Shown: piece by piece, positions 1-64,000 of the stretch
How the letters are laid out: every line of letters begins with the position of its first letter
Numbering within the stretch: position 1 is the stretch's first letter
Virus record (IMG/VR): IMGVR_UViG_3300037485_002668
Location: 35,245 to 99,244 of that record
Length of the DNA: 64,000 nucleotides
Direction: 5' to 3' (one strand)
Source: a virus
Translations under genes and position numbers: made by a program
Notes under the pieces: model-generated
Told to the model about the DNA's origin: nothing
The model's input: only the letters and a program-made list of their open reading frames with translations
The model's database searches: none

Positions 1-292
1 CACGGCCTTCACATTGCCACATGAGACCCGTAGACCAATCCAAAATTACTTTAAAATTGTTTGGCAATATTTCAACTTTATAAAAATGCTGGCGGTCAGG
101 GGCGTGGGGATAGTCGTAATAATCGAATATTTTCAACTGGTCGATTTCAATCCGTACCTGGTGGTTTGATAGTTTATCCGCGACATGGCGAACTTTCATG
201 GGTGGCTGATAGTCGATAAAATTCAGGATGCCGCGGGTCATGAGATCACGGCTGATTAAAAAATCCAGGGAAGCGGTGTCATAACGAATCAT
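1..292 (-). CDS. Partial ORF running off the left edge; probable DUF1566 (Lcl-type) domain protein
   Basis: Manual translation from ATG 292: MIRYDTASL...NNFKVILDWSTGLMWQCEGR. The V.D..TGLMWQ motif is typical of the start of DUF1566. Confidence 0.55.
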   Translation of the reverse strand, partial: MIRYDTASLDFLISRDLMTRGILNFIDYQPPMKVRHVADKLSNHQVRIEIDQLKIFDYYDYPHAPDRQHFYKVEILPNNFKVILDWSTGLMWQCEGR

Positions 293-295
293 TTT

Positions 296-727
296 TTATT
301 GCCTTTCAATTACAAGTCCATACACAAAAGCTGGCGGGGGTGCGGGATTGGTATTTCTTTTAATAAAGTCTTCAATTTCGGCGGGTTGGTCGGAATAGAC
401 GGTCACGCGGCCATAGTGTATACCCCGTTCGGTAACGGGTTTATTTTCGAGCGTCCAGTAAACCATATAATTATCATAAGCGGTATATTCTGATTTACGA
501 TTGGGGTCATAAGCCCCTACCGCAGCCGCCGATAAAACAGGCGGTTTACCGTATATGACAGGGGGTCTTAAATCGAAATTGTGCGTGGCAATATCTTCGT
601 AAACATGCCAGGTGCAATTGGATTCTAATTTTAATTCCCAGGTATCAGAGTCCGGGGCAGACTTTTGGTAAAGATAAAAATGAACGCCGCCGGTACAGTC
701 GATACATTTTAGAAGTTTTTGAGTCAT
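296..727 (-). CDS. Hypothetical tail-region protein
   Basis: ORF track 296..763; likely ATG at 727, just after a repeat copy. Confidence 0.6.
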   Translation of the reverse strand: MTQKLLKCIDCTGGVHFYLYQKSAPDSDTWELKLESNCTWHVYEDIATHNFDLRPPVIYGKPPVLSAAAVGAYDPNRKSEYTAYDNYMVYWTLENKPVTERGIHYGRVTVYSDQPAEIEDFIKRNTNPAPPPAFVYGLVIERQ

Positions 728-734
728 GACCTTG

Positions 735-772
735 GCCTCACAGTCATCCCTCCCCACGGGCAAGCCGTGTGG
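735..772 (-). repeat. 37-bp junction element, copy 1 (degenerate box)
   Basis: Plus strand GCCTCACAGTCAT-CCCT-CCCCACGG-GCAAG-CCGTGTGG. Confidence 0.8.
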
Positions 773-781
773 TGATGGGGG

Positions 782-1972
782 TTACCAGACGTTTTCTTCG
801 TCCCATTGCCAGCCACCGGTGAGGGCGGAAACTTTTACACGATTGGTGTCGCCGAACTGACGTTCAATTCTCCAGATTAGGGCTTTCGTAAAAGGTATCT
901 GAGGATTGCCAGTTTCGATGGTACAGGTATCACCGATGTCGGACATGAGATCAACTAATTCACATTCAAATTCCAGCAGGACCAGACCGTTTTTGTAAAT
1001 CGAATAGGCACGCTTGGCGGTCTTGAGCGCCTGGCTGGAAGAAACGGATTGCGTAAATTCATCGCCGCCCATACACCAAAAGCTGCGGGCATCGCCGTCA
1101 ATATCATCAAAAAATGCCAGGTATGGGTCGGCAGTCAGGTCAGCGCCCGCGGCATAAATATCGGAACTGGTATCCAGGCAATGCAAATCTTCACTGCCGC
1201 CAACGATACTGACCAGATTGTTGTTGACACTTTTGCTATGCAACGAATGCAAGCCAGGGGCGGTCGCATCCGATGAACAATTACAATCAGACTCAGAACT
1301 GAAAGTTCCGTCAAAATCATTATTATCCGAATCAAAGACAGCGTTATTTTTGGCAATCACCGTGCCGGTATTCGCGCCATTTACACGGATACCGTAACTG
1401 TTCAGGTAGACGGTATTGTTGTAAATATAGGCGGTGTGACAATCTTCGATATTCACACCAGCTCCGTTATGATTATAAATAAAATTATTGTAAAGGCGAA
1501 CATTGGCATCCGCATGGTCAATCCAAATGCCGTGACAGGTATCCACCCGGTCGCCATAAAATAAATTATACGCGATTAGAACTTCGGAAGCGGCGCCTGA
1601 ATTTTCCCACCAGATACTATAGTGACTGGCGTCCACATCGGTCGAATCAAATGCAATGCCTTCAATGCGGCAATAGTTGGTGAAATTTTTAATCGTATAA
1701 CCGTTGATGCCGGTGTAATTAATCGTGAACCCTGTGCCCGCGGTACCCGTGTGGCGCTCAGCCGTGGGGGTATAGACGCGGGGGTAACGGGTAGCATCCA
1801 CGACCCATCCGTTCATCATAAACGATTCATTCAGCACCGAATCGTTATAACAAGCGGCCTGCTCAATCGTATCGGCGGCAACCAGGTCGCCGTTTTTAGC
1901 CGCTTCCCAGAGAGTCAGCGTGGCGTAATTGCGGCCGGCGGAACCAACCGTGCTGGTATTGACCGTGGGCAT
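782..1972 (-). CDS. Right-handed beta-helix (pectin-lyase-like) tailspike domain fused to a tail-hub-like C-terminal segment
   Basis: Asn-rich YNN(T/F)(I/V)Y repeats; domain ends GDARSFWCMGGDEF; last ~85 aa resemble a tail hub C-terminus. Confidence 0.65.
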   Translation of the reverse strand: MPTVNTSTVGSAGRNYATLTLWEAAKNGDLVAADTIEQAACYNDSVLNESFMMNGWVVDATRYPRVYTPTAERHTGTAGTGFTINYTGINGYTIKNFTNYCRIEGIAFDSTDVDASHYSIWWENSGAASEVLIAYNLFYGDRVDTCHGIWIDHADANVRLYNNFIYNHNGAGVNIEDCHTAYIYNNTVYLNSYGIRVNGANTGTVIAKNNAVFDSDNNDFDGTFSSESDCNCSSDATAPGLHSLHSKSVNNNLVSIVGGSEDLHCLDTSSDIYAAGADLTADPYLAFFDDIDGDARSFWCMGGDEFTQSVSSSQALKTAKRAYSIYKNGLVLLEFECELVDLMSDIGDTCTIETGNPQIPFTKALIWRIERQFGDTNRVKVSALTGGWQWDEENVW

Positions 1973-2709
1973 TAGGGCTTCTCCGTGACAATATTTTTCC
2001 GCAAGGGGACGTCAAAGCGGGGCGGCATCGAAACCCGTTGATCCTCAATGACTTCCTGGAAACGGGTGGTATTGGAAAATTTATAATCGGCCTGAATGCG
2101 GGTAATCAGGCTTTTGAAAGCTTGCGAATCCGTGGCGGAAGTGGCCAGGTTTTGCAAGGTACGATTCGTGTTCAAATGCTGGCGGTAATTTATTTTAAAC
2201 TTGCGGTGTTTGGCGGCGTGGGGTTGACGCAAGGCTTTAATTTCTTTTTCATCAGCGAATTCAGCATCGGGAATATACAAGACCAAAAATTCCCGCAAGT
2301 CATTTTTACCATGGGATTTGGATTTTAAAAAATGGCGGGTCGGGTCCAGGTCGCTAAAGATTCGCAGCGCGCCGAAATGTGTTAATAAGTCGGGTTTCAC
2401 TTTTTCCAAATCCAGGGGGGCGCGCCAGCGGTCAATGGGGCGGTAATGCGGGAGCGCGGGCATGTGGCGAAAGGGGACGGCGGGGCGCGGCACCAGGTGG
2501 TAGGTTTTGTCGATTTCGTAAAAGTAAAAGCGCTGGCAATATTTATCGAACAGGGCGGGGACGAAGGGGATTTCCAGCGCGGGCGGGGTGGTGCCGCGGA
2601 TTAGCATGTGCGCCCAATCGCGAAGGATATCTGTGTCGGAATAGACTTCGAGAATATCGCCGTCATCGTAGACGGGGGAGTCGGAAATTTTCAGGACTAG
2701 TTCGGCCAT
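1972..2709 (-). CDS. Hypothetical protein
   Basis: ORF; ATG 1 nt after the repeat box. Confidence 0.6.
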   Translation of the reverse strand: MAELVLKISDSPVYDDGDILEVYSDTDILRDWAHMLIRGTTPPALEIPFVPALFDKYCQRFYFYEIDKTYHLVPRPAVPFRHMPALPHYRPIDRWRAPLDLEKVKPDLLTHFGALRIFSDLDPTRHFLKSKSHGKNDLREFLVLYIPDAEFADEKEIKALRQPHAAKHRKFKINYRQHLNTNRTLQNLATSATDSQAFKSLITRIQADYKFSNTTRFQEVIEDQRVSMPPRFDVPLRKNIVTEKP

Positions 2710-2710
2710 G

Positions 2711-2747
2711 GCTGTCAATCATCCTTCCACCCAGACAAGCTGGGTGG
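2711..2747 (-). repeat. 37-bp junction element, copy 2
   Basis: GCTGTCAATCAT-CCTT-CCACCCAG-ACAAG-CTGGGTGG. Confidence 0.95.
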
Positions 2748-2755
2748 TGGGTTTT

Positions 2756-2792
2756 GCTGTCAATCATAATTCCCCACGGGCAAGCCGTGGGG
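2756..2792 (-). repeat. 37-bp junction element, copy 3 (tandem with copy 2)
   Basis: GCTGTCAATCAT-AATT-CCCCACGG-GCAAG-CCGTGGGG. Confidence 0.95.
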
Positions 2793-2796
2793 TGGG

Positions 2797-4278
2797 TTAG
2801 TTGTTGATGCCGGGGCAAAAAAGGGTTTGGGATTTCTTTTTGCCGTACAGCTTGTAACTGGCGTTGGTTATGTCCGTTAGCGGCCAGGTCTTGACGGCGG
2901 CGTGTTCACGGGTGACATAATCGAACGCATATTCTACAATAAATTCGTTAATAAACTGGTCGTGGCCTACCAGCGGGTTGGTGATCACCGTGGGCGTCAG
3001 GGCGGCCAGACCAAAGTCCGGGTGAAACAATAACAGGCGCAACTTACCGCTTAACATTTGACCCATCTGCGCCAGGGAGTGAGGCAACACGACCAGCAAC
3101 GCTTGCATAATCGTATGCGGCTCATCAAAAGACAACGTAATCGTATTCGTTTTATCGGTATGGTACGCTTCATTGAATGAATAGTCCAGGGTGGTTTCAT
3201 CGGTGACGCCGGTGCCGCCGACATCGATATAATCATCGGCCAGGCCGGCGTAATCGCTGAGCAGTTCGTAAATAATTTCGGCGACGGTCTTGGCTTCGAA
3301 ATTAGCCGAAACCCGAAACGTCAGCACATCCCCTTCGGTGGGGGAATTCCAATCGGCGGCGGCGATTTTAATTTGCGAATCCGTGGCATCGGTCACATCA
3401 TAAAAATCGGCCAGAGTGGAACCGTTATTGGAATAATCGTTGGGGCCTGTAATTTGGAACGTAGAACCGCCTGCGCCCAGGGTGATCGTCCATTCGCCTA
3501 CGTACGCGCCCGTATAGACCGTGACTGCGTCCAGCGAAGACAGCGCGCCATCGTTCCACGTGAAACTGGTGACCAGGTGACCAGAGTTACTGGCGCGTAG
3601 CGTGGGCGTGGGACTGCTGGCGTAAATGCGCACGGGCTTATCGAAAAATTGCGATAGCAGATTATCCACCCGCAGCACCGCTTCCTGGCCTGTCCAGACA
3701 AACGGTTCGCGTACCAGACCTTTAAACACCGTGAGGGAATTGGCGTTACCGTCCAGGCGGAGATTCACCTGCACTAAATTGTTGGTAATGGGAAGCGTGG
3801 CCACCATGGAACCCGTGGCATACGTGGCACCCAGCGCGCCCACCCAGCCGATTTGATTGGCGCTGGCGGACGTTAACGTAAACGATTCCAGATTGTCGCC
3901 GTCCGTAATGGTGACTACATCGCCAATGGCAAACGTACCCAGGCCGGCGTTTAAGTCCATGGGGTTATTGGTACTGGCCTCGGCGGTAATGCGTTGAATG
4001 CGTTTGAACTTCGCGCCTGAGCGACCGGTGAAACTGGCGTAATATTCATTCGGGTCGGAAAAGACAATTTCAATATCCTGGAGAATAACTTCACCGCTGA
4101 AGGCGGGGTCAATTTCAATTTCGCCCGAAATTTGCGAAATGGTACGCACGCCTTTGACGCCGTTCAAAGTGATATTTTCACCATCGGGATCTAAAATCAC
4201 TTCCAGGTAAGGCTTGGCCCCGGCGGGGTTTTCCAACAACGTTTGCCAGCCGACGGGCAGGGAAGTTTTTGCGGGCAT
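2797..4278 (-). CDS. Tail tip / baseplate hub protein, apparently C-terminally truncated
   Basis: Position after TMP and distal-tail gene; hub-like segments (VAEIIYELLSDYAGL; INEFIVEY...YGKKKSQTLFCPGI). Confidence 0.65.
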   Translation of the reverse strand: MPAKTSLPVGWQTLLENPAGAKPYLEVILDPDGENITLNGVKGVRTISQISGEIEIDPAFSGEVILQDIEIVFSDPNEYYASFTGRSGAKFKRIQRITAEASTNNPMDLNAGLGTFAIGDVVTITDGDNLESFTLTSASANQIGWVGALGATYATGSMVATLPITNNLVQVNLRLDGNANSLTVFKGLVREPFVWTGQEAVLRVDNLLSQFFDKPVRIYASSPTPTLRASNSGHLVTSFTWNDGALSSLDAVTVYTGAYVGEWTITLGAGGSTFQITGPNDYSNNGSTLADFYDVTDATDSQIKIAAADWNSPTEGDVLTFRVSANFEAKTVAEIIYELLSDYAGLADDYIDVGGTGVTDETTLDYSFNEAYHTDKTNTITLSFDEPHTIMQALLVVLPHSLAQMGQMLSGKLRLLLFHPDFGLAALTPTVITNPLVGHDQFINEFIVEYAFDYVTREHAAVKTWPLTDITNASYKLYGKKKSQTLFCPGINN

Positions 4279-4700
4279 TACGCAACCCTCCCGAAAAAAT
4301 GCAACTGCGTTTCGTACCGGGCGGCGCGGCGGCCATAGGTGATAATTTCCATATAGTTCGGGTCGAGAATCATATCCATGTACGTGCCGGCGACCTCCAG
4401 GTAACGGTAATAGACGCGGACTTTATAATTGTTCGCAATGACGGCGCGGACTTTTGTTAAAGTGGACAGATATTCGTGAAAAATATCCAAGTCCAAGCGC
4501 CAATGTTCACGGTTACTGGCGGCGGCGGAAACCTTAGTGGGGTCATAAAGCGTGGGGTAAGCGTCATTCGTTTCAAGCGTGAACAGATTATTGACCGTAT
4601 AAATCTGGGCGGCGTTAATTTCCATTTCGTCAAAATCGTAGGCGGTACCCCAGGCGGCGCCGTTATAAAGTTGAATGCGGGTAACGTTGACGGCAGGCAT
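4278..4700 (-). CDS. Putative distal tail protein
   Basis: 140 aa, directly downstream of the tape measure gene. Confidence 0.5.
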   Translation of the reverse strand: MPAVNVTRIQLYNGAAWGTAYDFDEMEINAAQIYTVNNLFTLETNDAYPTLYDPTKVSAAASNREHWRLDLDIFHEYLSTLTKVRAVIANNYKVRVYYRYLEVAGTYMDMILDPNYMEIITYGRRAARYETQLHFFGRVA

Positions 4701-7700
4701 TATGACCTCCCGAAACTGGTGACAGTGGTAATATTTTTCGAGCGGTCACGATACCAGCGTTCGGATTTCTTTTTGAACTCCACCCAGGCACTCGGGTCGC
4801 CGCTGTGAACGATCACATCGAAATTCAGGTCCACGTTGGACGTGGCGGGTTTGGCGTTCGGGAAAACGTTGGGGTCGCCCGTGGAAATGAACTGACGCCA
4901 GTTGGGTTCGGGGTATTTGGAAACCACGCCTTCAGGGATTACGACTTCGTTGCGTTTTAGTTTGGCGATAACTTCATCGGCGGCGATAAGGCCGGTGTGG
5001 GCGGTGACATCGTAGCCGAAACCGCCGGTATGGAGTGGGGGCGGGGTTGGCGGTGGCGTACCGTTATTGGCGGCGGCCAACCACTCCATTAATGCCTGAA
5101 GTTGAGCGTAAGCCTTAGTTAAATCCAGGTCAATTTCAATTTTCTTTTGATTATATGTATCAATTAAAGTATTTAAATCATCTTCAAGCTTTTTTAATTG
5201 ATTCTCAAATTCAGTAATTTCTAAATCGATTTCAAGTTGTTTGTTGTTATAAGTGGTATATAGTTCGTCTAACTTTTTCTTGAGTGCTTCGATTTGGTCT
5301 ATCGCTTCTTGTTTAACAGCATCTTTGGCCGCGTTTTCATCCAGGACACCGCCAGCATCGGTAAATTTTTTCTTTAATTCCTCAAGTTGCGCCGCCATGT
5401 CTTTATACGCCTGGCTGTTTGGATCGAGCGTAGCCAGAAAGTCTTGCATTCTGAAAATCATGGCGTTAATTTGTTCGTCTGCGCCAGTGGTATTGAAATC
5501 GATTTTAAAATAAGTCAGTTTATCAAGCGCCTTAGTGGCAGTATCAAAATCGGTAGAAAATTGGTCGTAATCGGCAAAAAGCGTATCCAGCATTTCACCC
5601 CAGTTAATTACCAATGCGTGCGTTTGGCCTGAGATACCTTCGAGCAACTTTTGAATTTCATATAGATTAGGCGGTGTATTACTTCCCATCCGTGCTAAAA
5701 TTTCATTTAATGATTTTACATTAGAAGTTATTTTTGCACGGTCAATTTCAAACGCATGTGTCAGTAAACTTTTTTCTTTTAATTTATCAGTAATGCTTTT
5801 TTGAATATCCATAATTTGAAATTCAATTTTTTCACGATTGGCATTGAATTCTACCTCAAGACTAATTTTCTCTTTTTCTAAATCCGCTATGGTTTTATTC
5901 AAATCAGTAATGGCAGCCTCTACTTTATTTTTTAAATCAGCGGCCATTGAATTTAATTGTAGATTGTTTGCGATTAGCCACTCGTTTAGCGTTCCCTGAT
6001 AACCGTTCATGACGGCTAAAGCGTACTGAGCTTTGTAAATGTTATCGGTCAGGTCTTTGTACGCTTGCGACTGGGGATCGAGGGTTGCCAAAAGTGCTTG
6101 ATTGTCAGCAATTGCCGCTTGCAAATCCGCAGTCATTTGTGGAAATTGAATATTTCCATAATAATTTTTCAATTCCAAAGCTTTTTCCGCTAACGACCCG
6201 AGTCCCGTAATTTGCGATGTAACAGCATCCGCCAACTCCGTAGTTAAACCACCGGTCGCGGCAGTTGCAGCAAGTAATTGTTCTACCAGAGTTTGTAAAG
6301 GTTCGGCTGCATTATTTAGTGCTAAATTGTTTTCCAACAACCATTCGTTCAAAGTCCCCTGGTAACCGTTTAAAACCGCCACAGCGTATTGCGCCTGCAT
6401 AATCGCATCCGCCATGTCTCTATATGCTTGTGACTGTGGATCCAATGTAGCCAGTAAGGCTTGATTTTGCTGGATGGTGTTCAACAAATCGGTTTCGATA
6501 GTCATGTTCGGCATTTCGCCAAAATATTTTTTCAGACGAATTGCCTCTTCCGCCATACTGGTTAAGCCAGTCAGCGAGGAATCAAAAGCCGCGCCTAATT
6601 CAGCGGTAATCCCGGTGGTCGATTCAACAGCGGCTTTAAATTGATCCGCTAACGTTTCTATCTGGGCAGCCTGATTATTCAGGTGTAAATTATTATTTAA
6701 AAGCCACTGATTGAAATCACCCTGGAATCCGTTCATAACTGCCAGGGCGTATTGTGCCTTATAAATATTGTCAGCTAAATCGCGATAAGCTTGTGACTGT
6801 GGGTCCAGCGTAGCAAGTAACGCCTGGTTGTTTGCGATTGCGGCTTCCAAATCTGCTGTCATTTGTGGAAACTTAATATTCCCGTAGTAATTTTTAAGCT
6901 CTAAAGCTTTGTCGGCTAATGATCCAAGCCCGGTGATTTGAGAAGTAACCGCATCTGCCAGTTCAGCGGTCAATCCACCAGTGGCTGCAGTAGCCGCCAG
7001 TAGCTGGTCAATCAAAGTTTGAAGTGGTTCTGCTGCATTGTTAAGCGCCAGGTTGTTTGCTATTAACCATTCGTTCAGCGTGCCTTGAAATCCATTCATG
7101 ACGGCTAAAGCATATTGCGCTTTATAAATATTATCAGATAGGTCTTTATATGCCTGAGAAGTTGGATCTAACGTAGCTAAAAGTGCTTGGTTGTTGGCAA
7201 TAGCCGCCTCCAGGTCTGCGGTCATTTGTGGAAATTCGATGTCGCCAAAATATTTTTTCATTTCCAGTGCACGATCAGCCAGGTCACCAAGACCTTTCAC
7301 TGTGTCTTTAAACTGATTCCCTAACTCTTCAGTCAAACCAATCCCGAGCTGGAAAGCATCCACAAATTGTTCCTGGAAAGTTTGGACAGCGGCAGTCGTG
7401 TTGTTTAATGTAATATTGTGGAGTCGCAAGTATTCGTCTATACTGGCAACTTCACCACGTGCCACAGCCAGTGCGGCCTGGGCTTTCCAGATTTCATCTT
7501 GTAAATCACGGTACGCCTGAGACGTGGGATTCAAAGTTCCCAGTAAAGCTTGGTTGTCCGCGATAGCTTGCGCTAAAGCTTGTTCCATTTCGCCAGTCGG
7601 CATGTTAAAATATTCTTTTACCCTTAACAATTCGTCTGCCAAAGAACCTAATCCCTGACGACTGGAATCGAAAGCGCTGGAAAGTTCGGAAGTCAAACCA

Positions 7701-10700
7701 GTTATGTCAATCGATTCCAAAAAATTGGCGGCTAGTTCATGTAACGCTGCGAAGGTAGCTTCCGCCCCGTTAGCCATGGCATCTAAAACTGTTTTGGTAG
7801 TGCTTAGTGTGATATTATATTTTGTGAAATATTCGTCTATGGAACCTACTTCACCACGCAATACAGCTAATGCCGCTTCCGATTTCCAAATGCTATCTTG
7901 AAGTTCACGATATGCCACTGAAGTTGGATCAAGCGTAGCCAGCAATCCTTTGTTGTCAATGATCGCTGCTTGCAAGTCACGTTCCATGCTGGGAAATTTT
8001 ATATCACCAAATTTCGCTCGCAACTGAACGGCGTTATCGGCTAAATCTGTCATCCCCTTTTGTGACTTTTCGAAGGCACTCAGCCAATCACCTGAAAGTA
8101 ATTTGCGCCCGGCTTTTTCAAATTCTTCCCCCATCTTCTCAGCATCCTGTGCAATCTTTTGTTTCTGCATCCCCTCATTTAATTCCGCTAATTTGGCGGT
8201 TACCCAAACCAGTGCATCGCCAGAAAGCACCCCACTGTCACGTAATGCTTCTAATCCGGAGATTTGTTCCCGTAATGGCGCGCTTGAATCTAAAAGTTTC
8301 CCGTACAGACCATCCAGTTTATCCATTACTTGCTGGTATTCATAAGATCCGGCTTGCAATTTAGGTAATAGTTCGGAATAGGCGTTGATTTGTTCCATTA
8401 CGCCATCGGTTGTTTCAATGCCCAACTCAGAAAGTTTTTTCAAAAGTTCCTGGTGTTCGGTAAGTTGAACATTCGATTGACTTAGCTTTTCACGTAATTG
8501 GTCAATCGCCATCATGACATTTTCATATTCAATCGAATCTTTACTAAGATTCGCGGCCACGCCTTCCAGCATCTTGATTTGATCCGCTAAAGGCGTATCC
8601 GATGCCGTCAACTTCTGAATAAGACTATTAATATTTTCGGTTGCAACCTGATATTCAGCGGAACCGATTTGCATGGTAGTCGCTAAGGCGTACCACTGTT
8701 TTATCTGTTCGTCAATTGGTGCATTTGAATCGACCAACTTACTAAGCGCCTGGCCAATTTTATCATAAAGTTGACGGTATTCGTAAGAATTTACATCCAA
8801 TTGAGCGGCCAGTAACGTCCAACTTTGAACTTGTTTTAATACCGATGCCTGGGTTTCAACGCCTGCCGCATCCATTGCTTCGTTAAATTTTTCCTGAGCG
8901 GATTTTGCTTTTTCTATTACCTCGCCGGTATTATTTAGCTGTAAATTATTCGCCAATAGCCAGGAATTGAATTCACCCTGATAGCCATTCATGACCGCCA
9001 GGGCATATTGAGCTTTGAAGATATTATCAGCTAAATCTTTATACGCTTGAGATGCCGGATCTAAAGTAGCCAAAACAGCTTGATTGCCCGCAATCGCAGC
9101 TTCTAAGTCAGCCGTCATTTGTGGAAATTTTATATCACCATAATAGTTTTTCATTTCGATGGCTTTGTCCGCCAGAGAACCCAGGTCGGTTATTTGAGAT
9201 TTGACGGCATCGGCTAAGGCGGTGGTAAGGCCACCTAATTTTTCAATTGATTCCTGAATACTATCGGCAAAAGTCTTTTGACCTTCAGTGGCACGTTCGG
9301 ATGCATAGTTAGCCGCTAACATTTCATCACCCGTACCTTCGACCCGAATCGCTAAATTTTCAAACCATTGTTCCGTACTGGAAACTTCACCCCGTAAGAC
9401 TGCCATCGTTGCCTGCGCTTCCCAAACCTGGATAGTCATTTTTTTGTAAGCATCGGAAGTTGGGTCCATGGTTGCAAGCAAGCGTAAATTCCCCTGCACG
9501 TTTTCATTTATTAAATCAGCCAGTCCCTTTTGACCCCAATCGGCCTTGCCGAATTGTTCCTGATTCTTTGCCGCAACGTCAATTAAATATTGCAAGTCTT
9601 CAGTGGCTTTGGTAAAACTATTATCAAAAGTAAAGGCGCGGGTTAACCGTTCCAATTCAGCCGTGTTGTTCTTTAGTTTATCGGTAAATTCTTTTTGGAT
9701 TTTTTCGCCTAAATCTTTAAAGCCTTCACCCATGTTTTTCATGTTTGCGCCAATGGTAACCATTACTAAAAAGGCTTGATTGGTATTGTTCAGACTGGTC
9801 AATAGTTTTGATTCAAAATCATTGGCAAGGTTATTTACTAATTCGTCAAGGGTTGTAATTTGCGTACCTAAATCACCCAGGCTGTCTTTCATATCATTGA
9901 CAGTAATTCCGGTTTTTTCGGCGGAACCGCCTAACACATCCATCAATAATGACGCGGCTTGCAATCCCAAAGAAACAGGATCAAGGCCGCCTTTTAAAAA
10001 GCCAGTTACTGTACTTGTTAATAAATCGACCGCCTTAGAACCCGTATCACCTAAGCCTAAAAACTTTTTCGCAACGTCACCGATTTGACCGGCGTATTCA
10101 GTCCAGTCTTTTGCGCCTTTCTCCGATTTTTGTGAAAGTCCCTCTACCTGTTCCTGGCTAATCCCCGCCTGAGCGACAAAAGCCTCCCAGCCTTTGGTAT
10201 CGCCAATTTTTTCGTAAAGCGATTTGATATTACCTAAAAGTTGTTTTTCACCATAGGCATCGCCCAACTCTTTGGCAACGGGTATCAACGCCGCCTGATT
10301 TGCAATCTGTTCGCGAACGGAAGAGGTTAATTCGATACCGGCATCGGTTAACATTTGAAGCCCAGTCTTTTGAGCATCGATAGCACTATTTGACCGATCC
10401 ATCTCTTCCATTAAGGAAACGATTCGATCCTCGACCATCTGATAACCAGTGGAGCCCTCCACCAATTTAGAACGAACGTCTTGTAATTGGGAAATTTGTT
10501 TTTCAATAGGTGCATTGGTATCAACAACCTTATCAATAGTTTCTTTTATTTTTTTGGTTAACTGGTCGTAATAGCCTGAACCCTTTTCAACCTGATCTGA
10601 TAAGGCTGAAAATTTATCGATTTGTTTCGTATTGTTTTCTAATAGGTCAACACCTGCGTCACTAAGTCCTTTGATAAGCAATTCCTGTTTCGATAGGTGT

Positions 10701-12904
10701 GGATTGACCATGCCTAATTTTTCATAAAGTTCATTCAGCTTATCGTTAATCTGTTTCTTAGCCGCAATATCATTCCCGTAAGCTGTGTATAACCGTTCAT
10801 AAGTTTGGACTTCCTTTTGAACTTCTGAAGATAATTTTATATTTGATTCTTTTAATAAATCCTGGGTGGAAGTCATCTTTTTTATCGGTTCAACGGTATC
10901 GCCGACTTTAGTTTTCAAATCATTTATTTGCGCCGTCAATTGGTTGTAATCATACGTACCTTTTTGAACCTTGTCACGCGCGACTTCTAAAGTAGTTATT
11001 TTATCCCGTAAAGATTTTTCAGATTGAATACCAGCGTCGGCTAATGCTTTTTCAGCGCCCGTAAGCTGGTCAATTTCCTTTCGCATCGCTTCGGCTTTAT
11101 CGGTAGCTTTTTTCAGGTCGGTAGCAAAAGCGCCTGCATTACCCATGGCCACGCCAAAACCGACTTTCATCGCCCGCAGCCAGGAGTTGCTCGGTTCAAT
11201 TTCCTTTTGAATCTGGTCTTCAATCTCTTTGAGTTGCGTTTTTAGACGTTCCGTTTCGATTTCACGAAACGCCCGTGCAATGCCTGCCAGACTCATTCCA
11301 TACTGGTCAACGTTGATACCAGACTCTTCTAATTTCTTGCGTAAAGCTTCCGTAGTTTCGGTATATGCCGCCGTCCCCTCTTTGGTAGATTCAAGTTTTT
11401 TACCGAGCGCCTCAACCGAATCTACGTTGTCGGAAGTAGCATCGATTTCAGCAAGCATCGCCTGGTATTGACGTTCAAGGGCAGCGCTAAAAATAGCATA
11501 GACCGCGACCACAGCTCCGACTCCAATTGCCAAAGAACCGAGACTTGCACCGGATTTCCCAAGTGCCTCATTTACTGGTGATAGTTTATCTTTTAAGCCA
11601 TCAAAAGCTTCTTTCAACACGTCGACTGTTGCTTTGCCGGTTTCCCATGCTTTTTTAAAAAACTGAATTCCACCGGTTAATGCCACTATACTTCCAACTG
11701 ATATTGCAACTGCTTTTAAGGCTGCGGGATGTTCATTAATAATAGTAAGGGTTTTGTTAATTGCAGGTAAAAATTGACTGCCGAGAGTTATGGCCAGGTC
11801 ATTGACAATTACTTTTAACCGATTGAATTGAGCTGTGGTAGTTGCGCTTCGTACCGCGAATTCAGCGGCTAAAGAGGAATTTTCAGAATAAGAGGTAGCA
11901 CTATCATCTAAAGCTTTTTTGAATAAGTCAACCGATCCGGCACCCTTAAGAAGTGTTTGGCTAAGGCCGGCACCAGTATATCCAAGCTTATCTAAGGCGA
12001 CCATGCTGTCTTTACCCGATGCCTTTAAACCCTCAAGAAAAGTTATAATAGTACCAGCAGCGTCTTTTTCAAATGCTCTTTTAAATTCAGCACCCGTCAT
12101 TGTACCAGCAGCGGATGCCTTGCCGGCAACATTCGCAAGTTCCTCCAACTTGGCGCCGCCTTTGGCTACGGCAAGGGACATATCCATAACCAATTTTGAA
12201 AAAGCGGTGCCGCCTAATTCAGCATTCATCCCCGTACTGGCAAGTGACGCTGAAATTGCCAAAATTTGTTGTTGTGTAATCCCTGCCTGAGCGCCAGCGC
12301 CAGCAAGACGGCCGGCAAAGTTCATGATTTCGCCTTCGCCGGCGGCCGATGCCGCTCCCAACGTATTAACCGCCGATCCGATTCGACTTATTTGTTCCGC
12401 CGCTGACATGCCCGCCGGTGCGACCCCACGGGTAACGTTAACAAACCGCGCCATAGATTCGGAAGCCTCCTCTACGGACATATCGGTAGTTACGCCCAGC
12501 ATGGAAACGGTTTTGGTAAAGCCTAATAAATCCGAATTGGCGATACCTAGCTGACCGCCGATTTCAGCGATCCGGTTTAATTCGTTGACAGAAGTTCCCG
12601 ATTCAATTGCCAGTGAACGCAAACCATCCTGGAGTTTTTGACCGGCATCAGTTAATTTACCGGTGGAATCCCGTACCCCGTCAACTGTTTTAGCGACCCC
12701 AGCGAAAGATTCCTCAAATTTAGCGGCGGCTAAAATACTGCCGGTAATAGCTCCAGCCGTAGCAAGCATAGCCACGTTTAACACGGTATTTAAAGTTTGG
12801 GCGGTTTTGGAAGTATTGTCCTGAACCTTTTTTAATCCAGAAGAAAAAGTATCGGTTCCTTCCAGGCTTATGCGTGCAACGATATCGGTAACGCCACCAA
12901 ACAT
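4700..12904 (-). CDS. Tail tape measure protein (TP901-type core) with ~121-aa internal repeats
   Basis: 2734 aa, Ala/Leu-rich helical; N-terminal FEESFAGVAKT...AELGGTAFSK core; nine LAT(L/M)DPxSxAY-type repeats. Confidence 0.95.
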   Translation of the reverse strand: MFGGVTDIVARISLEGTDTFSSGLKKVQDNTSKTAQTLNTVLNVAMLATAGAITGSILAAAKFEESFAGVAKTVDGVRDSTGKLTDAGQKLQDGLRSLAIESGTSVNELNRIAEIGGQLGIANSDLLGFTKTVSMLGVTTDMSVEEASESMARFVNVTRGVAPAGMSAAEQISRIGSAVNTLGAASAAGEGEIMNFAGRLAGAGAQAGITQQQILAISASLASTGMNAELGGTAFSKLVMDMSLAVAKGGAKLEELANVAGKASAAGTMTGAEFKRAFEKDAAGTIITFLEGLKASGKDSMVALDKLGYTGAGLSQTLLKGAGSVDLFKKALDDSATSYSENSSLAAEFAVRSATTTAQFNRLKVIVNDLAITLGSQFLPAINKTLTIINEHPAALKAVAISVGSIVALTGGIQFFKKAWETGKATVDVLKEAFDGLKDKLSPVNEALGKSGASLGSLAIGVGAVVAVYAIFSAALERQYQAMLAEIDATSDNVDSVEALGKKLESTKEGTAAYTETTEALRKKLEESGINVDQYGMSLAGIARAFREIETERLKTQLKEIEDQIQKEIEPSNSWLRAMKVGFGVAMGNAGAFATDLKKATDKAEAMRKEIDQLTGAEKALADAGIQSEKSLRDKITTLEVARDKVQKGTYDYNQLTAQINDLKTKVGDTVEPIKKMTSTQDLLKESNIKLSSEVQKEVQTYERLYTAYGNDIAAKKQINDKLNELYEKLGMVNPHLSKQELLIKGLSDAGVDLLENNTKQIDKFSALSDQVEKGSGYYDQLTKKIKETIDKVVDTNAPIEKQISQLQDVRSKLVEGSTGYQMVEDRIVSLMEEMDRSNSAIDAQKTGLQMLTDAGIELTSSVREQIANQAALIPVAKELGDAYGEKQLLGNIKSLYEKIGDTKGWEAFVAQAGISQEQVEGLSQKSEKGAKDWTEYAGQIGDVAKKFLGLGDTGSKAVDLLTSTVTGFLKGGLDPVSLGLQAASLLMDVLGGSAEKTGITVNDMKDSLGDLGTQITTLDELVNNLANDFESKLLTSLNNTNQAFLVMVTIGANMKNMGEGFKDLGEKIQKEFTDKLKNNTAELERLTRAFTFDNSFTKATEDLQYLIDVAAKNQEQFGKADWGQKGLADLINENVQGNLRLLATMDPTSDAYKKMTIQVWEAQATMAVLRGEVSSTEQWFENLAIRVEGTGDEMLAANYASERATEGQKTFADSIQESIEKLGGLTTALADAVKSQITDLGSLADKAIEMKNYYGDIKFPQMTADLEAAIAGNQAVLATLDPASQAYKDLADNIFKAQYALAVMNGYQGEFNSWLLANNLQLNNTGEVIEKAKSAQEKFNEAMDAAGVETQASVLKQVQSWTLLAAQLDVNSYEYRQLYDKIGQALSKLVDSNAPIDEQIKQWYALATTMQIGSAEYQVATENINSLIQKLTASDTPLADQIKMLEGVAANLSKDSIEYENVMMAIDQLREKLSQSNVQLTEHQELLKKLSELGIETTDGVMEQINAYSELLPKLQAGSYEYQQVMDKLDGLYGKLLDSSAPLREQISGLEALRDSGVLSGDALVWVTAKLAELNEGMQKQKIAQDAEKMGEEFEKAGRKLLSGDWLSAFEKSQKGMTDLADNAVQLRAKFGDIKFPSMERDLQAAIIDNKGLLATLDPTSVAYRELQDSIWKSEAALAVLRGEVGSIDEYFTKYNITLSTTKTVLDAMANGAEATFAALHELAANFLESIDITGLTSELSSAFDSSRQGLGSLADELLRVKEYFNMPTGEMEQALAQAIADNQALLGTLNPTSQAYRDLQDEIWKAQAALAVARGEVASIDEYLRLHNITLNNTTAAVQTFQEQFVDAFQLGIGLTEELGNQFKDTVKGLGDLADRALEMKKYFGDIEFPQMTADLEAAIANNQALLATLDPTSQAYKDLSDNIYKAQYALAVMNGFQGTLNEWLIANNLALNNAAEPLQTLIDQLLAATAATGGLTAELADAVTSQITGLGSLADKALELKNYYGNIKFPQMTADLEAAIANNQALLATLDPQSQAYRDLADNIYKAQYALAVMNGFQGDFNQWLLNNNLHLNNQAAQIETLADQFKAAVESTTGITAELGAAFDSSLTGLTSMAEEAIRLKKYFGEMPNMTIETDLLNTIQQNQALLATLDPQSQAYRDMADAIMQAQYAVAVLNGYQGTLNEWLLENNLALNNAAEPLQTLVEQLLAATAATGGLTTELADAVTSQITGLGSLAEKALELKNYYGNIQFPQMTADLQAAIADNQALLATLDPQSQAYKDLTDNIYKAQYALAVMNGYQGTLNEWLIANNLQLNSMAADLKNKVEAAITDLNKTIADLEKEKISLEVEFNANREKIEFQIMDIQKSITDKLKEKSLLTHAFEIDRAKITSNVKSLNEILARMGSNTPPNLYEIQKLLEGISGQTHALVINWGEMLDTLFADYDQFSTDFDTATKALDKLTYFKIDFNTTGADEQINAMIFRMQDFLATLDPNSQAYKDMAAQLEELKKKFTDAGGVLDENAAKDAVKQEAIDQIEALKKKLDELYTTYNNKQLEIDLEITEFENQLKKLEDDLNTLIDTYNQKKIEIDLDLTKAYAQLQALMEWLAAANNGTPPPTPPPLHTGGFGYDVTAHTGLIAADEVIAKLKRNEVVIPEGVVSKYPEPNWRQFISTGDPNVFPNAKPATSNVDLNFDVIVHSGDPSAWVEFKKKSERWYRDRSKNITTVTSFGRS

Positions 12905-12931
12905 GCGGATCCTTGTGTCAATAATAAGATA

Positions 12932-13444
12932 TTACGGTAAGCTGAATGGCGGTAACGATGGCGGGGAATCGTTGGCAGCTTGTTTTCTTAAAAGAGCATT
13001 CCACTTTTCAAGTCCCGAATATAACGAACTATGCAAGCGTTTGTGCTGAAGACTTTTCATAATTACCAAATTTTCGGGGTCGTTATTGTTCCTGTCGCCA
13101 TCAATATGATGAACATGTTCGTCGGGTAATAATTTTTTTTGGAAATAATCTTCCGCGACACGGCGATAACCAACCGGGTCGTCACTTTTAATAAAAGTTT
13201 CATCTGAAGACAGAATAAGCCGATAAAAATAATTCTTATCGATTTCATGGTTATTATTGACGGCAGCGCCTATTTTGTTGACAATTTCGATAAACGTTTC
13301 CGGGTCGTCCCGAAAGTCGATATAAAAACGGCAATCATCGGCAGCAATAATCTTTGAAGCTTCGTCGGCAATGTCTGGTAAATTGAAAGCCGGATTAGTT
13401 TCAAAGATGTTAAAATCGATATTCGGTAATTCCAAATCAGTCAT
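12932..13444 (-). CDS. HNH endonuclease (HNH_3-like)
   Basis: EHVHHIDGDRNNNDPENLVIMKSLQHKRLH motif. Confidence 0.85.
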   Translation of the reverse strand: MTDLELPNIDFNIFETNPAFNLPDIADEASKIIAADDCRFYIDFRDDPETFIEIVNKIGAAVNNNHEIDKNYFYRLILSSDETFIKSDDPVGYRRVAEDYFQKKLLPDEHVHHIDGDRNNNDPENLVIMKSLQHKRLHSSLYSGLEKWNALLRKQAANDSPPSLPPFSLP

Positions 13445-13450
13445 TTTTTG

Positions 13451-13487
13451 TCTGTCAATCAGTTAACCCCGCGGGCGAGCCGCGGGG
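13451..13487 (-). repeat. 37-bp junction element, copy 4
   Basis: TCTGTCAATCAG-TTAA-CCCCGCGG-GCGAG-CCGCGGGG. Confidence 0.95.
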
Positions 13488-13490
13488 GGA

Positions 13491-13871
13491 TCAGGTTACT
13501 TTGAAATTCGGGGGGACTTCGTGCCAGACCGTGTTATCCTGGGGAAGTCCTGTGGAACGATTTTCGTCCTGAAATTGGATTAAGGGGGGAGGATTGCGCA
13601 CGCCCTGGAGGTGCGCCATGCGAGCACCGAGCGCGTTCACGTAGTTCGCAAACAGTTTCGGATAATGTTTCAGCAACGTATCCAGCAACGATTCAAACAT
13701 CAATTCCGAAGGGTTGCGATTGGGTAACGCATTGATCATAAATTCACGGCGCAGCGGGTCGGCTAAATCACGGTCCAGGTCGGGATCAAACATCCCCTTA
13801 TAATGCCAACGCTGAGCGGCCAAATCGCGCAGAATTATTTCGTCGCGTTCGGTTCCGCTGAAGAGTTTTTT
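13491..13871 (-). CDS. Tail assembly chaperone, -1 frame extension (gpT-like)
   Basis: Overlaps the chaperone 3' end in the -1 frame at A AAA AAC. Confidence 0.7.
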   Translation of the reverse strand, partial: KKLFSGTERDEIILRDLAAQRWHYKGMFDPDLDRDLADPLRREFMINALPNRNPSELMFESLLDTLLKHYPKLFANYVNALGARMAHLQGVRNPPPLIQFQDENRSTGLPQDNTVWHEVPPNFKVT

Positions 13872-14392
13872 ATTGCGTCCTTTTTCGCCTGGTATAAATC
13901 CCAAAGCTTGGTATATTGCGACAGCAATAAATTACTCAATTCCATATCGGTTTTAACCCAGGCTTCCACCTCGGCCAAATCCTGGCGGCTGGGGAATAAC
14001 GGCTGGTCTTCCATGGTTTTCAAAAAACGGGGAATAATTTTCTGCATGGAAACCAACATCGACATATTTTCCGCGATTTGTTCCGCCCGATTTACGGGCT
14101 TGGACTTTTCCATATTCTCACGGGATTTTGCATCCGTGATGCGTTCGAGCCGTTGCCGCCATTCCTTTTCATTCACCGGCACGTCTTCGAAACCCTCGGC
14201 GCAGGCCAGGGCGTATTCACGTTCCCGAACATAGGTTTGTTCGCGTAAAATGTCGGTCATATCCAGACCTGAAATTTTGACCGGCACGGATTTATCGTTA
14301 CCCGATTCATCTTTACCGAGCGGCCAGTCGAAAATAACTTCAATTTTTTTTTGTTGCTGCGCGTCGCGAATTAATTGCAGGGTGGTACTCAT
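13835..14392 (-). CDS. Tail assembly chaperone (gpG-like)
   Basis: Between major tail and TMP genes; slippery site near its end. Confidence 0.75.
   Translation of the reverse strand: MSTTLQLIRDAQQQKKIEVIFDWPLGKDESGNDKSVPVKISGLDMTDILREQTYVREREYALACAEGFEDVPVNEKEWRQRLERITDAKSRENMEKSKPVNRAEQIAENMSMLVSMQKIIPRFLKTMEDQPLFPSRQDLAEVEAWVKTDMELSNLLLSQYTKLWDLYQAKKDAIKNSSAEPNATK
13865..13871 (-). other. Programmed -1 frameshift slippery heptamer A AAA AAC
   Basis: ATA AAA AAC TCT (IKNS) shifts to ATA AAA AAA CTC TTC (IKKLF), matching the downstream ORF. Confidence 0.7.
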
Positions 14393-14748
14393 GATACAGT
14401 TTCCTTTGGTTTGGGGGTGTCTTGTTTTTCAGTTGTTTCTGGTTCATGTTTTGGCGTTTGGCCAGTGGGTTTAATTTCATTTCTGGCGATACTGAGCATT
14501 TTGTTACGATAGTACTGATAATTCAGCTCAAAAATAGCGAAGGCGGCTTCTTTGATAGGAGTGCCATCCTTAGCAGTCAAAATAATATGCAATTGAGACT
14601 CGGTAGGCAAAGAAGCGCCTTCGTATAATGCAATCGCCGTCCCTTTATGGTCGCGCGTAAACGAAGTAGGCTCAATTCCCAGCAGCGTTTTCACCGCGGC
14701 GATATAATGGAAATCGGTTTCGGGAATACTATTTTTTCCGTAATTCAT
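14389..14748 (-). CDS. Hypothetical protein
   Basis: ORF in tail operon, ATGA overlap with the chaperone gene. Confidence 0.6.
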   Translation of the reverse strand: MNYGKNSIPETDFHYIAAVKTLLGIEPTSFTRDHKGTAIALYEGASLPTESQLHIILTAKDGTPIKEAAFAIFELNYQYYRNKMLSIARNEIKPTGQTPKHEPETTEKQDTPKPKETVS

Positions 14749-14789
14749 TTTTTTTGCTTTCTGTTTGTTTTTAAAAAGTCAGTTAGTTT

Positions 14790-15578
14790 TTAGGTATGCA
14801 GTTTCGGATAAAATACCTGCACTTCAGACGCGGCTTCGGGGGCGGTGGTAATGGTTAAAGTCGTGCCTGTTACCGAAGCGCCTGATTTAATAAAGGTACC
14901 GGTATCTTCCGTGCTTAATTTTTTCTTCAGACTGGCCAGCTTGGTATAATCGAACTGGGTATTATACAGCGCGGCGCTAACGCAAGCCACCGGGGTGGAA
15001 CTTAAGGTAAACGTGGTGGTGCTGCCAGAACCCGTGTATTTATCGTAAACCATTTCATAACCGGTCTTTAAAATCCAGGGTTTGGATTCGGTATAGAATG
15101 GAATTACGAAATCGGCGGTATCCAGCGGATGATCCACGGCCGGGGATTGAATGACCAGGTCTTCAAAAACCACCGTGTATAAATGGGTCAGGTTGTCGAA
15201 ATCCCGAACGATACATTCCAGGTGGATTTGCGGTAATTCATTATCGACCAGGAGGTTCAGACCGTAAGTGGTGGAAGTGCTAATGCCGAATAACTGCGCC
15301 AGCACGTCCAGCGACTTGCCTTGGTAACAGGTAAACGAACCCGTCCACAAGGGACCGCGTTTGTAACGTCGGGAACGGTCGCCGCCGCCCTGGTGGAACA
15401 ATTGGGCTTCGGACTGAAATGACGGGGCGCCGATATTGATATTCAGGATATAGCTCAAATTCGTCCAGACGACCGGGGCCAGCACGGACGCCTCCACGCG
15501 GACAAAGCGGTTTAACGTAAATTTATGACTTGGCTGTGCCGATTGTGGGACAATCGATAATTGATCAGTAGTTGCCAT
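14790..15578 (-). CDS. Major tail (tube) protein
   Basis: Synteny; Thr/Ser-rich beta protein with a small C-terminal Ig-like domain. Confidence 0.7.
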   Translation of the reverse strand: MATTDQLSIVPQSAQPSHKFTLNRFVRVEASVLAPVVWTNLSYILNINIGAPSFQSEAQLFHQGGGDRSRRYKRGPLWTGSFTCYQGKSLDVLAQLFGISTSTTYGLNLLVDNELPQIHLECIVRDFDNLTHLYTVVFEDLVIQSPAVDHPLDTADFVIPFYTESKPWILKTGYEMVYDKYTGSGSTTTFTLSSTPVACVSAALYNTQFDYTKLASLKKKLSTEDTGTFIKSGASVTGTTLTITTAPEAASEVQVFYPKLHT

Positions 15579-15590
15579 TTAAAAATTCTC

Positions 15591-16079
15591 CTAAGTTAAG
15601 AGATTGAGATCAAATTCAAGGCGGAACTGTTTGGTAGTTGAATCTTTGGTAATCCAGCGCGGGCCGGTCAAATTTTGCATCCGAATCCCTTGCGCAATCA
15701 AAGACGTATTGGTATAAGCAGTTCCGTAGTAATTTATATTGTATTTTATGCCATATAATGTTTGTGGATTGGTAAATGTCGTAATAATTGAATTTGAAAT
15801 CATGGCAATTTCGTTAATACCGCCACATTTATTTTCGTCCCAGCAACCCAGCGTGACCGACCACCAATGACCGGCCAGGCCCGCCTGATTTTCACGGGCC
15901 GCGCCCATGCGATAGGGCGGTTCGATATAAATTAACGGTTTCGCAATGGAAAAATATTGCGTTTCCGGGTAACCTTCAATCGGTTGCCAGCGTGACCAGG
16001 GGGCAGACGCGGTTAACTTTTCAAACAGCCGCAGCAGGTTCAACTGGGTATCGAGAATTTCATAACCGGAACGAATCAT
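15591..16079 (-). CDS. Putative tail terminator / neck protein
   Basis: Synteny and size. Confidence 0.5.
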   Translation of the reverse strand: MIRSGYEILDTQLNLLRLFEKLTASAPWSRWQPIEGYPETQYFSIAKPLIYIEPPYRMGAARENQAGLAGHWWSVTLGCWDENKCGGINEIAMISNSIITTFTNPQTLYGIKYNINYYGTAYTNTSLIAQGIRMQNLTGPRWITKDSTTKQFRLEFDLNLLT

Positions 16080-16528
16080 GGATTAGCCCCTGGGTTAACG
16101 GGCTGACCCTGGAAAATTTTGTTCAGCGTATTGGTCCAGGTCGTCAGCACGTGATCCTTTACATCCCGGACTGAGTCGACAATAAAACGACGCGGCTGAA
16201 TGCCTTTCAAGCCTTCGTGAACATCGACATTATGCGGCGCAATGCTCCCCTTACTGGACACTGTCCATTCCGAGGCACTGATACGCTCCTTTTTAATCGA
16301 ATTCACCAACATGAAACGGCGGCGGGGGATTGGAATTTGGCCAATCCGGGGATCATCCCGGCCCGACACTTTCGGATCAATTGCGGGGCCGGTGACGAAT
16401 TGCAGGACTTTATCCTTGACCACCTGAGCGCCCCAATTGACCAAAGACGCCTGGACGACGGGCAAATTTTTCCGTAACAAGTCCAGACGTTCCTGCCATG
16501 AGCGGGTATCAAAAGACGGGTCAGGCAT
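16076..16528 (-). CDS. Neck protein, HK97 gp10-like
   Basis: R..LVNSI...APHNVDVHEG..GIQPRRFI motif and synteny. Confidence 0.6.
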   Translation of the reverse strand: MPDPSFDTRSWQERLDLLRKNLPVVQASLVNWGAQVVKDKVLQFVTGPAIDPKVSGRDDPRIGQIPIPRRRFMLVNSIKKERISASEWTVSSKGSIAPHNVDVHEGLKGIQPRRFIVDSVRDVKDHVLTTWTNTLNKIFQGQPVNPGANP

Positions 16529-17030
16529 ATTTAATCATTCCTACAATTTGGGCGGCTAACGAATTGGCGAGACGCAAGTCCAACACTCTTTTGATACGAT
16601 AATTGGAACTATTGTACGCCACGTAAACCGTCCGTTCGTCATCCACATAACCAGACAGATCTACAAACACGCCGCTGGTATTACATGTGCCATTTAAAAT
16701 CAATTCATATTTTAGAAATTCACCAATCGATTCCTGCTTGTACAAAAAATTACTGATCATCGATTTTTCGTAAACAGAAATTGCGGGGTCATGAAAAAAT
16801 GCTTTAATGGCGGTGGTGGTAGTCGTGGCGGCAATTTTCCCCGTGCCCAGGCAATCTTCAGCCAACGGAAACAGGCGATGATATTCCGGGTCGTAACGGG
16901 GAAAACTGGTGTTCTGACTGCGGTACGTCATGCAAGGGCAGGTCGTACCGGTTTTTACCACCAGATTTGCGCTGGCGCCGTAGTTCAATAAAAATTCGAT
17001 CCATCGGGTTTGCATGGTGATTACGCCCAC
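16521..17030 (-). CDS. Putative head closure / head-tail adaptor
   Basis: Synteny; CPC...CLGTG motif. Confidence 0.5.
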   Translation of the reverse strand: MGVITMQTRWIEFLLNYGASANLVVKTGTTCPCMTYRSQNTSFPRYDPEYHRLFPLAEDCLGTGKIAATTTTTAIKAFFHDPAISVYEKSMISNFLYKQESIGEFLKYELILNGTCNTSGVFVDLSGYVDDERTVYVAYNSSNYRIKRVLDLRLANSLAAQIVGMIKYA

Positions 17031-17488
17031 AACGAATAATTGGTGGTGGAATAATCGATTTGAGTCGAATCATAACCATCGGGTTCGTAATCACTGCCGC
17101 CCGAAAACGAAATATAACAACGGGAAAGCTTTACCCCGGCGGCGGATAAATCGTCTAAAATTTCCTTTTCAATCTCTTCGATTAAAGCTACGCGATCCTT
17201 CACGGAGACGGTAATCGGATTGAACGGACCAATTAAAAACAGACTTTCTTCGGGCGCATACGCCAACACACGCGCGGCGCAGATACCAATTTCCGCGGCG
17301 TCAATTAAAACCTGCTGATACGCGGCGAGACTGGCGTAAGTTACCGAACCACGCGCGAGCCAGGAATCCGTCTTGGCCTCAGCGTAGGGGATATATGCCT
17401 TTGAATTCAGCGTGGTATCATCGAGCTGCGTGGTGTTCAGCTTGCGTAATCGCTGCCGAACTTCCGTCGGGGTAATGCGATAAGCCAT
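17021..17488 (-). CDS. Putative head-tail connector
   Basis: ITPTEVR...LDD...AEA pattern; synteny after the capsid gene. Confidence 0.55.
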   Translation of the reverse strand: MAYRITPTEVRQRLRKLNTTQLDDTTLNSKAYIPYAEAKTDSWLARGSVTYASLAAYQQVLIDAAEIGICAARVLAYAPEESLFLIGPFNPITVSVKDRVALIEEIEKEILDDLSAAGVKLSRCYISFSGGSDYEPDGYDSTQIDYSTTNYSLWA

Positions 17489-17790
17489 TACACTTCATTC
17501 TCTAAATTTTCAGTTTGTTTCCGACCGCGGCCAGGCTTGACGGGGGGACTCGTGGTATTAGGCATCCCGGCCAGCGATTCCGTGATGGATTGAAGCTCAT
17601 CATTTTCCGCATAGCGCAGGATTTTGGCCACGATTAACCCATTCCAGAACTGAGTGGCCGGGACTTCATAAACCCGTTTCGGATTTTCCTTAAATTGTTT
17701 TTCGGAAATATCCAGCACAAATTCATTTTCAACATCGTAGCGGAACGTCCATTCCAACGCCACAACGCGCATTTTCGTAGGTGTTTTCAT
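17488..17790 (-). CDS. Hypothetical protein
   Basis: ORF downstream of the capsid gene. Confidence 0.6.
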   Translation of the reverse strand: MKTPTKMRVVALEWTFRYDVENEFVLDISEKQFKENPKRVYEVPATQFWNGLIVAKILRYAENDELQSITESLAGMPNTTSPPVKPGRGRKQTENLENEV

Positions 17791-17819
17791 AAAAAACCTT
17801 TTTTTTTAGTGTTAAAATA

Positions 17820-17849
17820 AAGTTAAAATAAATGCGGGCCGGAGCCCGC
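17820..17849 (-). terminator. Probable intrinsic terminator after the major capsid gene
   Basis: GCGGGC-TCCG-GCCCGC followed by ATTTATTTT on the minus strand. Confidence 0.55.
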
Positions 17850-17857
17850 GGATTCGA

Positions 17858-18955
17858 TTAACTATGGGTATCCAGACAGCTTAGGCCGTTTTTATCGATC
17901 ACGTGCATGGCAACGCGTTTCGAAATCACATAGCGTTCCTTTTGCTTTTCGATAATCCGATCAGTTTCGGTTAACAGCATGTTGTCGTTGGTGACATACC
18001 CTAACGCTTCGTCATCGGTGCCGAAAATACGGTCGGACGTCACGGTCGAGGTATCCCATTCGTAAAACGTGGGTAACTGAATACTGGTAAAGCCCCACTG
18101 TACGGGTGGATTGTTCATTTTAACAAAAGCCGTCCACCAGAGTACGCCCATGGCTTTCACGCCCAGACAGTTGCTGACGATATACGGTTTCGGCGGCTTC
18201 GTGGCAAATTCCACAATATCGCCTTCCACGATAATATCATTAGTGGCTACCGTAGCCGTGTTCCCAGCAGGGAGGCCGTTGCTATTGGCAGTATTGTCAC
18301 CATTGATAATCATGTAAACCATATTATCGGTTTCGGTAATCGCGATTTGCTGACCCACGCGCTGCAATACAGTGGCAACTAATGGTAACGGAACGTCTTT
18401 AATTTCTTCATAATTGAACAGAAATTGTTTACCGTATTTTTGCAAATTGACGGTCTGTTCGCTGACGGCCATGGTCACTGAGGGGAATTCCCCACCCGCG
18501 CCAACCACCGCGAACGTCCGCTGCGCTTCGGTGTCATCCAGGTAAACCTTTTTGTAAGACATACCTTTGATGACAGTATAATTTTTAATAAAAACCTGGG
18601 TCAAGCCCATTTTCATCGCGCCGGCGTAAACCTGCAACGACACATATTCCGCGAACAGGGTCGTGGTGGCGGAGGTGGAGAAAAACTTTTCCACCGGGTC
18701 GGCATAATTTCCAAACGCGTTGACGCCGTAATATTTAATAATTTCTTCAATCGCCGTATCAGGTACGGGCTGATTCGATTTACGCAACTGATGTTTCAAT
18801 TGATAAATTTCAAAGTTTGACTTTTGAGAATACAAAGATGGGCCGATGGCCTTTTCACGTTGATTCTCCAGCCAAACACGCAGGGGGTAGCCTTCCATTG
18901 CGGCTTGGGTATAGACCCCTTTATCGAGGTTGAGAGATTTAATCCAATCTGACAT
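17858..18955 (-). CDS. Major capsid protein (HK97 fold)
   Basis: 365 aa; VGAGGEFP...V.LQKYG..F.FNYE motif; synteny. Confidence 0.85.
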   Translation of the reverse strand: MSDWIKSLNLDKGVYTQAAMEGYPLRVWLENQREKAIGPSLYSQKSNFEIYQLKHQLRKSNQPVPDTAIEEIIKYYGVNAFGNYADPVEKFFSTSATTTLFAEYVSLQVYAGAMKMGLTQVFIKNYTVIKGMSYKKVYLDDTEAQRTFAVVGAGGEFPSVTMAVSEQTVNLQKYGKQFLFNYEEIKDVPLPLVATVLQRVGQQIAITETDNMVYMIINGDNTANSNGLPAGNTATVATNDIIVEGDIVEFATKPPKPYIVSNCLGVKAMGVLWWTAFVKMNNPPVQWGFTSIQLPTFYEWDTSTVTSDRIFGTDDEALGYVTNDNMLLTETDRIIEKQKERYVISKRVAMHVIDKNGLSCLDTHS

Positions 18956-18979
18956 GGTAATTTATTCCTTTCAAAAAGA

Positions 18980-19438
18980 TTAGATAATAATGTGAACGTA
19001 ATTAGTGGGCTCATCTTTGGCGATAACCGCGCCGGGGTTGCCGGACGTACCGCATTCCACATACATATAAGTGGAGCCATTTACCTGGAACGGGTCTTTC
19101 AGAACAATCGTACCGCCGGTATAGGGCAGGCACAGAATGCGGGTACAGGGACGCCAGTTGCTGGCTTTATCGGTATACCCCCAGAGATCGACCGTGAAAC
19201 GATAAGTATGATAATTGTCCTCTTCCACGTTAGTGATAATACCGTCCGGGACTGTATCATTCGGACAGTCGCTGATTTCCCAGTTGGTCGCATAGGTTAA
19301 TTTAATTAATTTTGAATGCTTGACCAGCGTTTTGGCAGCAATCAGCGCGGCGACTTTCGTATTCAAATCCGAGTCGCCATAAGCGGTAATTTCGAGCGAT
19401 TGACCAAACCAGCCATTCGCGCCGATATTTTCGGGCAT
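18980..19438 (-). CDS. Putative head decoration protein
   Basis: Between scaffold and capsid genes. Confidence 0.5.
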   Translation of the reverse strand: MPENIGANGWFGQSLEITAYGDSDLNTKVAALIAAKTLVKHSKLIKLTYATNWEISDCPNDTVPDGIITNVEEDNYHTYRFTVDLWGYTDKASNWRPCTRILCLPYTGGTIVLKDPFQVNGSTYMYVECGTSGNPGAVIAKDEPTNYVHIII

Positions 19439-19447
19439 GTTGCCTCC

Positions 19448-21373
19448 TTAAATAATAGATTTGCTCAAATTGGTTTGTACGGCGGGCGCCGAGGACTTTT
19501 CAAGGTTCGGCGTAATTTTTGATTGCGGCGGATGTTCTTTTTCATAGGCGGAACTGAATGACGCGTGCAGGTCTAAAAGTTCAGTCAGCGCCATTTTCCC
19601 AAAAACCGTTTTGCGGGTGGCAACCAGTTCGGGATTGGTGTGGTCGAACATATTTAACAGACCGGCGAACGTCACCGTAGAATTTACCATTTCTTTGCGA
19701 AAAACGTCCAGCGCCGCGACCTGTTTCTTAATTTCCGGGAGGGGCTGGTCGGCAAAAATCTGATTCATTTCGGATTGAAAAGACTTGAGGGCAGTCAATT
19801 CCTGTTGAACTTGCTCGGGTGAAATGCCAGGGAAGGCTTTTTCAAAGTTGGCTTTGAACTCTTTGGCAGCGTCCCGCTCGGTAATGAGCATGGCAGCAGA
19901 CTTCGTAATTTCGTCCAACGCGGCCGTAAAATTCGGTTCCGTCAACTCGAATTCACGTTCCTGGATATTCAGAGCGGGAAGTGATAATTTCATCACGACT
20001 CCTGTATTAGTTAATGATTTTTCTTCTTTGGCTTTATGCGCCAAAAGATGATTTTCAGCTTTTTTTCTTAAATCTTCGGTAGAAACATTGGAACTTACAG
20101 CTTTAACCTGACCCATGCGCGCCAGCGCGTTATTGAAATGCGAGGCGTCCAGCGTGCCGCCGGTACCAGCGGCGCCATTGCCTTTGGCGTGATGGGGTAA
20201 ATGGCGGGCATTGCGGGGGGCGGTCAAACCATCGGCGTCTTTATCCAGGCCGGGTTCGACGGCGGCAAAACAATTGTCTTCCAGGGTATTAATATAGGCG
20301 GCTGACCACTGGGCTTTTTCGGCATCGGGGGTGACGCCGGCGGCGGCCAGGTCGAACATTTCGTAATAGTAGGCCAGGGGATCAAAATCGGGCGGGGGGG
20401 GTTTAACGGCGGGCGGAGGCATTTCTTTAGCGACACTGGACAGGGATTCCAGGGTGCGGGCGACCACGGTTTGAATTAACGTTTCAGGGAAATCAACGCC
20501 AGGGAAATAACTTTTGGTAACCTGCGCCGCGATTTGAGCGCCGAGGCCGACACTGGAAGTTTCCAGACATTCGACTTCAGCGGCGTCGGAATTTTGAAAT
20601 TCACAAAACATTAATTTAGGGTTGTCGCTGTTTTTCTCATAAATTGGTTTGTAGACAGGGACCGTAAAGCCGACGCTCAAATATTTATTGATTCCCATAT
20701 CAATTAAGCGACATTCCGTTTTTTCATCTTCCGTCACGTTGGATTTATAAAATTTAGCCGTGGCGAAATAAATCGCGCCGTCCAAAGATTGAATAAACTG
20801 AAGACGTTCTTTAAAACCTTTTTTAGTACGGCCGGGGATCATAGCCAGGGCTTCGTCAACCGTATACGCTTTTAATTCCGAATGATAAAAAAGCCCATCG
20901 CCAGGATTAATCCGGTCATGACCCGTCAATTTTCCTTTGCCTACCAGGGTATCTGACAAAGATTGCAGCGCGTCTTTACGGAAACGATCGGCGGCGCGGT
21001 CGGGAAAATTATTGGCGACCTGAGTTTCCCAGGTACGAACCATTTCGGGGGTAATTTTATCCGGACGCGGCATAAAACTTTTAATAATTTCCCAATCCGT
21101 TTCAGTAACGTCCGTACCTTTAATCTGAAGGTCAAACGTTTTATCAATTCGTGAATTGGGAATGAAATCTTTTTTCGCATCTAGCATAGCGACATACTCC
21201 AGGCAATCGTTGGCGGAGGTGAAATAGTTACGAAATTCGGCGGCGTCAGGCGAGGTTCCTTTGGCGAATTGAATATGGCGACCGGGTTTGGTGATAATAC
21301 CTTCAAAGTTTAGCGGGGGGCCATAATAATCGTCAAAATAGAAATACCGTTCAGTCGATTCGATTAAACGCAT
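19448..21373 (-). CDS. Prohead protease / scaffold fusion
   Basis: DRAADRF...GKGKLTGHD and LSVGF...ETSSV protease-like motifs; coiled-coil C-terminus. Confidence 0.65.
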   Translation of the reverse strand: MRLIESTERYFYFDDYYGPPLNFEGIITKPGRHIQFAKGTSPDAAEFRNYFTSANDCLEYVAMLDAKKDFIPNSRIDKTFDLQIKGTDVTETDWEIIKSFMPRPDKITPEMVRTWETQVANNFPDRAADRFRKDALQSLSDTLVGKGKLTGHDRINPGDGLFYHSELKAYTVDEALAMIPGRTKKGFKERLQFIQSLDGAIYFATAKFYKSNVTEDEKTECRLIDMGINKYLSVGFTVPVYKPIYEKNSDNPKLMFCEFQNSDAAEVECLETSSVGLGAQIAAQVTKSYFPGVDFPETLIQTVVARTLESLSSVAKEMPPPAVKPPPPDFDPLAYYYEMFDLAAAGVTPDAEKAQWSAAYINTLEDNCFAAVEPGLDKDADGLTAPRNARHLPHHAKGNGAAGTGGTLDASHFNNALARMGQVKAVSSNVSTEDLRKKAENHLLAHKAKEEKSLTNTGVVMKLSLPALNIQEREFELTEPNFTAALDEITKSAAMLITERDAAKEFKANFEKAFPGISPEQVQQELTALKSFQSEMNQIFADQPLPEIKKQVAALDVFRKEMVNSTVTFAGLLNMFDHTNPELVATRKTVFGKMALTELLDLHASFSSAYEKEHPPQSKITPNLEKSSAPAVQTNLSKSII

Positions 21374-21379
21374 TTAGCA

Positions 21380-21709
21380 TTAGCGCTCCAGCGAAGGGAT
21401 ATCGGCGGTATCGGTAGTTTTTATGGCGGTTGGATTGGCATGAGTGACAATGGGTTTAAATTTTATTTTTTTTGGCGGGAAGGGCGGTGCTATTTTTTCA
21501 GGTTCGGGTTCAGAGACGGGTATTACTTTTGGCGGGAGGATCAATTCGGGCGGGGGTGGTTGGACAGGAAACAGGTCTTTGCGTTCCTTTTTCAATTTGG
21601 CGATGGCGGCTTCGGTTTCGAGTTCGAGTTGGCAGGGGGCGCAGTGAGTCCAGGGTGATTTGCCGGCGTGGTCGAACTCTTTTTTACAGCGTTTACAGAA
21701 GTCGAGCAT
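21380..21709 (-). CDS. Hypothetical zinc-ribbon, Pro-rich protein
   Basis: CKRC...CAPC. Confidence 0.55.
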   Translation of the reverse strand: MLDFCKRCKKEFDHAGKSPWTHCAPCQLELETEAAIAKLKKERKDLFPVQPPPPELILPPKVIPVSEPEPEKIAPPFPPKKIKFKPIVTHANPTAIKTTDTADIPSLER

Positions 21710-21798
21710 GTGAATTCCTTTCGGAAAAAAGTAAGATTCAAAGGCTTTAATTTAAATAATACGTAAAAGTTCCAAATTTTTACACTTTCTGTAATTTG

Positions 21799-21835
21799 GC
21801 CGTCAATCATAAGTCCACCCAGGCGGGCTGGGAGG
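21799..21835 (-). repeat. 37-bp junction element, copy 5
   Basis: GCCGTCAATCAT-AAGT-CCACCCAG-GCGGG-CTGGGAGG. Confidence 0.9.
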
Positions 21836-21968
21836 GGGAAAGTTTTTTTCGTGGATTTTAAAAATATTTTTATGGTGAAAAGTGAACGGGGCGTTAGTGT
21901 TTGGGGCTATTGGGGGTAAAAAAATGGTAGAAAAACGGGGGTCTTTGGAAAATAATCTAAGAAAAGAC

Positions 21969-21997
21969 TTGACTTTTTAGATTTTTATGCGTATATT
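21969..21997 (+). promoter_or_regulatory. Sigma70-type promoter for the plus-strand operon
   Basis: TTGACT-17 bp-TATATT; SD AGAGGAG before ATG 22051. Confidence 0.8.
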
Positions 21998-22050
21998 GTT
22001 AATGTAATAAGGAACGAAAGTTCACTGAAACCAAAAAGAGGAGCAAAACC

Positions 22051-22947
22051 ATGAAAATCGAACGAACAATCAAAAATGAAAAAGTAGAAATAGCAGTTTT
22101 CTACTTTCACACCATTCGCAATACAAACCAAATCATTGTACATCTGAATTCTGCCTGGTTTGAAAAAGAAATCATCGGCGAATACTTTTCCGAATATCAG
22201 GGCAAAAAAGGCGTTATTCGCATTGATTCTTTTGAAAACAAAAATACGATACGCTTGCGAACACTGACTGGGACTCCTGAGAAACAAACGATGGCTTTTT
22301 TGGTTTCCCCTGAGATGTCAAGTGAATTACAAGCGGCTTCATATAATTTTTTAAAAGCCAAAGAAGATAAAGAAAATCGAGAGAAGGCGTTCCTTGCTAC
22401 ATTAACAATCGAAAATTCAAATTTAATAGCTTATCATCAGGGTGCTGGGGATTATTCAAGCGACTCGGTTTATCTTTGTACGAAATATGAATTTGAAGGC
22501 GAAACAGGTCGCAAATCTTTTGACCTGACGAAAAGCCAAACCGAACATCTGTATGCGTTTACAGTCAAGTTTGCGCCAAACAATTTATATTATGATACTT
22601 ACGAAGTAGAGCTTAACGAAACGCAAAAAGCCGAATTACTTGCCCTTTTGAATGAAGGCAAAAAAGAAGATGACGCTATTCAAGATGAAAAGAATCGTTA
22701 CAATTTAATGAGTGAAAGTGGGAAACGGTTTTATCAGGCGCATAAGCAAGCAAAAAAGATGATGGCCGAATATGAAGGGTTAACTTATCGTTATTGTTTC
22801 GCTAATTGCCTGAGTGAGATAATTAAGATTCAAAAATTTAACAAGTTTCGCGATGCTCAGGCAAAAAAAGGTTTGGGTCAATGTTGGGAATGTGGTTGCT
22901 GGGTTCCTTTTAAACAACTGGACGAAACGGGTTATTGTGGATGCTAA
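22051..22947 (+). CDS. Hypothetical early protein with C-terminal Cys cluster
   Basis: 298-aa ORF, strong SD, CWECGC...YCGC. Confidence 0.8.
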   Translation: MKIERTIKNEKVEIAVFYFHTIRNTNQIIVHLNSAWFEKEIIGEYFSEYQGKKGVIRIDSFENKNTIRLRTLTGTPEKQTMAFLVSPEMSSELQAASYNFLKAKEDKENREKAFLATLTIENSNLIAYHQGAGDYSSDSVYLCTKYEFEGETGRKSFDLTKSQTEHLYAFTVKFAPNNLYYDTYEVELNETQKAELLALLNEGKKEDDAIQDEKNRYNLMSESGKRFYQAHKQAKKMMAEYEGLTYRYCFANCLSEIIKIQKFNKFRDAQAKKGLGQCWECGCWVPFKQLDETGYCGC

Positions 22948-22993
22948 TTCTCTAATTAATCATATTTTTAACAATCAAAAAAGAGGTGTTCAG

Positions 22994-23305
22994 ATGAAAC
23001 AAGTGATCAATAAGAAACTGTACAATACGGAAACGGCTGAAAAGCTGCATTCGTATACTTTTTCAAATACAGGTGATTTTCATTATATTTCGGAAAGCCT
23101 GTACAAAACGAAATACGGGAACTACTTTTTGGCAGGCACGGGTGGAGCGGCATCGAAATATGGGAAAGCCTGTGGAAATAATTCGATGAGCGGCGGCACT
23201 GCTATTACGCCGATGACGGTCACGGAAGCGATTCAGTGGTTGGAAGATCATGACGGTTCCGAAGTAATCGAAAATCATTTTGCGAGTGAAATTCAGGAAG
23301 CATAA
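22994..23305 (+). CDS. Hypothetical phage protein (MKQVINKKLYNTETA...)
   Basis: SD AAGAGGTG before ATG 22994. Confidence 0.8.
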   Translation: MKQVINKKLYNTETAEKLHSYTFSNTGDFHYISESLYKTKYGNYFLAGTGGAASKYGKACGNNSMSGGTAITPMTVTEAIQWLEDHDGSEVIENHFASEIQEA

Positions 23306-23367
23306 AGAATGGGCGGCTAACCACCGCCCGGAATAATGAACTGAAAATTTAAAAAAAGAGGTGTGAA

Positions 23368-23646
23368 ATGAAATATACAAAAAAACATTGGACTCAAGAC
23401 GGAAAACAAGAGACCATAACTACTTATGATAGTGATATGGTTAAAGAGGCAATTGATATATTTTATAGTAAAGGGAAGGTTTCTTTCGTGCACCGAAACG
23501 GGACAGTCACAACTCTTCATCGGTTCAAAAATGTTGTTGAATATTTCCATCCGGTAGACAATAGTGTAGACGGAGAAACAAAATTAGAAAAAATAGATGA
23601 GGGAACTATTGCAAGTTATTGTTCCGAACAATATCGAATTGGATAG
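23368..23646 (+). CDS. Hypothetical protein
   Basis: SD AAGAGGTG. Confidence 0.75.
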   Translation: MKYTKKHWTQDGKQETITTYDSDMVKEAIDIFYSKGKVSFVHRNGTVTTLHRFKNVVEYFHPVDNSVDGETKLEKIDEGTIASYCSEQYRIG

Positions 23647-23648
23647 AG

Positions 23649-23716
23649 TCTAATCCCCGGTCGTTTCGGGCGTGACCGACGGCCGGGGAGCTACTTAATT
23701 AACTTAATTTTAACTT
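23649..23716 (+). repeat. Repeat family 2, copy A (GC-rich hairpin plus AT-rich tail)
   Basis: TCTAATCCCCGGTCGTTTCGGGCGTGACCGACGGCCGGGGAGCTACTTAATTAACTTAATTTTAACTT. Confidence 0.9.
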
Positions 23717-23735
23717 TAAACAAGAGGGGCAAGCC

Positions 23736-24050
23736 ATGAAATTAGAGGTAATGACTCGCAAACAAATAATTAAAGAAGCCGGAGAAACTGAAAACGTTCG
23801 GTATTGTATCACAGTGGGGTGGGCAAACGGAGAATGGAGATGTACCTGGTTCGAAGAAAACGAACCGTGGGAAAATTATCAATTTTTTGATCGGGGACGT
23901 GCGGGTTATTCATCTGCAAATAGGCATGTTTTCTTGATCGATAAAAAAAATAAAAAAATTTATTGTATCGAATGTCCAAATAAAGATGGGATTGAAGAGG
24001 TTGAAAGCTTTGCAACCGGATATAGAAAAAGTTTTACATTCAAAAATTAA
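23736..24050 (+). CDS. Hypothetical protein
   Basis: SD AAGAGGGG; bracketed by the family-2 repeats. Confidence 0.75.
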   Translation: MKLEVMTRKQIIKEAGETENVRYCITVGWANGEWRCTWFEENEPWENYQFFDRGRAGYSSANRHVFLIDKKNKKIYCIECPNKDGIEEVESFATGYRKSFTFKN

Positions 24051-24116
24051 TCTAATCCCCGGTCGCTTCGGGCGTGGCCGATGGCCGGGGGCTACTAATT
24101 AACTTAATTTTAACTT
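24051..24116 (+). repeat. Repeat family 2, copy B
   Basis: TCTAATCCCCGGTCGCTTCGGGCGTGGCCGATGGCCGGGGGCTACTAATTAACTTAATTTTAACTT. Confidence 0.9.
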
Positions 24117-24126
24117 AAGGAGATAT

Positions 24127-24366
24127 ATGGGGAAAAAATGGCTTGTTTTGGAATCGGGTCTAATGCAATTAGATGACCCGTATAACTGGATTTTAAGAAA
24201 TAGTAAAGAAAAAAATCCCCATTCAATAATCAGATGGTTGCCACTACCTCAACCATTGAGTTCCATCGGGGGATTACCAAAGGATCTATTCGAAAAAAGT
24301 AATGCCGTAAAGCTTTTTTCGGATGAAGACCTCTGGTTGGAGACATTCGGGATAAAAGTCAGATAA
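24127..24366 (+). CDS. Hypothetical protein
   Basis: SD AAGGAG. Confidence 0.75.
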   Translation: MGKKWLVLESGLMQLDDPYNWILRNSKEKNPHSIIRWLPLPQPLSSIGGLPKDLFEKSNAVKLFSDEDLWLETFGIKVR

Positions 24367-24378
24367 CTAAACAAATCA

Positions 24379-24522
24379 TTGCAGGAACTCCCTGGCGTCT
24401 GTACCCGCGAACTGAATAGTGACGTCCTGCGTGATCTTGCCACGACTGACGTAATTTATGAATTGTTGAAAAAAATCAGCGGCAAGCCTTATTATGATTG
24501 GTTTGAAAAAATGAACACCCAC
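24379..24522 (+). repeat. 144-bp inverted copy of 37733-37876
   Basis: Manual alignment: 141/144 identical to the reverse complement. Confidence 0.95.
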
Positions 24523-24535
24523 AGATGGAGGTTTA

Positions 24536-24865
24536 ATGAATAAAAAAACAATCAGTACCAGGGGGTCGATAGCCCTGGCTGAATGGGTTCAAAAAACATT
24601 CGGTAATCGGAACCGAGGCATGGAAGCAATGATTTGGTTTATCAAGGCTATTTTGGACAAAACGGAGTTGTCTTTCAGTGACGAAGTATTAAAAGAAATC
24701 GCCCAACGGGTCGGGAATTTACCGGCCGAATTTTGGGCGGATATTGAAGTCATTGCGATTATGGTTGGCGGAACTAACGGAATACTAATCAAGACATTGG
24801 ATGTCAATGAATGCTTTGCCATGATGGTACGCATTCAAAAGTTAAAAGTAAACAGTGAAAAGTAA
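24536..24865 (+). CDS. Hypothetical protein
   Basis: SD GGAGGT. Confidence 0.7.
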   Translation: MNKKTISTRGSIALAEWVQKTFGNRNRGMEAMIWFIKAILDKTELSFSDEVLKEIAQRVGNLPAEFWADIEVIAIMVGGTNGILIKTLDVNECFAMMVRIQKLKVNSEK

Positions 24866-24917
24866 AGAGTTAAAAGTTAAAAGCAAACAGTAAAAATTTA
24901 AAATCAAGAGGTAAGTT

Positions 24918-25379
24918 ATGGCAAATTTAAGTGAAATGATTGATTCGGCTGTGTTTGGAACGCGGCCAAATAATGAACAGATTGAACCCGTTCCGGTTGA
25001 TCCGCAAACATGCCCAGCGTGTAACCAAAGAGCCGATGTTTATTTTGAAAAGAATATGTATTTTAAACATAATTGTGGTGCAAGGCTGGTTACGATTACC
25101 GATGGAAATGGCAATTATGGCGTTGCTTATGATCATCGTTATCGACATCACCGTGTATGTGGAAAAGTTTACGCATACGAGTTGGTGTTGAAATTAGATG
25201 ATAACCGTGGTTTAGGTTATGTTTACGGAACGCCGCCAATTGAAAGTTGTTATGGCGTTGGTGAAGACTCCTATTTATATTTGATAGGGGATACCCCTTT
25301 TGAACCTGCAAATAAGCCATTCTCGTATGTAAAGCGAATTGGCGAATTTGGCGATGGCCATTTCTTAATTCCAGAATAA
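24918..25379 (+). CDS. Hypothetical zinc-ribbon protein
   Basis: SD AAGAGGT; CPAC...HNCG. Confidence 0.75.
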   Translation: MANLSEMIDSAVFGTRPNNEQIEPVPVDPQTCPACNQRADVYFEKNMYFKHNCGARLVTITDGNGNYGVAYDHRYRHHRVCGKVYAYELVLKLDDNRGLGYVYGTPPIESCYGVGEDSYLYLIGDTPFEPANKPFSYVKRIGEFGDGHFLIPE

Positions 25380-25400
25380 TCCTGCAATAACTTATCGAGT

Positions 25401-25435
25401 AAAAAAAAGCCTCGCGGTTTGCGAGGCTTTTTTTT
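25401..25435. terminator. Bidirectional intrinsic terminator between convergent operons
   Basis: A8-GCCTCGC-GGTTT-GCGAGGC-T8. Confidence 0.9.
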
Positions 25436-25436
25436 G

Positions 25437-26366
25437 CTATTTAGTGGGGGATTTGAGGGCGGAAAAAAGTTTTGTCAGGAATTTGGAAAAGGGTTCCTGT
25501 TTGCAGGCGACGGTCAGGTTGTCGGGGTTAGCCTTGGGGAACCAGTCGGGGGACTCGAAATTCCAGGCGGCGATTTTGACGTCGGTGCAGGCGGCCAGTT
25601 GGGTGATACCAGAATCCTTACCGAGGTATAGTTTGGCGTTAGCAATTAACCAAAGAATTTCGGGCAGGCTGGCGCGGTTGCGTAAATCGATGAACGGCGG
25701 CCAGATTTCGAGCAGGTCGTTATCGGTGAATACGGGGTGGTCGTTACCAACTAAGACGATGCTTTTGAATTCGTTTTGACAGCGGCGCAAGACCTGCAAG
25801 ATACGGAAAAGTTCCTCGAAGGTGACGTTCTTTTCGGGCATGTCGTAAGCCCGCAGGTGGAATACAATGTAGGGTTGCGGGGGGATTTCGGCGGGCGGCT
25901 GAGGTTGGAAACCGGGATTCAATTTCAGTCCGCAATGTTCGACCAGGTCCGTAAGTTCCGCGGCGACATTAAACAAAAATACGTTTTTTGCCAGGCGGTC
26001 GGGGTGGGTCGGGTCACGGGGAATGAAATTATGATTTAGCATATTCGGCCAAAAGAGTTTGTCGTAATGCAAGCGGCCTTCCAGGAGGTGACTAAGCTGC
26101 TCGGTGGTGGTCAGGATTACAGTTTCGGTTGGATTTTGCTGGCGGTAATATTCAAAAATCGTATTGATCCAAATCCGATCCCCCAGGCGGTTAAATTCCG
26201 TACTCATGGCAAAATACGTTTGGGCGTTGGGCAGGGTCGGATATTTTCTTTTGGCAATGACTAAATAGCATTGCATACACTGCCAGCAACGGTCGGCGTA
26301 AAAATATTCGTCACGGGCGGGGTAATCGACTTCTTTGCCGCATTCACTGCAATGGAACAGGGGCAT
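25437..26366 (-). CDS. GT-B glycosyltransferase, GT9 (heptosyltransferase)-like, with N-terminal zinc ribbon
   Basis: RLGDRIW; IDLRNRASLPEILWLIANAKLYLGKDSGITQLAA. Confidence 0.75.
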   Translation of the reverse strand: MPLFHCSECGKEVDYPARDEYFYADRCWQCMQCYLVIAKRKYPTLPNAQTYFAMSTEFNRLGDRIWINTIFEYYRQQNPTETVILTTTEQLSHLLEGRLHYDKLFWPNMLNHNFIPRDPTHPDRLAKNVFLFNVAAELTDLVEHCGLKLNPGFQPQPPAEIPPQPYIVFHLRAYDMPEKNVTFEELFRILQVLRRCQNEFKSIVLVGNDHPVFTDNDLLEIWPPFIDLRNRASLPEILWLIANAKLYLGKDSGITQLAACTDVKIAAWNFESPDWFPKANPDNLTVACKQEPFSKFLTKLFSALKSPTK

Positions 26367-26631
26367 TCGCAGGCTCCTCGGGTTTGGGGGTTACGGGTTC
26401 AGGATTAACGATAGTGGGTTTGGGATTCAATGGTTCATTTAGTTTATTAATAGCCGCGTTTAAATTTTCAAATTCCGTGATGATAATTTGAATGCACGTT
26501 TCCACCAGGCGATCCCGAATCAGGATTGAATCGGTGGGGAGTTTCAGCGCCAGATAATCGCCGGTATTTGGGATATAACGGTCATTCGATAAAATAATCA
26601 GGGCAGTTTTTAATTTTTGCGTATTTTTCAT
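26344..26631 (-). CDS. Hypothetical protein
   Basis: ORF track; likely ATG 26631. Confidence 0.55.
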   Translation of the reverse strand: MKNTQKLKTALIILSNDRYIPNTGDYLALKLPTDSILIRDRLVETCIQIIITEFENLNAAINKLNEPLNPKPTIVNPEPVTPKPEEPANAPVPLQ

Positions 26632-26640
26632 AAATTTCCC

Positions 26641-26669
26641 TTGACAATATAAAAAATTATGCTTACATT
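26641..26669 (+). promoter_or_regulatory. Sigma70-type promoter on the plus strand
   Basis: TTGACA-17 bp-TACATT. Confidence 0.6.
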
Positions 26670-26675
26670 TAAATG

Positions 26676-26773
26676 ACAAGTATTTTGTCAAATCCGGTCA
26701 ATTTGCAAAATGCTTGCATGGATAGAGTCCGGTGTATAAAGCCCTGTTTGTAAGAGTGCAAGCGGGGCTTTTT
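26676..26773 (+). ncRNA. Candidate ~100-nt small RNA
   Basis: Lies between the promoter and a plus-strand terminator (AAAGCCCTGTTTG...CAAGCGGGGCTTTTT); no ORF. Confidence 0.45.
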
Positions 26774-26789
26774 GCGATCAGTTGGCGTC

Positions 26790-26810
26790 CCACCCAGACA
26801 AGCCGGGTGG
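26790..26810 (-). repeat. Junction element, copy 6 (hairpin only)
   Basis: CCACCCAG-ACAAG-CCGGGTGG; box not recognisable. Confidence 0.7.
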
Positions 26811-26840
26811 AAACGGGGGCGGACTCTTGGTCAGGTTTGT

Positions 26841-27845
26841 TCAGGGACGCAGGGCGGAAATTTCGCCGGGGGTCCAGGGAACCTGATATGGCGACGGGCG
26901 ATTCCAGGGGGAATTGACCGGGATGCCGGTGACGGACCAGACGGGTTCCCGTTCGCAGCGACAATTCGGATGGGTATCGCTGACGGGATACGGGCCTTCA
27001 CCATGACGCCAGACCTGGCCATCCAGCGCAGCGCAAATTTGACAACAGCCGGCAAAAGCCCGCCATTGATCGTAAGGCACACCAGCGGCATCAGCCATGC
27101 GGTCGTAAGATGCGTTTAACTGAAGCTGCATTTCACTACGTACCGTGCGCATCCACCACCAGGATTGACCTTCCCCCACATTCAAATGTAACCAACGGGC
27201 GATTTCCATCGCATCCGCTTCCCGCTGCGCCATTTCAGGGAGTACCGATTTCAATAATTTAAAATAGTCTTTGCCAATTTTTTCACGCAGGCGACCCGCG
27301 GCGGCAAGACTGGCGGCGGTGAAATAGTCATCGGCGGAGGTAGGAACCACGGGCAGGAATGAATTGGGATCTTTCCATTCGGGTAAACTTTTTTGAATCA
27401 AATCATAAAACTTTTTCAGGCCATAGCTGAACATGGAAAACAGCCAGAACGCCAGGATTGCTTTCTCGGAACTGGACATATTATCTGAATTTTTCGCGCC
27501 GAGTAAGTCGGTTTGCCAATTATCCAGAATCCGTTTCAGGGCGGGTTCCGACATTTCGTCATATTCCCAGGGGTCGGCGGCTTTCTGAAAAGACGCGCGG
27601 ACGCGGTCGATGGCTGGCAGGCGGTACAATTTTAGTAAGTCAGTTTCGTATTCGGTGGTTTTATCCAGCAGGTCGGTTAGCAATTTGTTACTCATTTGGG
27701 ATACTTTTTTATCCGGATGCGGCGCGAGTAACAATTGCATTTCGGACGCGCTGGGTGTGGGTGCGTTGACTTTGGAATGAATACAAATGGCGGCGGGTTC
27801 GGGGATAATGAGTCCCTGAATGATGGAAAGGATACGGTCGTCCAT
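26841..27845 (-). CDS. Head morphogenesis / minor capsid protein (SPP1 gp7 / Mu F-like)
   Basis: RTVRSE...CCQICAALDG...HPNCRC. Confidence 0.85.
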   Translation of the reverse strand: MDDRILSIIQGLIIPEPAAICIHSKVNAPTPSASEMQLLLAPHPDKKVSQMSNKLLTDLLDKTTEYETDLLKLYRLPAIDRVRASFQKAADPWEYDEMSEPALKRILDNWQTDLLGAKNSDNMSSSEKAILAFWLFSMFSYGLKKFYDLIQKSLPEWKDPNSFLPVVPTSADDYFTAASLAAAGRLREKIGKDYFKLLKSVLPEMAQREADAMEIARWLHLNVGEGQSWWWMRTVRSEMQLQLNASYDRMADAAGVPYDQWRAFAGCCQICAALDGQVWRHGEGPYPVSDTHPNCRCEREPVWSVTGIPVNSPWNRPSPYQVPWTPGEISALRP

Positions 27846-27874
27846 GCGAAAATCCTTAAATTAATTTAATAAAT

Positions 27875-28702
27875 TCAGAATAAATTTCCTTGTTTTAAAA
27901 TCGGGTCTAAACGTTTTTTTATAATCTCGCAATATTCAGGGCTGATTTCGGAACCAATCCAGTTCCGTTTTAACTTAATTGCCATTTTCGCCGTGGTACC
28001 GCTGCCCATAAACGGATCGTAGATTAAATTTCCTTCGTTGCTCCAGCTTATAATGTGGTCGGCAGCAAGTTGTTCAGGGAATATGGCTGGATGCTCAAAA
28101 GCAATTTTGTCTTTACTAGTATTATTAAACGAAACAATATAACTCCAAATGTTTGATATACATTTATCATTTTGTTTTACTTGGTAAATGTGCCTATCCT
28201 TGCATCTACCGTTTTCATCTCTAATGGCGTGATAATTTTTCAATCTTTTGTCTGATTTAGGTTCTAAAATCAAATTCGTAACTAACGGAATCCCCTTCGA
28301 AAGTATGAACATAAACTCAAATAAATTTTTATACCTATTTGTAGACGGAACATTATTTGCAAGTTTATTATAAATCATCGTATCGTGGATATTAAACCCA
28401 ACCTGCCTGAAATAAATCTTCTGGTAAGAACTGGCTAAACTTTCCGACCCGTTTATGGTCATATCGCCAACCACCCATACCACCACGCCGCCCTCTTTGG
28501 TCACTCGGTAAAGTTCCTTCGCAATCGCTTTAAAATCCCAGGTATAACCTTTATAGGTACGGAAACCATTTTTCGGTATAGGGTTAAAATCGGCATCCAT
28601 ATCATCGTAAGGTGGACTGGTCACCGTTAAATCGATAAAATTATCCGGCATCCGTGCCATGGTGTCCAGACAATTTTCACAGTATACTTTATTGATTTCC
28701 AT
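27875..28702 (-). CDS. DNA methyltransferase, N4/N6 beta class
   Basis: TSPPY, HPAIFP, DPFMGSGTT. Confidence 0.92.
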   Translation of the reverse strand: MEINKVYCENCLDTMARMPDNFIDLTVTSPPYDDMDADFNPIPKNGFRTYKGYTWDFKAIAKELYRVTKEGGVVVWVVGDMTINGSESLASSYQKIYFRQVGFNIHDTMIYNKLANNVPSTNRYKNLFEFMFILSKGIPLVTNLILEPKSDKRLKNYHAIRDENGRCKDRHIYQVKQNDKCISNIWSYIVSFNNTSKDKIAFEHPAIFPEQLAADHIISWSNEGNLIYDPFMGSGTTAKMAIKLKRNWIGSEISPEYCEIIKKRLDPILKQGNLF

Positions 28703-28713
28703 ATTAAATCACT

Positions 28714-29436
28714 TTAAATTTCCTGTGGTTCCTGTTTTAGTTGCGCAACGATTTGGAACTTTTCGATTTCGGAATTGCGGGGTTGTTGAAAATAGAAAAT
28801 ATCGTCTTCCCAGGGGATCGGGCGGCGGCGACCCACGCCACAAGGAAGTGGTTTGAACACGTCTTCAAAAGTACGGTGAAACAATGGTTCCGGATATTCG
28901 TTGGTATTCAGGCCGTCCAGGATTTCCGGGCTGGAAGTGCGATAGATGAATTCCCGCAGGAAATCGTGACGGATCCAAATCAGTGATTGTTCCGCCCAGC
29001 CGGGCATAAACGAAATCCCTTCGCCAAAACCGTAACTAATGGGGCAGGTTTGAAGGTACGGGATTAATTTTTCCACGCCCCAGACCAGACAATCCTGTTC
29101 AACGAATAACAGGTCGAAATGGTTCATTAAGGCGTATTGGGCGGCCATAATCAACGTGGCGTGGAAATCGTGCTGGTGGGGGAGTTGCTGCGCGTCCAGG
29201 TAGCCGGTGACGATGGTTTGGGAAATGGGCTGAAAGTATTTCAACGGCAACACGGGCGGAGTCGGGCAGTTGGAAACGTAAATGAAATAGTGCGCGGGTT
29301 TCAGCCATTTTTCCAGCGGGGGGAGCCAGTAATGGTTGAGCCAGTACGGATCCAGGCACTGTTGGCTGCGGTTGGGGTTGGCGTGGGCGGTAGGGGCGCT
29401 GAACCAACCGGTGGCGAGGAGGAGGTTTTTGAACAT
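28714..29436 (-). CDS. Putative GT-A fold sugar transferase-like protein
   Basis: LFVEQDCLV (DxD-like) motif; cargo context. Confidence 0.4.
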   Translation of the reverse strand: MFKNLLLATGWFSAPTAHANPNRSQQCLDPYWLNHYWLPPLEKWLKPAHYFIYVSNCPTPPVLPLKYFQPISQTIVTGYLDAQQLPHQHDFHATLIMAAQYALMNHFDLLFVEQDCLVWGVEKLIPYLQTCPISYGFGEGISFMPGWAEQSLIWIRHDFLREFIYRTSSPEILDGLNTNEYPEPLFHRTFEDVFKPLPCGVGRRRPIPWEDDIFYFQQPRNSEIEKFQIVAQLKQEPQEI

Positions 29437-29459
29437 AGTTTTTTCCTTCCATTGGTTTT

Positions 29460-29726
29460 TTAATCACCAATTTTTTCAGATATCTTTTTTAATTCGCCGG
29501 CAAACCATATAAATTCAGTATTTTTGGCTGCTCTGTCTTCCAGCATATTACTTAATATTTCTAGTTTTTGTTTTGCCCACGACAGCCGGTTCTTTCTCGA
29601 AATGTTTTTCGATAATTCAGTACTAATAAATTCAAATGCCCAGGATGGTATTTCAAAAAATCCGACTTCAGGAATTTTGTTTAAAGGATAGCCATAATTT
29701 CCGGGATAAAATTTGATAGTTTCCAT
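29460..29726 (-). CDS. Hypothetical protein
   Basis: ORF after a repeat copy, SD AGGA. Confidence 0.6.
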   Translation of the reverse strand: METIKFYPGNYGYPLNKIPEVGFFEIPSWAFEFISTELSKNISRKNRLSWAKQKLEILSNMLEDRAAKNTEFIWFAGELKKISEKIGD

Positions 29727-29743
29727 AATAATTCCTGTTTTTT

Positions 29744-29780
29744 GCTGTCAATCATCATTCCACCCAGGCAAGCTGGGTGG
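29744..29780 (-). repeat. 37-bp junction element, copy 7 (downstream of cysH)
   Basis: GCTGTCAATCAT-CATT-CCACCCAG-GCAAG-CTGGGTGG. Confidence 0.95.
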
Positions 29781-29804
29781 TGTGGATTAAATTTTTTTAT
29801 ACCT

Positions 29805-30548
29805 TCAAAGATAACTTCTGATTTCAGGACATTTCGTAACTAAAAAATTGAACTGCTCAGGATAGTTCCGTTTCAAAAACAGATAAAATCCACGCTCGCC
29901 AATACTTAAAATATACCAATTTACACGAATCCACTCACGTTCCGGAATCGTATTGGCTTTTAAATAAATCGGATGGTATTCGTAGTCCGAATGAGTTATA
30001 AAAGAAAAAATATCATTGGCGTCTAAATAGGCGACGGGATAACAACTAAAAGCCTTAAAAGATTTGTTAAAAAAATAAGTGCCATTGACGCCAATGGTCA
30101 TTTTACGGGCACGGCTTTCCTGAACCCGGATCCCGGTAATCACCAGGTCATATTCCTTGTTCGTATTCCACCAGGGTTTTAAAATTTCCTTATTGACTTT
30201 ATTAATCGCCGTCAAATCAAAATACCCGGCCGTTAACTTTGCAATCAAAGGGTCAATCTTGGGATTAATTTCCCTTAAATTAAAGCCCAATTTTTCAGCG
30301 GCGGCCTTTACAAATGAATCAGTTTCAGGAAATTCGTAACCACTATTGAACCAAACCAACTCAGGCGTAAGGTTCAACTGTTTACACAAAATCGCACAGG
30401 TCAAGGAGTCTTTGCCGCCGCTAAAAGACAACGCTATTTTCTGTTTATTTTTACTGGCATTCTCCAGGATCAATTTGGCCCGTTTTATTTTTAGCATGAC
30501 CCGATTATTTTGATAATTCATCAAATCGAATTGCGTAAATTTATGCAC
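29805..30548 (-). CDS. cysH: PAPS-reductase family (CysH-like) protein of type IV-B CRISPR-Cas
   Basis: SFSGGKDS PP-loop, GIRVQESRAR; adjacent to csf genes. Confidence 0.85.
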   Translation of the reverse strand: MHKFTQFDLMNYQNNRVMLKIKRAKLILENASKNKQKIALSFSGGKDSLTCAILCKQLNLTPELVWFNSGYEFPETDSFVKAAAEKLGFNLREINPKIDPLIAKLTAGYFDLTAINKVNKEILKPWWNTNKEYDLVITGIRVQESRARKMTIGVNGTYFFNKSFKAFSCYPVAYLDANDIFSFITHSDYEYHPIYLKANTIPEREWIRVNWYILSIGERGFYLFLKRNYPEQFNFLVTKCPEIRSYL

Positions 30549-30551
30549 GGT

Positions 30552-31307
30552 CTACGCCCTGGCCAATGGTTTCAACTTAGTACCCGCAGGATATGAATTT
30601 ACTGGCTTTGAATTTATACCATAATACGGCGGACAAATTGGGCGCATTTCTATAAAATCATTTTCAGGAAACCAGCCTTTTTGTTTACAATAATCGACAG
30701 GCAAAGGACGCATTAATTTATCATAACGCATTAATGCAAAAGACGAATTGCCATTTTGTTTTTCAATTTCCCAGGTACATTCACCCCAACCGACACTATG
30801 CTTTTTACCGATATGAGCGGGATTGGGGATTATTTTTTTCAGCAATTCGATATTGCCTTCGCCAAAAATTTTATAATGCTTACGGTCAGAATATAAAGTT
30901 GGCATCAGATACGATTTAAAATCGCCTTGTTGGACGGAAACGCGTTTTGCATTTACCGAATTTAATAGTCGCTTTTCAAAACGTTTAGTCCAGTAAGTTG
31001 ATTTTTCAGGCAAATCAAAGAGATAACTACACATATAAAAAAAAGTATCTTTAAACTGGACTTTAAAAAGTGGAATCGTAATGGGCACCAACTCATCATG
31101 ATCATAACTCAAATTGAAATAATCAGATTGCAATACGTAAAGCATGGTATAGTGTGCAATCACCGAATCAAACGCCAAAATATCATTGCCACTGCGACCT
31201 GTTTTAAATTCAAGATGAATGATAAAATTTTCATTCAGTGCGCTTTTACGGGTCAGATTATTCCAATTTTCGACTTTGTTTAAAATTGAAGGTTCTAATT
31301 TTCGCAA
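30552..31307 (-). CDS. csf3: Type IV Cas5-like RAMP (Csf3)
   Basis: LAFDSVIA, IGKKHSVGWG glycine loop, RPLP, RPICPPYY. Confidence 0.8.
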   Translation of the reverse strand: MRKLEPSILNKVENWNNLTRKSALNENFIIHLEFKTGRSGNDILAFDSVIAHYTMLYVLQSDYFNLSYDHDELVPITIPLFKVQFKDTFFYMCSYLFDLPEKSTYWTKRFEKRLLNSVNAKRVSVQQGDFKSYLMPTLYSDRKHYKIFGEGNIELLKKIIPNPAHIGKKHSVGWGECTWEIEKQNGNSSFALMRYDKLMRPLPVDYCKQKGWFPENDFIEMRPICPPYYGINSKPVNSYPAGTKLKPLARA

Positions 31308-31318
31308 GGTAGCATCCG

Positions 31319-32506
31319 TTATTTTTTTAAATTTAACTGGTTCAGAGTGGCTTTAATTGCATCGCGCTGATTTGTTAAAAATGAATTTGCTAAAGTCGGA
31401 TCTAATTGCTGATCGTAACAGACGTTAATTTTCCCAAAACCCGCCCGGCTCATGCCACCGATTTTTCCATCTTCAGCAAAGAGAGTTAGCATCAAATGCA
31501 AAAAGGCGGTTTCAACTTCATTCAAATAAAAATGATCAACCGACCAATTAAACAGACAGCCCGCTTCCATCGCCAAAATAGAATAAAACATCTGAACATG
31601 CGAACCGCCCAATTCAGCCTGCCATTCTGGCGTAATAGCACCTTCATAATCATCTACCCGCGTCATGAAATATTCTTTAAGATAGCTAATCGCAGGCCGG
31701 TCATTCTGGCCGTTTTCCATACAATGTAAATGGGCAAAATTGACATTTATTTTGCCGGGCAAATCTTCGTTTCCAATCATGGCGCCTAAAATAGACAAAA
31801 ACGGCAATTTTTCACGTAGCTCCCGTTTGGTTGCAATATCCACAAATCCAGTCGATTTGGTTAACATACCGCCGCTAAAAAGAGTATGGTAAGCTTTCGG
31901 TTCATAAATTTGATGGGGGTCGGCGTTCTCAAAAACAATTTTTGTGACATAAGCCATAAGTTGATCCCGCATCCGGCCACGAATTGAATTGCCTGGGATA
32001 GTCGGAACCAAGAAGTCTGATTCGGTAGTAAGGATGTCTTCAGAAATAACGAACCCCTCGCGGAAATTGAAGGATTCGGTTTGGTAAATGGCCGCAGCTA
32101 CGAACAGATCAATATTTTCACGCGCCCACTGAAGAATGTTCAAATTTTCATCTTTTGAAAGTCCGAAAGCAAATTTAGTGGTATATTGATAAAAAGACGG
32201 CTCCGCTATTGGCAGGTGTTTTAAAAGATTAGTAAAAAATTGGGAGATCGTCGAGCTACACAAAGCGGCAAACACACGATCCCGAAACGCTTCGGTAAAT
32301 GAACGGGAACCAAAATTATCTTTATTGCAGTTACGATAAAACGAACCGACACATTTAATAAGCTCTTCAGCGATTTCTTTTTTAATAACAATCGTTTTTT
32401 TTGAATGCGGGACATGAATCATATAGGGAAGCTGAATGTTCCCCGATTTATCCCCACCTACGAAAACAGGGTCAATTGCGGTAATCGTTGCGTTTATTCT
32501 GGACAT
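31319..32506 (-). CDS. csf2: Type IV Cas7-like backbone (Csf2) with an inserted helical Cas11/Csf4-like domain
   Basis: VPTIPGNSIRGRMRD, LFSGG, LP.LS.LG..IGN..L.GK, IGGMSRAGFG; helical insertion at ~aa 40-145. Confidence 0.85.
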   Translation of the reverse strand: MSRINATITAIDPVFVGGDKSGNIQLPYMIHVPHSKKTIVIKKEIAEELIKCVGSFYRNCNKDNFGSRSFTEAFRDRVFAALCSSTISQFFTNLLKHLPIAEPSFYQYTTKFAFGLSKDENLNILQWARENIDLFVAAAIYQTESFNFREGFVISEDILTTESDFLVPTIPGNSIRGRMRDQLMAYVTKIVFENADPHQIYEPKAYHTLFSGGMLTKSTGFVDIATKRELREKLPFLSILGAMIGNEDLPGKINVNFAHLHCMENGQNDRPAISYLKEYFMTRVDDYEGAITPEWQAELGGSHVQMFYSILAMEAGCLFNWSVDHFYLNEVETAFLHLMLTLFAEDGKIGGMSRAGFGKINVCYDQQLDPTLANSFLTNQRDAIKATLNQLNLKK

Positions 32507-33183
32507 GTTTTTACCTCTTCTGTTTTGATTTTATAAAGTGAATTAACCATTAATTTAAATTGTTCCGTATGTCGGACGGGTTGTAATTTTTTATAATCCG
32601 AAAAACTTAGGCTGTACTTTTGAAATTTCCAGGGTGGAATCGTACCGGCCAGCAGTTCATCTTTGGTACATTTATTTTCATAAAATGATTTTGCGATTTT
32701 ATAAAAATCAAACCACCGGGAGCGTTCAAACTGGATATTCAAGTTGTCAGTACAGACGTAAAATAATGCTGAATTATGTGAAACAAGCGACTTAAAAGCA
32801 ATATGTTTTTTCCCGCTCTGGCTAAAAACCAGAATAAACGGCGGGTTAAACGAATGTTCAAATAGATAGAACGGCTTTTCACTAAAGTCGATTTTAATAA
32901 ATTGATTGTTTTCTACCAGGTACGAATACAATCGCAAGCCACACCGCGCACCTTTGGGGCTTGCCAGGCTTTCATCGGAAAGTGAAAAAACGCAAAAATC
33001 ACAAAGTACGTCGGATTGTTTGTACCTCAGCATATTATAATCGGTAAAGTTGCCTGAAAAAATCTCTTTAGCTTTACGCCATTCTGACATGATTCGCGTG
33101 CCACCACATAGACAGCAGGTTTGGTCAGAATCGATTCCTGGCTTTTGCGTGATGGCGGTTACGATAAATTCTGTGTTGGTCAT
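32494..33183 (-). CDS. csf1: Type IV Cas8-like large subunit (Csf1)
   Basis: CCLCG...FSGNFTDY...SDVLCDFC zinc finger; PPF...SQSGKKH motif. Confidence 0.8.
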   Translation of the reverse strand: MTNTEFIVTAITQKPGIDSDQTCCLCGGTRIMSEWRKAKEIFSGNFTDYNMLRYKQSDVLCDFCVFSLSDESLASPKGARCGLRLYSYLVENNQFIKIDFSEKPFYLFEHSFNPPFILVFSQSGKKHIAFKSLVSHNSALFYVCTDNLNIQFERSRWFDFYKIAKSFYENKCTKDELLAGTIPPWKFQKYSLSFSDYKKLQPVRHTEQFKLMVNSLYKIKTEEVKTCPE

Positions 33184-33197
33184 GTGGCCTCTTTTTG

Positions 33198-33234
33198 GCT
33201 GTCAATCATGATTCCACACGGGCAGGCCGTGTGG
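33198..33234 (-). repeat. 37-bp junction element, copy 8 (upstream of csf1)
   Basis: GCTGTCAATCAT-GATT-CCACACGG-GCAGG-CCGTGTGG. Confidence 0.95.
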
Positions 33235-33244
33235 TGATATTGGG

Positions 33245-34003
33245 TTATTCAAGTAATGTCAGGTATTCGTTCCAAATCCAGGTGTCACGGATGTCTTTTA
33301 ATTCGGATTTGGGCCAGGTGTCGGGCTGGCGTTCGACCAGGGATTTATAATGCGCGCCCCAATAAATGAGATCCATTTTCTTTTCCCAGGCCAGTGTACG
33401 GCGGGCAAGTTCGGCCTCTTTGCGCTGACGCCAATCGGAACGGAGCCAATAGTGCAAGGTTACGAGTTCATCGTGTTGCAGGATTTGGCGATTGGGGGCG
33501 GCCAGGCGTTCACCGTCAATTTCCAGGTCGGCGTGGTATTTGAACGCTAACTGGATGGGTAAATCGACTTTGTCTTTATAAAAAAAGTATTGGGTGCGGG
33601 GGTCAAAATGGTCGTTTTCGTCACCCGTGTAAAAGAAATTGAAAATATGCGCGAAGTCGATGGTATTGAAACCCTGAGCGTCTGCCAGTTCGATAAAGCT
33701 GCGCAAGGTGCGATGACGGCGGACGTAATAGAACATGTCCATACCGGCAATGACCGCCCAATCGGGTTTTAATTTATGCACGGCGGCGGTGTACTGGGCG
33801 TTCAATTTGGCCAGGGAAAAGATACCCTGGGTGTTGAACCGCTCGCCGGGGCAGCCGTTGGCCTGAAGATATTCCCATGAGCCGTCGGAGGACATGTTAT
33901 CCAGCGAATAGACGGCGTCGAATTCCTGTTCTTTGGCGTATTGGAGTTTGTATGGGAGCAAGGCCAGTTCGTTGTACAGGCATTGAAATAAAATGATTTT
34001 CAT
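33245..34003 (-). CDS. Glycosyltransferase family 2-like
   Basis: YNE...LDNMSSDGSWEYL...PDW motif. Confidence 0.8.
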   Translation of the reverse strand: MKIILFQCLYNELALLPYKLQYAKEQEFDAVYSLDNMSSDGSWEYLQANGCPGERFNTQGIFSLAKLNAQYTAAVHKLKPDWAVIAGMDMFYYVRRHRTLRSFIELADAQGFNTIDFAHIFNFFYTGDENDHFDPRTQYFFYKDKVDLPIQLAFKYHADLEIDGERLAAPNRQILQHDELVTLHYWLRSDWRQRKEAELARRTLAWEKKMDLIYWGAHYKSLVERQPDTWPKSELKDIRDTWIWNEYLTLLE

Positions 34004-34021
34004 AAATAGATTCTCAGGTTT

Positions 34022-34870
34022 TTATTTACTCAAATTTTGTTCGGGATAAAGTTCCCAAACCTTTTTTTGATTTTGGTTTGCCAAATCCCGGTATTTGGGG
34101 TCGAGCAGTTGCGCCAGTACGGGCGGCGGTACCGTGCTCATTAATTGAAAATGGGTCGCGGGTTTGAAAGGCGGCGACGGGTTCGTGAAAAAATCGTCAC
34201 GGTTGGAAACGTTATTCAATCCCGAAGTGTTCAGACTTAAATGGAAATCGGAGTCGGGCGTCCAGTCGACATTTAACGGCGCGGCTTTTTGGGCGGTGAA
34301 TTGTTGGAAAAGCCAATGGTCTACAAAACGGCGGGTCTGGCTGACGGGAACTTTTCGGAACCAGTCGGTTTTAGCGCCTATGTCCAATGAGCAGCGGGAA
34401 CTGGAGGGGACGGGGTAACTCTGATAATCAAATTCCAGGGTGCGTTGGGACTTGAAATCGAAAAAATAACCACGGCGGGCTTGAATCCAGTCGGGCGGAT
34501 TCGGACTGGAAAAAAGTTCCCAGGAATTACGCAGGCGCAAGGGGTGGGAATAGCAATCCGCCGCCTGGAGTAAGAAACCCAGGGAGGTGGGGCTGGCCAG
34601 GTTCCCCAACAAACGCCATTTTTCGGATAGGGGAATCCAACTTTGCAGGGGAACATATTCGATACGGGCGCAATTGACCAGGGTCAGGCGGTCGGCATAG
34701 GTTTCGATGGCGGCTTGACCTAGCGGAGAATCGAATTGTTCCTCGGCAATCAGGAGTTCCCAGCGGAAATAGGAAAAGATAACGTCCTGGCGGCAAAGGG
34801 ATTCGAGCGCGAGCCAGGCGATGTTCTGGGCGCGATAGAGGGGCAGAGCGACGGTGAGGGTGATGTTCAT
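34022..34870 (-). CDS. GT-A fold glycosyltransferase-like protein
   Basis: LTVALP...ALESLCRQ...WELLI; AADCYSHP.RL. Confidence 0.65.
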   Translation of the reverse strand: MNITLTVALPLYRAQNIAWLALESLCRQDVIFSYFRWELLIAEEQFDSPLGQAAIETYADRLTLVNCARIEYVPLQSWIPLSEKWRLLGNLASPTSLGFLLQAADCYSHPLRLRNSWELFSSPNPPDWIQARRGYFFDFKSQRTLEFDYQSYPVPSSSRCSLDIGAKTDWFRKVPVSQTRRFVDHWLFQQFTAQKAAPLNVDWTPDSDFHLSLNTSGLNNVSNRDDFFTNPSPPFKPATHFQLMSTVPPPVLAQLLDPKYRDLANQNQKKVWELYPEQNLSK

Positions 34871-35184
34871 CTGTAGGGTCCTTGGCTGTCAATCAGGTTT
34901 CCACCTGGCCTGTCCAGGTGGGGGAATAGATTATTTTTTAGTTGTTCGGCTTGTTCGTAGGTGGCGTCATCGACGTAGGATAATTCGGAAAAGCCACTCA
35001 GGGAATAGCCGACAAGCTGGGCAAATTGAATACGGTCTTCGTCTGAAAAATCCATCAGGGCAAGTTTGTTCAGATCATGTGGCCCATGTTCAAGCAAAAA
35101 TTGGACAATGGCATTGGCCTTGAAACGCAACGTGCCATGTTGGTCTTGAATAAGGGGTTGCAGGGGATGGGATTTATTTTCCAT
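34867..35184 (-). CDS. Hypothetical phage protein; 3' end reads through a repeat copy
   Basis: HPLQP...RFKANAIV...QFAQLVGYSLSGF. Confidence 0.75.
   Translation of the reverse strand: MENKSHPLQPLIQDQHGTLRFKANAIVQFLLEHGPHDLNKLALMDFSDEDRIQFAQLVGYSLSGFSELSYVDDATYEQAEQLKNNLFPHLDRPGGNLIDSQGPYR
34885..34921 (-). repeat. 37-bp junction element, copy 9
   Basis: GCTGTCAATCAG-GTTT-CCACCTGG-CCTGT-CCAGGTGG. Confidence 0.9.
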
Positions 35185-35185
35185 G

Positions 35186-35222
35186 GCTGTAAGTCATCCT
35201 TCCACACGGGCGAGCCGTGTGG
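35186..35222 (-). repeat. 37-bp junction element, copy 10
   Basis: GCTGTAAGTCAT-CCTT-CCACACGG-GCGAG-CCGTGTGG. Confidence 0.9.
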
Positions 35223-35236
35223 TGAGTGGTGTATGG

Positions 35237-35548
35237 TTAATTGCGCGGGGGGATTAGGTTTTTGTCCCGCAAATATAGAATTAATTCTTTGACCAGCTTT
35301 TTGCTGGCAACGAAACTTAGAATACCCATCACTAAACGGGTTTTGCGGCTGAGGCCGTAAGAGGCGTTTTCGATGGCGCTGACCCGATTTTTGGGATGGG
35401 AGAAACCCAGTAGTTCGCCGAACAATCGTTGCGAAATGCCGAGGCATTGGCGCAAGCGATAGACGGGGTGTTGACGTTTTTTGAGGGCTTTGGCGGAAAC
35501 CTTCGGGACGGAACTGGTTTTCGGGAGGTAATTTACGGTTTTTTTCAT
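35237..35548 (-). CDS. Cro/XRE-like HTH protein
   Basis: RLRQCLGISQRLFGELLG...VSAIEN. Confidence 0.7.
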   Translation of the reverse strand: MKKTVNYLPKTSSVPKVSAKALKKRQHPVYRLRQCLGISQRLFGELLGFSHPKNRVSAIENASYGLSRKTRLVMGILSFVASKKLVKELILYLRDKNLIPPRN

Positions 35549-35557
35549 TAATAGTCA
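35529..35557 (-). promoter_or_regulatory. Candidate sigma70 promoter overlapping the HTH gene start
   Basis: TTGACT-17 bp-TAAATT. Confidence 0.45.
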
Positions 35558-35598
35558 AGCAAAATTTTCAAAAATTTTTAGGGTTTGCTGGCGGAAAA

Positions 35599-36531
35599 TT
35601 AAGCAGGCAGGGTTTCGTCAAAAAAAGTTGGCGCTTTAACACGGTCTTCTATGCGTGTGCTGGCGGTTTGAAAATACTTGGGATCCTTTTCGATACAAAT
35701 CCACTTTCGGTTCGTGTTCATGGCGGCGATGGCAGTGGTACCGGAACCCGCGAAGCCGTCAAATACGGTATCGCCTTCGGATGTGTAGGTGCGAATCAGG
35801 TATTGAAAAAGTTCAATAGGTTTCTTTGATGGATGTTTAATTTTATAACGGCCTGATGTCAATGACTGAATTTTAATAATATCTATCGGATGTTTTTTAC
35901 CATCAAATGCAAGTTGATGTTCTTGAGGCCGACAGTTGGAATAATGGCTACTCTTTATATCACTTTTTCTACATTTTACTATTGCCTTCTCGCCTATTTT
36001 AAAACGTTTTAAAGATGATTCACTTCTAAATACACGGATTGGATTAAAAGTAAAACAGCTATCTTTAGAAAAAATCAAAACTTGTTCCTGTACTTTAAAT
36101 GGACGTACCTTTAAATTCATAAAATTTGAATTACCTCCTTTATCCCAAATCCACTCATATTTGAATCCATCTAACCAACTAATCACCAACAGGCTCGTAA
36201 ACGGCTGGCTACCAGTTAAGACAATCGCGCCGTTATCTTTGATGATTCGCTTGCGGGATTCCCAGTATTGCACCAGGTCAATTGGTAGTTTAAACAAGCG
36301 TTTGACAAAAGATTTTAACATATCCAGGTAAGCTTGATTTTCGCCGGGGTATTTTAACGCCTTCAGCCAGTTCAAGAAAGCGATTTGTTCGGCGTTGATT
36401 TGAGGCTTATCGAAAGCGCAGGCGGTGATGCCATAAGGGAGATCTTCGAGGATCATATCGATACTCTTATCGGGAACGTCACGAATCAGTTCAAAGGAAT
36501 CACCTAAATAAAGTTTGTTTAGTTCGAGCAT
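35599..36531 (-). CDS. DNA methyltransferase, N6/N4 beta class
   Basis: DLPYG, HPSKKP, DGFAGSGTT. Confidence 0.9.
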   Translation of the reverse strand: MLELNKLYLGDSFELIRDVPDKSIDMILEDLPYGITACAFDKPQINAEQIAFLNWLKALKYPGENQAYLDMLKSFVKRLFKLPIDLVQYWESRKRIIKDNGAIVLTGSQPFTSLLVISWLDGFKYEWIWDKGGNSNFMNLKVRPFKVQEQVLIFSKDSCFTFNPIRVFRSESSLKRFKIGEKAIVKCRKSDIKSSHYSNCRPQEHQLAFDGKKHPIDIIKIQSLTSGRYKIKHPSKKPIELFQYLIRTYTSEGDTVFDGFAGSGTTAIAAMNTNRKWICIEKDPKYFQTASTRIEDRVKAPTFFDETLPA

Positions 36532-37592
36532 GGCTGTTTCTCTGGTAAAATTGGGGTTGGTAGTTGACCTTTGCGCCAGCGGCGGAACATTTGTTTTAGT
36601 TCCAGGGCGCGGTGGTAATAGGTATGGTATTTTTCAATCAGACGGCGGCCAGACTGACCAATACGCACCGCGGCGGACGGGTGGCGGCGATAGTAATCGA
36701 TTAATTCAAATAGTTCCTGAATATTTTCGTACCAGACCAGGTGCTTGCGGTTCACAAACATTTCTTCAATACCGGCGAATTTGGTGACCAGAAACATGCG
36801 CCCCGTGGCCAGGCTGAGCCAGGTACGGTTGGACGTGGAACCATAAATTTCCCGATAATTTTGCACGCCCAAAACAATCCGGGCGCGGGACATCTGGTAA
36901 TTGGCATCGGATTCGAACGCGGCGGGCAGGTAAAAACACAATTGTTTCGGATCCCACCAGCGACCAACTATTAACATCTTGTACTGCCAGGCGGTGTTGT
37001 AAATTAAAAACTGGCGTTCCCGATTGGAATAGTCCAGGTAACGGGGCTGGGTAGATTTGTCGGAACCGATAAAAATCAGGTCAAAATCGCAGCGGTCTAA
37101 ATTATAATGCAGGGGATAATAAATTTCGGGATCAACGCCCTGGTGCCAGCATTGGATATTTTGCACGCCGGCGGTTTGGTAATTTTGCCATTGGGGGGGA
37201 TCCTGGTTATTCAGGAATAAGGCGTCACAAACTTTGCCCAGTTCGGATACGCGGCGGGTGAGAGCGCGATCCTGGTCGTAGAAATAAAAAAACGTGAACA
37301 TATCGGGGAACAATTCTTTAAACATTTTAATCTTCGCAGGGGTGGCGCTGTTATCGCTGAGCATCAGGATATCGGGGTGGAATTTAGCTACCTGATCTAA
37401 CAGCATTTCCGCCCAACTGGCGCCATGCTGAAGATGGCCGCCGCGATTATCGATTAAACGAACATTAAAACCCGCCTTTTTCAAGCCACGCAGCAATCCC
37501 GAACGGTGATACGGTGAAAAATTAGGTTCCAATTTTTGCCAGAAACTGCTATTTTCATAAGGCGCCAGGTGCATTAACTTTAAACGTGCCAT
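36519..37592 (-). CDS. GT-B glycosyltransferase (CgeB / Glyco_trans_1_2-like)
   Basis: GVDPEIYYP, DLIFIGS, ARIVLG...SNRTW..LATG. Confidence 0.8.
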   Translation of the reverse strand: MARLKLMHLAPYENSSFWQKLEPNFSPYHRSGLLRGLKKAGFNVRLIDNRGGHLQHGASWAEMLLDQVAKFHPDILMLSDNSATPAKIKMFKELFPDMFTFFYFYDQDRALTRRVSELGKVCDALFLNNQDPPQWQNYQTAGVQNIQCWHQGVDPEIYYPLHYNLDRCDFDLIFIGSDKSTQPRYLDYSNRERQFLIYNTAWQYKMLIVGRWWDPKQLCFYLPAAFESDANYQMSRARIVLGVQNYREIYGSTSNRTWLSLATGRMFLVTKFAGIEEMFVNRKHLVWYENIQELFELIDYYRRHPSAAVRIGQSGRRLIEKYHTYYHRALELKQMFRRWRKGQLPTPILPEKQPCSN

Positions 37593-38968
37593 ACTTGCTC
37601 CAGAAGTTTTAACCATTGCGAGGGGAGATTCTGATTTTTATTTTCGTCGGCAGGGGGGTCGTAAGCATATTCCACAAAATGTTCCCGCAAAATCGGGGTA
37701 ATCAAATCCGGGCGCCAGCTTAGGTTCAGGGCGTGGGTGTTCATTTTTTCAAACCAATCATAATAAGGCTTGCCGCTGATTTTTTTCAGCAATTCATAAA
37801 TTACGTCAGTCGTGGCGAGATCACGCAGGACGTCACTATTCAGTTCGCGGGTACAGACGCCGGGGAGTTCCTGCAACGTGGGTACAATATTTAAGGCGCG
37901 CAAATACAATTCCGTGCGACCACATTTGCCACAGCGGAAACAACTTTTTGCGGCGTGCATGCAACTGCCCTGATATTCAAACGCGGGTCGGTAACGGGTC
38001 AATAACAATTTTTGCACACCAAAATCGGACAGGCTCCAGAACGGGTCGGCAAAGGGAACGTTCAAAAGCTGGCTGAGTTGCGTCAGGGCAAAAAAGGACG
38101 GTTTCGGCCAGAACGGGAGTTTAGAATTTAATTGCACTTTAGTTTCGCCGATACTAGCGCCAATTAAAACCGCGGCAGGATTTAGCGGCAGAGCGTACAG
38201 CCACCAGGGAATTTCCCAGAACTTTACGGCATTCAGATTGGTTTCGGCGATAGTATGGCGGATATTGAAACGTGTGTAAAATTTACACAGATTGGCGTAA
38301 CGGTCGGGCCAGTCGTGGTTATACGCAAGCGTAAAACCGCAAAAGTCCTGACGCAATTCACGCAATAAAAGCGATAGGGTCAGGCCATCCTTGCCGCCGC
38401 CATTGCAGGCGTAAATCATTTGGCCGGGGGGGAATGGTTCCGGGTCGACAATATTTGCCGCGTGGATTTGGACGGGTTTCAAATGCAGCATTTGCGCGAC
38501 AAATTTCAAATGTAAATTTAAAATAGTTTGTTGCGTTTCCGTCAGGCAATCGAAACGTAAGTCGGTCGCGCCCCAGATCGCGTGTTCCATGAGCAGATAG
38601 CCGAAAAAGAAATTTAAGATTGACGGGGGGAGTGAAACGGGGCGGTCGTAATTGACCCAGATTAATTGCGCGGGGAGTGTGGCCAGCGGTTTGGCAAGAC
38701 GGCAGAATAATTGGTGGTCGTGAATTTGCGTCTGCACGGGAATGGCGGGACTTTCGGGCGGGCGGGGGGGCGGAATGACGGTGGCTTTGGTTTGGGTTTC
38801 GGAAACTAAAACAAAATAGCCGGCACGAATCTGGGCGCGCCAGAAATCGGTGTCCGGGATTTGCAGCACGGTTTTGGGGTTAAACTGGCGGGAGGAGATG
38901 TCCACCGTAAAACCGTGAGGGTCGGATTTTAGGAGCGGGGTAACGGCGGTGACGTTTAAAAGTTTCAT
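37580..38968 (-). CDS. PP-loop adenine-nucleotide alpha-hydrolase (MurL/QueC-like)
   Basis: NGGGKDG PP-loop; SC.....CFRCGKC Cys cluster. Confidence 0.6.
   Translation of the reverse strand: MKLLNVTAVTPLLKSDPHGFTVDISSRQFNPKTVLQIPDTDFWRAQIRAGYFVLVSETQTKATVIPPPRPPESPAIPVQTQIHDHQLFCRLAKPLATLPAQLIWVNYDRPVSLPPSILNFFFGYLLMEHAIWGATDLRFDCLTETQQTILNLHLKFVAQMLHLKPVQIHAANIVDPEPFPPGQMIYACNGGGKDGLTLSLLLRELRQDFCGFTLAYNHDWPDRYANLCKFYTRFNIRHTIAETNLNAVKFWEIPWWLYALPLNPAAVLIGASIGETKVQLNSKLPFWPKPSFFALTQLSQLLNVPFADPFWSLSDFGVQKLLLTRYRPAFEYQGSCMHAAKSCFRCGKCGRTELYLRALNIVPTLQELPGVCTRELNSDVLRDLATTDVIYELLKKISGKPYYDWFEKMNTHALNLSWRPDLITPILREHFVEYAYDPPADENKNQNLPSQWLKLLEQVWHV
37733..37876 (-). repeat. Source segment of the 144-bp inverted copy at 24379-24522
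   Basis: Encodes LQELPGVC...EKMNTH. Confidence 0.95.
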
Positions 38969-38991
38969 GAAGGGGGTGTCGTCCTTGGCTT

Positions 38992-39028
38992 GCTGACAAT
39001 CATGATTCCACACGGGCAGGCCGTGTGG
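38992..39028 (-). repeat. 37-bp junction element, copy 11
   Basis: GCTGACAATCAT-GATT-CCACACGG-GCAGG-CCGTGTGG. Confidence 0.95.
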
Positions 39029-39038
39029 TGGGTGGTAA

Positions 39039-40229
39039 TTATTGGTTATATTTTAACAGATAATCGGGATTAATGACTTTGAATGAAAGCTGGTGTTCGT
39101 AATTGCGAATAACCAAACCTTCACGTAAACAATCGGCGATGGTACTTTTACCTTTTGAATAATCGACCAGTTCCGGGATATTCGTGCAAGTTAATTTGCT
39201 GTAAAATTCCAGCACGGGAACGGATTGTAATTTTTCACCAGGGATGCCAGAATAATTCATATCCGTAATCCGGGCTAAAAGCACCGATGAATCGTAACGG
39301 GTCGGGTTGTTAATACTAAATACATTGAAAACATAAAAGCGCAGTTCTTTAAATTTATATGGATTATCGCCGACGCCGGGGCCAACGATTTCGCCTTGAA
39401 TGGCGAAAGTTTCGTGGAACAGATCGTAAAGCAAACGCAGGCGTTTTTCAATGGCATATTTCGCGGCGATTTTCCAGTAAGTGGTTTTTAACGTGCGGAC
39501 ATTTTTGGGGATTAAAAAATTACGGGAACAGACGCCAAATTCCAGACGGCGCCAGAAAAACAAAAAGCGGCGGGGAATCAAGAAATAAGTGGCGCTCTGG
39601 CCATCCAGCTTTTCGGTAATGTCCACCCGTAAATCCTGGGTGACTATTTTATCAAACACGGCCGGGATAGCCTGAATGCGGGCTTCATCGGTTTTTGGGA
39701 TAAAGGACGGGAACGGGAGGCGTTGCAAAAAAGTACGTTTCAGCCAGTCGGAATGACGTAAAAATTTAGCGAAGCGGGAATTAAAAATTGATTTTTGCTG
39801 CGCCAGAATTTTCGTTTCCTGTTCCGCCTGGGGATCGTGTTTTACAATATTCAAATCGTCAGTAACGTCGTCGCCTATATCGTTATAACGATTAATTAAC
39901 CTAAATAATTTTGTGGCGTCGGTATCTTTGATAGTGGAATGACCTTGGATTGGGTCCAGAATTGAAAGGGGAAAACAGATACCTTGCGAAACCTGGCCTT
40001 TGAGTTTAATGGTTTTGACGCGGAATTTACGAGTGCGCATAAACTCAAATTCCGGGCGGTCGGGCAGGATGGAATCCACTTCGACATACACGCAGGGGTC
40101 GCCGGGATTAAAATCGCCTTTTTTTACAACGACTTCCCAGCCCAGGACGGTAGCTTTTTCGATAGCATCGGCGCCGGGGATGGGGTCGAGTTTGATAATT
40201 TTTTGGATAGTGGCAAGGGGACGGGACAT
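39039..40229 (-). CDS. RNA ligase, DRB0094 (Rnl5) family
   Basis: N-terminal OB domain (PIPGADAIE...SQG), PKTDE.RIQ, TEKLDG, QGEIVG, EGLV, SFKVI. Confidence 0.9.
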   Translation of the reverse strand: MSRPLATIQKIIKLDPIPGADAIEKATVLGWEVVVKKGDFNPGDPCVYVEVDSILPDRPEFEFMRTRKFRVKTIKLKGQVSQGICFPLSILDPIQGHSTIKDTDATKLFRLINRYNDIGDDVTDDLNIVKHDPQAEQETKILAQQKSIFNSRFAKFLRHSDWLKRTFLQRLPFPSFIPKTDEARIQAIPAVFDKIVTQDLRVDITEKLDGQSATYFLIPRRFLFFWRRLEFGVCSRNFLIPKNVRTLKTTYWKIAAKYAIEKRLRLLYDLFHETFAIQGEIVGPGVGDNPYKFKELRFYVFNVFSINNPTRYDSSVLLARITDMNYSGIPGEKLQSVPVLEFYSKLTCTNIPELVDYSKGKSTIADCLREGLVIRNYEHQLSFKVINPDYLLKYNQ

Positions 40230-40247
40230 GATTTTTTTCCTTTTTTG

Positions 40248-40284
40248 GCTGTCAATCATACTTCCCCACGGGCAAGCCGTGGGG
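40248..40284 (-). repeat. 37-bp junction element, copy 12
   Basis: GCTGTCAATCAT-ACTT-CCCCACGG-GCAAG-CCGTGGGG. Confidence 0.95.
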
Positions 40285-40301
40285 TGAGTGTGGTGAATGG
40301 G

Positions 40302-41090
40302 TTAAAGCCGAATGTCGGCAAAGGTAATGAATTTAAAGTTGCGTTGGTGTTGCAATTGGGTCAGGACTTCGGTTAATTTTTCGTACTGGATGGGGTGCTT
40401 GACGTGACCCATCATAATGAAATAGCTATCCTTTTCCTGCTTACGATAAAGTTCAATTAATTGCATAATAGTCAGGACGGAATTGGCGGAGCCGCTTAAA
40501 TCCCAGCGCACGCCATTGGGCAAATAACCGATGGGAATTTCCCAGATACCGTCCCAAATTTCGTAAGGGGTGGGGTGGTTGGTCGTTTGGATTGAAGAAT
40601 CGAATTGAATGCCCAGGCGCTGCAAGACGGGGAAATTTTTTGAAAATGGTTTGATTTTATAGCCGCCGGCGCGATAAGCTACCACGGGGTTGTAATGTTC
40701 CAGTTTCTTTTTGCACTGGGTCAATTCCAGTTCGTAAGTTGAAAGGTCGATTTCATTCAGGCCGATTTCGACATTTTGGGTGTCCACGTATTTTTTTTCG
40801 GCGGCGTGCCATTCACGGAACAGCCATTGCGGATGGAAATGTAATTGCAGGGAAAAATTTTGTTTGACCATTTCCTTGAATTGGAATTTGAATTCGTTTA
40901 ATACCACGATGCTATGACGTTCGGCGTAGAGATATTCGGCCATGTCGATAAAGAACGTGGCGGGGATATGGAACCGTTGCAGGAACTGCATCAGTGGGTA
41001 GGTGGGACTGATGACGTTTTTAATGGGGTTCACTTGCTCGATGGCCTGCAAGTGATCTTCGTAATCGATGGTGATTAGGCCGTAGTTCAT
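40302..41090 (-). CDS. Polysaccharide deacetylase family protein
   Basis: ITIDYE, PATFFID, QLHFHP, YRAGG, FDSS. Confidence 0.8.
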   Translation of the reverse strand: MNYGLITIDYEDHLQAIEQVNPIKNVISPTYPLMQFLQRFHIPATFFIDMAEYLYAERHSIVVLNEFKFQFKEMVKQNFSLQLHFHPQWLFREWHAAEKKYVDTQNVEIGLNEIDLSTYELELTQCKKKLEHYNPVVAYRAGGYKIKPFSKNFPVLQRLGIQFDSSIQTTNHPTPYEIWDGIWEIPIGYLPNGVRWDLSGSANSVLTIMQLIELYRKQEKDSYFIMMGHVKHPIQYEKLTEVLTQLQHQRNFKFITFADIRL

Positions 41091-42463
41091 TTTTGTTCCT
41101 TTTTAATTGGTTGCTTTTCAGGGGGATTAAATTCAAGTTCCAACGCTTTGAGGGCGCGGAAAAAATCAAGTCGGGCTTGTTCCAGTTCGGCTTCGCAAAT
41201 ATCGTAATAAAATTCACGGGCGGCGGCAGCGAAAGCATAGCCCGCGGCCTGGATTGCACCCAGGTGGCCTTCGCCATCGACCCAACCTGATTTGATGCTG
41301 GCTTCGTTGTTGGGGTCTTCGATATTGTCGGACCAGACGCGGCCGAGGTTCATAAAATTCTCCTGGCGATTACTCAGACTCCCGCTCAGGCAAGCTGGGC
41401 GGTGGGGCAAGCTGGGCGGTGGGGCAGGGGTTAAAAAGTAAATTATTTTTTCAGTCCCTTCGGCGATTGAAGGGCATTTTTCAGCTATTAATTTGTAAAT
41501 TTCTTTCCAGGCTTGGTTTATAAAAAAATCGTTCGGCAAGCCTACACCCGCATGATCTGAAAATGGAACCATGTAATCAAAAATTGGATTATCGTTTTCA
41601 TCATATTTCACAAATTCGGCCTGAATATTTGTGCCAGCAATATCAATTTTAACGTCACGGATATAAACGGGGCGGAACAGGTCTTGCAAGGTACGATAAA
41701 TAGCCTGGTTCACCCGATATACGATACTTTCAGGCGGCCAGGTTAACCAAAAGCGTTCTAAAGGCTGCAACGGATTTGCCCGGAATTGTTTAAGATCTTC
41801 CAAACCATAATGATATTTAGGCGTATTTTTTATGACATTTTCGATTGTATGTTCAGGGTATAGCTGAACGAATTCGGTTTCCAGTTGCTCCGCCTCAAGT
41901 GACTTTTCATTAAAAAATAGTTGGTATCGTTCGTCTTCTGATTCAGGGAAAACACGGGACGGGTCGGCATTAAGCCACGCATCATAAACGGGTTCCATTT
42001 CTTCGACAGAAATGCTGCTACCCCAAAAATTGAAATTATCAAGGATGGTAATTTGTTTTTCTTTTAACGCCCACGCACGGAAAGCTTGATCCCGTTTAAT
42101 GTGAAGTTCATTTTGATTTTCTACCAATGCGTTAATTATGTTCCGGGATACGCAATAACCAAAACAATTCCCGTCCGAAGGTTTGATTAGCAGATACACT
42201 TCAGGCATCGGCGTAGTAACGATCCATTTCGCTAAATCCTTAAAATCATCCCAGCCGACAGCAGGGTAGCCGAAGCGACGGAAACAATAGGCCATTACAT
42301 CCGCTCCCTTAGGTTTTAAGTTCAGGCAAAGTTCAGCGGGGTAACTGGGGTCTAAAATTGAACCGCCCATGGCGCTTTCATAATTTAAAATAGGTTCAAT
42401 TGACTCAATCGCCTGGGCGGTAAAGCCATCAGCGTAAACGATTTCAGGGGTAAAAGTTAACAT
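41087..42463 (-). CDS. Hypothetical protein; apparent fusion of two genes through a degenerate repeat (second gene ATG at 41353)
   Basis: Repeat-derived PPPSLPHRPACLSGSL linker before MNLGRVW. Confidence 0.65.
   Translation of the reverse strand: MLTFTPEIVYADGFTAQAIESIEPILNYESAMGGSILDPSYPAELCLNLKPKGADVMAYCFRRFGYPAVGWDDFKDLAKWIVTTPMPEVYLLIKPSDGNCFGYCVSRNIINALVENQNELHIKRDQAFRAWALKEKQITILDNFNFWGSSISVEEMEPVYDAWLNADPSRVFPESEDERYQLFFNEKSLEAEQLETEFVQLYPEHTIENVIKNTPKYHYGLEDLKQFRANPLQPLERFWLTWPPESIVYRVNQAIYRTLQDLFRPVYIRDVKIDIAGTNIQAEFVKYDENDNPIFDYMVPFSDHAGVGLPNDFFINQAWKEIYKLIAEKCPSIAEGTEKIIYFLTPAPPPSLPHRPACLSGSLSNRQENFMNLGRVWSDNIEDPNNEASIKSGWVDGEGHLGAIQAAGYAFAAAAREFYYDICEAELEQARLDFFRALKALELEFNPPEKQPIKKEQK
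41366..41424 (-). repeat. Junction element, copy 13 (degenerate, intragenic, 18-bp partial duplication)
   Basis: CCGCTCAG-GCAAG-CTGGGCGG, with GCAAGCTGGGCGGTGGGG repeated. Confidence 0.8.
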
Positions 42464-42822
42464 TAAAAAGCCTCATTTAATTTTATCTGGTTTTTTTCAT
42501 TGTACGTTGGGCAGCACCGTTCGTGAATATCGTAAACGTTCTGGCTGGTGCATTCTGCGTCGTGGTCGGAATAGCACGCACAGCCAGTTTCGTGCAGGGT
42601 ATGGCGATTTTCCCATTCCTGTTCAGTAAATGGCTGGTCACAAATAAAACAATCGGGGGTGGTCATTCGATAATAACCGCCTTCGATGCCAGCCTGGTAA
42701 TATTGTAATAGCCCGATATCCTCACGAACTAATCGTTTTTTACTTTTGCGGGATAATTTTCCGCGTCGGCATTGCCGTTGAATAAGACGGGGGGTGCCAT
42801 TGAAAAAGCCGATTCTATACAT
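42463..42822 (-). CDS. Hypothetical zinc-binding protein
   Basis: CFIC...HERC. Confidence 0.55.
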   Translation of the reverse strand: MYRIGFFNGTPRLIQRQCRRGKLSRKSKKRLVREDIGLLQYYQAGIEGGYYRMTTPDCFICDQPFTEQEWENRHTLHETGCACYSDHDAECTSQNVYDIHERCCPTYNEKNQIKLNEAF

Positions 42823-42824
42823 TT

Positions 42825-43430
42825 TTATTGTTCCTTTAAATCGGCCAAAATTTCCCGCTCAAATTCCTTGTCTACTATCAGCCGGTGCTTGCCTGGCCGA
42901 TAATACAGCGGGTCGGTATATTCCAAAATCAGTTCGTTAATTTGTTCCTGAACGATTTCAAGCGCAGCAGGAATTTCGTCACATCCACCCGGCAAATCAA
43001 AAATAGTATCCAAACTCAACGCCCTGGCATAAACTGGCTGACAGTCCATCAATCGCAATTCGTCCAGATTCTCAACTTCAAAAAACAGATCATTTTCCTG
43101 CATGATATAAAGCAATTCATCTTCATCGAAAAAGTATTCGTCAAAGGCGTCCGAGTAAATCGGGAATTCCTGGGCGTTCCAATCCTTGCCAGGCAAATTA
43201 CGCCATTTTTCGATGTCCCGTTTTTCCCGACAATCCGGGCAAATGGAATATTGTTTTTCGACAATATTCGGGCAGCCTTCCGTTTTACATTTTTGATGAG
43301 TGCAGCCGTGGTATCGGGCGGAACGTTCGTCTTCTCCAAAATAAGTACGGTCGCTTGCGACCCAACCTGAAATGTCAGTTCGATATTCAGCCGCTTCGGG
43401 GCTATCGATTAAAATGATTTTTTCTTGCAT
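42825..43430 (-). CDS. Hypothetical phage protein
   Basis: SPEAA...GWV...DERSARYHGCTH.KC...CPDC. Confidence 0.75.
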   Translation of the reverse strand: MQEKIILIDSPEAAEYRTDISGWVASDRTYFGEDERSARYHGCTHQKCKTEGCPNIVEKQYSICPDCREKRDIEKWRNLPGKDWNAQEFPIYSDAFDEYFFDEDELLYIMQENDLFFEVENLDELRLMDCQPVYARALSLDTIFDLPGGCDEIPAALEIVQEQINELILEYTDPLYYRPGKHRLIVDKEFEREILADLKEQ

Positions 43431-43432
43431 TT

Positions 43433-44083
43433 TTAACCTCGCGTTCGGAATAAAGCGGTCCAGTACCATTGATCTAAATGGGAATGGGCGTTCGGGTCAA
43501 TGGGATAGGCCGGGATTTTTTCGTAAGTTCGGGCTTGACAGACAAGTTCTAATTCAGCGTCAATGGCGGCCAGGATATTTTCGGGGTCGATATTGGCTTT
43601 GGTGAAATTATTAATGCCAAATGAAATTAAAAAATAACCAACAGACGATAAAATTTCCTGATTCAATTTTTGAATTACCTGGGTTTGCTCTTCAGCCGAC
43701 AGGTAATACCATACGTTCAACGCCAGGACTAAATCGATTTTGCGGGGCGGGTGGTAATCCACAATATCGCCGCAGTGCCAATTGAAATCAGGATATAACG
43801 TTTTGCCAATTGCGACGGCGCGGGGGGAAACGTCCAGGGCGTAAACGTTCTGGAAAGGGATTACGATTTTAAATAATTCCGGGTCAGGTTCGATAATTGC
43901 GTGCGTTAATTGACCCCGTTGGCAGCCAATATCCAAAAGCGTAAAATAGTTGATAGGTTCCAACAGCAATTGAATAGTTCGAAATTGTAATGAATTCAGA
44001 CCATTGGAGGTGATTGCCTGATTGTAACGGGATTCAAGGTCGGGATCATTAAAATGTTCCTGACGTTGGTCATAAGGAATCAT
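43433..44083 (-). CDS. Class I SAM-dependent methyltransferase
   Basis: LLDIGCQRG, ALDVS, GDI, NVWYYL. Confidence 0.85.
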   Translation of the reverse strand: MIPYDQRQEHFNDPDLESRYNQAITSNGLNSLQFRTIQLLLEPINYFTLLDIGCQRGQLTHAIIEPDPELFKIVIPFQNVYALDVSPRAVAIGKTLYPDFNWHCGDIVDYHPPRKIDLVLALNVWYYLSAEEQTQVIQKLNQEILSSVGYFLISFGINNFTKANIDPENILAAIDAELELVCQARTYEKIPAYPIDPNAHSHLDQWYWTALFRTRG

Positions 44084-44990
44084 GGGAACCTCCGTTGACG
44101 CGTTCGTAAATTTTGGTTAGCGCCCAGGCAGCAATGGCGCGGACGCGGAAATTTTTGGCGCTCAGGTATTCGGTCGATAACCGGGGTAAAGCGTCCAGAT
44201 AGGCGGTGTACAGGACGGGAATATCCTGGCAGATACCGTCAATGGCAACTAACGTCATGGGTACGCCCCAGCCAATGCTGCCGGGACATAAATGGGAATT
44301 CAGCATTTTGCCGCAATTGGAACAGCGGGGCTTGGCGCGGGCTAAAAATTTCAAGATGCCGGATTGCAAGGGCAAGACGTTCAGATTGGAACAGGCGCCA
44401 ATTTCCCGTAACTGATAAAGCATCATAGCCAGGTGGTAGCAATCTTCCTGACGGGGGACGCTCAGGATTTCGTGACTTTCGTCCAGAGTGTAATAATTCC
44501 AGTTGCCATCGGGACGCTGGTGGTCTTCAAGTAACCAAAACAATTTTTCGACAACCTTAAAATTGTCCATAGAAGCATAGATCATGGCGGCGGCGGTAAT
44601 CGCGTTAGGAACGAAAAGATTAATTTCTTCGGAACAATAACGCGCTAAACCACTGGGATAAAGGCCAATCGTTTTAAAGCGGTTATAAATTTCATCCCAA
44701 AAATCACTACCTAACAGGGCGGCAATGGCAAATTCCATACATGCCCAAAGGGTGTAAGCATAGTAATTTTTTGCAGTGACCGGGGTATCGCCAATGAGCT
44801 TTGCGGCCTGAAGGGTAAAGTCCAGGCGTTCGATGGCGCGGCGGCAATCGTCGACGGGCAGACCACAGCGGGCACGGGCGGCGCCCAGGAAAGCGTAACC
44901 GTCGGTGGATTGGGATTCGTAATAGTCGTTTTCGCCAGGAGCGGGGAAGGGAACCTGGTCAATTAATTGAGTTAGGGTTTCGGGATTCAT
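44070..44990 (-). CDS. Alpha/alpha-toroid protein (possibly sugar-modifying)
   Basis: Helical repeats, Q.PDGNWNY, EDCYH motif. Confidence 0.4.
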   Translation of the reverse strand: MNPETLTQLIDQVPFPAPGENDYYESQSTDGYAFLGAARARCGLPVDDCRRAIERLDFTLQAAKLIGDTPVTAKNYYAYTLWACMEFAIAALLGSDFWDEIYNRFKTIGLYPSGLARYCSEEINLFVPNAITAAAMIYASMDNFKVVEKLFWLLEDHQRPDGNWNYYTLDESHEILSVPRQEDCYHLAMMLYQLREIGACSNLNVLPLQSGILKFLARAKPRCSNCGKMLNSHLCPGSIGWGVPMTLVAIDGICQDIPVLYTAYLDALPRLSTEYLSAKNFRVRAIAAWALTKIYERVNGGSHDSL

Positions 44991-45208
44991 GATTTTGGTT
45001 TCGGTTGATATTTTGGCAATAATTCAGCGCATTCGGGACAGACGTCCTGCCATTTGCCGTCTTCAGTTTTACGGCTGCGCCAGCCGTGCGATTTATCCTT
45101 TTTCCAATTAACAGCGGTTAAAAACGCGGGGAAGGTTTCTTTGGTCGTTACGTTGCGACAGACGTCACATTTAATGACGAATTCGCCAAAATTATTTCCC
45201 AGAATCAT
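44987..45208 (-). CDS. Small zinc-finger protein
   Basis: CDVC...GW...CPEC. Confidence 0.7.
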   Translation of the reverse strand: MILGNNFGEFVIKCDVCRNVTTKETFPAFLTAVNWKKDKSHGWRSRKTEDGKWQDVCPECAELLPKYQPKPKS

Positions 45209-45217
45209 TTGGTTCCT

Positions 45218-46099
45218 TTATAATTTTTCAGTATCGATATTTTTGGCAATTAATGCATCGCCTGTGATTAAATCCGTCAGCCATTTTTGGACAGCGCCGG
45301 GTTCGTAATTATTGACATCCACCTGGGAAACGGGTTCACGGGTGTAACAGTGAATGTCGAAAGCCGATTTGAGATACAAGGTATACGTGGGATCGTCGGC
45401 TAACGCCAGGTGCAGATTGCCGGTACTGACGTGAATGTTGGCATAGCACGCGGTTTGAATGGTGCGCAAATACTGCACGTCAGGCGCGATATCCCGTAAA
45501 TGGCGGGTAATGAAATCGTACTTTTCATTTTTAGGATTGAACCAGCGGTGCTGCATTAAGGTTTCGATGGGGATAAAGCCCGCGGCGATTATTTCCTGCC
45601 AGATTTGTTTGGCCACGGGATAGGGAGTGTTGCACTGGTCGGGCAGGGCGGTGGATTGAAAGGTGACGGCCACGAAACGGTTGGCAGAATCTGAAACCCA
45701 GGAGCCACACGGATTTAAATGCTCGGAAACATAATCGCATTCCAATGGCTGCGGTAGACCTAATTCGTTAATGGCGCATAATTCGGCCTTAGTATACTCG
45801 CCATTGAGGGGTTCCGCCATGGCGAATTCGATAACGAAAGTATAATCGAAACCGGGCAGCGGGGAATCGCCGTTGGTGACTGGGTAAGTGGAATCTGGCC
45901 CGAACAGGTGTTCAAAGCCGTTACCGCGTTCCGTGGCGATAACGATATGCGTATCCGGGTATAGTTCCCGCAATTTCAGTACGGAAGGGTAAAACATAAT
46001 CAGATCGCCGAGGCCGTGCCAGAAGACCAGCGCCACGCGGGCGGGTTTTTCGTTTAGAAAGTCGATTATTTTTTTAAGGGTAAAATTTTTAATTAACAT
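45218..46099 (-). CDS. GT9-like glycosyltransferase
   Basis: HGLGDLIMFYP..LRELYP; VSTGNLHLA. Confidence 0.75.
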   Translation of the reverse strand: MLIKNFTLKKIIDFLNEKPARVALVFWHGLGDLIMFYPSVLKLRELYPDTHIVIATERGNGFEHLFGPDSTYPVTNGDSPLPGFDYTFVIEFAMAEPLNGEYTKAELCAINELGLPQPLECDYVSEHLNPCGSWVSDSANRFVAVTFQSTALPDQCNTPYPVAKQIWQEIIAAGFIPIETLMQHRWFNPKNEKYDFITRHLRDIAPDVQYLRTIQTACYANIHVSTGNLHLALADDPTYTLYLKSAFDIHCYTREPVSQVDVNNYEPGAVQKWLTDLITGDALIAKNIDTEKL

Positions 46100-46111
46100 G
46101 CTTGTCTTTTG

Positions 46112-46149
46112 GCCTTTCAATCAGTTAACCCCCCAGGCGGGCTGGGGGG
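46112..46149 (-). repeat. 37-bp junction element, copy 14
   Basis: CCTTTCAATCAG-TTAA-CCCCCCAG-GCGGG-CTGGGGGG. Confidence 0.9.
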
Positions 46150-46288
46150 TGGATTTTGTAAAATTTTTAATGCGTATTCGAGCCATGTCAGCGCCACCGA
46201 GACGTCGACCGCTTTTGCAAGTTCTGAATCGCGTTTTATGGATAGCACATGAATGGCTTCCTCAATCGCTTGGCGACAGTTTAACATT
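46118..46288 (-). CDS. Small ORF (~56 aa) ending at a TGA inside a repeat box
   Basis: Manual translation MLNCRQAIEEAIH...PPPSPPGGLTD*. Confidence 0.4.
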
Positions 46289-46459
46289 TACGGTTCCGAT
46301 TTTAGCATTTTTTTTAATTTCGTCAAAATTACGAAAACACTCTTTTTTTATTTCATTTGCGATTTGGTAGGTATGTTTTGCATATTTAACGCAAAGCCAG
46401 TCTTGTTTATCCCAAGACCAATCAATCGCATAGAGACATTTTGAACAGTCAATTAACAT
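46262..46459 (-). CDS. Small Cys-rich hypothetical protein
   Basis: CSKC...C...C. Confidence 0.55.
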   Translation of the reverse strand: MLIDCSKCLYAIDWSWDKQDWLCVKYAKHTYQIANEIKKECFRNFDEIKKNAKIGTVNVKLSPSD

Positions 46460-46779
46460 GAAATTTCATTCAACGCGTTTTTTTGCAATTCAATACCCCG
46501 TTTAAGCCAGGCAATAAGTTCCTGGGCGGTTTTGGCGCTGAACAATAAACAGCATTGAATTTCGTGAACATATAAATTATCAGTTTCGTCGGTAGAATCC
46601 GGGATTAAATTGGTGTCTTTTTCCCGATAGGTTACATGGGTACTGAGTACTTTTTTGGTCACGAAGCATTCACAATTAATTAAACCTTCCTGGGTGATAG
46701 CTCCGACAACGCCGTCACAATAGTAGGTGCGATAATGTTTGTCTTTTTCATTTACGAAAGTTATGATTTTGTCAGGCAT
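46453..46779 (-). CDS. Hypothetical protein (DUF3467-like)
   Basis: YRTYYCDGVVGAIT..G.I pattern. Confidence 0.55.
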   Translation of the reverse strand: MPDKIITFVNEKDKHYRTYYCDGVVGAITQEGLINCECFVTKKVLSTHVTYREKDTNLIPDSTDETDNLYVHEIQCCLLFSAKTAQELIAWLKRGIELQKNALNEISC

Positions 46780-46797
46780 GAACGGGTTCCTTTTTAT

Positions 46798-47643
46798 TTA
46801 ATTAATTGCAAAACTACTTGGGTAAATTTGCATATCTTTTAAGTCTAAAAACTTTGACATAATTTCAGGTTCGTACAGACTAACCTGAATATTATGATCC
46901 CCGCGTATCAGATACGGATAAAATCCAGCGCCAAATGCTATTTTTTCAGTAGGCCGCGGTAATTTTGCAACGAGCAAATCCCAATTGATTATTTTTTTGG
47001 CAGCACGCCCCTGAACAGTATAAGGCAATAACACAAAATAATCAATTTGGGTATGCCATTTGTTGTATATTTCTAAAAAATATTCAATAGACTCGGCATC
47101 TGAAATAATGATATGAAAATTCAAACGAATATTTTTTTCAAGATATATTTGGGCGGCACGCTCCCAAAATGTTCGTAAATGGGGGTGACAACTAACCGCA
47201 ACGCCGCCACAATATTTATGAGACCAATTTACGATATGATCGTCAACCTCCATGCCGTTGGTGGTATAATTGGGTTCGATGCCCAAATCTTTAAAGGCTT
47301 TTAAAATGGCTTCAAATTCAGGATGCGAGGTGGGTTCGCCGCCGCCAATGGCGACCTGAAACGGACGTTCATTGGCGGACATGCGTCCAAAAAATGAATT
47401 AATTTTTTTAACTGCATCCATGTAATGCGGTTGAGACCGGGAGGAATCCATGTAACACCACGGACAATTCCCTTCGCAATAGCCAGTAATTTTTACATCA
47501 TAAAATTCGGGATATTGTAATTCTTTAATTGCAATTTTGGGGTCAATCGCGATCCGAATCGTTTTGCCATTAAACCAAAAAGCTTTATAGTTAGAAGCTG
47601 GAAAAACTCTGGCTTTAATCATCTCTTCCGCCGTCAGCATCAA
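46798..47643 (-). CDS. Radical SAM protein
   Basis: CEGNCPWCY, GGGEPT, TTNG. Confidence 0.9.
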   Translation of the reverse strand: MMLTAEEMIKARVFPASNYKAFWFNGKTIRIAIDPKIAIKELQYPEFYDVKITGYCEGNCPWCYMDSSRSQPHYMDAVKKINSFFGRMSANERPFQVAIGGGEPTSHPEFEAILKAFKDLGIEPNYTTNGMEVDDHIVNWSHKYCGGVAVSCHPHLRTFWERAAQIYLEKNIRLNFHIIISDAESIEYFLEIYNKWHTQIDYFVLLPYTVQGRAAKKIINWDLLVAKLPRPTEKIAFGAGFYPYLIRGDHNIQVSLYEPEIMSKFLDLKDMQIYPSSFAIN

Positions 47644-48079
47644 TAGAATTCAAAAAGGATAACATTTTTTTGACCAATTCAATATGAATATTATTTTTTG
47701 GAATAATATGCAATGAAGTACTTCTTTTCCAAAAATCGCCTTCATATTCCTCGCATTTAACCATCCAGACTGGTTTGGGTTGGTTGCTTTTCATGATGGA
47801 TTCTTTTAAATTCTCGATATAAACATCTTGTTGTTTATAATCTTCAGGCCAGTCGGCTGGAAGTTCGTCATCGTCAAAATTATTTTCAGTATAATTGTCA
47901 TTATCAGACAAGAACACGCCAAAATAAAACAAGTTGTCAACGTTTTCCTGGCTGCCGGTGAGTTTTAAAATTTCCTGTAAAAGTTCTTTGGCTTCTTTTA
48001 CGCTATTTTGATAAGTATAAATAACCGTAGAACTATTGGTGATAACGTCAACAATTGAATGGATGTTAAGTTTTAACAT
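47615..48079 (-). CDS. Hypothetical phage protein (ITNSS motif)
   Basis: DVITNSST. Confidence 0.7.
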   Translation of the reverse strand: MLKLNIHSIVDVITNSSTVIYTYQNSVKEAKELLQEILKLTGSQENVDNLFYFGVFLSDNDNYTENNFDDDELPADWPEDYKQQDVYIENLKESIMKSNQPKPVWMVKCEEYEGDFWKRSTSLHIIPKNNIHIELVKKMLSFLNSIDADGGRDD

Positions 48080-48097
48080 TACGTTTTGTCTCCTAAT

Positions 48098-48781
48098 TTA
48101 GATTTTTTTACTTAAAATAAACGCATAGTGCCGAATGCCGCCCGTGAGAAATATTTGGCGAATGACCCAATTGTCGATTAAATACTGAGCCGGGATGGCG
48201 TTGCAGGCGGTGGGGTAATACTTTAGAATTTCCTTTAAATCGTCAGCGCCGTCATTTTTGAATTCGGGGACGGCCATACGGGACAGGCTGTTCACGAAAA
48301 GCAGGCGCTCGCATTTTTCGCCGATACGCTTGCAGGTGGCGCGCAAATCCCAGGCAGGGACGTGCTGCAAGACGTAGACGCACCAGCCAAATTGGAATTT
48401 TTTGTCAGAAGCATCCAGTTCGGCAGGGGTTATGAACGTCACGCGACCTGAACGGACATGCTCGGCGCAATAAGTTTTAGCCTGGGACAGCATGTTTTCG
48501 GACTGGTCTACGGCGATAATTTTGATTTCAGGGTAGGCATCCATGACGGCTTTGGTTAAACGTCCGCCGCCGCAGCCGTAGTCCAGGGCGTAATCGATAC
48601 CTTCCAGCCGAATGGTATAATGCAATTCTTTTAGCCGGGGCACGATAATATCGGTAAAGACGGCGGTTTCTTCGCGCCAGCGGTCGTCGGTGGGCAGGCC
48701 GTTGATGGCGCCGACGGTCATGTCCTGCATTTGGCGGAAGCTGGTTACGTTAAAGCCGGGGTAGAGCGAAGAGGTGGTCAT
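48098..48781 (-). CDS. Class I SAM-dependent methyltransferase
   Basis: LDYGCGGGR, VDQSENML, CVYVLQHVP; paralog of 51775-52563. Confidence 0.85.
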   Translation of the reverse strand: MTTSSLYPGFNVTSFRQMQDMTVGAINGLPTDDRWREETAVFTDIIVPRLKELHYTIRLEGIDYALDYGCGGGRLTKAVMDAYPEIKIIAVDQSENMLSQAKTYCAEHVRSGRVTFITPAELDASDKKFQFGWCVYVLQHVPAWDLRATCKRIGEKCERLLFVNSLSRMAVPEFKNDGADDLKEILKYYPTACNAIPAQYLIDNWVIRQIFLTGGIRHYAFILSKKI

Positions 48782-48782
48782 G

Positions 48783-48992
48783 CTATTTATTTTCCCATCT
48801 TTGAATCGCATCCATAGCGGTTAACGCGGGAACTTCTGTGTTGCTATATTTACCCGTAGTTGCATACGATACGACTCTTATGGCGCAAAAATAGACTAAC
48901 TTTTTAGGTAATTTCCAAACGAACCAAAACATAAATTTTGTACCCAGTTTGTTTAATTTACATGATAAATAAAGTTTACTAAATAAACTCAT
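48783..48992 (-). CDS. Small hypothetical protein
   Basis: SD AAGGA before ATG 48992. Confidence 0.6.
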   Translation of the reverse strand: MSLFSKLYLSCKLNKLGTKFMFWFVWKLPKKLVYFCAIRVVSYATTGKYSNTEVPALTAMDAIQRWENK

Positions 48993-49014
48993 ATTGTTAT
49001 TCCTTTTTAAAATT

Positions 49015-49140
49015 CGGCTGCCGATGGGTTGGGGGAGTCGAACCCCCGCATGGTTCATCTATTCTACTTGCTGAAACAAGTTTTTTTCACCATGATCTAA
49101 CGCCGGCGATAACCCACGTTTTCAGACGTTTCGGCAGCCG
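49015..49140 (-). ncRNA. tRNA-like RNA with acceptor stem and T arm but non-canonical D and anticodon arms
   Basis: GTGGGTT/AACCCAT stem, GGGGG-TTCGACT-CCCCC T arm, enclosing 10-bp CGGCTGCCGA/TCGGCAGCCG stem. Confidence 0.6.
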
Positions 49141-49147
49141 TTTTTTT

Positions 49148-49184
49148 GCTGTCAATCATACTCCCACCCAGGCGGGCTGGGTGG
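49148..49184 (-). repeat. 37-bp junction element, copy 15 (precedes the tRNA-like RNA)
   Basis: GCTGTCAATCAT-ACTC-CCACCCAG-GCGGG-CTGGGTGG. Confidence 0.95.
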
Positions 49185-49196
49185 AGGGTAAAAAGG

Positions 49197-49904
49197 TTAA
49201 TGGGGTGGCATGGCGTCATAAATTTTGCCTTGCAACAGGCGGCCGGCCTGGCCTTTATTTTTGCCGCCCCACTGTTTGAAATAAAATGGGATATTTAGCT
49301 TTTCACACTGTTCCTTAATGGAAAGTACCCAGCCCTGTTCCATCGGGCGGGGATGGCGGCCACTTTCGCCGCCGACGATAACCCAATCGATGCCACGTAA
49401 ATCCAGATCATTGGAAACGTTAGCCAGCAGGGGTTCAAACGAAACGAATTTCATTCGGGCGTTGGTCTGGCGTAGCTGGTCGATACGGTGGGTGGTAAAT
49501 TGGTCCTCTACGGTTACGCCCAGCCATAAATTTTTTGGCCACGGATAGGTTTGGAAATCCTGAAGGCGGCATGGGCGTTTGGTCAGGACTTGGAAAACAT
49601 GCTGAGGTAAAGCCTGGATTACGCCAAAGATTTTTTCAATGAAGACATTAGGAACATTTTCATGAAATAGGTCACTCATGGAATTGACAAAGATCATTTT
49701 TGGGGACTTCAGGTTATAGGGAATGTCCAGGGCGTCCGGGTGTAACGTAACCTGGAAACCGTGGGCATATTTCGGAAGTCCCATAGCCTGGAGCCGTTTG
49801 GCCATGGTTTCGGCGTAGCAATATTTACAGCCGGCGGAAATTTTGGAACAGCCGGTGACGGGGTTCCAGGTGAAATTGGTCCATTCGATTTTTGACGTGG
49901 CCAT
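49197..49904 (-). CDS. Phage Gp37/Gp68 (DUF5131) radical-SAM-like protein
   Basis: SKIEWT..TWNPVTGC.KIS.GC..CYA; FVNSMSDLFH; GGESG; FKQWGG. Confidence 0.92.
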   Translation of the reverse strand: MATSKIEWTNFTWNPVTGCSKISAGCKYCYAETMAKRLQAMGLPKYAHGFQVTLHPDALDIPYNLKSPKMIFVNSMSDLFHENVPNVFIEKIFGVIQALPQHVFQVLTKRPCRLQDFQTYPWPKNLWLGVTVEDQFTTHRIDQLRQTNARMKFVSFEPLLANVSNDLDLRGIDWVIVGGESGRHPRPMEQGWVLSIKEQCEKLNIPFYFKQWGGKNKGQAGRLLQGKIYDAMPPH

Positions 49905-49938
49905 CAGGCGACCTCGGAATATATGTTTTGTTAAGATA

Positions 49939-50025
49939 CTATTTTTTTTTAGCCTGGTCATTGAAATAGACGTACAGCAAAAAGACGATTAAAAGTAAAA
50001 TAACCAGACCGGTATTATCTGACAC
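49939..50025 (-). CDS. Candidate 28-aa single-TM peptide
   Basis: GTG start: MSDNTGLVILLLIVFLLYVYFNDQAKKK*. Confidence 0.35.
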   Translation of the reverse strand: MSDNTGLVILLLIVFLLYVYFNDQAKKK

Positions 50026-50039
50026 TTAAATTTCCAAAT

Positions 50040-50321
50040 TAAAAAGCCTCGCGGCCTGGGGCTGAACGATAAAATTGCGGGGATCCGTGGGTTGCAACAC
50101 GCAAATTTAAGACGTTCAGGGATAAAGTTGATTTTTTTGCGAAATGGAATTCAAGCGTCGGCTGTAAGATTGCAGGTTGCACGCCGCAAGTTACGTCTCA
50201 CTCAACTTGCGGGGTCGGCAATAACTGCAAAAGCGTCCAGGGTGAGGACCTGGTTACAGTTTTCACGTCTAGACGATTGAATTGGGAGACCATTTCAAAA
50301 ATGAACTTTGAACCCAGGCCG
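50040..50321 (-). ncRNA. Candidate ~270-nt highly structured ncRNA or leader
   Basis: Nested helices, closing stem CGGCCTGGG/CCCAGGCCG, upstream promoter, 3' GNRA hairpin plus U tract. Confidence 0.65.
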
Positions 50322-50325
50322 GTTG

Positions 50326-50362
50326 GCTACCAATCAGATTTCTACCCAGGCAAGCTGGGTAG
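50326..50362 (-). repeat. 37-bp junction element, copy 16 (precedes the 270-nt RNA)
   Basis: GCTACCAATCAG-ATTT-CTACCCAG-GCAAG-CTGGGTAG. Confidence 0.9.
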
Positions 50363-50395
50363 GGGAAATATCAAATTACAGAATATGTAAAACTA

Positions 50396-50424
50396 AAAGT
50401 ACAAAAATTTTTAATAATAGTCAA
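50396..50424 (-). promoter_or_regulatory. Sigma70-type promoter upstream of the structured RNA
   Basis: TTGACT-17 bp-TACTTT. Confidence 0.6.
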
Positions 50425-50437
50425 GCGAAATTTTTGA

Positions 50438-50755
50438 TTATTGCAAGTTTTTTAATCTTGCCAGGAATGGCGCGGCGGCGCGGGCTTGCTGTTCCTTGCT
50501 TTTCAATAAATACCGTAAGCGCATTCGTTTCAGGACGTCGGGTGAAACGGCGCCTTCAACCAAAGGATGCTGGACGATATAACCCTCGCCAAGGGTTTTG
50601 ACAACGTCCACGGCGTCGTTTAACGTGCCGCCCTGGAAGGGAATGACCGGGGTAAATTCAATGCCCAGATCGACACAATCCAATAGTTCGGGGGTGAAAC
50701 CTTCGTTTTGGTCGGCTTCTTTTAACAGGTCATCTAAAATCATTTGCAGCGCCAT
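50438..50755 (-). CDS. Hypothetical protein
   Basis: SD GAGG; own promoter. Confidence 0.7.
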   Translation of the reverse strand: MALQMILDDLLKEADQNEGFTPELLDCVDLGIEFTPVIPFQGGTLNDAVDVVKTLGEGYIVQHPLVEGAVSPDVLKRMRLRYLLKSKEQQARAAAPFLARLKNLQ

Positions 50756-50804
50756 TTTTTTTGCCTCATTTTTTTTGTGAAAGGGTTCAGGTAATTATGA
50801 GGCG

Positions 50805-50834
50805 ATAATATATAAAAATTTTTATAAAAGTCAA
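50805..50834 (-). promoter_or_regulatory. Sigma70-type promoter containing a 16-bp palindrome
   Basis: TTGACT-16/18 bp-TATATT/TATTAT; TATAAAAATTTTTATA at 50811-50826. Confidence 0.65.
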
Positions 50835-50842
50835 GTACTTTC

Positions 50843-50879
50843 GCTATCAATCATGGAACTACACGGGCAAGCCGTGTAG
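50843..50879 (-). repeat. 37-bp junction element, copy 17
   Basis: GCTATCAATCAT-GGAA-CTACACGG-GCAAG-CCGTGTAG. Confidence 0.95.
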
Positions 50880-50888
50880 GGGTAAAAA

Positions 50889-51782
50889 TTAATCGAACGT
50901 TAACATGCCGCCGCGGTAATAGCTGGTGACGGCTTCGGCGACGGTGGCGGGGTGAATCATGGTGAAACAACGGGCGTAGCCGCCGGTCAGGTTGACGCAA
51001 TCGGTTAATTTGGATTTCCAACAGCCGTCCCAGGCGCCGCATTTCAGCGCGCCATTGGTGTAGAGATAGCGTTGATTGGGGTAAAGTTCCCAATGCGGGC
51101 CTTCTTTGGCACCAGCCAATACGACCGCGGGGGCTTGGTAGGCGGCGGCCAGGTGCATTTGGAAGGAAATACCACCCAGGGTACCCTGCGCCCAATAACA
51201 CAGGCGAATCAATTGACGCAGGTCGGTTTTACCGATTAAGTTGAAAACGCCTTCCAGCGGGGGGTGGATGTGATCTTTGTGACCAATTTGAACGAATTGT
51301 ATTTTATCCCGCAACAGGTGCACGACTTCCTGGTAATAGGGGTAATATTTAAGCGGGCATTCGGGTTTATAGCCGGCGTTAATGAGCCAAAATTTACCGC
51401 TATAGCCGAATTCGGTTTGGACTTGATTGGTCCATTTTTTTTCCGCCTCGCTGAGATAAATTTCGGGACGGATTGAGGTGCGGGTAATGGGCATGCCCAG
51501 GTAACGTTCGGCGTCACGGATCATGCCTTCAGCGTAATGAATGCAACTCCAGCCAGACTTGTGCAGCCAGCTATCGTCGTCGGCCTTGATGGTGACCAGT
51601 TGCACCTGCGGGTCCCGTTCGCTGAGGGGGGTCAGGTGGGGGTTATTTTCAAAGATTTCCGGGCACGGGGTGCGGACGTCAATTTGCCAGGCGGGGTAGG
51701 TAGTTTTCAGATCGGCGATTAAGCGGGTGAAGACCAGGATATCGCCGGGGGATTGGGGCTGGGTCAGGATTAGTTTACGCAT
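50889..51782 (-). CDS. GT9 (ADP-heptose:LPS heptosyltransferase-like) glycosyltransferase
   Basis: SPGDIL, EIFENNPH, NLIGKTDLRQLIRL...SFQMHLAAA. Confidence 0.85.
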   Translation of the reverse strand: MRKLILTQPQSPGDILVFTRLIADLKTTYPAWQIDVRTPCPEIFENNPHLTPLSERDPQVQLVTIKADDDSWLHKSGWSCIHYAEGMIRDAERYLGMPITRTSIRPEIYLSEAEKKWTNQVQTEFGYSGKFWLINAGYKPECPLKYYPYYQEVVHLLRDKIQFVQIGHKDHIHPPLEGVFNLIGKTDLRQLIRLCYWAQGTLGGISFQMHLAAAYQAPAVVLAGAKEGPHWELYPNQRYLYTNGALKCGAWDGCWKSKLTDCVNLTGGYARCFTMIHPATVAEAVTSYYRGGMLTFD

Positions 51783-52563
51783 GGGCGGGCACTCCAACAT
51801 AGTAGTCGTGGGGTGCTTGGCTGTCAATCACGGTTCCATCCGGGCAAGCCGGATGGTGACCTTCGTATTCAGCGTGCACTTGGCCGTTCACGGGGGCATT
51901 GGATTCAAAGGTGTGGCTGGTAAATGAACGTTTGGAATCGCAATACAAGGCGTAGTGCATGGTTTGGCCTTCCAGGAACATGGCGCGCATTACGTGATTG
52001 GTCATGACGGCGTTGACGGGGAGCGCCCAGGTAAAGTTGGTAAAATAGGCGTCCAGTTCGCTGAAGACGTTTACGCCGTCATCAAAAAAGGAATCTTTGT
52101 TTACGGCCATGCGGCAGACGCTGTTGACGAATAGCCAGCGGGGGGCTTTGCGTTGCATGGTTTCGAGCAGGTCACGCAGGTCAATGGCGGGGATATGCTG
52201 CAAGACGTAGACGCACAGGCCAAAATCGTAAACGGCGGGGTCGCTTAAATAATCGTGTAAAGTTTGCGGGGTGAAACGGTCGGACAGGACGTAACTTTTG
52301 GCGATAGATAACATTTGCGGGGATTGGTCAACGCCGGTAATTTCGATTTGGCGGGTGGGGTCGTTGGCCAGGATATATTTTTCCAGGCGACCGCTGCCAC
52401 AGCCGAACGACAGAATTTTTTTACCAGAAATTTTGGTTAAATCGGCGAGGAGTAAATCGCCGAAAATTTTAGTTTCGTGTTCCCAGCGGACGTGGGTCGG
52501 GATATTGTTACAATCGCCGACGGTCATGTGCTGGGATTCTTCGAGGGAGCGGGGAGAGAACAT
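51775..52563 (-). CDS. Class I SAM-dependent methyltransferase; 3' end reads through a repeat copy
   Basis: LSFGCGSGR, GVDQSPQML, CVYVLQHIP. Confidence 0.85.
   Translation of the reverse strand: MFSPRSLEESQHMTVGDCNNIPTHVRWEHETKIFGDLLLADLTKISGKKILSFGCGSGRLEKYILANDPTRQIEITGVDQSPQMLSIAKSYVLSDRFTPQTLHDYLSDPAVYDFGLCVYVLQHIPAIDLRDLLETMQRKAPRWLFVNSVCRMAVNKDSFFDDGVNVFSELDAYFTNFTWALPVNAVMTNHVMRAMFLEGQTMHYALYCDSKRSFTSHTFESNAPVNGQVHAEYEGHHPACPDGTVIDSQAPHDYYVGVPAHA
51820..51856 (-). repeat. 37-bp junction element, copy 18
   Basis: GCTGTCAATCAC-GGTT-CCATCCGG-GCAAG-CCGGATGG. Confidence 0.95.
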
Positions 52564-52578
52564 GTTGTTTTTTCCTTG

Positions 52579-52615
52579 GCTGATAATCATGATTCCACCC
52601 AGGCAAGCTGGGTGG
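52579..52615 (-). repeat. 37-bp junction element, copy 19
   Basis: GCTGATAATCAT-GATT-CCACCCAG-GCAAG-CTGGGTGG. Confidence 0.95.
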
Positions 52616-52656
52616 GGGTTTTTTGTAAATTTTTTAGGCGCAAAATAAATTTTGCG

Positions 52657-54033
52657 TTACACAACGGCCAATAATTTGCCTTCGGATTGGAGTTGGTGAT
52701 ATAATTTTACGGCCTGGGCGTATTTGACGCGCTCGGCTAAACGGTACTTAATTTGTTCCACCTGGAGCGGGGTGAAATTCTTTTGACCCAATAGTTCGTC
52801 CAGGGGGGTGATACCCAGTTGCGCTTCCAGAATGGTGTTTTCGATTTCCACGGCGGCGGCCTCGGCGTTTAACTTGCGGGCAGTGGCGGAATCGACCAAG
52901 TCCAGCAGGTTTACCGAAGACCAGGAAATTTTTAATTTCACATCCCCCAGGCCGCTGAGGAGTAACAGTGTGGCGAACAGGCGCTTGTAAATCAGGCTTA
53001 GGCCGGTACGATAATATTCTACTTTGGCAATAATCTTTTGGTTTTGTACCTGGGACATCTTTTCCGTCGACGTCCAGCGGTACAGCGGGAACATAAAGTT
53101 TGGCAAGCCCGTGGGCGCGAGCAGTTCCTCAATCGTAATATGGAATGGAATTTCCAGGTTGGGGAGTTGGTAATCGCCGCCAATTACGGAAATAGACGCG
53201 TCGCCAGATTCGGGAATGCCAATCGTCAAATCACCCACCTGACCCTGCTTGCGGGCCTGCATTAATTTGGTGAATTCCGCTTTTAACAGGGGCGTGGCGG
53301 TGGCGGGATCAAAATCGGCGGCGGTATTGGCGGAACCACCGCGAATTTTCATAAAAAAAGACGGGTCGCCAAAACGCCAGACGCCATTATCCACGGCCTT
53401 TAATAAACGGGTAAAAATCTGGCTGACCGCAGGCAATGATTTAAAGATCGAAAGTCCCTGGGGGTGACCGTTCTCATTGTGGTAAGACAGGTAATAAATA
53501 TTATCCATCTTATCAAATACCACGGCGTTGCTGCGGCCATAGTTTTGCATCAACACCAGTTGGCCGTCTTTTTCCAGGAATTGGAAATCGTTGGGACGGC
53601 CAATCACCACATTTACAATCGACTTTAGCTGGCGGGAAAGCACCGTTTCAAAAATCCCAAAGCCTTTGGAAATGGCAGAATGCAGCACCTGGGATTGCAA
53701 CGAAATCAGACCTTTGTTATAGCGATTGACGCTGCAATTTTCCACAAAGTCATCAATTACCGTTTGCGCGGTGGGATTTTCGGCGGTGATTATGGGTAAA
53801 CCGACCAGGTCAATCCACATCCAAACGGCGGAAGACAACAGGGGGATCGCTTCCAGCATCGAATCATAAACGCCGAGGTCGAACATAAACGGCGAAATAT
53901 TACTGGCGATAGGCGATTGCCAGCTTTCGCGCAATTGCGTGGCGAAACTGAAGGCGGGTTTGGCGGCGGCTTTAGACGGTTCAAGCTGAAGACGCGGCGG
54001 TTTGCGTCTCAGAAAATTCGGAATTATTTGCAT
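52657..54033 (-). CDS. Portal protein
   Basis: ~460 aa downstream of TerL; GFGIFE...HPQGLSIFKSLP pattern. Confidence 0.8.
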   Translation of the reverse strand: MQIIPNFLRRKPPRLQLEPSKAAAKPAFSFATQLRESWQSPIASNISPFMFDLGVYDSMLEAIPLLSSAVWMWIDLVGLPIITAENPTAQTVIDDFVENCSVNRYNKGLISLQSQVLHSAISKGFGIFETVLSRQLKSIVNVVIGRPNDFQFLEKDGQLVLMQNYGRSNAVVFDKMDNIYYLSYHNENGHPQGLSIFKSLPAVSQIFTRLLKAVDNGVWRFGDPSFFMKIRGGSANTAADFDPATATPLLKAEFTKLMQARKQGQVGDLTIGIPESGDASISVIGGDYQLPNLEIPFHITIEELLAPTGLPNFMFPLYRWTSTEKMSQVQNQKIIAKVEYYRTGLSLIYKRLFATLLLLSGLGDVKLKISWSSVNLLDLVDSATARKLNAEAAAVEIENTILEAQLGITPLDELLGQKNFTPLQVEQIKYRLAERVKYAQAVKLYHQLQSEGKLLAVV

Positions 54034-54271
54034 AGACCACTTCCTTAATGAAGATAATTGCAATCCAATTAATCCGGCCGAATTTTAGGTCGGTCGTTAA
54101 CTTTTGCGCCATGTTGAACTTGACCTGTTCCAGGGTTTCGTAGCTCAACGGCAGGGGAACATCTTTGAGAAGCAAATTGCCTTTGATGACGCGGTTGGCA
54201 ACGGCGGCCAGTTCGACCAGCGGGCAAACCTCGGCTTCCCAAGTGAGGTAAAAAGATTGGGTTTTGACCAT
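53981..54271 (-). CDS. Hypothetical protein
   Basis: ATG lies within the repeat box. Confidence 0.5.
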   Translation of the reverse strand: MVKTQSFYLTWEAEVCPLVELAAVANRVIKGNLLLKDVPLPLSYETLEQVKFNMAQKLTTDLKFGRINWIAIIFIKEVVYANNSEFSETQTAASSA

Positions 54272-54304
54272 CAATCATCCTTTTCCCCCAGGCGGGCTGG
54301 GGGG
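54268..54304 (-). repeat. 37-bp junction element, copy 20
   Basis: CCATCAATCAT-CCTTT-TCCCCCAG-GCGGG-CTGGGGGG. Confidence 0.85.
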
Positions 54305-54318
54305 TGTAGTGTAAATAG

Positions 54319-55635
54319 TTAATTTATAAGTAAATCGAATTCACGGTTTAGGCACTTGATTTCTATTTCAGGGTTGAACTTTTTGGCACGGTTTAAAATT
54401 ACCTGGCAGTACTGAGGAGATATTTCCATACCATGGCAAATTCGGTTTAACTGTTCGCAGGCGATTAAGGTGGTGCCGGAACCGAGAAATAAGTCTAAAA
54501 CGATTTCATTCGTTTGGCTTGAATTTGAAATCAATTTAGCAATCAATGGAATTGGTTTCATGGTCGGATGCAAATCGCTTTTTAAAGGCTTATCGTATTC
54601 AAAAATACTGGTTTGGAACCCGCCATAAAATTTATGCGTGCCTTCCTTTTTCCAGCCAAATAAAATTGGTTCATGTTTATAGGCATAATCAGTGCGCCCC
54701 AGAACGTGATTATTTTTTAACCAAATTAATTCGTGACGAACTTGCCAGTCAGATTCGTTTAACATCATCATCATCATCATCATCATCTGATCGCCGCCTT
54801 GACAGGCAAATTGATAATAACTGGCTTGGTCGGAACACGAACTCAATGCGTTGATATGAGCGGCTTTCCAAATTTTGCAGGCATCTTCCAACGATAAATG
54901 GTCGTTTTCAATTTCGGTTTGAATACGCTTACCTTTATCGAATTCGTTTAAAAATTTATTTTTATCCGCATAACCAACTGCATACGGCGGATCGGTTAAA
55001 TAAAGTAAAGCTTTTTTTCCATCCATCAACAATTTAGCATTCGCCTCACTGGTGGAATCGCCACACATAACCCGATGCCGGCCGACCTGGAAAATATCCC
55101 CGCGCTGGATATTCGTCTTGATCGTTTCAATCGCCGGGGGTTCAAAACCGTCTTCAGCGGCGGGGTGATTGGCTTGCGCTAATTCAGTTTGAAACGCCTG
55201 CAAGTCGATTTCAGGGAGGTTAATGGACTGTTCAAATGCGGGTAGTTCCTGGGTTAATTCGGCGGTGGCCAGGAATTCGGCCAGACCGTCGTGGGTAATT
55301 TCGGCGTATTGGGCGGAGTAGACTAATACCAGGCGATGGGCGGCTTTCAGATCTTCACATTCAATGAAATCCGCTTTAAGCTGAGACGGAATTTTAATTT
55401 TACCGCGTTTAGCAACCTGTTCCAGCGCGACTTTCAGGTGATTGCCATCCAGACAGGCGAGCTTACCATCATGTTCCCAGACGTGGAACGCTTTGATAAT
55501 ATCGTTTTCTTCAATCGAATGAATCAACTTTTCCAGTCTATCGGGACGCAGTTGCTTGAGATTGCCTTGGATCCATTCCAGGGAACGCCAGTCGACCAGG
55601 GCTTGTTTCAGGACGCGATTTTTAAGTTCTTTCAT
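54319..55635 (-). CDS. ParB-like N-terminal domain fused to an N6-adenine DNA methyltransferase
   Basis: LDGNH; GRHRVMCGDST, TDPPY, HPTMKP, DLFLGSGTT. Confidence 0.9.
   Translation of the reverse strand: MKELKNRVLKQALVDWRSLEWIQGNLKQLRPDRLEKLIHSIEENDIIKAFHVWEHDGKLACLDGNHLKVALEQVAKRGKIKIPSQLKADFIECEDLKAAHRLVLVYSAQYAEITHDGLAEFLATAELTQELPAFEQSINLPEIDLQAFQTELAQANHPAAEDGFEPPAIETIKTNIQRGDIFQVGRHRVMCGDSTSEANAKLLMDGKKALLYLTDPPYAVGYADKNKFLNEFDKGKRIQTEIENDHLSLEDACKIWKAAHINALSSCSDQASYYQFACQGGDQMMMMMMMMLNESDWQVRHELIWLKNNHVLGRTDYAYKHEPILFGWKKEGTHKFYGGFQTSIFEYDKPLKSDLHPTMKPIPLIAKLISNSSQTNEIVLDLFLGSGTTLIACEQLNRICHGMEISPQYCQVILNRAKKFNPEIEIKCLNREFDLLIN
54763..54786 (-). repeat. (ATG)8 triplet repeat encoding poly-Met
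   Basis: CAT x8 on the plus strand. Confidence 0.95.
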
Positions 55636-55639
55636 TTTG

Positions 55640-55676
55640 GCTGTCAATCAGTAAACCACACGGGCGAGCCGTGTGG
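55640..55676 (-). repeat. 37-bp junction element, copy 21
   Basis: GCTGTCAATCAG-TAAA-CCACACGG-GCGAG-CCGTGTGG. Confidence 0.95.
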
Positions 55677-55689
55677 TGATAAAATAAAA

Positions 55690-56931
55690 TTAACGGGCGC
55701 CATAGGCAATATAGACGCCGAGCTTTTTACGGGCGTGCAGGCGATGGTGGGTGTACATGGCGTAACGCATTGGGTCCATCGCATGGTTCATATAGTTTAC
55801 AGGCTCTTCTAAAATACGGCCGGTTTTATCCTTTTTGTGTTTATAGGCGCGAATTTCTTTTAGGGTATTAATCGAATCTTCTAAAATATGTAACTTTTTA
55901 CGGCGGCAAAAGTCGATACCGTCATTTACCGAATTCGGATTTTTATAGGCCAGGGTACTGTGCAGGAAACCAGCGTCAATAAATTCATTTACCCGGTCGG
56001 GTTCGGCGGCGTCGCAATAGATTATGGCTTTATCGGGGTTGGGAATAGCGGCGCGGCAACGGTCGATAAATTGCTGATTCGTGAGACCTTTTTGATAGAT
56101 ATGTTCACGGATATAATAATGCGGGTCACGGACGCCAATTTCCAGCAAGACACTGGGGGCGTTATATCCAAAGTCCACGCCGTAAATAGCCTCGTCGTAA
56201 TAGCTGGGATTCCAGACGCTCAGCGCCTCATAATTCGTATAAACCAGATTTTGTAAGACGCCCCATTCCCCCAGGGTGTAGATATCGTAAAAGACCTGGT
56301 CCTGATCCTTCAGGCTTTCCAGTTCGTCAATATATTCCTGGTTGATAAATTCGTTATCGTAAACCGTGGAATGGTCGATGGTGGTGTCTTCTTTGGGGTT
56401 TTTGAAGAAATAGTTATTCAGCCAGGAAAAAACGTCAATCGGGTTAAACGTAAGCATAATCTGCTGATACGTGCCCAGGTCGCCACGCAGCCGGAGATTG
56501 ATTTGGCGGAATTCGTCTTCGGTGAGTTCGGTGGGTTCCTCAATCCAGATCGCGGTAATACGTTCAATGGACTTTACCTTTTCGGGGTCGTCCACGGAAA
56601 CGGAAATGATTTGATTGCCATTGGGGGTATAGGTAATGGTCAGAGACGAATCATTGAACTTGAATAGTTCGCCGAGTTGCCATTTATAGATATAGTCTTT
56701 TAACAGCGTATAACACGAACGGCGCAGGGACGGGAACGTTTTCCGCACTAGCAAGATACGATGTTTGACCGGTTCAAAGAGAATCCGGTCCAAAATCTTT
56801 AATGCAGCAAAGTGGGACTTCCCGCTACCTGCGCCGCCGTACATTACGAGAAAACGGCTTTGATTTTTCAGGTACGGTAAGAAGTGGGCGGAATGAAAGT
56901 CTTCGGGATACCCGTTGAATTTAATTAGCAT
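55690..56931 (-). CDS. terL: Terminase large subunit, PBSX family
   Basis: YGGAGSGKS, WIEE, LTFNP, GVDFGY, NHAMDPMRY. Confidence 0.95.
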   Translation of the reverse strand: MLIKFNGYPEDFHSAHFLPYLKNQSRFLVMYGGAGSGKSHFAALKILDRILFEPVKHRILLVRKTFPSLRRSCYTLLKDYIYKWQLGELFKFNDSSLTITYTPNGNQIISVSVDDPEKVKSIERITAIWIEEPTELTEDEFRQINLRLRGDLGTYQQIMLTFNPIDVFSWLNNYFFKNPKEDTTIDHSTVYDNEFINQEYIDELESLKDQDQVFYDIYTLGEWGVLQNLVYTNYEALSVWNPSYYDEAIYGVDFGYNAPSVLLEIGVRDPHYYIREHIYQKGLTNQQFIDRCRAAIPNPDKAIIYCDAAEPDRVNEFIDAGFLHSTLAYKNPNSVNDGIDFCRRKKLHILEDSINTLKEIRAYKHKKDKTGRILEEPVNYMNHAMDPMRYAMYTHHRLHARKKLGVYIAYGAR

Positions 56932-56934
56932 CCG

Positions 56935-56971
56935 GCTGTCAATCAGATTTCCACTCAGGCGGGTTGGGTGG
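56935..56971 (-). repeat. 37-bp junction element, copy 22 (before terL)
   Basis: GCTGTCAATCAG-ATTT-CCACTCAG-GCGGG-TTGGGTGG. Confidence 0.9.
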
Positions 56972-57027
56972 GGTGGTTATGGGTTATGGCGGGGGGAACT
57001 AGAATATTTTGGGGCGGGGTGGCTGTG

Positions 57028-57064
57028 GCCGTCAATCATGATTCCACCCAGACAAGCTGAGTGG
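57028..57064 (-). repeat. 37-bp junction element, copy 23 (after terS)
   Basis: GCCGTCAATCAT-GATT-CCACCCAG-ACAAG-CTGAGTGG. Confidence 0.9.
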
Positions 57065-57080
57065 TGGAAATGGCTTGGCT

Positions 57081-57692
57081 TTATTCAATTTTATTGGCGG
57101 GTTCCTTTTTGGTATTTAGCAACGTATCCACCGAAGAAACGCCCGTTTCGAATGCGGCGGCGATTTCTGGGTCGGGCGGCGGCAATTCACGGGCGGGGGT
57201 GGGTACGTCATTAATTTCAATGGTAACGTCCTCGGCATCGGTGATTTCCAGTTCGTTGGGAGCGTTTAATGCCAACATCCGTTTGGCGGGCGGTAGTACA
57301 ATAATTTCGTTGTGAATGGTCGTTTGTTTTGGCGAATTGATACCCCAAACACGGGTGCGCAAAGCAATAATTTCCAACACCAAACGGCCGGAGCGGGAAT
57401 CGCCTTCCAGCGCTTTTTTCCACTGGGCAGATTGCAGGGCGTCCAGGCGTTCGGTTTCCAACGTGCGCAACTGGCGGGAGCCGTCCTCAGTAGTTTTGGA
57501 AATTCGTTCCATTTCCAGTTCCACGTCTTTGATGACCGACGGGACGTCATAATAACGCGGTAAATATTCGGCATATTCGGGATTGGAACGCAACGCCTGC
57601 AATATCCGCTGAAACGAAAAGCCCGCGATCCGTAATTGCGCCACGTAAGCCTGGCGGCGCTGGCTATAAATTTTTTTGTAGCTGCCAGCCAT
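57081..57692 (-). CDS. Probable terminase small subunit (HTH)
   Basis: LRIAGFSFQRI HTH; ERLDALQ..W.KAL.GD...R.R.WG motif; upstream of TerL. Confidence 0.7.
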   Translation of the reverse strand: MAGSYKKIYSQRRQAYVAQLRIAGFSFQRILQALRSNPEYAEYLPRYYDVPSVIKDVELEMERISKTTEDGSRQLRTLETERLDALQSAQWKKALEGDSRSGRLVLEIIALRTRVWGINSPKQTTIHNEIIVLPPAKRMLALNAPNELEITDAEDVTIEINDVPTPARELPPPDPEIAAAFETGVSSVDTLLNTKKEPANKIE

Positions 57693-58336
57693 TACACGAA
57701 CGACTCCTCTGGGGTTTGGCTGGAATTGACACAGATATATTTTAACGCCGTCCAATCGCTGGAGGTACTGGCCAGGCGTTTAATCCGGGACATTTCGGTA
57801 AAATAGACTTCGGATTCGTCACGGGGGGCGATCACTTTAATCGTAATCAAGTCCGAATTTTCATCAAAAGACGGGGTTTTGGACCAGTTGGTATGCGACA
57901 GGTCGTAATACTTTTTTAATTCCTCGGCGGTTTCCGGCATAAAGGGGGCGATAGTTTGCAATTCCGGGAATTCGGGAATGACCGTGTTCACCATCAGGTC
58001 GGTAACCAGGGCGGTTTCTTCTGTGAACCAATCGTGATTGCGGCGGCGGGAAATCAGGACGGCTTTGGCATCGGAAATTTCGCCGAAATTTTCGACCGTG
58101 ATTTCTTGCCAGAATGGATCACGTTCAGCCAGACGTTGCAAGGCGATCAGGCGATGGTTGCCGTCAATAACTTCGTATTTTTCAAGGTTATTCAGCCAGC
58201 GAACCACGGGGACGCCGGCGGAATGATCTTGTTTAATAGAGGTGACCAGTTTAGCGGCGGCGTCGGGGTCATCACGTTTATAGTTCCATTTGGCGGGAAT
58301 TAATTGGGTCAGGGGAACTTTGATTAGTTCGGGCAT
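57692..58336 (-). CDS. ParB/Srx-like domain protein
   Basis: L.PAKWN...KLVTSI...YEVIDGNHRL.A. Confidence 0.8.
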   Translation of the reverse strand: MPELIKVPLTQLIPAKWNYKRDDPDAAAKLVTSIKQDHSAGVPVVRWLNNLEKYEVIDGNHRLIALQRLAERDPFWQEITVENFGEISDAKAVLISRRRNHDWFTEETALVTDLMVNTVIPEFPELQTIAPFMPETAEELKKYYDLSHTNWSKTPSFDENSDLITIKVIAPRDESEVYFTEMSRIKRLASTSSDWTALKYICVNSSQTPEESFV

Positions 58337-58545
58337 GTGTCTTTTCTTTCAAAATCGCCACAGAAATGCGCCCAATAGCGGAGAATAATTGGGTATAGCG
58401 GCTGACCTAGCTTTTCAAGGGACGGGTTGGCAACGGGCGCGTGGCGACAGCATTGGTAGCCAATCCGATATTTACAATTTTCGCAAATTTCAAATTTTTT
58501 AGTAAGCGCCAATTTTTCTATGGGGCACAAATTCGGTTCAGTCAT
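58324..58545 (-). CDS. Small Cys-rich protein
   Basis: CENC...CCRHAP...CGDF. Confidence 0.6.
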   Translation of the reverse strand: MTEPNLCPIEKLALTKKFEICENCKYRIGYQCCRHAPVANPSLEKLGQPLYPIILRYWAHFCGDFERKDTCPN

Positions 58546-58813
58546 ATAGCAACTTTAGAAATTCAAATAAAGGCTGCAACTTTTGTTGCATCAATTCAAT
58601 TTCGGCGGGGGTGAACGTAATTTTTTTCAGCGCCTTTGCCCGTTTTTCGGGGGACAGGTTATTTAATTTAGCGAACAAAATGGCGGCGCTATGGATACGG
58701 GAATAATAACCTGCGGCGGAAGCGTCGGGAAAAAGCGCGTTGATATTCAGCAACTTTTGTTTATCTTTTAGCAGTTCATGTAATTTTAACATGAGTTCAA
58801 TTGGTCGATCCAT
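58538..58813 (-). CDS. Hypothetical protein
   Basis: Overlapping ORF in operon. Confidence 0.55.
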   Translation of the reverse strand: MDRPIELMLKLHELLKDKQKLLNINALFPDASAAGYYSRIHSAAILFAKLNNLSPEKRAKALKKITFTPAEIELMQQKLQPLFEFLKLLYD

Positions 58814-59949
58814 TATTTTTTATTACCTTTGGTTTTGATAATAGTTCCCAGCGAACTCAATACCTTTTGGTATTGGTCGGGTGGAATTTTGGCCGTCCAG
58901 GTTTCGAAAGGTTCCTGGTCGATGTTTAATGCAAATGTTTCGATAAAATAGCCGCCCACGAAACGCTTTGATTCGGGGGCTTGATTCATTAAATTTAAAA
59001 AGACCGCAACGTTTTTCTGGAATTTTTGCAATTCAGAATTTTGGGCATTGGGGTCGGCTTTAGGCGGTTCAGCGACCGGGGCGGCGACGGGCGGCGGTTC
59101 CATGCCCATGCGTTGTTTCGCCGCGGTCACGGCAGATTGAATTGGCGCAGGGGTATTTTTGACGGGTTCAATTACAAAAATATCGGCGACGGACATTTCG
59201 CCGGAGTCCAGCACGACCAGATCGGTTTCCATCATGGCCAGTACGGAAATTGGGATGGCGGCCGGGTCGCCGAAAGCGTACCGTTGTTTTAACATGTGAT
59301 CAGGAATTTTGTGGGCGGTCAGGCGGTCCAGATAGGATTTGCTGACCTGGGCGTGACCCTTGGCCGTAATTTGGTTTTGAATCGCTTCATGATGGGCGCC
59401 TTTGGCGGTTTTTAACGCCAATTGAATCAAGGGTTCCGGGATGCCACCGACAATTGTATTGCGCAGCCATTTAGAATAAGCTGAGGAAAAAGCCATTTCT
59501 TCCGCGCGTTCCGCCTGGTAGCCGCCCGAGACTTTGCGCTGCGCCCACAGGTATTGACGGGGGATCACCACGTTGCGTTCGTAATCGATAAACACGCCGC
59601 TCAGGATATGCTTTTCGCCAACGACCTGCATGGGGTCTTGTTCCACGGTGCAATTCCCGTACAATTGCATTAAGGTACGGGCGCCACCGATACTTAAATC
59701 GCTAACGATTACGTACTTTTGATCCTTTTCGCTATAAAACGTGAAAAAATAATAGAAACTTTCCGGGTTCAATTCGGCAAGCTGTTTCGTCTGTTCGGCA
59801 ATACTTCGCAGGTCACGGGGCTTAATCAGCGAAATTTGAGTTTGGGCGCGGCCTTTGATTTGAACCGCGGCCTGCTGATTTTGGGTGACGGCCTGGGTCA
59901 TGGGTTTCAGGTGATTGGGTTGGGTGGCGGGTAGGTTTGGATTATTCAT
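58813..59949 (-). CDS. Putative single-strand annealing / recombinase partner of YqaJ
   Basis: Directly after the YqaJ exonuclease; LSIGGAR..MQLYGN...SK.LRN.I..GIP motif. Confidence 0.55.
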   Translation of the reverse strand: MNNPNLPATQPNHLKPMTQAVTQNQQAAVQIKGRAQTQISLIKPRDLRSIAEQTKQLAELNPESFYYFFTFYSEKDQKYVIVSDLSIGGARTLMQLYGNCTVEQDPMQVVGEKHILSGVFIDYERNVVIPRQYLWAQRKVSGGYQAERAEEMAFSSAYSKWLRNTIVGGIPEPLIQLALKTAKGAHHEAIQNQITAKGHAQVSKSYLDRLTAHKIPDHMLKQRYAFGDPAAIPISVLAMMETDLVVLDSGEMSVADIFVIEPVKNTPAPIQSAVTAAKQRMGMEPPPVAAPVAEPPKADPNAQNSELQKFQKNVAVFLNLMNQAPESKRFVGGYFIETFALNIDQEPFETWTAKIPPDQYQKVLSSLGTIIKTKGNKK

Positions 59950-61087
59950 TGGTTGTTTCTCCTAAAAGTTTTTGAATTTTTTGTTTTACTTTTTCTTTTT
60001 CCAAAAAGTTCAGATTGAATGATTTAAATGACACATGCAACGTTCGGGTTGTTTCCGTGTTGGCCGCGGCCAGGTCGGATTTAATTTGCGCCAGGGCGGA
60101 TTCGGGCACCTGATATTTATCCAGCACGGCTTTCAATACCTGGGCGGTGGAAATAATCGACTTACCGGGTTTATAATAAATATGCCAGCCCTGGCCGCCG
60201 ACGCCTTCCAGGTCACGAAAGGCTTGTTTAATGGCTTCCCGCTGGGTTTCTTTGAGTTCCGTCAACTGGTCCAGCAGGGTGGTGACGTACCAATGTTCCA
60301 TAATTAGCTGCTGCGTTTCGGGCGTGACTTCGGTCAGGCTTTGAACAGGTTTCAGCGATTTGACGGAAGACAAGTACGTATCATGGGCGGGCGGGGGTAC
60401 TTTTTTCAGAATGTAATTTTTCCAGAAAAATTCGGCGACGGATTCAATTTCTTCGCACAGGTTACGGTCGTAAGGAATCCGGTAATACCGTTGCTGGAAC
60501 GTGTGAGCGATACCCAGGAGCATTAAATCCCGATGGCGGCGGGGATTGAATTTAAAACCCAGGTCGCCATTGGGGAACGTATCCATCGGCGGCGGGTCAA
60601 GATTGTAACGAATACCGGCAACGTCCACCAGGAGCATAATATCCCAATGGGGGAGCGGGGTGTCCAGGTATTTGGTGTACAAATGATTATACCACAGGCA
60701 CTGCAACTGAATATGTTCGGGGACGCCGGTAATCGTGAACGGGTCGCCGGGTTCCCAATTGGCATAGAATCCATTACGGTCGGTGGTTTTGACATCCACG
60801 CCGCGGGCGTCCACGTGGCCCACGCGCCAATCGGAACGGATAAACTGACCGACGTCTTTTAATTTCGTATGGGTATATTCGGCGTACAGACGCAGGCCGA
60901 TGGGTTCCAGTACCAGTCCCCAGTGCATAATTTTTGACATTTCAGCCGTGGGCGCACCGTGCACAATTTGGTTATAGACGGTGGTCATGTTGCCGTAGGG
61001 GGATTTGCCCAGGATCATGGCGATGGCGGAGCCGCCGATACCGGATTGGCGTTCGGGATTGGCAATTAGATTTGATTCTGCGTTCAT
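59942..61087 (-). CDS. YqaJ / lambda-exonuclease family protein
   Basis: RQSGIGGS..A.ILG.SPY, HWG..LEP, VDA...DVKT, Q.QC.WY. Confidence 0.88.
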   Translation of the reverse strand: MNAESNLIANPERQSGIGGSAIAMILGKSPYGNMTTVYNQIVHGAPTAEMSKIMHWGLVLEPIGLRLYAEYTHTKLKDVGQFIRSDWRVGHVDARGVDVKTTDRNGFYANWEPGDPFTITGVPEHIQLQCLWYNHLYTKYLDTPLPHWDIMLLVDVAGIRYNLDPPPMDTFPNGDLGFKFNPRRHRDLMLLGIAHTFQQRYYRIPYDRNLCEEIESVAEFFWKNYILKKVPPPAHDTYLSSVKSLKPVQSLTEVTPETQQLIMEHWYVTTLLDQLTELKETQREAIKQAFRDLEGVGGQGWHIYYKPGKSIISTAQVLKAVLDKYQVPESALAQIKSDLAAANTETTRTLHVSFKSFNLNFLEKEKVKQKIQKLLGETTNE

Positions 61088-61097
61088 TAACAATTCT

Positions 61098-61307
61098 CTA
61101 TGGTTTCTTTTTTTCGGGACGGGCAGTTTCCATTTCTATTACGGCGCACTTCAGGCTCATTAAATGGTCTTCCATAGTTTTATAAGTAGGCTCTTCAATA
61201 TAGCCTTCCAAAAGTAAAAAATATAAGAAATTAGACAGGCTAAGCCAGTGATAATAGCCGTTTTCTTTAGCGAATTCACCATTGGGACATTTATCGCAAA
61301 CGGACAT
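61098..61307 (-). CDS. Hypothetical protein
   Basis: SD AAGGA. Confidence 0.55.
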   Translation of the reverse strand: MSVCDKCPNGEFAKENGYYHWLSLSNFLYFLLLEGYIEEPTYKTMEDHLMSLKCAVIEMETARPEKKKP

Positions 61308-61309
61308 GG

Positions 61310-61522
61310 TTATGATCCTTTTTTATTCAGTTGTTTCAATTTGCGGGCTATGGCGAATAACTCCTGTTGAGTCAACGCTTCGCCGCAGCCAGGCCAATAG
61401 CGCAATTTATTTAATTTGCGTCCGGTTTCAAGATAACCCCGGCAAAAGCCAAGTTCGCCTTTACCACAATTGTCGTTGATACGATAACCGTTTTTAACTT
61501 TGGTAAAAATGAATGTTTGCAT
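61310..61522 (-). CDS. Hypothetical protein
   Basis: ATG 3 nt after a repeat box. Confidence 0.55.
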   Translation of the reverse strand: MQTFIFTKVKNGYRINDNCGKGELGFCRGYLETGRKLNKLRYWPGCGEALTQQELFAIARKLKQLNKKGS

Positions 61523-61525
61523 TTG

Positions 61526-61562
61526 GCTGCCAATCTGTTTACCACCCAGGCAAGCTGGGCGG
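61526..61562 (-). repeat. 37-bp junction element, copy 24
   Basis: GCTGCCAATCTG-TTTA-CCACCCAG-GCAAG-CTGGGCGG. Confidence 0.85.
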
Positions 61563-61571
61563 GGGTAAATT

Positions 61572-61991
61572 TTATATCGTATGCAACACGGGATTAATCG
61601 TGCTAGCGGTGGCATGGCGCAGCAGGTGGATTAATGCCAGTTGCACACGGGTTTTGAAAAATGCCCTGGGGATGGGATAAATGGCTTTGACCCCAAAGGC
61701 GAATAGCGTTTTAAAATTATGATCTGAATTAATCAGATTCAGCCAGGGCAGGATGGCAATAATTTCCTGCACCTGGGCGTTATACAAAAAGTGCTCCAAA
61801 TGGTGGAACCGATTTTGAATAGACGTCAACAGGACAACATGGCCATTGGGGGTATTTTGGTGGACATGTCCCTGGCGTTGCAACGCCGCGTATAAAATCG
61901 GTTCCGCCTCCAGATAGGGGCAGAAATACGGTTCCTCACGCAAGAGCTCTAGAATTAGTGAACATATTTGGGTCGGTACGGGATAAATCAT
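61572..61991 (-). CDS. Hypothetical protein
   Basis: ORF track. Confidence 0.55.
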   Translation of the reverse strand: MIYPVPTQICSLILELLREEPYFCPYLEAEPILYAALQRQGHVHQNTPNGHVVLLTSIQNRFHHLEHFLYNAQVQEIIAILPWLNLINSDHNFKTLFAFGVKAIYPIPRAFFKTRVQLALIHLLRHATASTINPVLHTI

Positions 61992-62445
61992 AATTCGGTT
62001 CGATAAAAATGAAATTCAATTTACGACTCCAGGTCGCAATGGATTCAAGTTCGGCGGGGTATAGGTCTTGCGCCAGGACGCGTTGGCGGAAACTCCTGGT
62101 AGTATGGCGAAAGCAACTGGATAGCTCGCCCATAAACGATTGAAATTTTATCAGGCGATGGCTGCGGTGCATTACCTGGTAAAAGACGACCGGTGAAAAA
62201 GAAAACTCTTCGGGTTGCAACTGGAATCCGCATTGGCGCAGCCATTCCAAAATGCGCTTTTCGTCATTTGGCGAAATCCCTTTCCAGAAAGTGATGGGTA
62301 AACTACGAATACCCCGAATGCCCTGCGTGGGATAATCGAATATCTGCATATTTTCCAGAAAGTAATAAAATGGCACCATGGCAAAAGTACGGGTGTTGGA
62401 AAACAGCTTAAAAATTAACCCGTCATTCCCGACCCGTTCACGCAA
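61936..62445 (-). CDS. Hypothetical protein (paralog of the next ORF)
   Basis: Shares S.NxE..L.xLR.xG and I.TWS.K.xxF motifs with 62438-62869. Confidence 0.6.
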   Translation of the reverse strand: MRERVGNDGLIFKLFSNTRTFAMVPFYYFLENMQIFDYPTQGIRGIRSLPITFWKGISPNDEKRILEWLRQCGFQLQPEEFSFSPVVFYQVMHRSHRLIKFQSFMGELSSCFRHTTRSFRQRVLAQDLYPAELESIATWSRKLNFIFIEPNYDLSRTDPNMFTNSRALA

Positions 62446-62869
62446 AGGTCACCCCCACTTTTTGAGACCAGGTGGAAATACGCGTCAGGTCAAAATCGTT
62501 CAGCGCCTGTTTATAAAAACGGGTGTGCATGGAACCGTATAACTGACCTTCACTTTCGAGCGTCAGGGCGCAAAGGTTTAAAAACGGGTAATGCCTGAAT
62601 TTCGAATAAATCACTGCGGCGGATATCGTTTCCATGCCGGCGGTGGGAAACGTGACGCCGACTTCACGTAAAAACTTTAGCAGGTTATTTTCATTTTCGA
62701 CGGACAGGCTCATGACGTCCCGCCGTCCGAAGCCGCTTAGCTTGCGATTTAGATGAATGATGCCGTGTTCGCCGGCGTAACGGATTAAGGCATTAATTTT
62801 TAACACCCGCGACTTGTGAACAAACTGGTATAAAGAACTTTCTTCAGGCTTCCGTGCGATTTTGGGCAT
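62438..62869 (-). CDS. Hypothetical protein
   Basis: ORF track. Confidence 0.6.
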   Translation of the reverse strand: MPKIARKPEESSLYQFVHKSRVLKINALIRYAGEHGIIHLNRKLSGFGRRDVMSLSVENENNLLKFLREVGVTFPTAGMETISAAVIYSKFRHYPFLNLCALTLESEGQLYGSMHTRFYKQALNDFDLTRISTWSQKVGVTFA

Positions 62870-62875
62870 GCGGTT

Positions 62876-63250
62876 TCACTCCAGATTCGCGACAATAAAG
62901 GCAGAATCCGCGCCGAAATTTACCTTTTTCGTTGAATCCAGAAATACCTCAGCGGCGATTTGAGTAAATTCGGCCTGGACTTTGAAACGGATCGGCAAAT
63001 CGGAAACAGCCAGGTTATTAATCGAATATTCAAACGGCGTTTTGACCGGGATATTTTGGAATAACACTCCGGTGCTGGTCGCCAGGGAAATGCGAACCTG
63101 CGATTTCAGGCTGGATTCACACCAAATTTTAGCATTAACCGTGCCCTGGGGCGCAGCGGGAATGAACAGGTAACAACTAATTGTGAATAATAAAACTACA
63201 AAAATTAAACAGCCGATACTTTTGAACTGAAACGATTTGCGAAACAACAT
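62876..63250 (-). CDS. Membrane-anchored or secreted hypothetical protein
   Basis: N-terminal hydrophobic segment; SD AGGAG. Confidence 0.6.
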   Translation of the reverse strand: MLFRKSFQFKSIGCLIFVVLLFTISCYLFIPAAPQGTVNAKIWCESSLKSQVRISLATSTGVLFQNIPVKTPFEYSINNLAVSDLPIRFKVQAEFTQIAAEVFLDSTKKVNFGADSAFIVANLE

Positions 63251-63258
63251 ACAGACTC

Positions 63259-63483
63259 CTAATTTAAGCTGATTTCAAACGGATCAATCAGGATCAATCC
63301 GACAGGGCGCTGGCCATTCAGGGCGCCATCCATCGCGGCTTGTAATGACGTATACTGGCGTTCGTGCTGGAAAATATAGGCCGGGTCATTCAGGGAATAC
63401 GAGCCGTCGCCGTTGCGAAAAACGTCTAAATGAATTTTATGTTTTTTCAGATAGGCGCTGGCGCGCGGCAGCCGTTTTCTCAT
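63259..63483 (-). CDS. Hypothetical protein
   Basis: SD GAGG before ATG 63483. Confidence 0.5.
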   Translation of the reverse strand: MRKRLPRASAYLKKHKIHLDVFRNGDGSYSLNDPAYIFQHERQYTSLQAAMDGALNGQRPVGLILIDPFEISLN

Positions 63484-63922
63484 AGATTTCCTCAAGGAAC
63501 GGATACGCCAATCGCGGGTAAGGCAACGAGACGTCATAAAGCCATTGCGTTACTTCGATTAAATGACCCATATAATCCATGCCGCGGGCGGGGGTGTTGG
63601 CGCGGAGGTCTAATAATTCAAGTTCCCGTTGGGTCAGGCGTTGGCTATCCAGTAAAACCTGCGGCCATTTGGCGGGGTTGACGTGCAGGTAGAAATGGCA
63701 CCCGGAACAAAGACCGTAAACGTTTTGCGGATCCCAGCGGGTGGACATTTTTTTTCGGGAATGGTAATGCGCTGCCTGGTAGCTGTTGGGAACTTTACAG
63801 TCAGGCGTGAGGCGATATACCATACCGCAGCGGGAACAGGTCAAGTTATCCCGCAATCTAATGTACAGTGAAAACAGAGTGTCAATTTTTTCGATTAAAG
63901 CCCGGTGTGGGGCTTTAGACAT
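63437..63922 (-). CDS. ninG: NinG/Rap-like HNH-fold recombination endonuclease
   Basis: D.LFSLYIRLRD..C..CG...AAHY.SR....TRWD..N..GLC..C. Confidence 0.85.
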   Translation of the reverse strand: MSKAPHRALIEKIDTLFSLYIRLRDNLTCSRCGMVYRLTPDCKVPNSYQAAHYHSRKKMSTRWDPQNVYGLCSGCHFYLHVNPAKWPQVLLDSQRLTQRELELLDLRANTPARGMDYMGHLIEVTQWLYDVSLPYPRLAYPFLEEIYEKTAAARQRLSEKT

Positions 63923-63950
63923 GGGACTCCTTGGTTAAAAATTTGCGGCC

Positions 63951-64000
63951 TGTCCCGGTGCAGGACTCGAACCTACCCTATCAGGTAAATCGTTTACTTG
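63951..64000 (-). tRNA. 3' half of a tRNA or tRNA-like RNA, truncated by the window edge
   Basis: GTAGG-TTCGAGT-CCTGC T arm followed by ACCGGGAC; anticodon not visible. Confidence 0.5.

Follow-up and report, generated by a model that had tools for sequence, protein, structure and literature searches.

A hairpin-plus-box element stands before some 28 gene groups in one co-directional block of an uncultured phage genome

Short signals that divide or control phage transcripts are known from several systems. T7 RNase III sites cut phage transcripts into units, and Cas6-type cutting of repeat transcripts is a comparable action; the early promoters of phage N4 take the form of an extruded DNA hairpin. 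The sites of T4 RegA, RNA-phage coat protein and Mu Com serve as models for translation operators, while nut and rrn boxB-boxA serve as models for sites where an antitermination factor is loaded. Stoperators, the system of Cluster A mycobacteriophages, comprise 24–34 sites of 13 bp in one orientation (PMC3029335, PMC9283540). The element described here is a signal of about 45 bases, composed of a small hairpin and, behind it, a fixed box of 12 bases; it stands before ∼28 gene groups and always on the coding strand. In contrast to T7 RNase III sites and Cas6 substrates, it would be a short, sequence-specific hairpin-plus-box recognition unit.

The uncultured phage genome is 99,244 bp in length, with terminal repeats; the window, i.e. 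the whole stretch of 64,000 nt that was analysed, is part of this genome. Judging from its tyrosine integrase gene the phage is probably temperate. No close relatives of the phage were found.

The box ATGATTGACAGC was matched 25 times with up to two mismatches (4.3 matches expected; none of 100 shuffles reached 25), and 20 of the 25 matches were located on the minus strand. A hairpin-plus-box scan of the whole genome detected 24 full copies, every one of them on the minus strand, and one chance match. We aligned these 24 copies together with the imperfect copy at window position 56971; the covariance model built from the alignment, as the initial annotation had proposed, found 24 copies at 46–70 bits, all on the minus strand, and added decayed copies (window 41408 and genome 27088) as well as a hairpin-only relic (window 26810). 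On the plus strand the model produced only echoes of the hairpin alone. Within the window 22 copies are intact and 2 decayed, again exclusively on the minus strand; this total agrees with the 24 co-oriented copies counted initially (Table 1). Four further copies are situated just left of it (genome 34940, 34626, 33728 and 27088). All ∼28 copies are on the coding strand of one co-directional gene block (genome 27,088–96,806). Neither the genome-wide scan nor the covariance model found a copy in the plus-strand block, from which copies had been said to be absent, or among the early, lysogeny and replication genes, and the leftmost 27 kb were free of copies as well; in non-coding DNA the box was never found without the hairpin.

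Table 1. Element copies and associated features, in window coordinates
Feature	Position	Strand	Score or detection
Copy, first in transcription order; box CAGATTGGCAGC, start codon 3 nt past box	61526..61562	-	57.1 bits
Copy, followed by 55-nt C-rich non-coding spacer	57028..57064	-	60 bits
Copy with imperfect stem; TerL start codon 3 nt past box, no SD	56935..56971	-	51.9 bits
Copy before ParB-like/DNA methyltransferase gene; start codon 4 nt past box	55640..55676	-	scan + covariance model
Copy with 5-nt linker, upstream of portal gene	54267..54304	-	scan + covariance model
Copy before methyltransferase gene; SD-led start 15 nt past box	52579..52615	-	scan + covariance model
Copy within 3′ end of methyltransferase reading frame, before glycosyltransferase gene	51820..51856	-	scan + covariance model
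Copy, followed by sigma-70-like promoter (TTGACT-16-TATATT) and 105-aa ORF	50843..50879	-	scan + covariance model
Copy between sigma-70-like promoter (TTGACT-17-TACTTT) and ∼270-nt structured non-coding RNA	50326..50362	-	
Terminator closing the ∼270-nt structured non-coding RNA	50057-50044		
Copy following DUF5131 gene	49148..49184	-	scan + covariance model
Copy, box CTGATTGAAAGG	46113..46149	-	scan + covariance model
Decayed copy: partly duplicated 5′ arm, degenerate box, then SD and ATG	41366..41408	-	32.9 bits
Copy before RNA ligase gene	40248..40284	-	scan + covariance model
Copy following RNA ligase gene	38992..39028	-	scan + covariance model
Copy, start codon of 105-aa ORF 1 nt past box	35186..35222	-	scan + covariance model
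Copy with flipped hairpin (loop is complement of usual)	34885..34921	-	plus-strand hairpin alone 20.1 bits
Top-scoring copy, 14 nt before csf1	33198..33234	-	69.7 bits
Array-less type IV-B CRISPR-Cas module (csf1, csf2, csf3, cysH-like), between two copies	29805..33183	-	
Copy 24 nt past cysH-like gene	29744..29780	-	66.4 bits
Hairpin-only relic, box decayed	26790..26810	-	19 bits
Copy heading capsid operon; divergent gap, no minus-strand sigma-70-like site	21799..21835	-	scan + covariance model
Copy 6 nt before HNH endonuclease gene start, just before tape-measure gene	13451..13487	-	scan + covariance model
Tandem pair (45-nt period), first copy; begins 4 nt past upstream stop	2756..2792	-	
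Tandem pair (45-nt period), second copy; start codon 1 nt past box	2711..2747	-	
Copy with weak box ATGACTGTGAGG	736..772	-	46.5 bits

Across the 25 aligned copies the stem has 8 bp, the loop 5 nt and the box 12 nt; the linker, whose length is kept while its sequence drifts, has 4 nt in 22 copies and 5 nt in the other three. The loop is conserved as CYYGC, and conserved flanks (CCA/CCC 5′ of the hairpin and CAA 3′ of the box) bring the element to ∼45 nt altogether. Paired cells make up 97% of the stem, as compared with 34–52% in slid controls; compensatory (both-side) changes were observed at six of the eight stem pairs, and none of 500 shuffles equalled the observed score. We conclude that pairing rather than sequence is selected in the stem. 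The near-fixed geometry and the covariation of the stems claimed in the initial annotation were thus borne out, as was an even division of wobbles between the strands (four sense G-U and four antisense-type C-A pairs), which leaves RNA and DNA hairpins undecided. A palindromic double-stranded protein site was excluded by the compensatory changes. The conserved loop and flanks and the linker of kept length but drifting sequence are expected if hairpin and box are read together. The hairpin was predicted in every sequence context folded, with the box predicted to be mostly unpaired. A C-A step directly follows the box in 19 of the 25 copies; the ATG of the box is replaced by CTG in eight copies and by CAG in one.

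Of the 25 aligned copies, 24 are located wholly in untranslated sequence. In most copies the hairpin begins 4–24 nt past the upstream stop, and the downstream start is either 1–8 nt past the box without an SD or 13–23 nt past it with an SD; the two classes of starts suggested earlier were recovered, with ranges wider than given there. The box ends at a distance of 1–23 nt from start codons, which places it within the ribosome footprint; it paired with start regions no better than with control starts. Copies also stand before one non-coding RNA and a 55-nt spacer. The closing stem of the ∼270-nt structured RNA starts 3 nt past the box of its copy; as this copy is placed between a sigma-70-like promoter and the RNA, it is probably transcribed within the leader and would serve an untranslated RNA. 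A copy does head the capsid operon, as had been stated, in a divergent gap whose plus side has a canonical TTGACT-17-TATATT. Small early ORFs, one of them weakly NinG-like, precede the first copy in transcription, and intrinsic terminators between element-bounded units are few.

The element is real and has no match to anything known. No element-like sequences were found in Rfam or IMG/VR, both of which had been proposed for searching initially, or in GTDB genomes; 185,579 reference genomes gave six single chance matches and nothing more. Among known classes, a sigma-70 promoter was rejected (no −10 in the copies), as were an intrinsic terminator (the hairpin has no U tract) and mini-ORF or start-codon masking, which was tested. 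Of the four roles offered in the initial annotation, a translational-coupling switch through the ATG and TGA of the box disagrees with the nine CTG/CAG copies, with frames to the next gene of 7/5/8, i.e. random, and with a box conservation pattern that is not codon-like. Sites of the attC/REP/IS200 type are not supported: they lack a Y1/HUH transposase and have only the chance matches in reference genomes, and compositional breaks are also present within units, where no element is found. The copies do not qualify as CRISPR-like repeats either: there is neither an array nor a Cas6, Rfam gave no CRISPR-DR match even at E ≤ 10, and the tail has 16 nt in place of a 7–8-nt tag. Of the four, a site that would fix RNA 5′ ends past the box, whether through processing or through a special promoter, remains the best reading.

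Our preferred explanation, tentative and of somewhat less than even probability, is an RNA hairpin with a single-stranded box on long middle/late transcripts; a dedicated factor would recognise the two and thereby set the boundaries of messages. The element would be a cis-acting signal on long co-directional phage transcripts, made of an 8-bp hairpin with a CYYGC loop, four (rarely five) variable bases and a single-stranded box of 12–15 nt. One factor, probably phage-encoded, would read hairpin and box jointly and so punctuate polycistronic RNA: the hairpin would stay at, or shield, the 3′ end of the upstream message, and the downstream message would acquire a defined 5′ end or a ribosome entry point at or just past the box. 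Three points of this model are inferences: RNA as the active form, a protein as its reader, and cleavage or 5′-end definition at the element. The scarcity of intrinsic terminators fits long read-through transcripts in need of internal punctuation, and the absence of a detected phage RNA polymerase or sigma-70-family factor also counts for an RNA signal. Against it count the copy inside a reading frame, whose hairpin ribosomes would unfold, the lack of sense-strand preference among the wobbles, and the fact that no RNA-binding or RNA-cutting protein was identified, with all four Cas6 families sought being absent.

The capsid operon copy, with no other recognisable minus-strand promoter, would be easier to explain if the element were itself a promoter, and a phage-specific middle/late promoter, a ∼45-bp element used by host RNA polymerase after redirection by a phage factor that escaped detection, or by a phage polymerase that did so, is the main rival, although we consider it fairly unlikely. 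Transcription would begin at the CA just past the box, consistent with the frequent C-A step, and the hairpin would be an extruded DNA hairpin, as in N4, or would additionally protect the upstream message at its 3′ end. The ∼28 co-oriented copies in one block, directly before genes with very short leaders, agree with a promoter, and the first copy, after the small early ORFs, has the position of a lambdoid late promoter; restriction to one temporal block is a classic sign of phage-specific promoters too. However, a six-frame search gave no match to sigma-70 region 2 or 4 or to a T7-like RNA polymerase (the latter a weak argument, as the positive control of the search was also unmatched), and Pfam and PHROG scans of ∼75 ORFs revealed neither a polymerase nor a sigma-70 factor. 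Double-stranded promoters do not have a covarying stem, a conserved loop or fixed spacing, one copy is downstream of a sigma-70-like promoter, and the N4 parallel requires a virion polymerase and early genes, whereas here the element stands at middle/late genes and a tape measure is the sole giant protein. Sigma-54 promoters activated by the phage's own enhancer-binding protein are highly improbable, even though the phage encodes a sensor-less activator (L010:3760-4761; Sigma54_activat 3.5e-51 plus HTH_8), the hairpin-end GG and box TTG have −24/−12 spacing (the element reads TGG-N8-TTGA) and one good site, TGGCACG-N4-TTGA, is present at genome 19289. The defining GC at −13/−12 is found in none of the 25 copies (GA, GG, GT, AT or TA instead), TGA, the best conserved part of the box, coincides with positions at which sigma-54 promoters show no conservation, and stem covariation is left unexplained; moreover, the predicted start would be 3–6 nt inside five genes with ATG 1–4 nt past the box, including TerL, whose N-terminus is confirmed by alignment from residue 3. 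The architecture and covariation that argue for the punctuation signal argue equally for a non-cleaving RNA operator, where a bound protein would block or open the ribosome-binding region or reload an antitermination factor on RNA polymerase; the position of the box inside the ribosome footprint is in its favour, as is the terminator within the block, at which read-through control would be needed. We regard the operator as unlikely, because the copies before the non-coding RNA and the spacer leave nothing for translation control, the box shows no preferential pairing with starts, and we know of no precedent for ∼28 antitermination sites.

A stoperator-like DNA site, with an immunity repressor on the double-stranded box blocking elongating RNA polymerase in the prophage, would suit a probably temperate phage with a tyrosine integrase; number, intergenic position and single orientation agree with stoperators (PMC3029335, PMC9283540), and TTGACAGCCA is found both in the box read in transcription direction (GATTGACAGCCAA) and in the complement of the L5 consensus GGTGGMTGTCAAG. 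It is nevertheless very unlikely: the box never occurs without the hairpin, whose covariation and fixed spacing would have no role, none of the copies is placed over an early promoter in the manner of an operator, replication and early genes have no copies, the host lies outside the mycobacteria (45% GC) and a relative of the L5 repressor was not noted. Sites of single-stranded DNA recombination or mobility (attC, REP/RAYT or IS200/IS605-like) in a cassette-array genome are scarcely probable. Co-oriented hairpins at gene junctions, the coincidence of the compositional borders of the csf block with two copies, one flipped-loop hairpin, tandem and partly duplicated copies and an HNH endonuclease gene directly after one copy would fit such sites; yet no Y1/HUH transposase was found in the six-frame search, the sole recombinase, 50 kb away, is a phage-type integrase of the usual kind, R′/R″ complementarity around the hairpin is absent, reference genomes and IMG/VR contain no copies, and compositional breaks are not confined to element sites. 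The genome also carries a type IV-B gene set without array, Cas6 or DinG; its members are csf1, csf2 (which has a weak Cas11-like segment), csf3 and a cysH-like gene. No natural RNA partner of type IV-B complexes is known (PMC8175902, PMC7937560). The element might be a solitary CRISPR-like repeat that loads the array-less Csf complex: Csf3 (Cas5) or Csf1 would take the box as a handle, Csf2 would polymerise on adjoining phage RNA, and the CysH-like enzyme would be brought to phage transcripts or their DNA copies. We judge this decidedly unlikely, as its composition marks the csf block as an island (38.6% GC; GC3 0.32–0.42 versus 0.6 in neighbours) whose nearest relatives (46–48% identity) are in phages of 26–31% GC without the element, so that the module looks recently imported into a genome already using it. 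In addition, no Rfam CRISPR-DR family was matched, neither the genome nor IMG/VR contains a target for the 55-nt 'spacer' that separates the copies at 57064 and 56971, and the tail past the hairpin has 16–19 nt versus the 7–8 nt of the type IV-A repeat tag (PMC11519345). A functional link between the element and the type IV-B module is possible but not supported. In favour of the loading-site reading, the element has the size of a repeat (37 nt) and a GC hairpin, and the tail behind the hairpin contains ATTGACAG, which resembles ATTGAAAG-type repeat ends; both copies flanking the csf operon belong to the four that come nearest to the consensus.

Searched at up to two mismatches, the 12-nt box of the junction element gave 25 matches against 4.3 expected, a number equalled in no shuffle, and 20 of the 25 were on the minus strand. 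When the whole genome was scanned for an 8-bp stem, a 5-nt loop and 3-5 nt followed by the box, 24 copies were returned, all 24 on the minus strand. Near-matches to the box alone all fall in coding DNA at chance level; none without a hairpin was found in non-coding DNA of the genome or at a promoter. These 24 copies, together with an imperfect one at window 56971, made up an alignment of 25 sequences. In gene sense, the consensus of the element is (A/T-rich)-CCA-CCACCCAG-CTTGC-CTGGGTGG-AAnn-ATGATTGACAGC-CAA, in which the conserved tail after the stem amounts to 16 nt plus CAA. The copy at window 34921 carries the complement of the usual loop.

In the alignment 97% of stem cells are paired, six of the eight pairs have changed on both sides and none of 500 shuffles equalled the observed covariation; in the control, sliding the partner by one to three columns lowered pairing to 34-52%. 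The initial annotation had proposed that pairing is selected in the stem, which these values bear out; it had also judged that wobbles could not separate the strands, and the non-Watson-Crick pairs indeed comprise four G-U pairs in sense and four in antisense. Several stem variants emerged on both main stem types, so inheritance in two lineages does not by itself account for the stems. With a covariance model 24 copies, each of them on the minus strand, reached 46-70 bits; the model also brought up decayed copies (window 41408 and genome 27088) as well as a hairpin-only relic (window 26810). The 24 copies originally counted in the window correspond to 22 intact and two decayed ones; four further copies lie just outside it.

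Each of the ~28 copies is on the coding strand; the gaps they occupy measure 40-150 nt, and one copy overlaps the 3′ end of a methyltransferase reading frame from within. Some gaps in the element-bearing block have none. The distance from one copy to the next ranges from 45 nt to 10.7 kb, genes being in between, and the only two close pairs have periods of 45 and 93 nt. In most copies the hairpin begins 4-24 nt past the stop codon of the upstream gene. The next start codon follows the box either at 1-8 nt without a Shine-Dalgarno (SD) sequence or at 13-23 nt with one (full range 1-89 nt). The large terminase gene (TerL) belongs to the class without SD, its ATG being 3 nt past the box; this start is taken as genuine since, in a tblastn comparison, the alignment with the terminase of a Thermoanaerobacterium phage covers TerL from residue 3 on. 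Copy 50362 stands between a sigma-70-like promoter and a structured RNA of ~270 nt bounded by a terminator, and the closing stem of this RNA starts 3 nt past the box. In another place, copy 21835 stands at the head of the capsid operon; the gap there is divergent, with TTGACT-17-TATATT on the plus side and no sigma-70-like site on the minus side.

The record of 99,244 bp has direct terminal repeats and is estimated to be complete, the window being its bases 35,245-99,244. The phage is siphovirus-like and probably temperate. From the right end to about genome 26,000 almost all genes are on the minus strand, with the exception of one inverted block. Megablast of 20 kb against phages and tblastn of Csf2 against phages gave no match, and no relative of TerL was found in IMG/VR; among named phages, the best TerL match is 48% identical. 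For the major head protein, no homologue was found at E<=1e-20 among 5.8 billion protein clusters, and in phage records only 24-26% identity to a few gut phage records. By these comparisons the phage is an isolated lineage.

Features of the phage genome and of two plasmids compared with it (L009 and L010 are pieces of the same phage genome; L023 and L024 are actinobacterial plasmids)
Feature	Coordinates	Strand	Evidence and remarks
Type IV-B module	window 29,805-33,183	minus	Csf1, Csf2, Csf3 and a PAPS-reductase-family (CysH-like) protein
Csf1			PADLOC 9.7e-29
Csf2, 395 aa	window 31319-32506	minus	Pfam RAMPs 4e-9; PADLOC 2.7e-36; residues 42-116 a weak Cas11-like stretch (type IV Cas11 model, PADLOC 9e-4) before the Cas7 part (residues 155-392)
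Csf3			PADLOC 8.1e-24
CysH-like protein			NCBIfam and Pfam matches to PAPS reductase family
Structural genes			Tape-measure protein (2,734 aa), major head protein, portal, large terminase
Major head protein	window 17858-18955	minus	
Replication and integration genes			DnaB-like helicase, O-like initiator, tyrosine integrase
Modification genes			Many DNA methyltransferases and glycosyltransferases
RNA ligase gene			Encoded by the phage
Inverted block	window 22,051-25,379		
Free-standing HNH endonuclease gene	window 12932-13444	minus	HNH_3, 5e-8
103-aa ORF	window 35237-35548	minus	PADLOC, no match
C-rich non-coding stretch, 55 nt	window 56972-57027	minus	
ORF pair, 169 and 143 aa	window 61936-62869	minus	No family match
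tRNA-like stretch GGTTCGAGTCCTGCACCGGGACA	window 63920-64000	minus	Right genome end
Adenylosuccinate synthetase homologue, 392 aa	L009:5315-6493 = genome 5315-6493	minus	Pfam 8.3e-40
TGGCACG-N4-TTGA site	genome 19289	minus	Single site
Sigma-54 enhancer-binding protein	L010:3760-4761 = genome 21760-22761, minus strand		Sigma54_activat 3.5e-51 plus HTH_8
Plasmid modules, pMYCSM03 (Mycobacterium sp. JS623)	L023:2438-12869		Type IV-B plasmid
Plasmid modules, Gordonia sp. Swx-4 plasmid	L024:29092-35265		Type IV-B plasmid

PADLOC detected no cas proteins other than Csf1, Csf2 and Csf3, and the Cas6 families PF01881, PF10040, PF09618 and PF08798 were absent from a six-frame search of the genome. The csf module lacks an array, Cas6 and DinG, which fits the definition of subtype IV-B, whose RNA partner and function are open questions (PMC8175902, PMC7937560). 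The closest Csf2, at 62% identity, is on a 25.8-kb contig. In our reading the module was imported recently, when the genome was already using the junction syntax. The length of Csf2 is common to all 19 relatives found, and no separate cas11 gene was seen. In the two type IV-B plasmids, co-oriented modules of ~200 nt punctuate genes downstream of a cysH-like gene; every module comprises, in order, a GC hairpin that covaries and keeps its loop, TTGTCGGTGG...TAGTGT or TAGAAT, and a leader. On pMYCSM03 this motif of hairpin and loop is limited to ~25 kb of 164 kb, beside the csf/cysH locus. These modules look like ordinary terminator-plus-promoter units, and their parallel with the phage may be a coincidence.

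The element did not belong to any described RNA family: the window had no Rfam match at the gathering score, and three copies searched at E<=10 gave neither CRISPR-DR nor any other plausible match. Strict and degenerate patterns found nothing in IMG/VR, and among 185,579 GTDB reference genomes there were six single chance matches, none with the full box or in multiple copies, which argues against a host REP or MITE. On three contigs with Csf2 relatives (L011-L013) the element was absent by hairpin scan, repeat finder, k-mer count and covariance model. An intrinsic terminator was rejected because the stem is followed by AAnn-ATGATTGACAGC with no U tract and a terminator scan of the minus strand flags none of the copies; a palindromic operator, because both half-sites change together and keep their pairing. 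The elements are not the sole borders of imported DNA either, as GC3 jumps inside units too.

The initial annotation had suggested a coupling switch through the ATG in the box, but this ATG does not behave as a start codon, including that of a leader peptide: its frames are random, CTG replaces it in eight copies and the conservation is not codon-like. Nor does the box appear to mask start codons, as its duplex energies with start regions showed no advantage over those with 84 control starts (p about 0.07). No antisense partner for the box was found in non-coding RNA.

The genome-wide, co-oriented and junction-bound habit is shared with stoperators, SAS/ESAS, PeSLs, T7 sites and N4 promoters, and we place the element outside each compared family, as at least one tested defining feature differs in every case; for N4 promoters this is more tentative. 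The RNase III sites of T7 (R0.3 to R18.5) are irregular double-stranded stems of ~20 bp cut by a host enzyme and have no sequence box; after cutting, a protective hairpin stays on the upstream message and the new 5′ end lies near the next ribosome-binding site. Like the element, they are hairpins of one orientation that recur where genes meet on long polycistronic transcripts of a phage, but the stem of the element has 8 bp, too short for RNase III, and is accompanied by a conserved single-stranded box at a fixed distance. The N4 virion RNA polymerase, a giant virion enzyme, transcribes early genes from three promoters, whose stems measure 5-7 bp and whose 3-nt loops have their centre ~11-12 nt away from the start. 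A small hairpin at a fixed distance upstream is common to both systems, the N4 one being a DNA hairpin with specific loop bases; in contrast, the phage has ~28 sites at middle and late genes, the distance between loop centre and box end is ~27 nt and no polymerase of this kind was found.

Cluster A mycobacteriophages have 24-34 stoperators, asymmetric double-stranded sites of 13 bp (GGTGGMTGTCAAG in L5) in one orientation in short intergenic gaps, without hairpins, some doubling as promoter operators, as at the early lytic promoter (PMC3029335, PMC9283540). The element resembles them in its single orientation, its short intergenic gaps, its copy number (~28, within 20-35) and its presence in a siphovirus-like, probably temperate phage, and the complement of the L5 site has TTGACAGCCA in common with the box. 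The SAS of Cluster K mycobacteriophages is a 13-bp asymmetric box with a Shine-Dalgarno core, 3-7 bp before starts and in one orientation; in half of the cases an inverted repeat stands just upstream (ESAS, 17-bp repeats at variable spacing, whose differences do not support RNA pairing), and both are confined to one part of the genome, with function unknown (PMC3203893). The likeness extends to the asymmetric box before starts, the upstream inverted repeat, the orientation and the confinement. However, the box of the element has no SD and lies 1-89 nt from the start, its stem has compensatory changes in 6/8 pairs, it keeps a fixed spacing and copies are found before non-coding RNA as well. In T4-type phages, PeSL (promoter-early stem-loop) cassettes combine a terminator with a host sigma-70 early promoter (PMC2839356, PMC4122927); they are likewise co-oriented, composite stem-loop-plus-signal units between genes, flanking accessory genes in plastic regions, whereas the element lacks both a U tract and a −10 and occurs in a middle/late block that includes structural genes.

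The likeness to hairpin-type CRISPR repeats (I-C, I-E, I-F and IV-A, processed by Cas6 or Cas5d) is in size (~37 nt), in a GC-rich hairpin followed by a single-stranded tail and in transcription of one strand (PMC11519345); a Cas5/Cas7/Csf1 set is present in the same genome. The dispersed CRISPR-like repeats of the initial annotation were given up all the same, since every membership test (array, family match, Cas6 and tag length) failed. Instead of an array with unique spacers of ~30-40 nt, the copies are dispersed, at 0.3-10 kb with genes between, and the 16-19-nt tail compares with a tag of 7-8 nt in types I-E and IV-A (PMC11519345).

From this anatomy we tentatively favour a hairpin-plus-tail unit on the transcript that is read by one protein and defines message ends. 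Such a reader would explain the selected pairing in a short stem with a conserved loop, the single-stranded box held at a fixed distance while the linker drifts, and the confinement to a single temporal block, where copies keep to the coding strand, stand between stop and start and precede a non-coding RNA as well. The protein would read hairpin and tail together; cutting, or definition of a 5′ end, at the box would yield the two spacing classes, namely near-leaderless messages and messages with minimal SD leaders. The element would then work like T7 RNase III sites or Cas6-type processing, with a different recognition unit. A phage-specific promoter, which we consider rather unlikely, would account better than a transcript reader for the restriction to one block and for the copy at the capsid operon; it accounts worse for the covarying stem and the fixed spacing, and no polymerase or sigma factor was found. 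Sigma-70 regions 2 and 4 were absent from a six-frame search of the genome, a search for T7-type polymerase (PF00940) gave no match here or in the control genomes, so that a divergent polymerase may have escaped it, and the only giant ORF is that of the tape-measure protein. The box does contain TTGACA, but nothing is conserved downstream past CAA, a weak −10 at best is present in 3 of the 22 in-window copies, and several start codons, including that of TerL, sit where the 16-18-bp sigma-70 spacer would be. Sigma-54 promoters are highly improbable: the GG-N10-G spacing fits that of GG at −24 and GC at −12, but no copy has C at −12 and transcription would be predicted to begin inside five genes.

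A protein might also bind the site without cleavage, as an operator or for antitermination; we hold this to be unlikely. It is more doubtful still that each element serves as a solitary, repeat-like site onto which the array-less type IV-B Csf complex loads. The two copies bracketing the csf operon are among the most consensus-like; on the other hand, the csf block is a low-GC island in the genome, the Csf2 relatives on L011-L013 (46-48% identity, nearest among the contigs read) are in phages of 26-31% GC without the element, and the element failed as a CRISPR repeat throughout. A stoperator-like DNA site is very unlikely, despite the shared orientation and setting, as the box always comes with a covarying hairpin and no copy is at an early promoter. 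Single-stranded DNA recombination sites (attC, REP or IS200-IS605 ends), raised in the initial annotation, have as little to recommend them as sigma-54 promoters: no Y1_Tnp was found in the six-frame search and the reference genomes contained only the chance matches.

A few phage groups are known to have motifs at gene junctions across the genome (stoperators, SAS/ESAS, PeSLs and T7 processing sites), and every one of these brought to light its own mode of operating a phage genome. The combination of a compensatory-change stem with a box at a fixed distance points to an undescribed sequence-specific reader of RNA or single-stranded DNA. If the element defines 5′ ends, translation of the large terminase and other genes without a Shine-Dalgarno sequence would be explained, and the element would be a compact, portable 'cut or start here' signal. 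It shares the phage with other RNA-centred systems, the type IV-B Csf module and an RNA ligase, and is thus a concrete candidate for testing which RNA the type IV-B complex binds. Were the loading of this complex true, its long-sought RNA partner would be the transcripts of the mobile element itself, which bear a mark wherever genes adjoin, and the CysH-like enzyme would act on such transcripts.

The phage also encodes a sensor-less sigma-54 enhancer-binding protein, and its single TGGCACG-N4-TTGA site is upstream of an operon ending in the integrase gene. Directly upstream of the first element copy, the two small neighbouring ORFs have the look of paralogues: motifs around the middle and at the C-terminus are common to both. 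They are candidates for early regulators. Within the element-bearing block, the 103-aa ORF resembles, by eye, a small helix-turn-helix protein of the Xre type. Immediately upstream of the first ORF, GGTTCGAGTCCTGCACCGGGACA resembles the 3′ half of a tRNA, with T-arm and acceptor; ARAGORN found no whole tRNA in the window. The very C-rich stretch with almost no G, between two copies just before the terminase gene, had no match elsewhere in the genome or in IMG/VR and was dropped as a CRISPR spacer; entry of Rho or a small RNA could be its role. Like the adenylosuccinate synthetase homologue, phage PurZ-type enzymes belong to this family; they accompany DNA in which 2-aminoadenine replaces adenine, and such a replacement could alter the behaviour of promoters and DNA hairpins in this phage. 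The HNH endonuclease gene is located between the tail genes and the tape-measure gene, and its start is 6 nt past an element copy.

Follow-up and report, generated by a model that had tools for sequence, protein, structure and literature searches.

Tail-tip hubs whose domains are spread over two proteins, with other genes lying between, have been described for phage lambda (gpL/gpJ) and for RcGTA (gp13/gp15) (PMC10721106). In lambda, K and I lie between the genes for gpL and gpJ, one hub sub-domain is common to both chains, and the cut falls between hdI and the hdII-insertion, with a gpL-type Fe-S cluster domain (PMC10721106). T5 pb3, Mu gp44, T4 gp27 and VgrG are hubs made of a single chain. 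Phage host range is determined largely by how receptor-binding and depolymerase modules attach to the tail tip. Characterised tailspikes attach via an N-terminal anchor domain, and the modes of attachment known to us are N-terminal anchor domains of this kind or insertions in an intact Dit or Tal.

Here we analyze a tail-tip locus in a 64,000-nucleotide stretch of DNA from an uncultured long-tailed phage, hereafter the window (positions 35,245 to 99,244 of IMG/VR record IMGVR_UViG_3300037485_002668). As in lambda gpL/gpJ and RcGTA gp13/gp15, its hub core is encoded on two polypeptides with genes between them. Split hubs are thus already known, and what the window appears to add is a different cut and a graft. 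Unlike lambda, where both pieces are dedicated tip proteins, the small piece in the window forms the C-terminal end of a protein whose remainder is an unrelated beta-helix module, and the cut precedes the last ~86 residues of the core rather than falling between hdI and the hdII-insertion. Unlike the single-chain hubs T5 pb3, Mu gp44, T4 gp27 and VgrG, the window hub is without its final segment, which is supplied by another protein. It resembles these hubs in the place of its gene, a short way downstream of the tape measure and distal tail genes. Sequence similarity of the window hub to gpL or gpJ was not detected with Pfam. Like the P22 tailspike and the depolymerases of Klebsiella and Acinetobacter phages, the locus encodes a right-handed parallel beta-helix among tail-tip genes; unlike in tailspikes, the presumed anchor of this 396-aa protein is a C-terminal hub fragment. 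Evolved Dit and Tal proteins offer a further parallel, in that a core tail-tip protein would act as scaffold for a carbohydrate-binding or -degrading module. There the module sits in or on an intact core, whereas in the window the core is cut and the module takes one piece.

Results

Organization of the tail-tip locus

The tape measure protein (TMP) gene sets the order of the tail-tip genes, which are as follows.

4700..12904, minus strand: TMP, 2734 aa, from the open reading frame (ORF) list
4278..4700, minus strand: 140-aa tail-tip protein, with 1-nt overlaps with the TMP and hub ORFs
2797-4278, minus strand: hub body ORF, 493 aa, equivalent to residues 1-488 of the contiguous hub P0020
1972..2709, minus strand: 245-aa ORF, with its ATG at 2709 and a stop that overlaps the beta-helix ATG by 1 nt
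782-1972, minus strand: beta-helix plus tail ORF, 396 aa
1055..1972, minus strand: right-handed beta-helix module, residues 1-306 of the 396-aa ORF, sugar-enzyme-like
1043..1054, minus strand: four-residue TQSV linker between beta-helix module and hub tail, placed by alignments
785..1042, minus strand: displaced hub C-terminal segment, residues 311-396 of the 396-aa ORF, equivalent to P0020 490-575
296..763, minus strand: ORF of 155 aa, in the slot of the ~135-160-aa post-hub protein of relatives

The order TMP, 140-aa ORF and hub is also found in L001, L004, L013 and L029, where homologous TMPs precede the hub. The 140-aa protein matches residues 27-147 of a 746-aa protein of L004 (BLASTP, E 2e-15) and is the stand-alone version of an N-terminal domain that relatives of 707-774 aa carry fused to their hub; it is Dit-like by position only. 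At the other end of the locus, the 155-aa ORF shares position with the post-hub family but not homology, as judged by the lack of a BLAST match between them. The hub ORF ends ...YGKKKSQTLFCPGINN, closing PGINN, and 1,754 nt of DNA separate its stop codon from the first tail codon. The beta-helix module ends ...GDARSFWCMGGDEF at residue 306, and after TQSV the same frame reads SSSQALKTAKRAY...VKVSA...EENVW.

Two pieces complementary to a contiguous hub

Homology of both pieces to one protein is the central observation. In BLASTP, residues 1-491 of the window hub aligned with P0020 residues 1-488 (E 2e-96), and residues 311-396 of the 396-aa ORF aligned with P0020 490-575 (45% identity, E 4e-20). 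The two pieces tile P0020 without gap or overlap, and they do likewise for a second contiguous hub, P0015, which the tail segment matched at E 5e-17. Identity of the window hub is 38% to P0020 and 44% to P0015. When P0020 was searched against the complete genome, exactly two places matched: the hub ORF, with P0020 residues 3-491, and the end of the beta-helix ORF, with residues 490-578. A tail HMM built from 46 contiguous hubs, with split forms left out, had the end of the beta-helix ORF as its sole match in the 99-kb genome (52.5 bits; E 1.8e-15 against 774 six-frame ORFs, or 4e-9 scaled to 1.8 billion proteins). With thin profiles, hhalign placed the tail match at the same position (E 4.3e-5), and in a MAFFT alignment the trans tails fell on the columns of the cis tails, a terminal (G/E)AW being common to both. 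Judged by sequence, the resemblance of the 86-aa end to the post-PGI part of intact hubs is far beyond chance.

The initial annotation of this DNA had described a beta-helix ORF that continues into a hub-type end and had assigned that end to the hub's own C-terminus. The match of residues 311-396 to P0020 490-575 confirms the former, BLASTP, the HMM and the genome search with P0020 bear out the latter, and the contiguous full-length homologues of hub plus tail that were to be looked for exist as P0020 and P0015.

The first three contiguous hubs compared with the tail by pairwise BLAST gave no significant match (E 0.6-1.6); closer contiguous hubs and profiles supplied the significance. Searched with the tail region alone, a word index returned the window's own protein only, and a tail-only alignment search among longer proteins returned that protein plus three contiguous hubs. 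Among the best 150 of the 206 matches in the full profile search, P0012 and P0153 were tail-only.

Fold of the hub and of its displaced segment

P0020 has 578 aa, and its AF2 model is of high confidence (pLDDT 92.9, pTM 0.90). The model matched T5 pb3 at E 4e-13 (Foldseek) and lambda gpJ, Mu gp44, T4 gp27 and VgrG at Z 12-16 over residues ~20-575 (VIA). Compact hubs align across the model from ~20 to 564-578 (Mu gp44 with residues 3-346, T4 gp27 with 4-369), and lambda gpJ 240-601 aligns onto model residues 326-576 with Z 15-16. By way of this homologue, modeling supports the 493-aa ORF as a genuine tail-tip hub body with the four-domain fold of pb3, gpJ, gp44, gp27 and VgrG, and the tail-tip hub identity claimed earlier is borne out. 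Membership is at the level of fold only: Pfam, including Phage-tail_3, and PHROG gave no match to the hub at E<=0.1, and PDB sequences gave nothing relevant, with one chance-level match at E 1.3. The hub family was found in metagenomes only, and neither tblastn nor DNA search detected it in 50,697 deposited phages.

In the P0020 model the tail segment comprises a helix and four strands, with pLDDT >90 except over the last ~18 residues (81-84). The model indicates that the segment belongs to the conserved hub core. It would sit in the last hub domain, equivalent to hdIV in T5 pb3, according to a range-level alignment that gives first and last aligned residues only. In T5 pb3, hdI and hdIV together form a tube-like ring (PMC10038345). 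Predicted on the beta-helix protein, without the hub body, the segment has a pLDDT of 40-65 (AF2), which fits a segment that needs its hub partner. The alignment behind this prediction is shallow, with 9 rows in the tail columns, and the low pLDDT may merely reflect that depth.

The beta-helix module and the 245-aa ORF

The beta-helix module was recognized by Pfam as NosD (E 1.2e-5) and Beta_helix (E 6e-5) and was modeled with a pLDDT of about 90 across residues 1-300 (AF2). Its best Foldseek matches were PL6 alginate lyase (E 1.3e-3, prob 1.0) and pectate lyases; these enzyme matches are weak (E ~1e-3), and phage depolymerases were also matched weakly. The 396-aa protein has no N-terminal virion-anchor domain, the beta-helix beginning at residue ~3, and the sole part outside the helix is the C-terminal hub segment. 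The beta-helix is probably a polysaccharide-binding or -degrading receptor-binding arm, a role we regard as putative. The module (~10-306) was found in unrelated phage contigs with other C-termini, and its boundary is common to homologues L018-L026. This wider occurrence fits a module that moves between phages.

Homologues of the 245-aa ORF are present in L001 (8509-9300), L002 (10823-11647) and L007 (~1654-2457), and each of the four split loci considered below keeps the ORF directly before the beta-helix gene. It had no match in Pfam, PHROG or PDB sequences, the ESM Atlas gave nothing usable, and Pfam, PHROG and Atlas revealed no endonuclease domain in it. Compared by hhalign with small ORFs located ahead of beta-helix genes in other phages, it scored E 7.5e-4 with a probability of 25%. 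A mobile two-gene cassette of ORF245 and beta-helix is not claimed here: the ORF245 side rests on an N-terminal motif of ~30 residues, and the idea as a whole is only suggestive, with its beta-helix part well supported.

A second fusion was found in the same genome: the conserved post-hub protein, present there in one copy only, follows a paralogous beta-helix in a single fused protein, the two being connected by a poly-Ser linker of ~140 residues. Grafting appears to have taken place twice in this genome. One graft took the hub's last ~86 residues, splitting a conserved ring domain that would then need completion in trans, and the other took the whole post-hub protein. We tentatively suggest, at somewhat below even odds, a general route to new surface enzymes in this lineage, in which a movable beta-helix lands in frame upstream of a cut or whole core segment, and the segment is taken as its C-terminal anchor.

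Conservation, age and direction of the split

Four split loci with genomic context, all from different metagenomes, were compared (the window, L001, L002 and L007); this context comparison left out P0002-P0005, P0018, P0029 and P0030. The order of hub stop, ~250-aa ORF and ~400-aa beta-helix plus tail protein is kept in 4/4. Among split loci, identity of the tail is 45/30/40%, versus 44/35/40% for the whole beta-helix protein. Such conservation, equal to that of the rest of the protein and with the segment at full length in every one of the four loci, speaks against a leftover, that is, an 86-residue end with no role in a hub that works alone, the beta-helix being attached elsewhere or being no virion protein at all. 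That reading agrees with the low AF2 confidence for the tail on the beta-helix protein, but we consider it improbable. The tail is 45% identical to the contiguous hub versus 38% for the hub body, it retains the terminal (G/E)AW motif of the family, and loss of the segment should damage the hub because it lies inside the structurally conserved hub core.

A profile search gave 206 representatives of the hub family at E<=1e-3. Body and tail were joined within 30 aa in 106/106 family proteins examined in which both were detected, and proteins that end at the junction are few, about 11 at full length together with the partial P0035. In the tree, ten split hubs group as a single clade (SH-aLRT 96) inside the contiguous hubs, its sister being the contiguous P0015 (SH-aLRT 85). 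This nesting supports the contiguous form as the older and the split form as derived. The alternative, an ancestral split followed by gene fusion in the contiguous hubs, gains some plausibility from the frequency of fusions in tail-tip genes and from the 707-774-aa relatives, in which the hub has gained the 140-aa N-domain by fusion. This alternative is very improbable given the nested position of the split clade and the presence, in all solved hubs among the structural matches, of the equivalent C-terminal part on one chain. Equally, an artefact of assembly or gene calling is hard to reconcile with a split that recurs, ORFs intact, in independent contigs from different samples.

The split is old and inherited. 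Relatives with the same arrangement are only 42-55% identical, and a recent event is not supported. The possibility that homologues of the hub naturally end at PGI had been raised earlier; it holds for the split clade only, and relatives outside that clade read on into the tail, P0018 aside. P0018 (494 aa) ends ...APGI, is sister to the contiguous P0020 and comes from a contig of 2,311 bp; it might represent a second independent split or have been cut by the contig end.

Hairpin elements at the junction

Short repeated elements lie on either side of the ORF245-beta-helix pair.

2756..2792, minus strand: element copy 1, stem CCCCACGG/CCGTGGGG, loop CTTGC, then AATTA and TGATTGACAGC
2711..2747, minus strand: element copy 2, stem CCACCCAG/CTGGGTGG, loop CTTGT, then AAGGA and TGATTGACAGC; ends 1 nt before the ATG of the 245-aa ORF
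736..778, minus strand: degenerate third copy in the gap from the beta-helix gene to the next ORF, 65% identical to the reference copy

Each element consists of an 8-bp stem, a 5-nt loop and 5 nt followed by TGATTGACAGC. The gap between the hub stop and the first tandem element is 4 nt (2796-2793), as the initial annotation had it, and all its other sequence statements hold as well. Its reading of a repeat-headed insertion is not supported. About 24 copies of the element occur genome-wide, all of them on the coding strand, intergenic and upstream of genes, with stems that covary, and the element was absent from every related locus examined; in L001 the next ORF follows the hub stop after a gap of only 8 nt. 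On the reading proposed below, the tandem hairpins are ordinary copies of a regulatory motif found between genes throughout the genome, and they set a boundary of transcription or processing that divides the TMP-hub genes from the ORF245-beta-helix pair. As sigma-70 promoters they were rejected: TTGACA is present, but the copies read have no conserved -10 at 17 nt. The PeSL promoter/stem-loop cassettes of T4-like phages are short repeated intergenic stem-loops upstream of genes that sometimes flank shuffled modules. Window elements resemble these cassettes in being repeated intergenic stem-loops upstream of genes; unlike PeSL cassettes that flank modules, they show no link to the split, being missing from relatives that share it.

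The best-known translational bypass, that of T4 gene 60, skips only about 50 nt. Rejoining of the hub pieces by intron or intein splicing, by translational bypassing or by excision of 1.75 kb at the repeats, of which splicing and excision had been entertained for this locus, is very improbable: the break is clean with no residues lost, and repeat elements do lie at the upstream junction with a degenerate copy downstream, but Rfam is empty across window positions 1-5000 at E<=1, the PGINN* end of the hub has no N-intein block and the tail is preceded by a folded beta-helix instead of a C-intein, which leaves no room for an intein, the intervening block consists of two ORFs that are conserved, coupled in translation and each provided with a start, relatives with this split bear no repeats at the junction, the element is repeated throughout the genome, and the distance to be crossed dwarfs that in gene 60.

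Discussion

We propose, with a probability of roughly 80%, that the locus records an inherited gene fission of a siphophage hub, in which the hub's end was grafted onto a beta-helix protein, completes the hub in trans and thereby anchors the beta-helix arms. Interruption of a core gene and fusion of its end to a beta-helix, as first suggested from the letters of the window, is supported by the contiguous homologues and by the nested split clade. A hub built from two polypeptides is the best explanation of pieces that are complementary, and we infer that they assemble in trans.

In most family members, one polypeptide provides both the hub body and the ~86-residue C-terminal segment of helix plus four strands. 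In the window's clade, a block of DNA containing the ~250-aa ORF and the beta-helix module sits exactly in the loop before this segment. As a result, the hub reading frame closes at PGINN, and translation yields the segment as the C-terminal end of the beta-helix protein. As the tail tip assembles, the most likely course is that the segment docks onto the shortened hub in trans. Through this docking the hub domain would be made whole again and each hub subunit would hold one covalently attached beta-helix arm, giving a predicted three arms per tail. Most likely, the beta-helix protein has in this way been brought into the tail tip, where it would act as a new arm for host binding or capsule cutting.

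If grafting is indeed such a general route and took place twice in this genome, both tail-tip rings would carry beta-helix arms, and the split hub would be a natural two-chain complementation pair. The presumed anchor in this case comes from the conserved core of the hub itself. The appendage would consequently be needed to complete the hub, and its loss would break the tail. If confirmed, this arrangement would represent a new way of wiring a spike to the siphophage tip, and a natural split-domain pair of this kind could guide modular engineering of laboratory phages. For annotators, confirmation would be a warning that neither a hub ending PGI-NN nor an 86-residue end without explanation on a beta-helix protein is a truncated or chimeric gene call. 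More broadly, a hub family without a match in 50,697 deposited phage genomes marks an unstudied group of siphophages.

Gene order at the tail-tip locus

The window covers positions 35245-99244 of a virus record that is complete (99,244 bp, with direct terminal repeats). Over the window's first 13 kb all genes lie on the minus strand; they are listed here in order of transcription.

12904-4700, minus strand: tape measure protein, 2734 aa
4700-4278, minus strand: 140-aa ORF
4278-2797, minus strand: hub ORF, 493 aa (hub493)
2792-2756 and 2747-2711, minus strand: two tandem short elements
2709 (ATG) to 1972, minus strand: ORF245, 245 aa
1972-782, minus strand: 396-aa ORF, beta-helix plus hub tail
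778-736, minus strand: third element, degenerate
763-296, minus strand: 155-aa ORF

Consecutive ORFs overlap by 1 nt in the runs tape measure/140-aa/hub and ORF245/396-aa, suggesting translational coupling within each. The C-terminus of hub493 reads ...YGKKKSQTLFCPGINN before its stop codon, and the first element begins 4 nt later. The beta-helix module ends in ...GDARSFWCMGGDEF, followed by TQSV, after which the frame continues SSSQALKTAKRAY... up to the stop; 1,754 nt of DNA lie between the two hub pieces. All statements of the initial annotation on the sequence of this locus were correct on re-reading. The tape measure protein (4700-12904) is very long at 2734 aa and contains numerous near-repeats built on a unit of ~150 residues (...LATLDP.SQAY.DL.D.I.KAQ.ALAV.NG...); its size and repeats imply an unusually long tail.

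Identity of the displaced hub segment

Searches of Pfam, PHROG, PDB and 50,697 deposited phages with hub493 gave no relevant match. Metagenomic homologues comprised seven close proteins (40-55% identity, 493-533 aa), all ending at the same PG-x-x-x position, and three more distant ones that extend ~85 residues past it. Searching 1.84 billion representatives by profile yielded 206 family members at E<=1e-3, the great majority contiguous. The contiguous hubs come in three sizes: 577-614 aa where the chain is a body and its tail, 707-774 aa where the 140-aa protein precedes these on the same chain (E 2e-15), and about 1000 aa where further sequence is inserted internally. Local HMMs detected both body and tail in 106 family proteins, every one of which (106/106) joins them within 30 residues; among the retrieved family proteins, about 11 full-length sequences plus the partial protein P0035 stop at the junction.

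Contiguous full-length homologues spanning both pieces were thus available for direct comparison. Residues 1-488 of one of these, P0020, align with hub493 1-491 (38% identity, E 2e-96), and residues 490-575 align with residues 311-396 of the 396-aa ORF (45% identity, E 4e-20). A second, P0015, likewise covers both pieces (tail match E 5e-17). When the whole genome was searched with P0020, matches were confined to the hub ORF and the end of the beta-helix ORF. To avoid circularity, a tail HMM was made solely from 46 contiguous-hub tails and scanned against all 774 six-frame genome ORFs. Its one match was to beta-helix ORF residues 311-384 (52.5 bits, E 1.8e-15; E 4e-9 when scaled to the 1.84-billion library). 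A terminal (G/E)AW is common to trans and cis tails. Judged by sequence similarity, the end of the 396-aa protein is the hub's missing segment. The initial proposal of a hub split in two, with its C-terminus grafted onto a beta-helix, is borne out by the coverage of both pieces by P0020 and by the tail HMM match to the 396-aa ORF alone.

An AF2 model of P0020, built from a 57-row alignment, had a pLDDT of 92.9 and a pTM of 0.90. By Foldseek it matched T5 pb3 (E 4e-13), lambda gpJ, Mu gp44, T4 gp27 and VgrG, and the predicted structure thereby identifies the family of hub493 and P0020 as tail-tip hubs. VIA-align gave Z scores of 12-16, and the alignments of compact hubs start near residue 20 of the model and end at 564-578; examples are residues 3-346 of Mu gp44, residues 4-369 of gp27, and residues 240-601 of lambda gpJ, the last onto model 326-576. 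The modeled tail segment consists of a helix (491-505) and strands 510-516, 528-533, 538-551 and 557-564, and is predicted to sit inside the conserved hub core. From the first and last aligned residues, its position would make it part of the last hub domain.

Additional features were observed in this family. Some relatives encode the 140-aa ORF (4278-4700) as a gene of its own, whereas in those of 707-774 aa it forms the hub N-terminal domain (L004:6560-8800, L029:5509-7668). The 140-aa protein is distantly similar (E ~1e-3) to the post-hub protein, a conserved tail-tip protein encoded after the hub in relatives, and the distal ring may consequently be built from these two paralogues, three copies each. 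Of the contiguous hubs, P0015 (664 aa) stands closest to the split ones; it has a ~75-residue Ser/Asp/Glu-rich extension beyond the terminal W of its tail.

The beta-helix module and ORF245

Homologues of the beta-helix module (residues ~10-306) occur in unrelated viral contigs (L018-L026). Their similarity ends at the same ...DIDG..R...W.IGADEY motif, and the C-terminal parts beyond it are quite different. A small ORF usually precedes these genes, and its first ~30 residues resemble ORF245 (MAELLIK...GD-I/V), a weak link by hhalign (E 7.5e-4, probability 25%). AF2 modeled residues 1-300 of the 396-aa protein with a pLDDT of about 90 and its tail with 40-65. The best, weak structural matches of this model were PL6 alginate lyases, pectate lyases and pectin methylesterases, and the module is enzyme-like in this model.

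Age of the split and the repeat elements

Genomic context was read for four split loci of differing metagenomic origin, namely the window, L001, L002 and L007. All share one order: the hub stops at the junction, an ORF245 homologue of ~250-280 aa follows, and a ~400-aa beta-helix plus tail protein comes third. A ~135-160-aa post-hub protein follows in L001 and L002, and likewise in every contiguous-type locus; L007 stops short of that position. The 155-aa ORF (296-763) fills this slot in the window yet is unrelated to the post-hub protein, and neither Pfam nor PHROG matched it. A maximum-likelihood phylogeny of hub bodies places the ten split hubs in a single clade (SH-aLRT 96), which is nested within the contiguous hubs and has P0015 as its sister (SH-aLRT 85). 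This nesting indicates that the split is derived and old, and tail conservation within the clade equals that of the remaining protein. A split shared by four loci and an old, nested clade do not support a recent insertion. L002 carries a further 2.3 kb at the hub/ORF245 junction (L002:8519-10823), including a 474-aa ORF that by sequence motifs looks like a DNA methyltransferase, so the junction appears to tolerate further gene insertion. Separately, the 494-aa P0018 (2,311-bp ENA contig) ends exactly at ...APGI, though it is sister to contiguous P0020 (SH-aLRT 99); either this loop was split a second time, independently, or the end of the contig truncates the gene.

Each element has a G+C-rich stem of 8-9 bp and a CYYGY loop; about 5 nt further on comes TGATTGACAGC(C). 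Stem variants covary (CCACCCAG/CTGGGTGG, CCACACGG/CCGTGTGG, CCATCCGG/CCGGATGG). About 24 copies span genome 34.6-96.8 kb, every one on the coding strand a short way upstream of a gene.

2711-2792, minus strand: element sites at the hub/ORF245 boundary
13451, 29744, 33198, 40248, 49148, 55640, 57028 and 61526, minus strand: examples of about 22 further sites

The element was absent from all related loci, and in L001 the hub and next ORF are only 8 nt apart. Its genome-wide copies and its absence from related loci argue that it is a regulatory motif of this phage that happens to occur twice at the hub/ORF245 operon boundary, and not the head of an insertion as initially described. It may be a phage-specific promoter, processing site or protein-binding site; no conserved -10 was found downstream.

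Proposed assembly of a two-chain hub

Rejoining of the hub pieces by splicing or excision, also raised initially, is very improbable: window 1-5000 has no Rfam match, ORF245 is without an endonuclease domain (Pfam, PHROG, Atlas) and the flanks leave intein halves no room. We favor a hub assembled from two polypeptides, a reading that the analysis supports. In this proposal the truncated hub493 would co-assemble with the 396-aa protein, whose tail would complete the last hub domain again and thereby fix one beta-helix arm on each of three hub subunits. Precedent exists in lambda gpL/gpJ and RcGTA gp13/gp15, two-chain hubs with other genes in between that are functional in nature (PMC10721106). 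The window resembles these in having a hub on two chains with intervening genes, but differs in what appears to be new here: the cut site, and a small hub piece joined to the C-terminus of an enzyme-like module.

The genome encodes the post-hub protein just once (E 4.5e-23), as the C-terminal domain of a 741-aa chimera that lies outside the window.

Genome 28870-31095 (L015:8871-11096), minus strand: 741-aa chimera

This protein begins with ~175 aa at the N-terminus, continues with a beta-helix and a ~140-residue poly-Ser/Ser-rich linker, which the P0015 extension recalls, and ends with the ~140-aa post-hub protein. Its beta-helix is paralogous to that of the window (29% identity to residues 12-306, E 1e-8). 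The chimera has the appearance of another beta-helix arm that was grafted onto a core module of the tail tip, and its occurrence alongside the split hub lends weight to the idea that the hub carries a grafted arm.

Follow-up and report, generated by a model that had tools for sequence, protein, structure and literature searches.

A four-gene block in a tailed-phage genome is supported as a phage-borne, array-less effector of CRISPR-Cas subtype IV-B, accompanied by a CysH-like gene. Its architecture is a variant one, since Cas11, the small subunit, appears to be carried as a domain inserted in Cas7. That this block is a horizontally acquired accessory operon of the phage, acting in conflicts, is on balance probable, if only by a little, and the 37-bp elements that flank it are best explained as unrelated, phage-wide gene-junction hairpins. 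Among the widespread CRISPR-Cas subtypes, IV-B is the one that still lacks an established function and RNA source, and function has not been shown experimentally for any IV-B system (PMC11656645, PMC12669027). A compact three-protein effector, with Cas11 fixed 1:1 in Cas7, together with CysH in a complete phage genome, could provide a clean experimental object.

Genomic context and gene content

The window, meaning the whole 64-kb stretch of DNA that was analysed, is part of a complete tailed-phage genome of 99,244 bp with direct terminal repeats (completeness 100%). As the initial annotation had proposed, csf1, csf2/cas7, csf3/cas5 and cysH occur together as four co-directional, tightly packed and intact minus-strand ORFs, of which csf1 and cas7 overlap by 13 nt, and the PADLOC and Pfam names agree with this gene set. 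The two 37-bp elements that it had described also lie exactly where they were placed: one stops 14 nt short of the csf1 ATG, and the other begins 24 nt past the cysH stop codon. The features, all on the minus strand and in window coordinates, are as follows.

29460..29726, minus strand: orf88, AT-rich (GC 0.33, GC3 0.28), at the end of the low-GC block
29744-29780 (listed as 29742..29782), minus strand: junction element between cysH and orf88, 63.7 bits under model R1
29805..30548, minus strand: cysH-like PP-loop protein (CasCysH, 247 aa), Pfam PAPS_reduct 8.7e-18
30552..31307, minus strand: csf3, putative cas5 (251 aa), PADLOC Csf3_0_IV 8.1e-24
31319..32506, minus strand: csf2/cas7 (395 aa), long-form RAMP backbone subunit, by Pfam RAMPs, PADLOC Csf2_0_IV and Foldseek
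32051..32383, minus strand: putative Cas11 small-subunit domain inserted in Cas7 at about aa 42-152 (about 110 residues), all-helical, by HMM and fold
32494..33183, minus strand: csf1 (Cas8-like large subunit, 229 aa), PADLOC Csf1_0_IV 9.7e-29
33198-33234 (37 bp; listed as 33196..33236), minus strand: junction element upstream of csf1, 65.8 bits under model R1

The AT-rich block noted previously is borne out by a GC of 0.36-0.41 and a GC3 of 0.32-0.42 in the module block, against a GC3 of 0.55-0.64 in neighbouring genes. This low-GC stretch continues beyond the downstream copy of the element and takes in orf88, which has no Pfam match or known family and was not found adjoining the module in other loci, and whose membership of the module is uncertain. 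A MuF-like head morphogenesis gene lies 2 kb downstream of the module and the head genes share its strand; the label of a late operon given to the module is thus only positional. A scan for sigma-70 promoters and intrinsic terminators across 26500-37000 performed no better than on shuffles, and no private promoter or terminator was seen for the module. Two DNA methyltransferases and an RNA ligase are encoded near the module, and methyltransferases and glycosyltransferases adjoin it. No relatives of the MuF-like and major capsid proteins were found in IMG/VR, the 9-kb region had no megablast match among phages, and Rfam gave no match in the window at gathering thresholds. The absence of an array and of cas1, cas2, cas6 and dinG, reported earlier for the window, extends to the whole 99,244-bp genome, in which csy4, CRISPR-like repeats and any repeat pair are likewise absent; no helicase is encoded in or beside the operon, and no cognate array with cas6 or dinG that might place the module in another subtype was found elsewhere in the complete genome.

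A Cas11 domain embedded in Cas7

The 395-aa protein has the RAMP fold that had been predicted for it, as it matches Pfam RAMPs at 37.7 bits over aa 7-360, above the Pfam cut-off, and PADLOC Csf2_0_IV at 2.7e-36 over aa 155-392. Its AF2 model (pLDDT 81) retrieved type IV-A Csf2 (8rfj_D, 3.9e-7) at the top of the Foldseek matches and IV-B Csf2 (7jhy_a) at 6e-6, with Cas7-11 chains also among the matches. The insertion near the N-terminal end of this protein is a likely Cas11 domain, a call that draws on PADLOC HMMs and one structural aligner. The profile Cas11_0_IV has its sole match in the genome inside cas7 (model positions 6-101 of 114, E 3.6e-5) and is matched by 17 of 20 close homologues, the best at 9.5e-7. 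When the insertion was folded alone (pLDDT 80), its best match among 48,161 chains was the IV-B Cas11 chain 7jhy_h (Z 9.4, rmsd 3.7 over 104 residues), the runner-up reaching Z 5.4. Foldseek of the insertion ranked 7jhy_g first, at E = 1 and with nothing significant; hhalign of a three-sequence insertion profile against the JS623 Cas11 sequence detected no similarity, and phmmer of the insertion against PDB sequences returned chance matches only. No separate cas11 gene occurs in seven loci. As a side observation, both the Cas11 domain inside Cas7 and the wider abundance of the junction element had been missed by the initial annotation.

The long Cas7 form is common in metagenomes and absent among the GenBank phage and PLSDB plasmid records searched, the Cas7 profile found no relative in GTDB species genomes or in 50,697 GenBank phage records, and no published description of a long Cas7 form with built-in Cas11 was found. 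It represents a large metagenomic subfamily, unmentioned in the plasmid- and isolate-based surveys consulted. A total of 725 profile matches cover the long and short forms of Csf2.

Csf1, Csf3 and the CysH-like protein

Csf1 matches NCBIfam TIGR03114 at 1e-10 (41.7 bits, under the 140-bit equivalog cut-off), and its CCxCG...CxxC zinc-ribbon cysteines are invariant in four homologues. The RAMP fold had been predicted for the 251-aa protein as well, which is a putative Cas5 by HMM only; a csf3 profile of four homologues weakly matches Csm4 (9g9a_G, E 0.005). Since the scores of csf1, csf2 and csf3 are all far under the NCBIfam equivalog cut-offs, these genes are regarded as divergent members. 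The CysH-like protein carries an SxGKDS PP-loop (SGGKDS) and a GxRxxESxxR motif, both invariant among five module-linked homologues, among which no conserved C-terminal or catalytic cysteine was found. It is the least conserved of the four module proteins (26-28% identity) and is weakly similar to the SspD and BrxP PAPS-reductase modules of defence systems (PADLOC). The missing catalytic cysteine and present PP-motif of CasCysH have been suggested to indicate ATP alpha-hydrolase or AMPylation activity (PMC8175902). A complex prediction for Csf3, Csf1 and CysH scored 0.00, which speaks neither for nor against binding.

Comparison with known type IV and type III systems

The typing as IV-B proposed initially is sustained: Csf1, a RAMP-fold Csf2, Csf3 and an adjacent PP-loop CysH-like gene are all present, and an array, Cas6, DinG and adaptation genes are absent. 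The one twist is that Cas11 is not a separate gene, the subunit being present instead as a domain inserted in Cas7, which departs from the canonical IV-B gene set and not from its subunit set. The type IV-B system of Mycobacterium sp. JS623, carried on megaplasmids (7JHY; PMC7937560), likewise comprises Csf1, Csf2, Csf3 and Cas11 functions without an array, Cas6 or helicase; its Cas7 core aligns with the phage Cas7 core (hhalign E 1.9e-6), and its Cas11 is the structure that superposes on the phage insertion at Z 9.4. However, JS623 encodes Cas11 (155 aa) in a gene of its own, located between csf1 and csf2, the phage Cas7 core is only 24-31% identical to plasmid IV-B Cas7, and the carrier is an actinobacterial plasmid rather than a tailed phage. 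In the JS623 complex, Csf2 forms a filament with one Cas11 per Csf2-Csf2 interface and heterogeneous RNA bound (PMC7937560). The IV-B system of Fuxiviridae (Bathyarchaeia virus; PMC10848311) is likewise virus-borne, with Csf1, Cas7, Cas5 and a CysH-like gene beside Cas5, but it belongs to an archaeal virus and includes a mini-array, with two repeats and a single spacer, whereas the present phage has a bacterial host and no repeat pair genome-wide. Precedents for merging class 1 effector subunits, including Cas11, are provided by type III-E Cas7-11 (gRAMP) and by the type IV-E Csf3-Csf1 fusion (PMC7038947), although these are end-to-end fusions of several subunits, whereas in the phage one Cas11 follows the first strands of a single Cas7 as an insertion, and the resulting Cas7::Cas11 must still polymerise.

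Relatives and acquisition of the module

The same four genes turn up in phage contigs with a GC of 25-34% that have nothing further in common with the present genome, and at least six additional loci retain the gene set, one of which uses a different genetic code. The intactness of the four ORFs and the invariance of motifs across homologues 36-62% identical imply function. In locus L009 the gene order is permuted, yet the cas5-cysH adjacency is retained, and in L012 a longer PAPS_reduct+DUF3440 protein, encoded two genes away, takes the place of CysH. The low GC3 and the occurrence of the same module in unrelated low-GC phage contigs support horizontal acquisition; the earlier idea that the two elements delimit an insertable cassette is not supported.

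The junction element within the phage

The initial annotation took the two elements to bracket the module, and this reading is not supported, on three counts: they are two of 27 full-length, same-strand copies in the genome, the AT-rich block overruns one of them, and other IV-B loci are without the element, which is absent from four other long-form loci (L009, L010, L012 and L014) and from the JS623 plasmid locus. The element is built of an 8-bp hairpin stem, a 5-nt loop, a 6-nt spacer and GATTGACAGC, and 15 motif matches were counted in the window against 0.68 expected. All 27 copies recovered with model R1 are single, in one orientation and on the coding strand, the copy upstream of csf1 scoring highest, and the stem covaries, with double changes in six of eight pairs and none of 500 shuffles as high. 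Genome-wide, the layout is that of a gene junction, with stop codon, hairpin, motif and start codon in succession and the element directly before the start codon, and the copies are spaced from 45 nt to several kb, mostly whole genes apart, which is not the spacing of a CRISPR array with its spacers of about 25-50 nt. No Rfam CRISPR-DR family was matched at E <= 10 around three elements (37-41 nt), and the CRISPR repeats of the candidate-host genomes G001, G002 and G005 are not picked up by model R1 (best 4 bits, E 7.6); the element qualifies neither as a CRISPR array nor as a solitary repeat unit. Although the element contains TTGACA, it was rejected as a sigma-70 promoter, since only 1-20 nt separate it from the start codons and a conserved -10 box is lacking. 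The SAS/ESAS of Cluster K mycobacteriophages (PMC3203893) also stand directly before start codons. No GTAG or CGTC tag was seen in the present element. A literature text search for the motif returned unrelated primers and aptamers only.

The element in bacterial genomes and the probable host

The element is also a dispersed repeat in five bacterial genomes, four of them Planctomycetota, each with 10-70 or more copies. Matches of a loose DNA pattern in the genomes were mostly single and due to chance, and the five loci with the full hairpin were the only informative ones. Bacterial copies are often at contig ends and often form inverted pairs, in which 100-160 bp separate the two copies and a long palindrome lies between them, and such dispersed structured palindromes, many to a chromosome, are REP/BIME- or MITE-like; with those repeats the element shares a short GC-rich hairpin and many intergenic copies. 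The phage copies, in contrast, are unpaired and all face the same way; no transposase was identified. Csf2 is absent from the five repeat-bearing genomes and Cas1 is present in four; three cas1 loci have arrays, the type I-like repeats of which end in ATTGAAAC or ATTGAAGC, and blastn-short of the fetched candidate-host loci against the phage gave no spacer-like match. The commonest element loop, CTTGC, and the tail, ATTGAnAnC, resemble the I-C-type repeat of G005. The host of the phage is probably a planctomycete, and the five genomes are candidate relatives of that host; the hairpin repeat would thereby tie an uncultured phage to planctomycete hosts, and the phage would employ a host-type dispersed repeat as a standard gene junction.

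A model for the module and its alternatives

Under the reading that we favour slightly, that of an accessory IV-B operon in its Cas11-in-Cas7 variant acting in conflicts, Cas7::Cas11 would polymerise along RNA into a Csm-like filament, in which Cas7 and Cas11 are held at a 1:1 ratio and Csf3 and Csf1 form the cap. As the phage genome contains no array, this RNA would not be a phage crRNA. The CysH-like protein may be the effector and act on the nucleic acid that is bound or targeted, by an ATP-dependent chemistry of the adenylylation type, a role proposed because the PP-loop is intact and the catalytic cysteine is not conserved. The module would help the phage against host defence or rival mobile elements.

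Alternatively, the Csf complex could act as an anti-CRISPR by loading host crRNAs, Csf3 binding the 5' handle and host effectors being starved, an idea raised in PMC7038947 and, as a crRNA sink, in the initial annotation. The candidate host relatives, with Cas1 and type I-like arrays and without Csf2, would offer such crRNAs, and the module sits among likely counter-defence genes that include the two methyltransferases. However, the JS623 complex showed no preference for co-expressed type I-E crRNAs (PMC7937560), IV-B shows an anticorrelation with other CRISPR systems, and those who published the idea judged it 'unlikely' themselves (PMC7038947); host identity is unproven, no spacer-like match links the fetched loci to the phage, and CysH would be left without a role. 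Capture of crRNAs is considered unlikely. A function centred on CysH is similarly improbable; here the substrate of the PP-loop enzyme would be DNA or the nucleotide pool, its role might for instance be epigenetic or directed against restriction, and the part of the Csf proteins would be confined to targeting or regulating it. Its resemblance to SspD and BrxP, the adjoining methyltransferases and glycosyltransferases, and the survival of the cas5-cysH adjacency in the permuted L009 would fit this, but the lack of a conserved catalytic cysteine is contrary to sulfur chemistry of the Dnd/Ssp type (PMC8175902), the other three proteins are all better conserved than CysH, and L012 has swapped it for another protein.

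The 27 hairpin-GATTGACAGC elements might instead constitute a distributed array of repeat-like nucleation or processing sites, Csf assembling on the transcripts downstream of each, which seems very unlikely. In type I-C systems a Cas5 can process RNA without Cas6, and the element, 37-41 nt long with a covarying stem and constantly in sense orientation, has a loop and tail like those of the G005 repeat. However, whole genes rather than spacers separate the copies, neither R1 nor Rfam relates them to CRISPR repeats, the element is missing from the other IV-B loci named above, and it abounds in bacterial genomes without Csf2, there in mobile-repeat-like inverted pairs. It is equally doubtful, to a high degree, that the IV-B RNA comes from these elements, with Csf3 recognising the hairpin or tail, Cas7::Cas11 coating the adjacent transcript and CysH modifying that transcript; if true, a CRISPR-derived machine would operate on a dispersed non-CRISPR repeat, which would answer the question of guide origin in IV-B. 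The least probable reading is that the module is a decaying remnant and a functionless passenger. The absent array and nuclease and the foreign composition are compatible with decay, but the four ORFs are intact and tightly coupled, the set persists in other loci, and even distant homologues keep the catalytic and zinc-binding motifs unchanged.

A type IV-B module with a Cas11 domain inside Cas7

The module comprises four tightly packed minus-strand ORFs spanning window positions 29805-33183 in a tailed phage, in which a 2,734-aa ORF is taken, by its size alone, as the tape measure protein. The surrounding features, in window coordinates, are:

17858-18955, major head protein
26841-27845, MuF-like head morphogenesis protein
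27875-28702, N6/N4 DNA methyltransferase (GC3 low, about 0.40), on one side of the region
29460-29726 (-), orf88, an AT-rich gene of no known family
29744-29780 (-), 37-bp element
29805-30548 (-), cysH-like gene
30552-31307 (-), csf3/cas5
31319-32506 (-), csf2/cas7
32494-33183 (-), csf1
33198-33234 (-), 37-bp element
33245-34870, two glycosyltransferase-like genes
35599-36531, N6/N4 DNA methyltransferase (GC3 low, about 0.40), on the other side
39039-40259, RNA ligase

The methyltransferase and glycosyltransferase-like genes form an accessory island directly upstream of the MuF-like head gene. PADLOC/CCTyper models recover Csf1 (9.7e-29), Csf2/Cas7 (2.7e-36) and Csf3/Cas5 (8.1e-24), and the fourth ORF encodes a PAPS-reductase-family protein (Pfam, 8.7e-18), which bears out the csf1-csf2-csf3-cysH block of the initial annotation; measured GC confirms that the block is AT-rich. 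NCBIfam type IV equivalogs match the module proteins with scores far below the curated cut-offs, and these are therefore divergent members. The lack of an array and of further cas genes, claimed for the window, extends to the complete genome (99,244 bp, of which the window covers 35245-99244, with 127-bp direct terminal repeats and an IMG/VR completeness rating of 100%), in which neither spaced direct repeats that might form an array nor matches to Cas1, Cas2, Cas6, Csy4 or two type IV DinG models were found. As the whole of this genome was searched, the possibility that a cognate array with cas6 or dinG lies elsewhere is answered in the negative. The IV-B assignment was right, and IV-B systems were already known on phages (PMC10848311; PMC11656645).

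In canonical IV-B systems a separate cas11 sits between csf1 and csf2 (PMC8175902; PMC7038947), a layout confirmed here on the Mycobacterium sp. JS623 plasmid. In the phage module, by contrast, csf1 overlaps cas7 and leaves no space for a further gene. A RAMP model covers residues 7-360 of the 395-aa Cas7, and the Csf2 model starts at residue 155 only. In the AF2 model of the protein (pLDDT 81) an all-helical insertion, residues 43-151, interrupts a RAMP core; the best PDB matches of the model as a whole are type IV Csf2 chains, in keeping with the RAMP fold previously proposed. Six-frame scanning of the phage genome gave a single match to the Cas11 HMM, which falls on this insertion (model positions 6-101 of 114, E 3.6e-5), and the same HMM matches 17 of 20 close Cas7 homologues (best 9.5e-7). 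Folded alone (pLDDT 80) and compared with 48,161 representative PDB chains, the insertion is closest to 7jhy_h, which is Cas11 in the IV-B complex (Z 9.4, rmsd 3.7, 104 residues; runner-up chain Z 5.4); Foldseek ranked 7jhy_g first, without significance, and a shallow insertion profile showed no similarity to the JS623 Cas11 sequence. The insertion can thus be regarded with good, if not complete, confidence as a Cas11 domain. It directly precedes a nearly invariant Asp (D164) and a PGNSxRG motif, an area that is, matched by region and not by residue, the putative Csm3/Csf2 "catalytic loop" region facing the belly of the complex, and Cas11 is located at the belly in 7JHY, the cryo-EM structure of the JS623 system (PMC7937560). 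The embedded Cas11 marks the module as a variant within IV-B and not as something categorically new.

Distribution and horizontal acquisition

Searched with a Cas7 profile, a set of 1.84 billion representative proteins returned 725 matches of bimodal length, about 260-300 aa (the core alone matched) and about 390-480 aa. All 59 long representatives match Csf2; the Cas11 matches among them number 34 for Cas11_0_IV (best 7e-12) and 32 for Cas11_1_IV (best 6e-16). By these lengths and Cas11 matches, the fused Cas7-Cas11 form is a large metagenomic subfamily. The long form was not found in 50,697 GenBank phage records, and PLSDB plasmids (Rhodococcus, Mycobacterium, Gordonia, haloarchaea) gave core matches only, at 24-31% identity. 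The fused form is unmentioned in PMC7038947, PMC8175902, PMC7937560, PMC10848311, PMC10910872, PMC12669027 and PMC11656645, and may have been described earlier elsewhere.

Long cas7 follows csf1, again without a free cas11, on six other contigs (two from IMG/VR and four from metagenomes), and the four of sufficient length (viral L009 and L010, metagenomic L012 and L014) also carry cas5. L010 has the gene order of the phage module; in L009 (7770-11161) the order is permuted to cas5-cysH-csf1-cas7, retaining the cas5-cysH and csf1-cas7 adjacencies; and in L012 a longer PAPS_reduct+DUF3440 protein lies two genes past cas5. In L014 (406-3787) the csf1/long-cas7/cas5/245-aa module has open reading frames only when TGA is read as Gly (code 25), and conserved glycines align with in-frame TGA codons; an element of an SR1/Gracilibacteria-type host thus carries the module as well. 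About 1.8 kb downstream of the L009 module there is a gene for a Cas4-like/YqaJ nuclease. Compared with every ORF of the phage, L009 and L010 have in common with it, the module aside, only a short methyltransferase motif (L009). All six long-form contigs have a GC content of 25-34%, and GC3 is 0.28-0.42 for the four module genes and orf88 against 0.55-0.64 for their neighbours. The module moves from one element to another, and there is good support for its horizontal gain from a source of low GC.

Junction elements and the host

In each element an 8-bp stem (CCACnnnn/nnnnGTGG) encloses a 5-nt loop (CTTGC or CCCGC in most copies), and a 6-nt spacer and GATTGACAGC follow. The copies 14 nt before csf1 and 24 nt after cysH, whose positions were confirmed, had been read as bracketing an insertable cassette; this proved wrong, as they are two of 27 gene-junction copies genome-wide. 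All 27 full-length copies found by a covariance model are on the minus (coding) strand, between 27,044 and 96,808 of the genome (window 2709-61564, plus four upstream, genome 27044-34942). The stem covaries, with 97.6% of cells paired and two-sided changes in six of eight pairs; none of 500 shuffles reaches the covariation score. An upstream stop codon usually lies no more than 15 nt from the element start, and the next start codon is often no more than 15 nt from its end; the elements thus form the standard junction between genes in this phage, marking most such junctions, and are not cassette borders. The AT-rich block itself contains one copy, which separates cysH from orf88. Two copies stand in tandem at 2709-2794, 45 nt start to start, the sole close-spaced copies in the phage.

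The element was found in no other IMG/VR contig, nor in L009, L010, L012, L014 or the JS623 locus. It does occur in five bacterial genomes (three Planctomycetia or Pirellulales MAGs, one Planctomycetaceae MAG and one Acidobacteria-binned short contig), where the covariance model finds between 10 and upwards of 70 copies. Contig ends hold many of these, and many others or the same ones are arranged as inverted pairs, 100-160 bp apart, flanking a long GC palindrome; in this the element looks like a MITE or BIME. Its spread is patchy, with just one more genome of 120 sampled from Planctomycetota. Because the element is dispersed in planctomycete genomes, a planctomycete host is likely, and the data point to adoption by the phage of a host-type repeat.

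Possible function

The data establish the composition and architecture of the module; how it might act is inferred from earlier work. Csf2 forms an RNA-binding filament in which each Csf2-Csf2 interface carries one Cas11 (PMC7937560). Placement of Cas11 inside Cas7 would set a fixed Cas7:Cas11 stoichiometry and leave a three-protein effector. In the CysH-like protein the SGGKDS PP-loop and the GxRxxESxxR motif are retained, but no C-terminal cysteine is conserved, a pattern that agrees with published work in which CasCysH is seen as an adenylylating enzyme or ATP alpha-hydrolase, not a reductase (PMC8175902). Our best guess is that an RNA-loaded Csf filament may carry this PP-loop enzyme to nucleic acid, the phage deploying both against host defence or rival elements.

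It is possible that the module is instead a sink that captures host crRNAs, because Cas1 is present in four of five candidate host relatives and arrays are found at three cas1 loci:

L143:3000-3861, CRISPR array adjoining cas1
L144:140-260, CRISPR array adjoining cas1
L145:2640-2768, CRISPR array adjoining cas1

The array repeats end in GTGGATTGAAAC or CCCATTGAAGCC; no Csf2 was found in the repeat-bearing genomes. However, published evidence runs contrary to such a sink, which also leaves CysH without explanation. It is very improbable that the junction elements serve the IV-B complex as a dispersed array: one candidate host's I-C-type CRISPR repeat does have the element's CTTGC loop and ATTGAAAC tail, but the covariance model gives candidate-host CRISPR repeats no score, the element matches no Rfam CRISPR-DR family, and its copies are gene-spaced.
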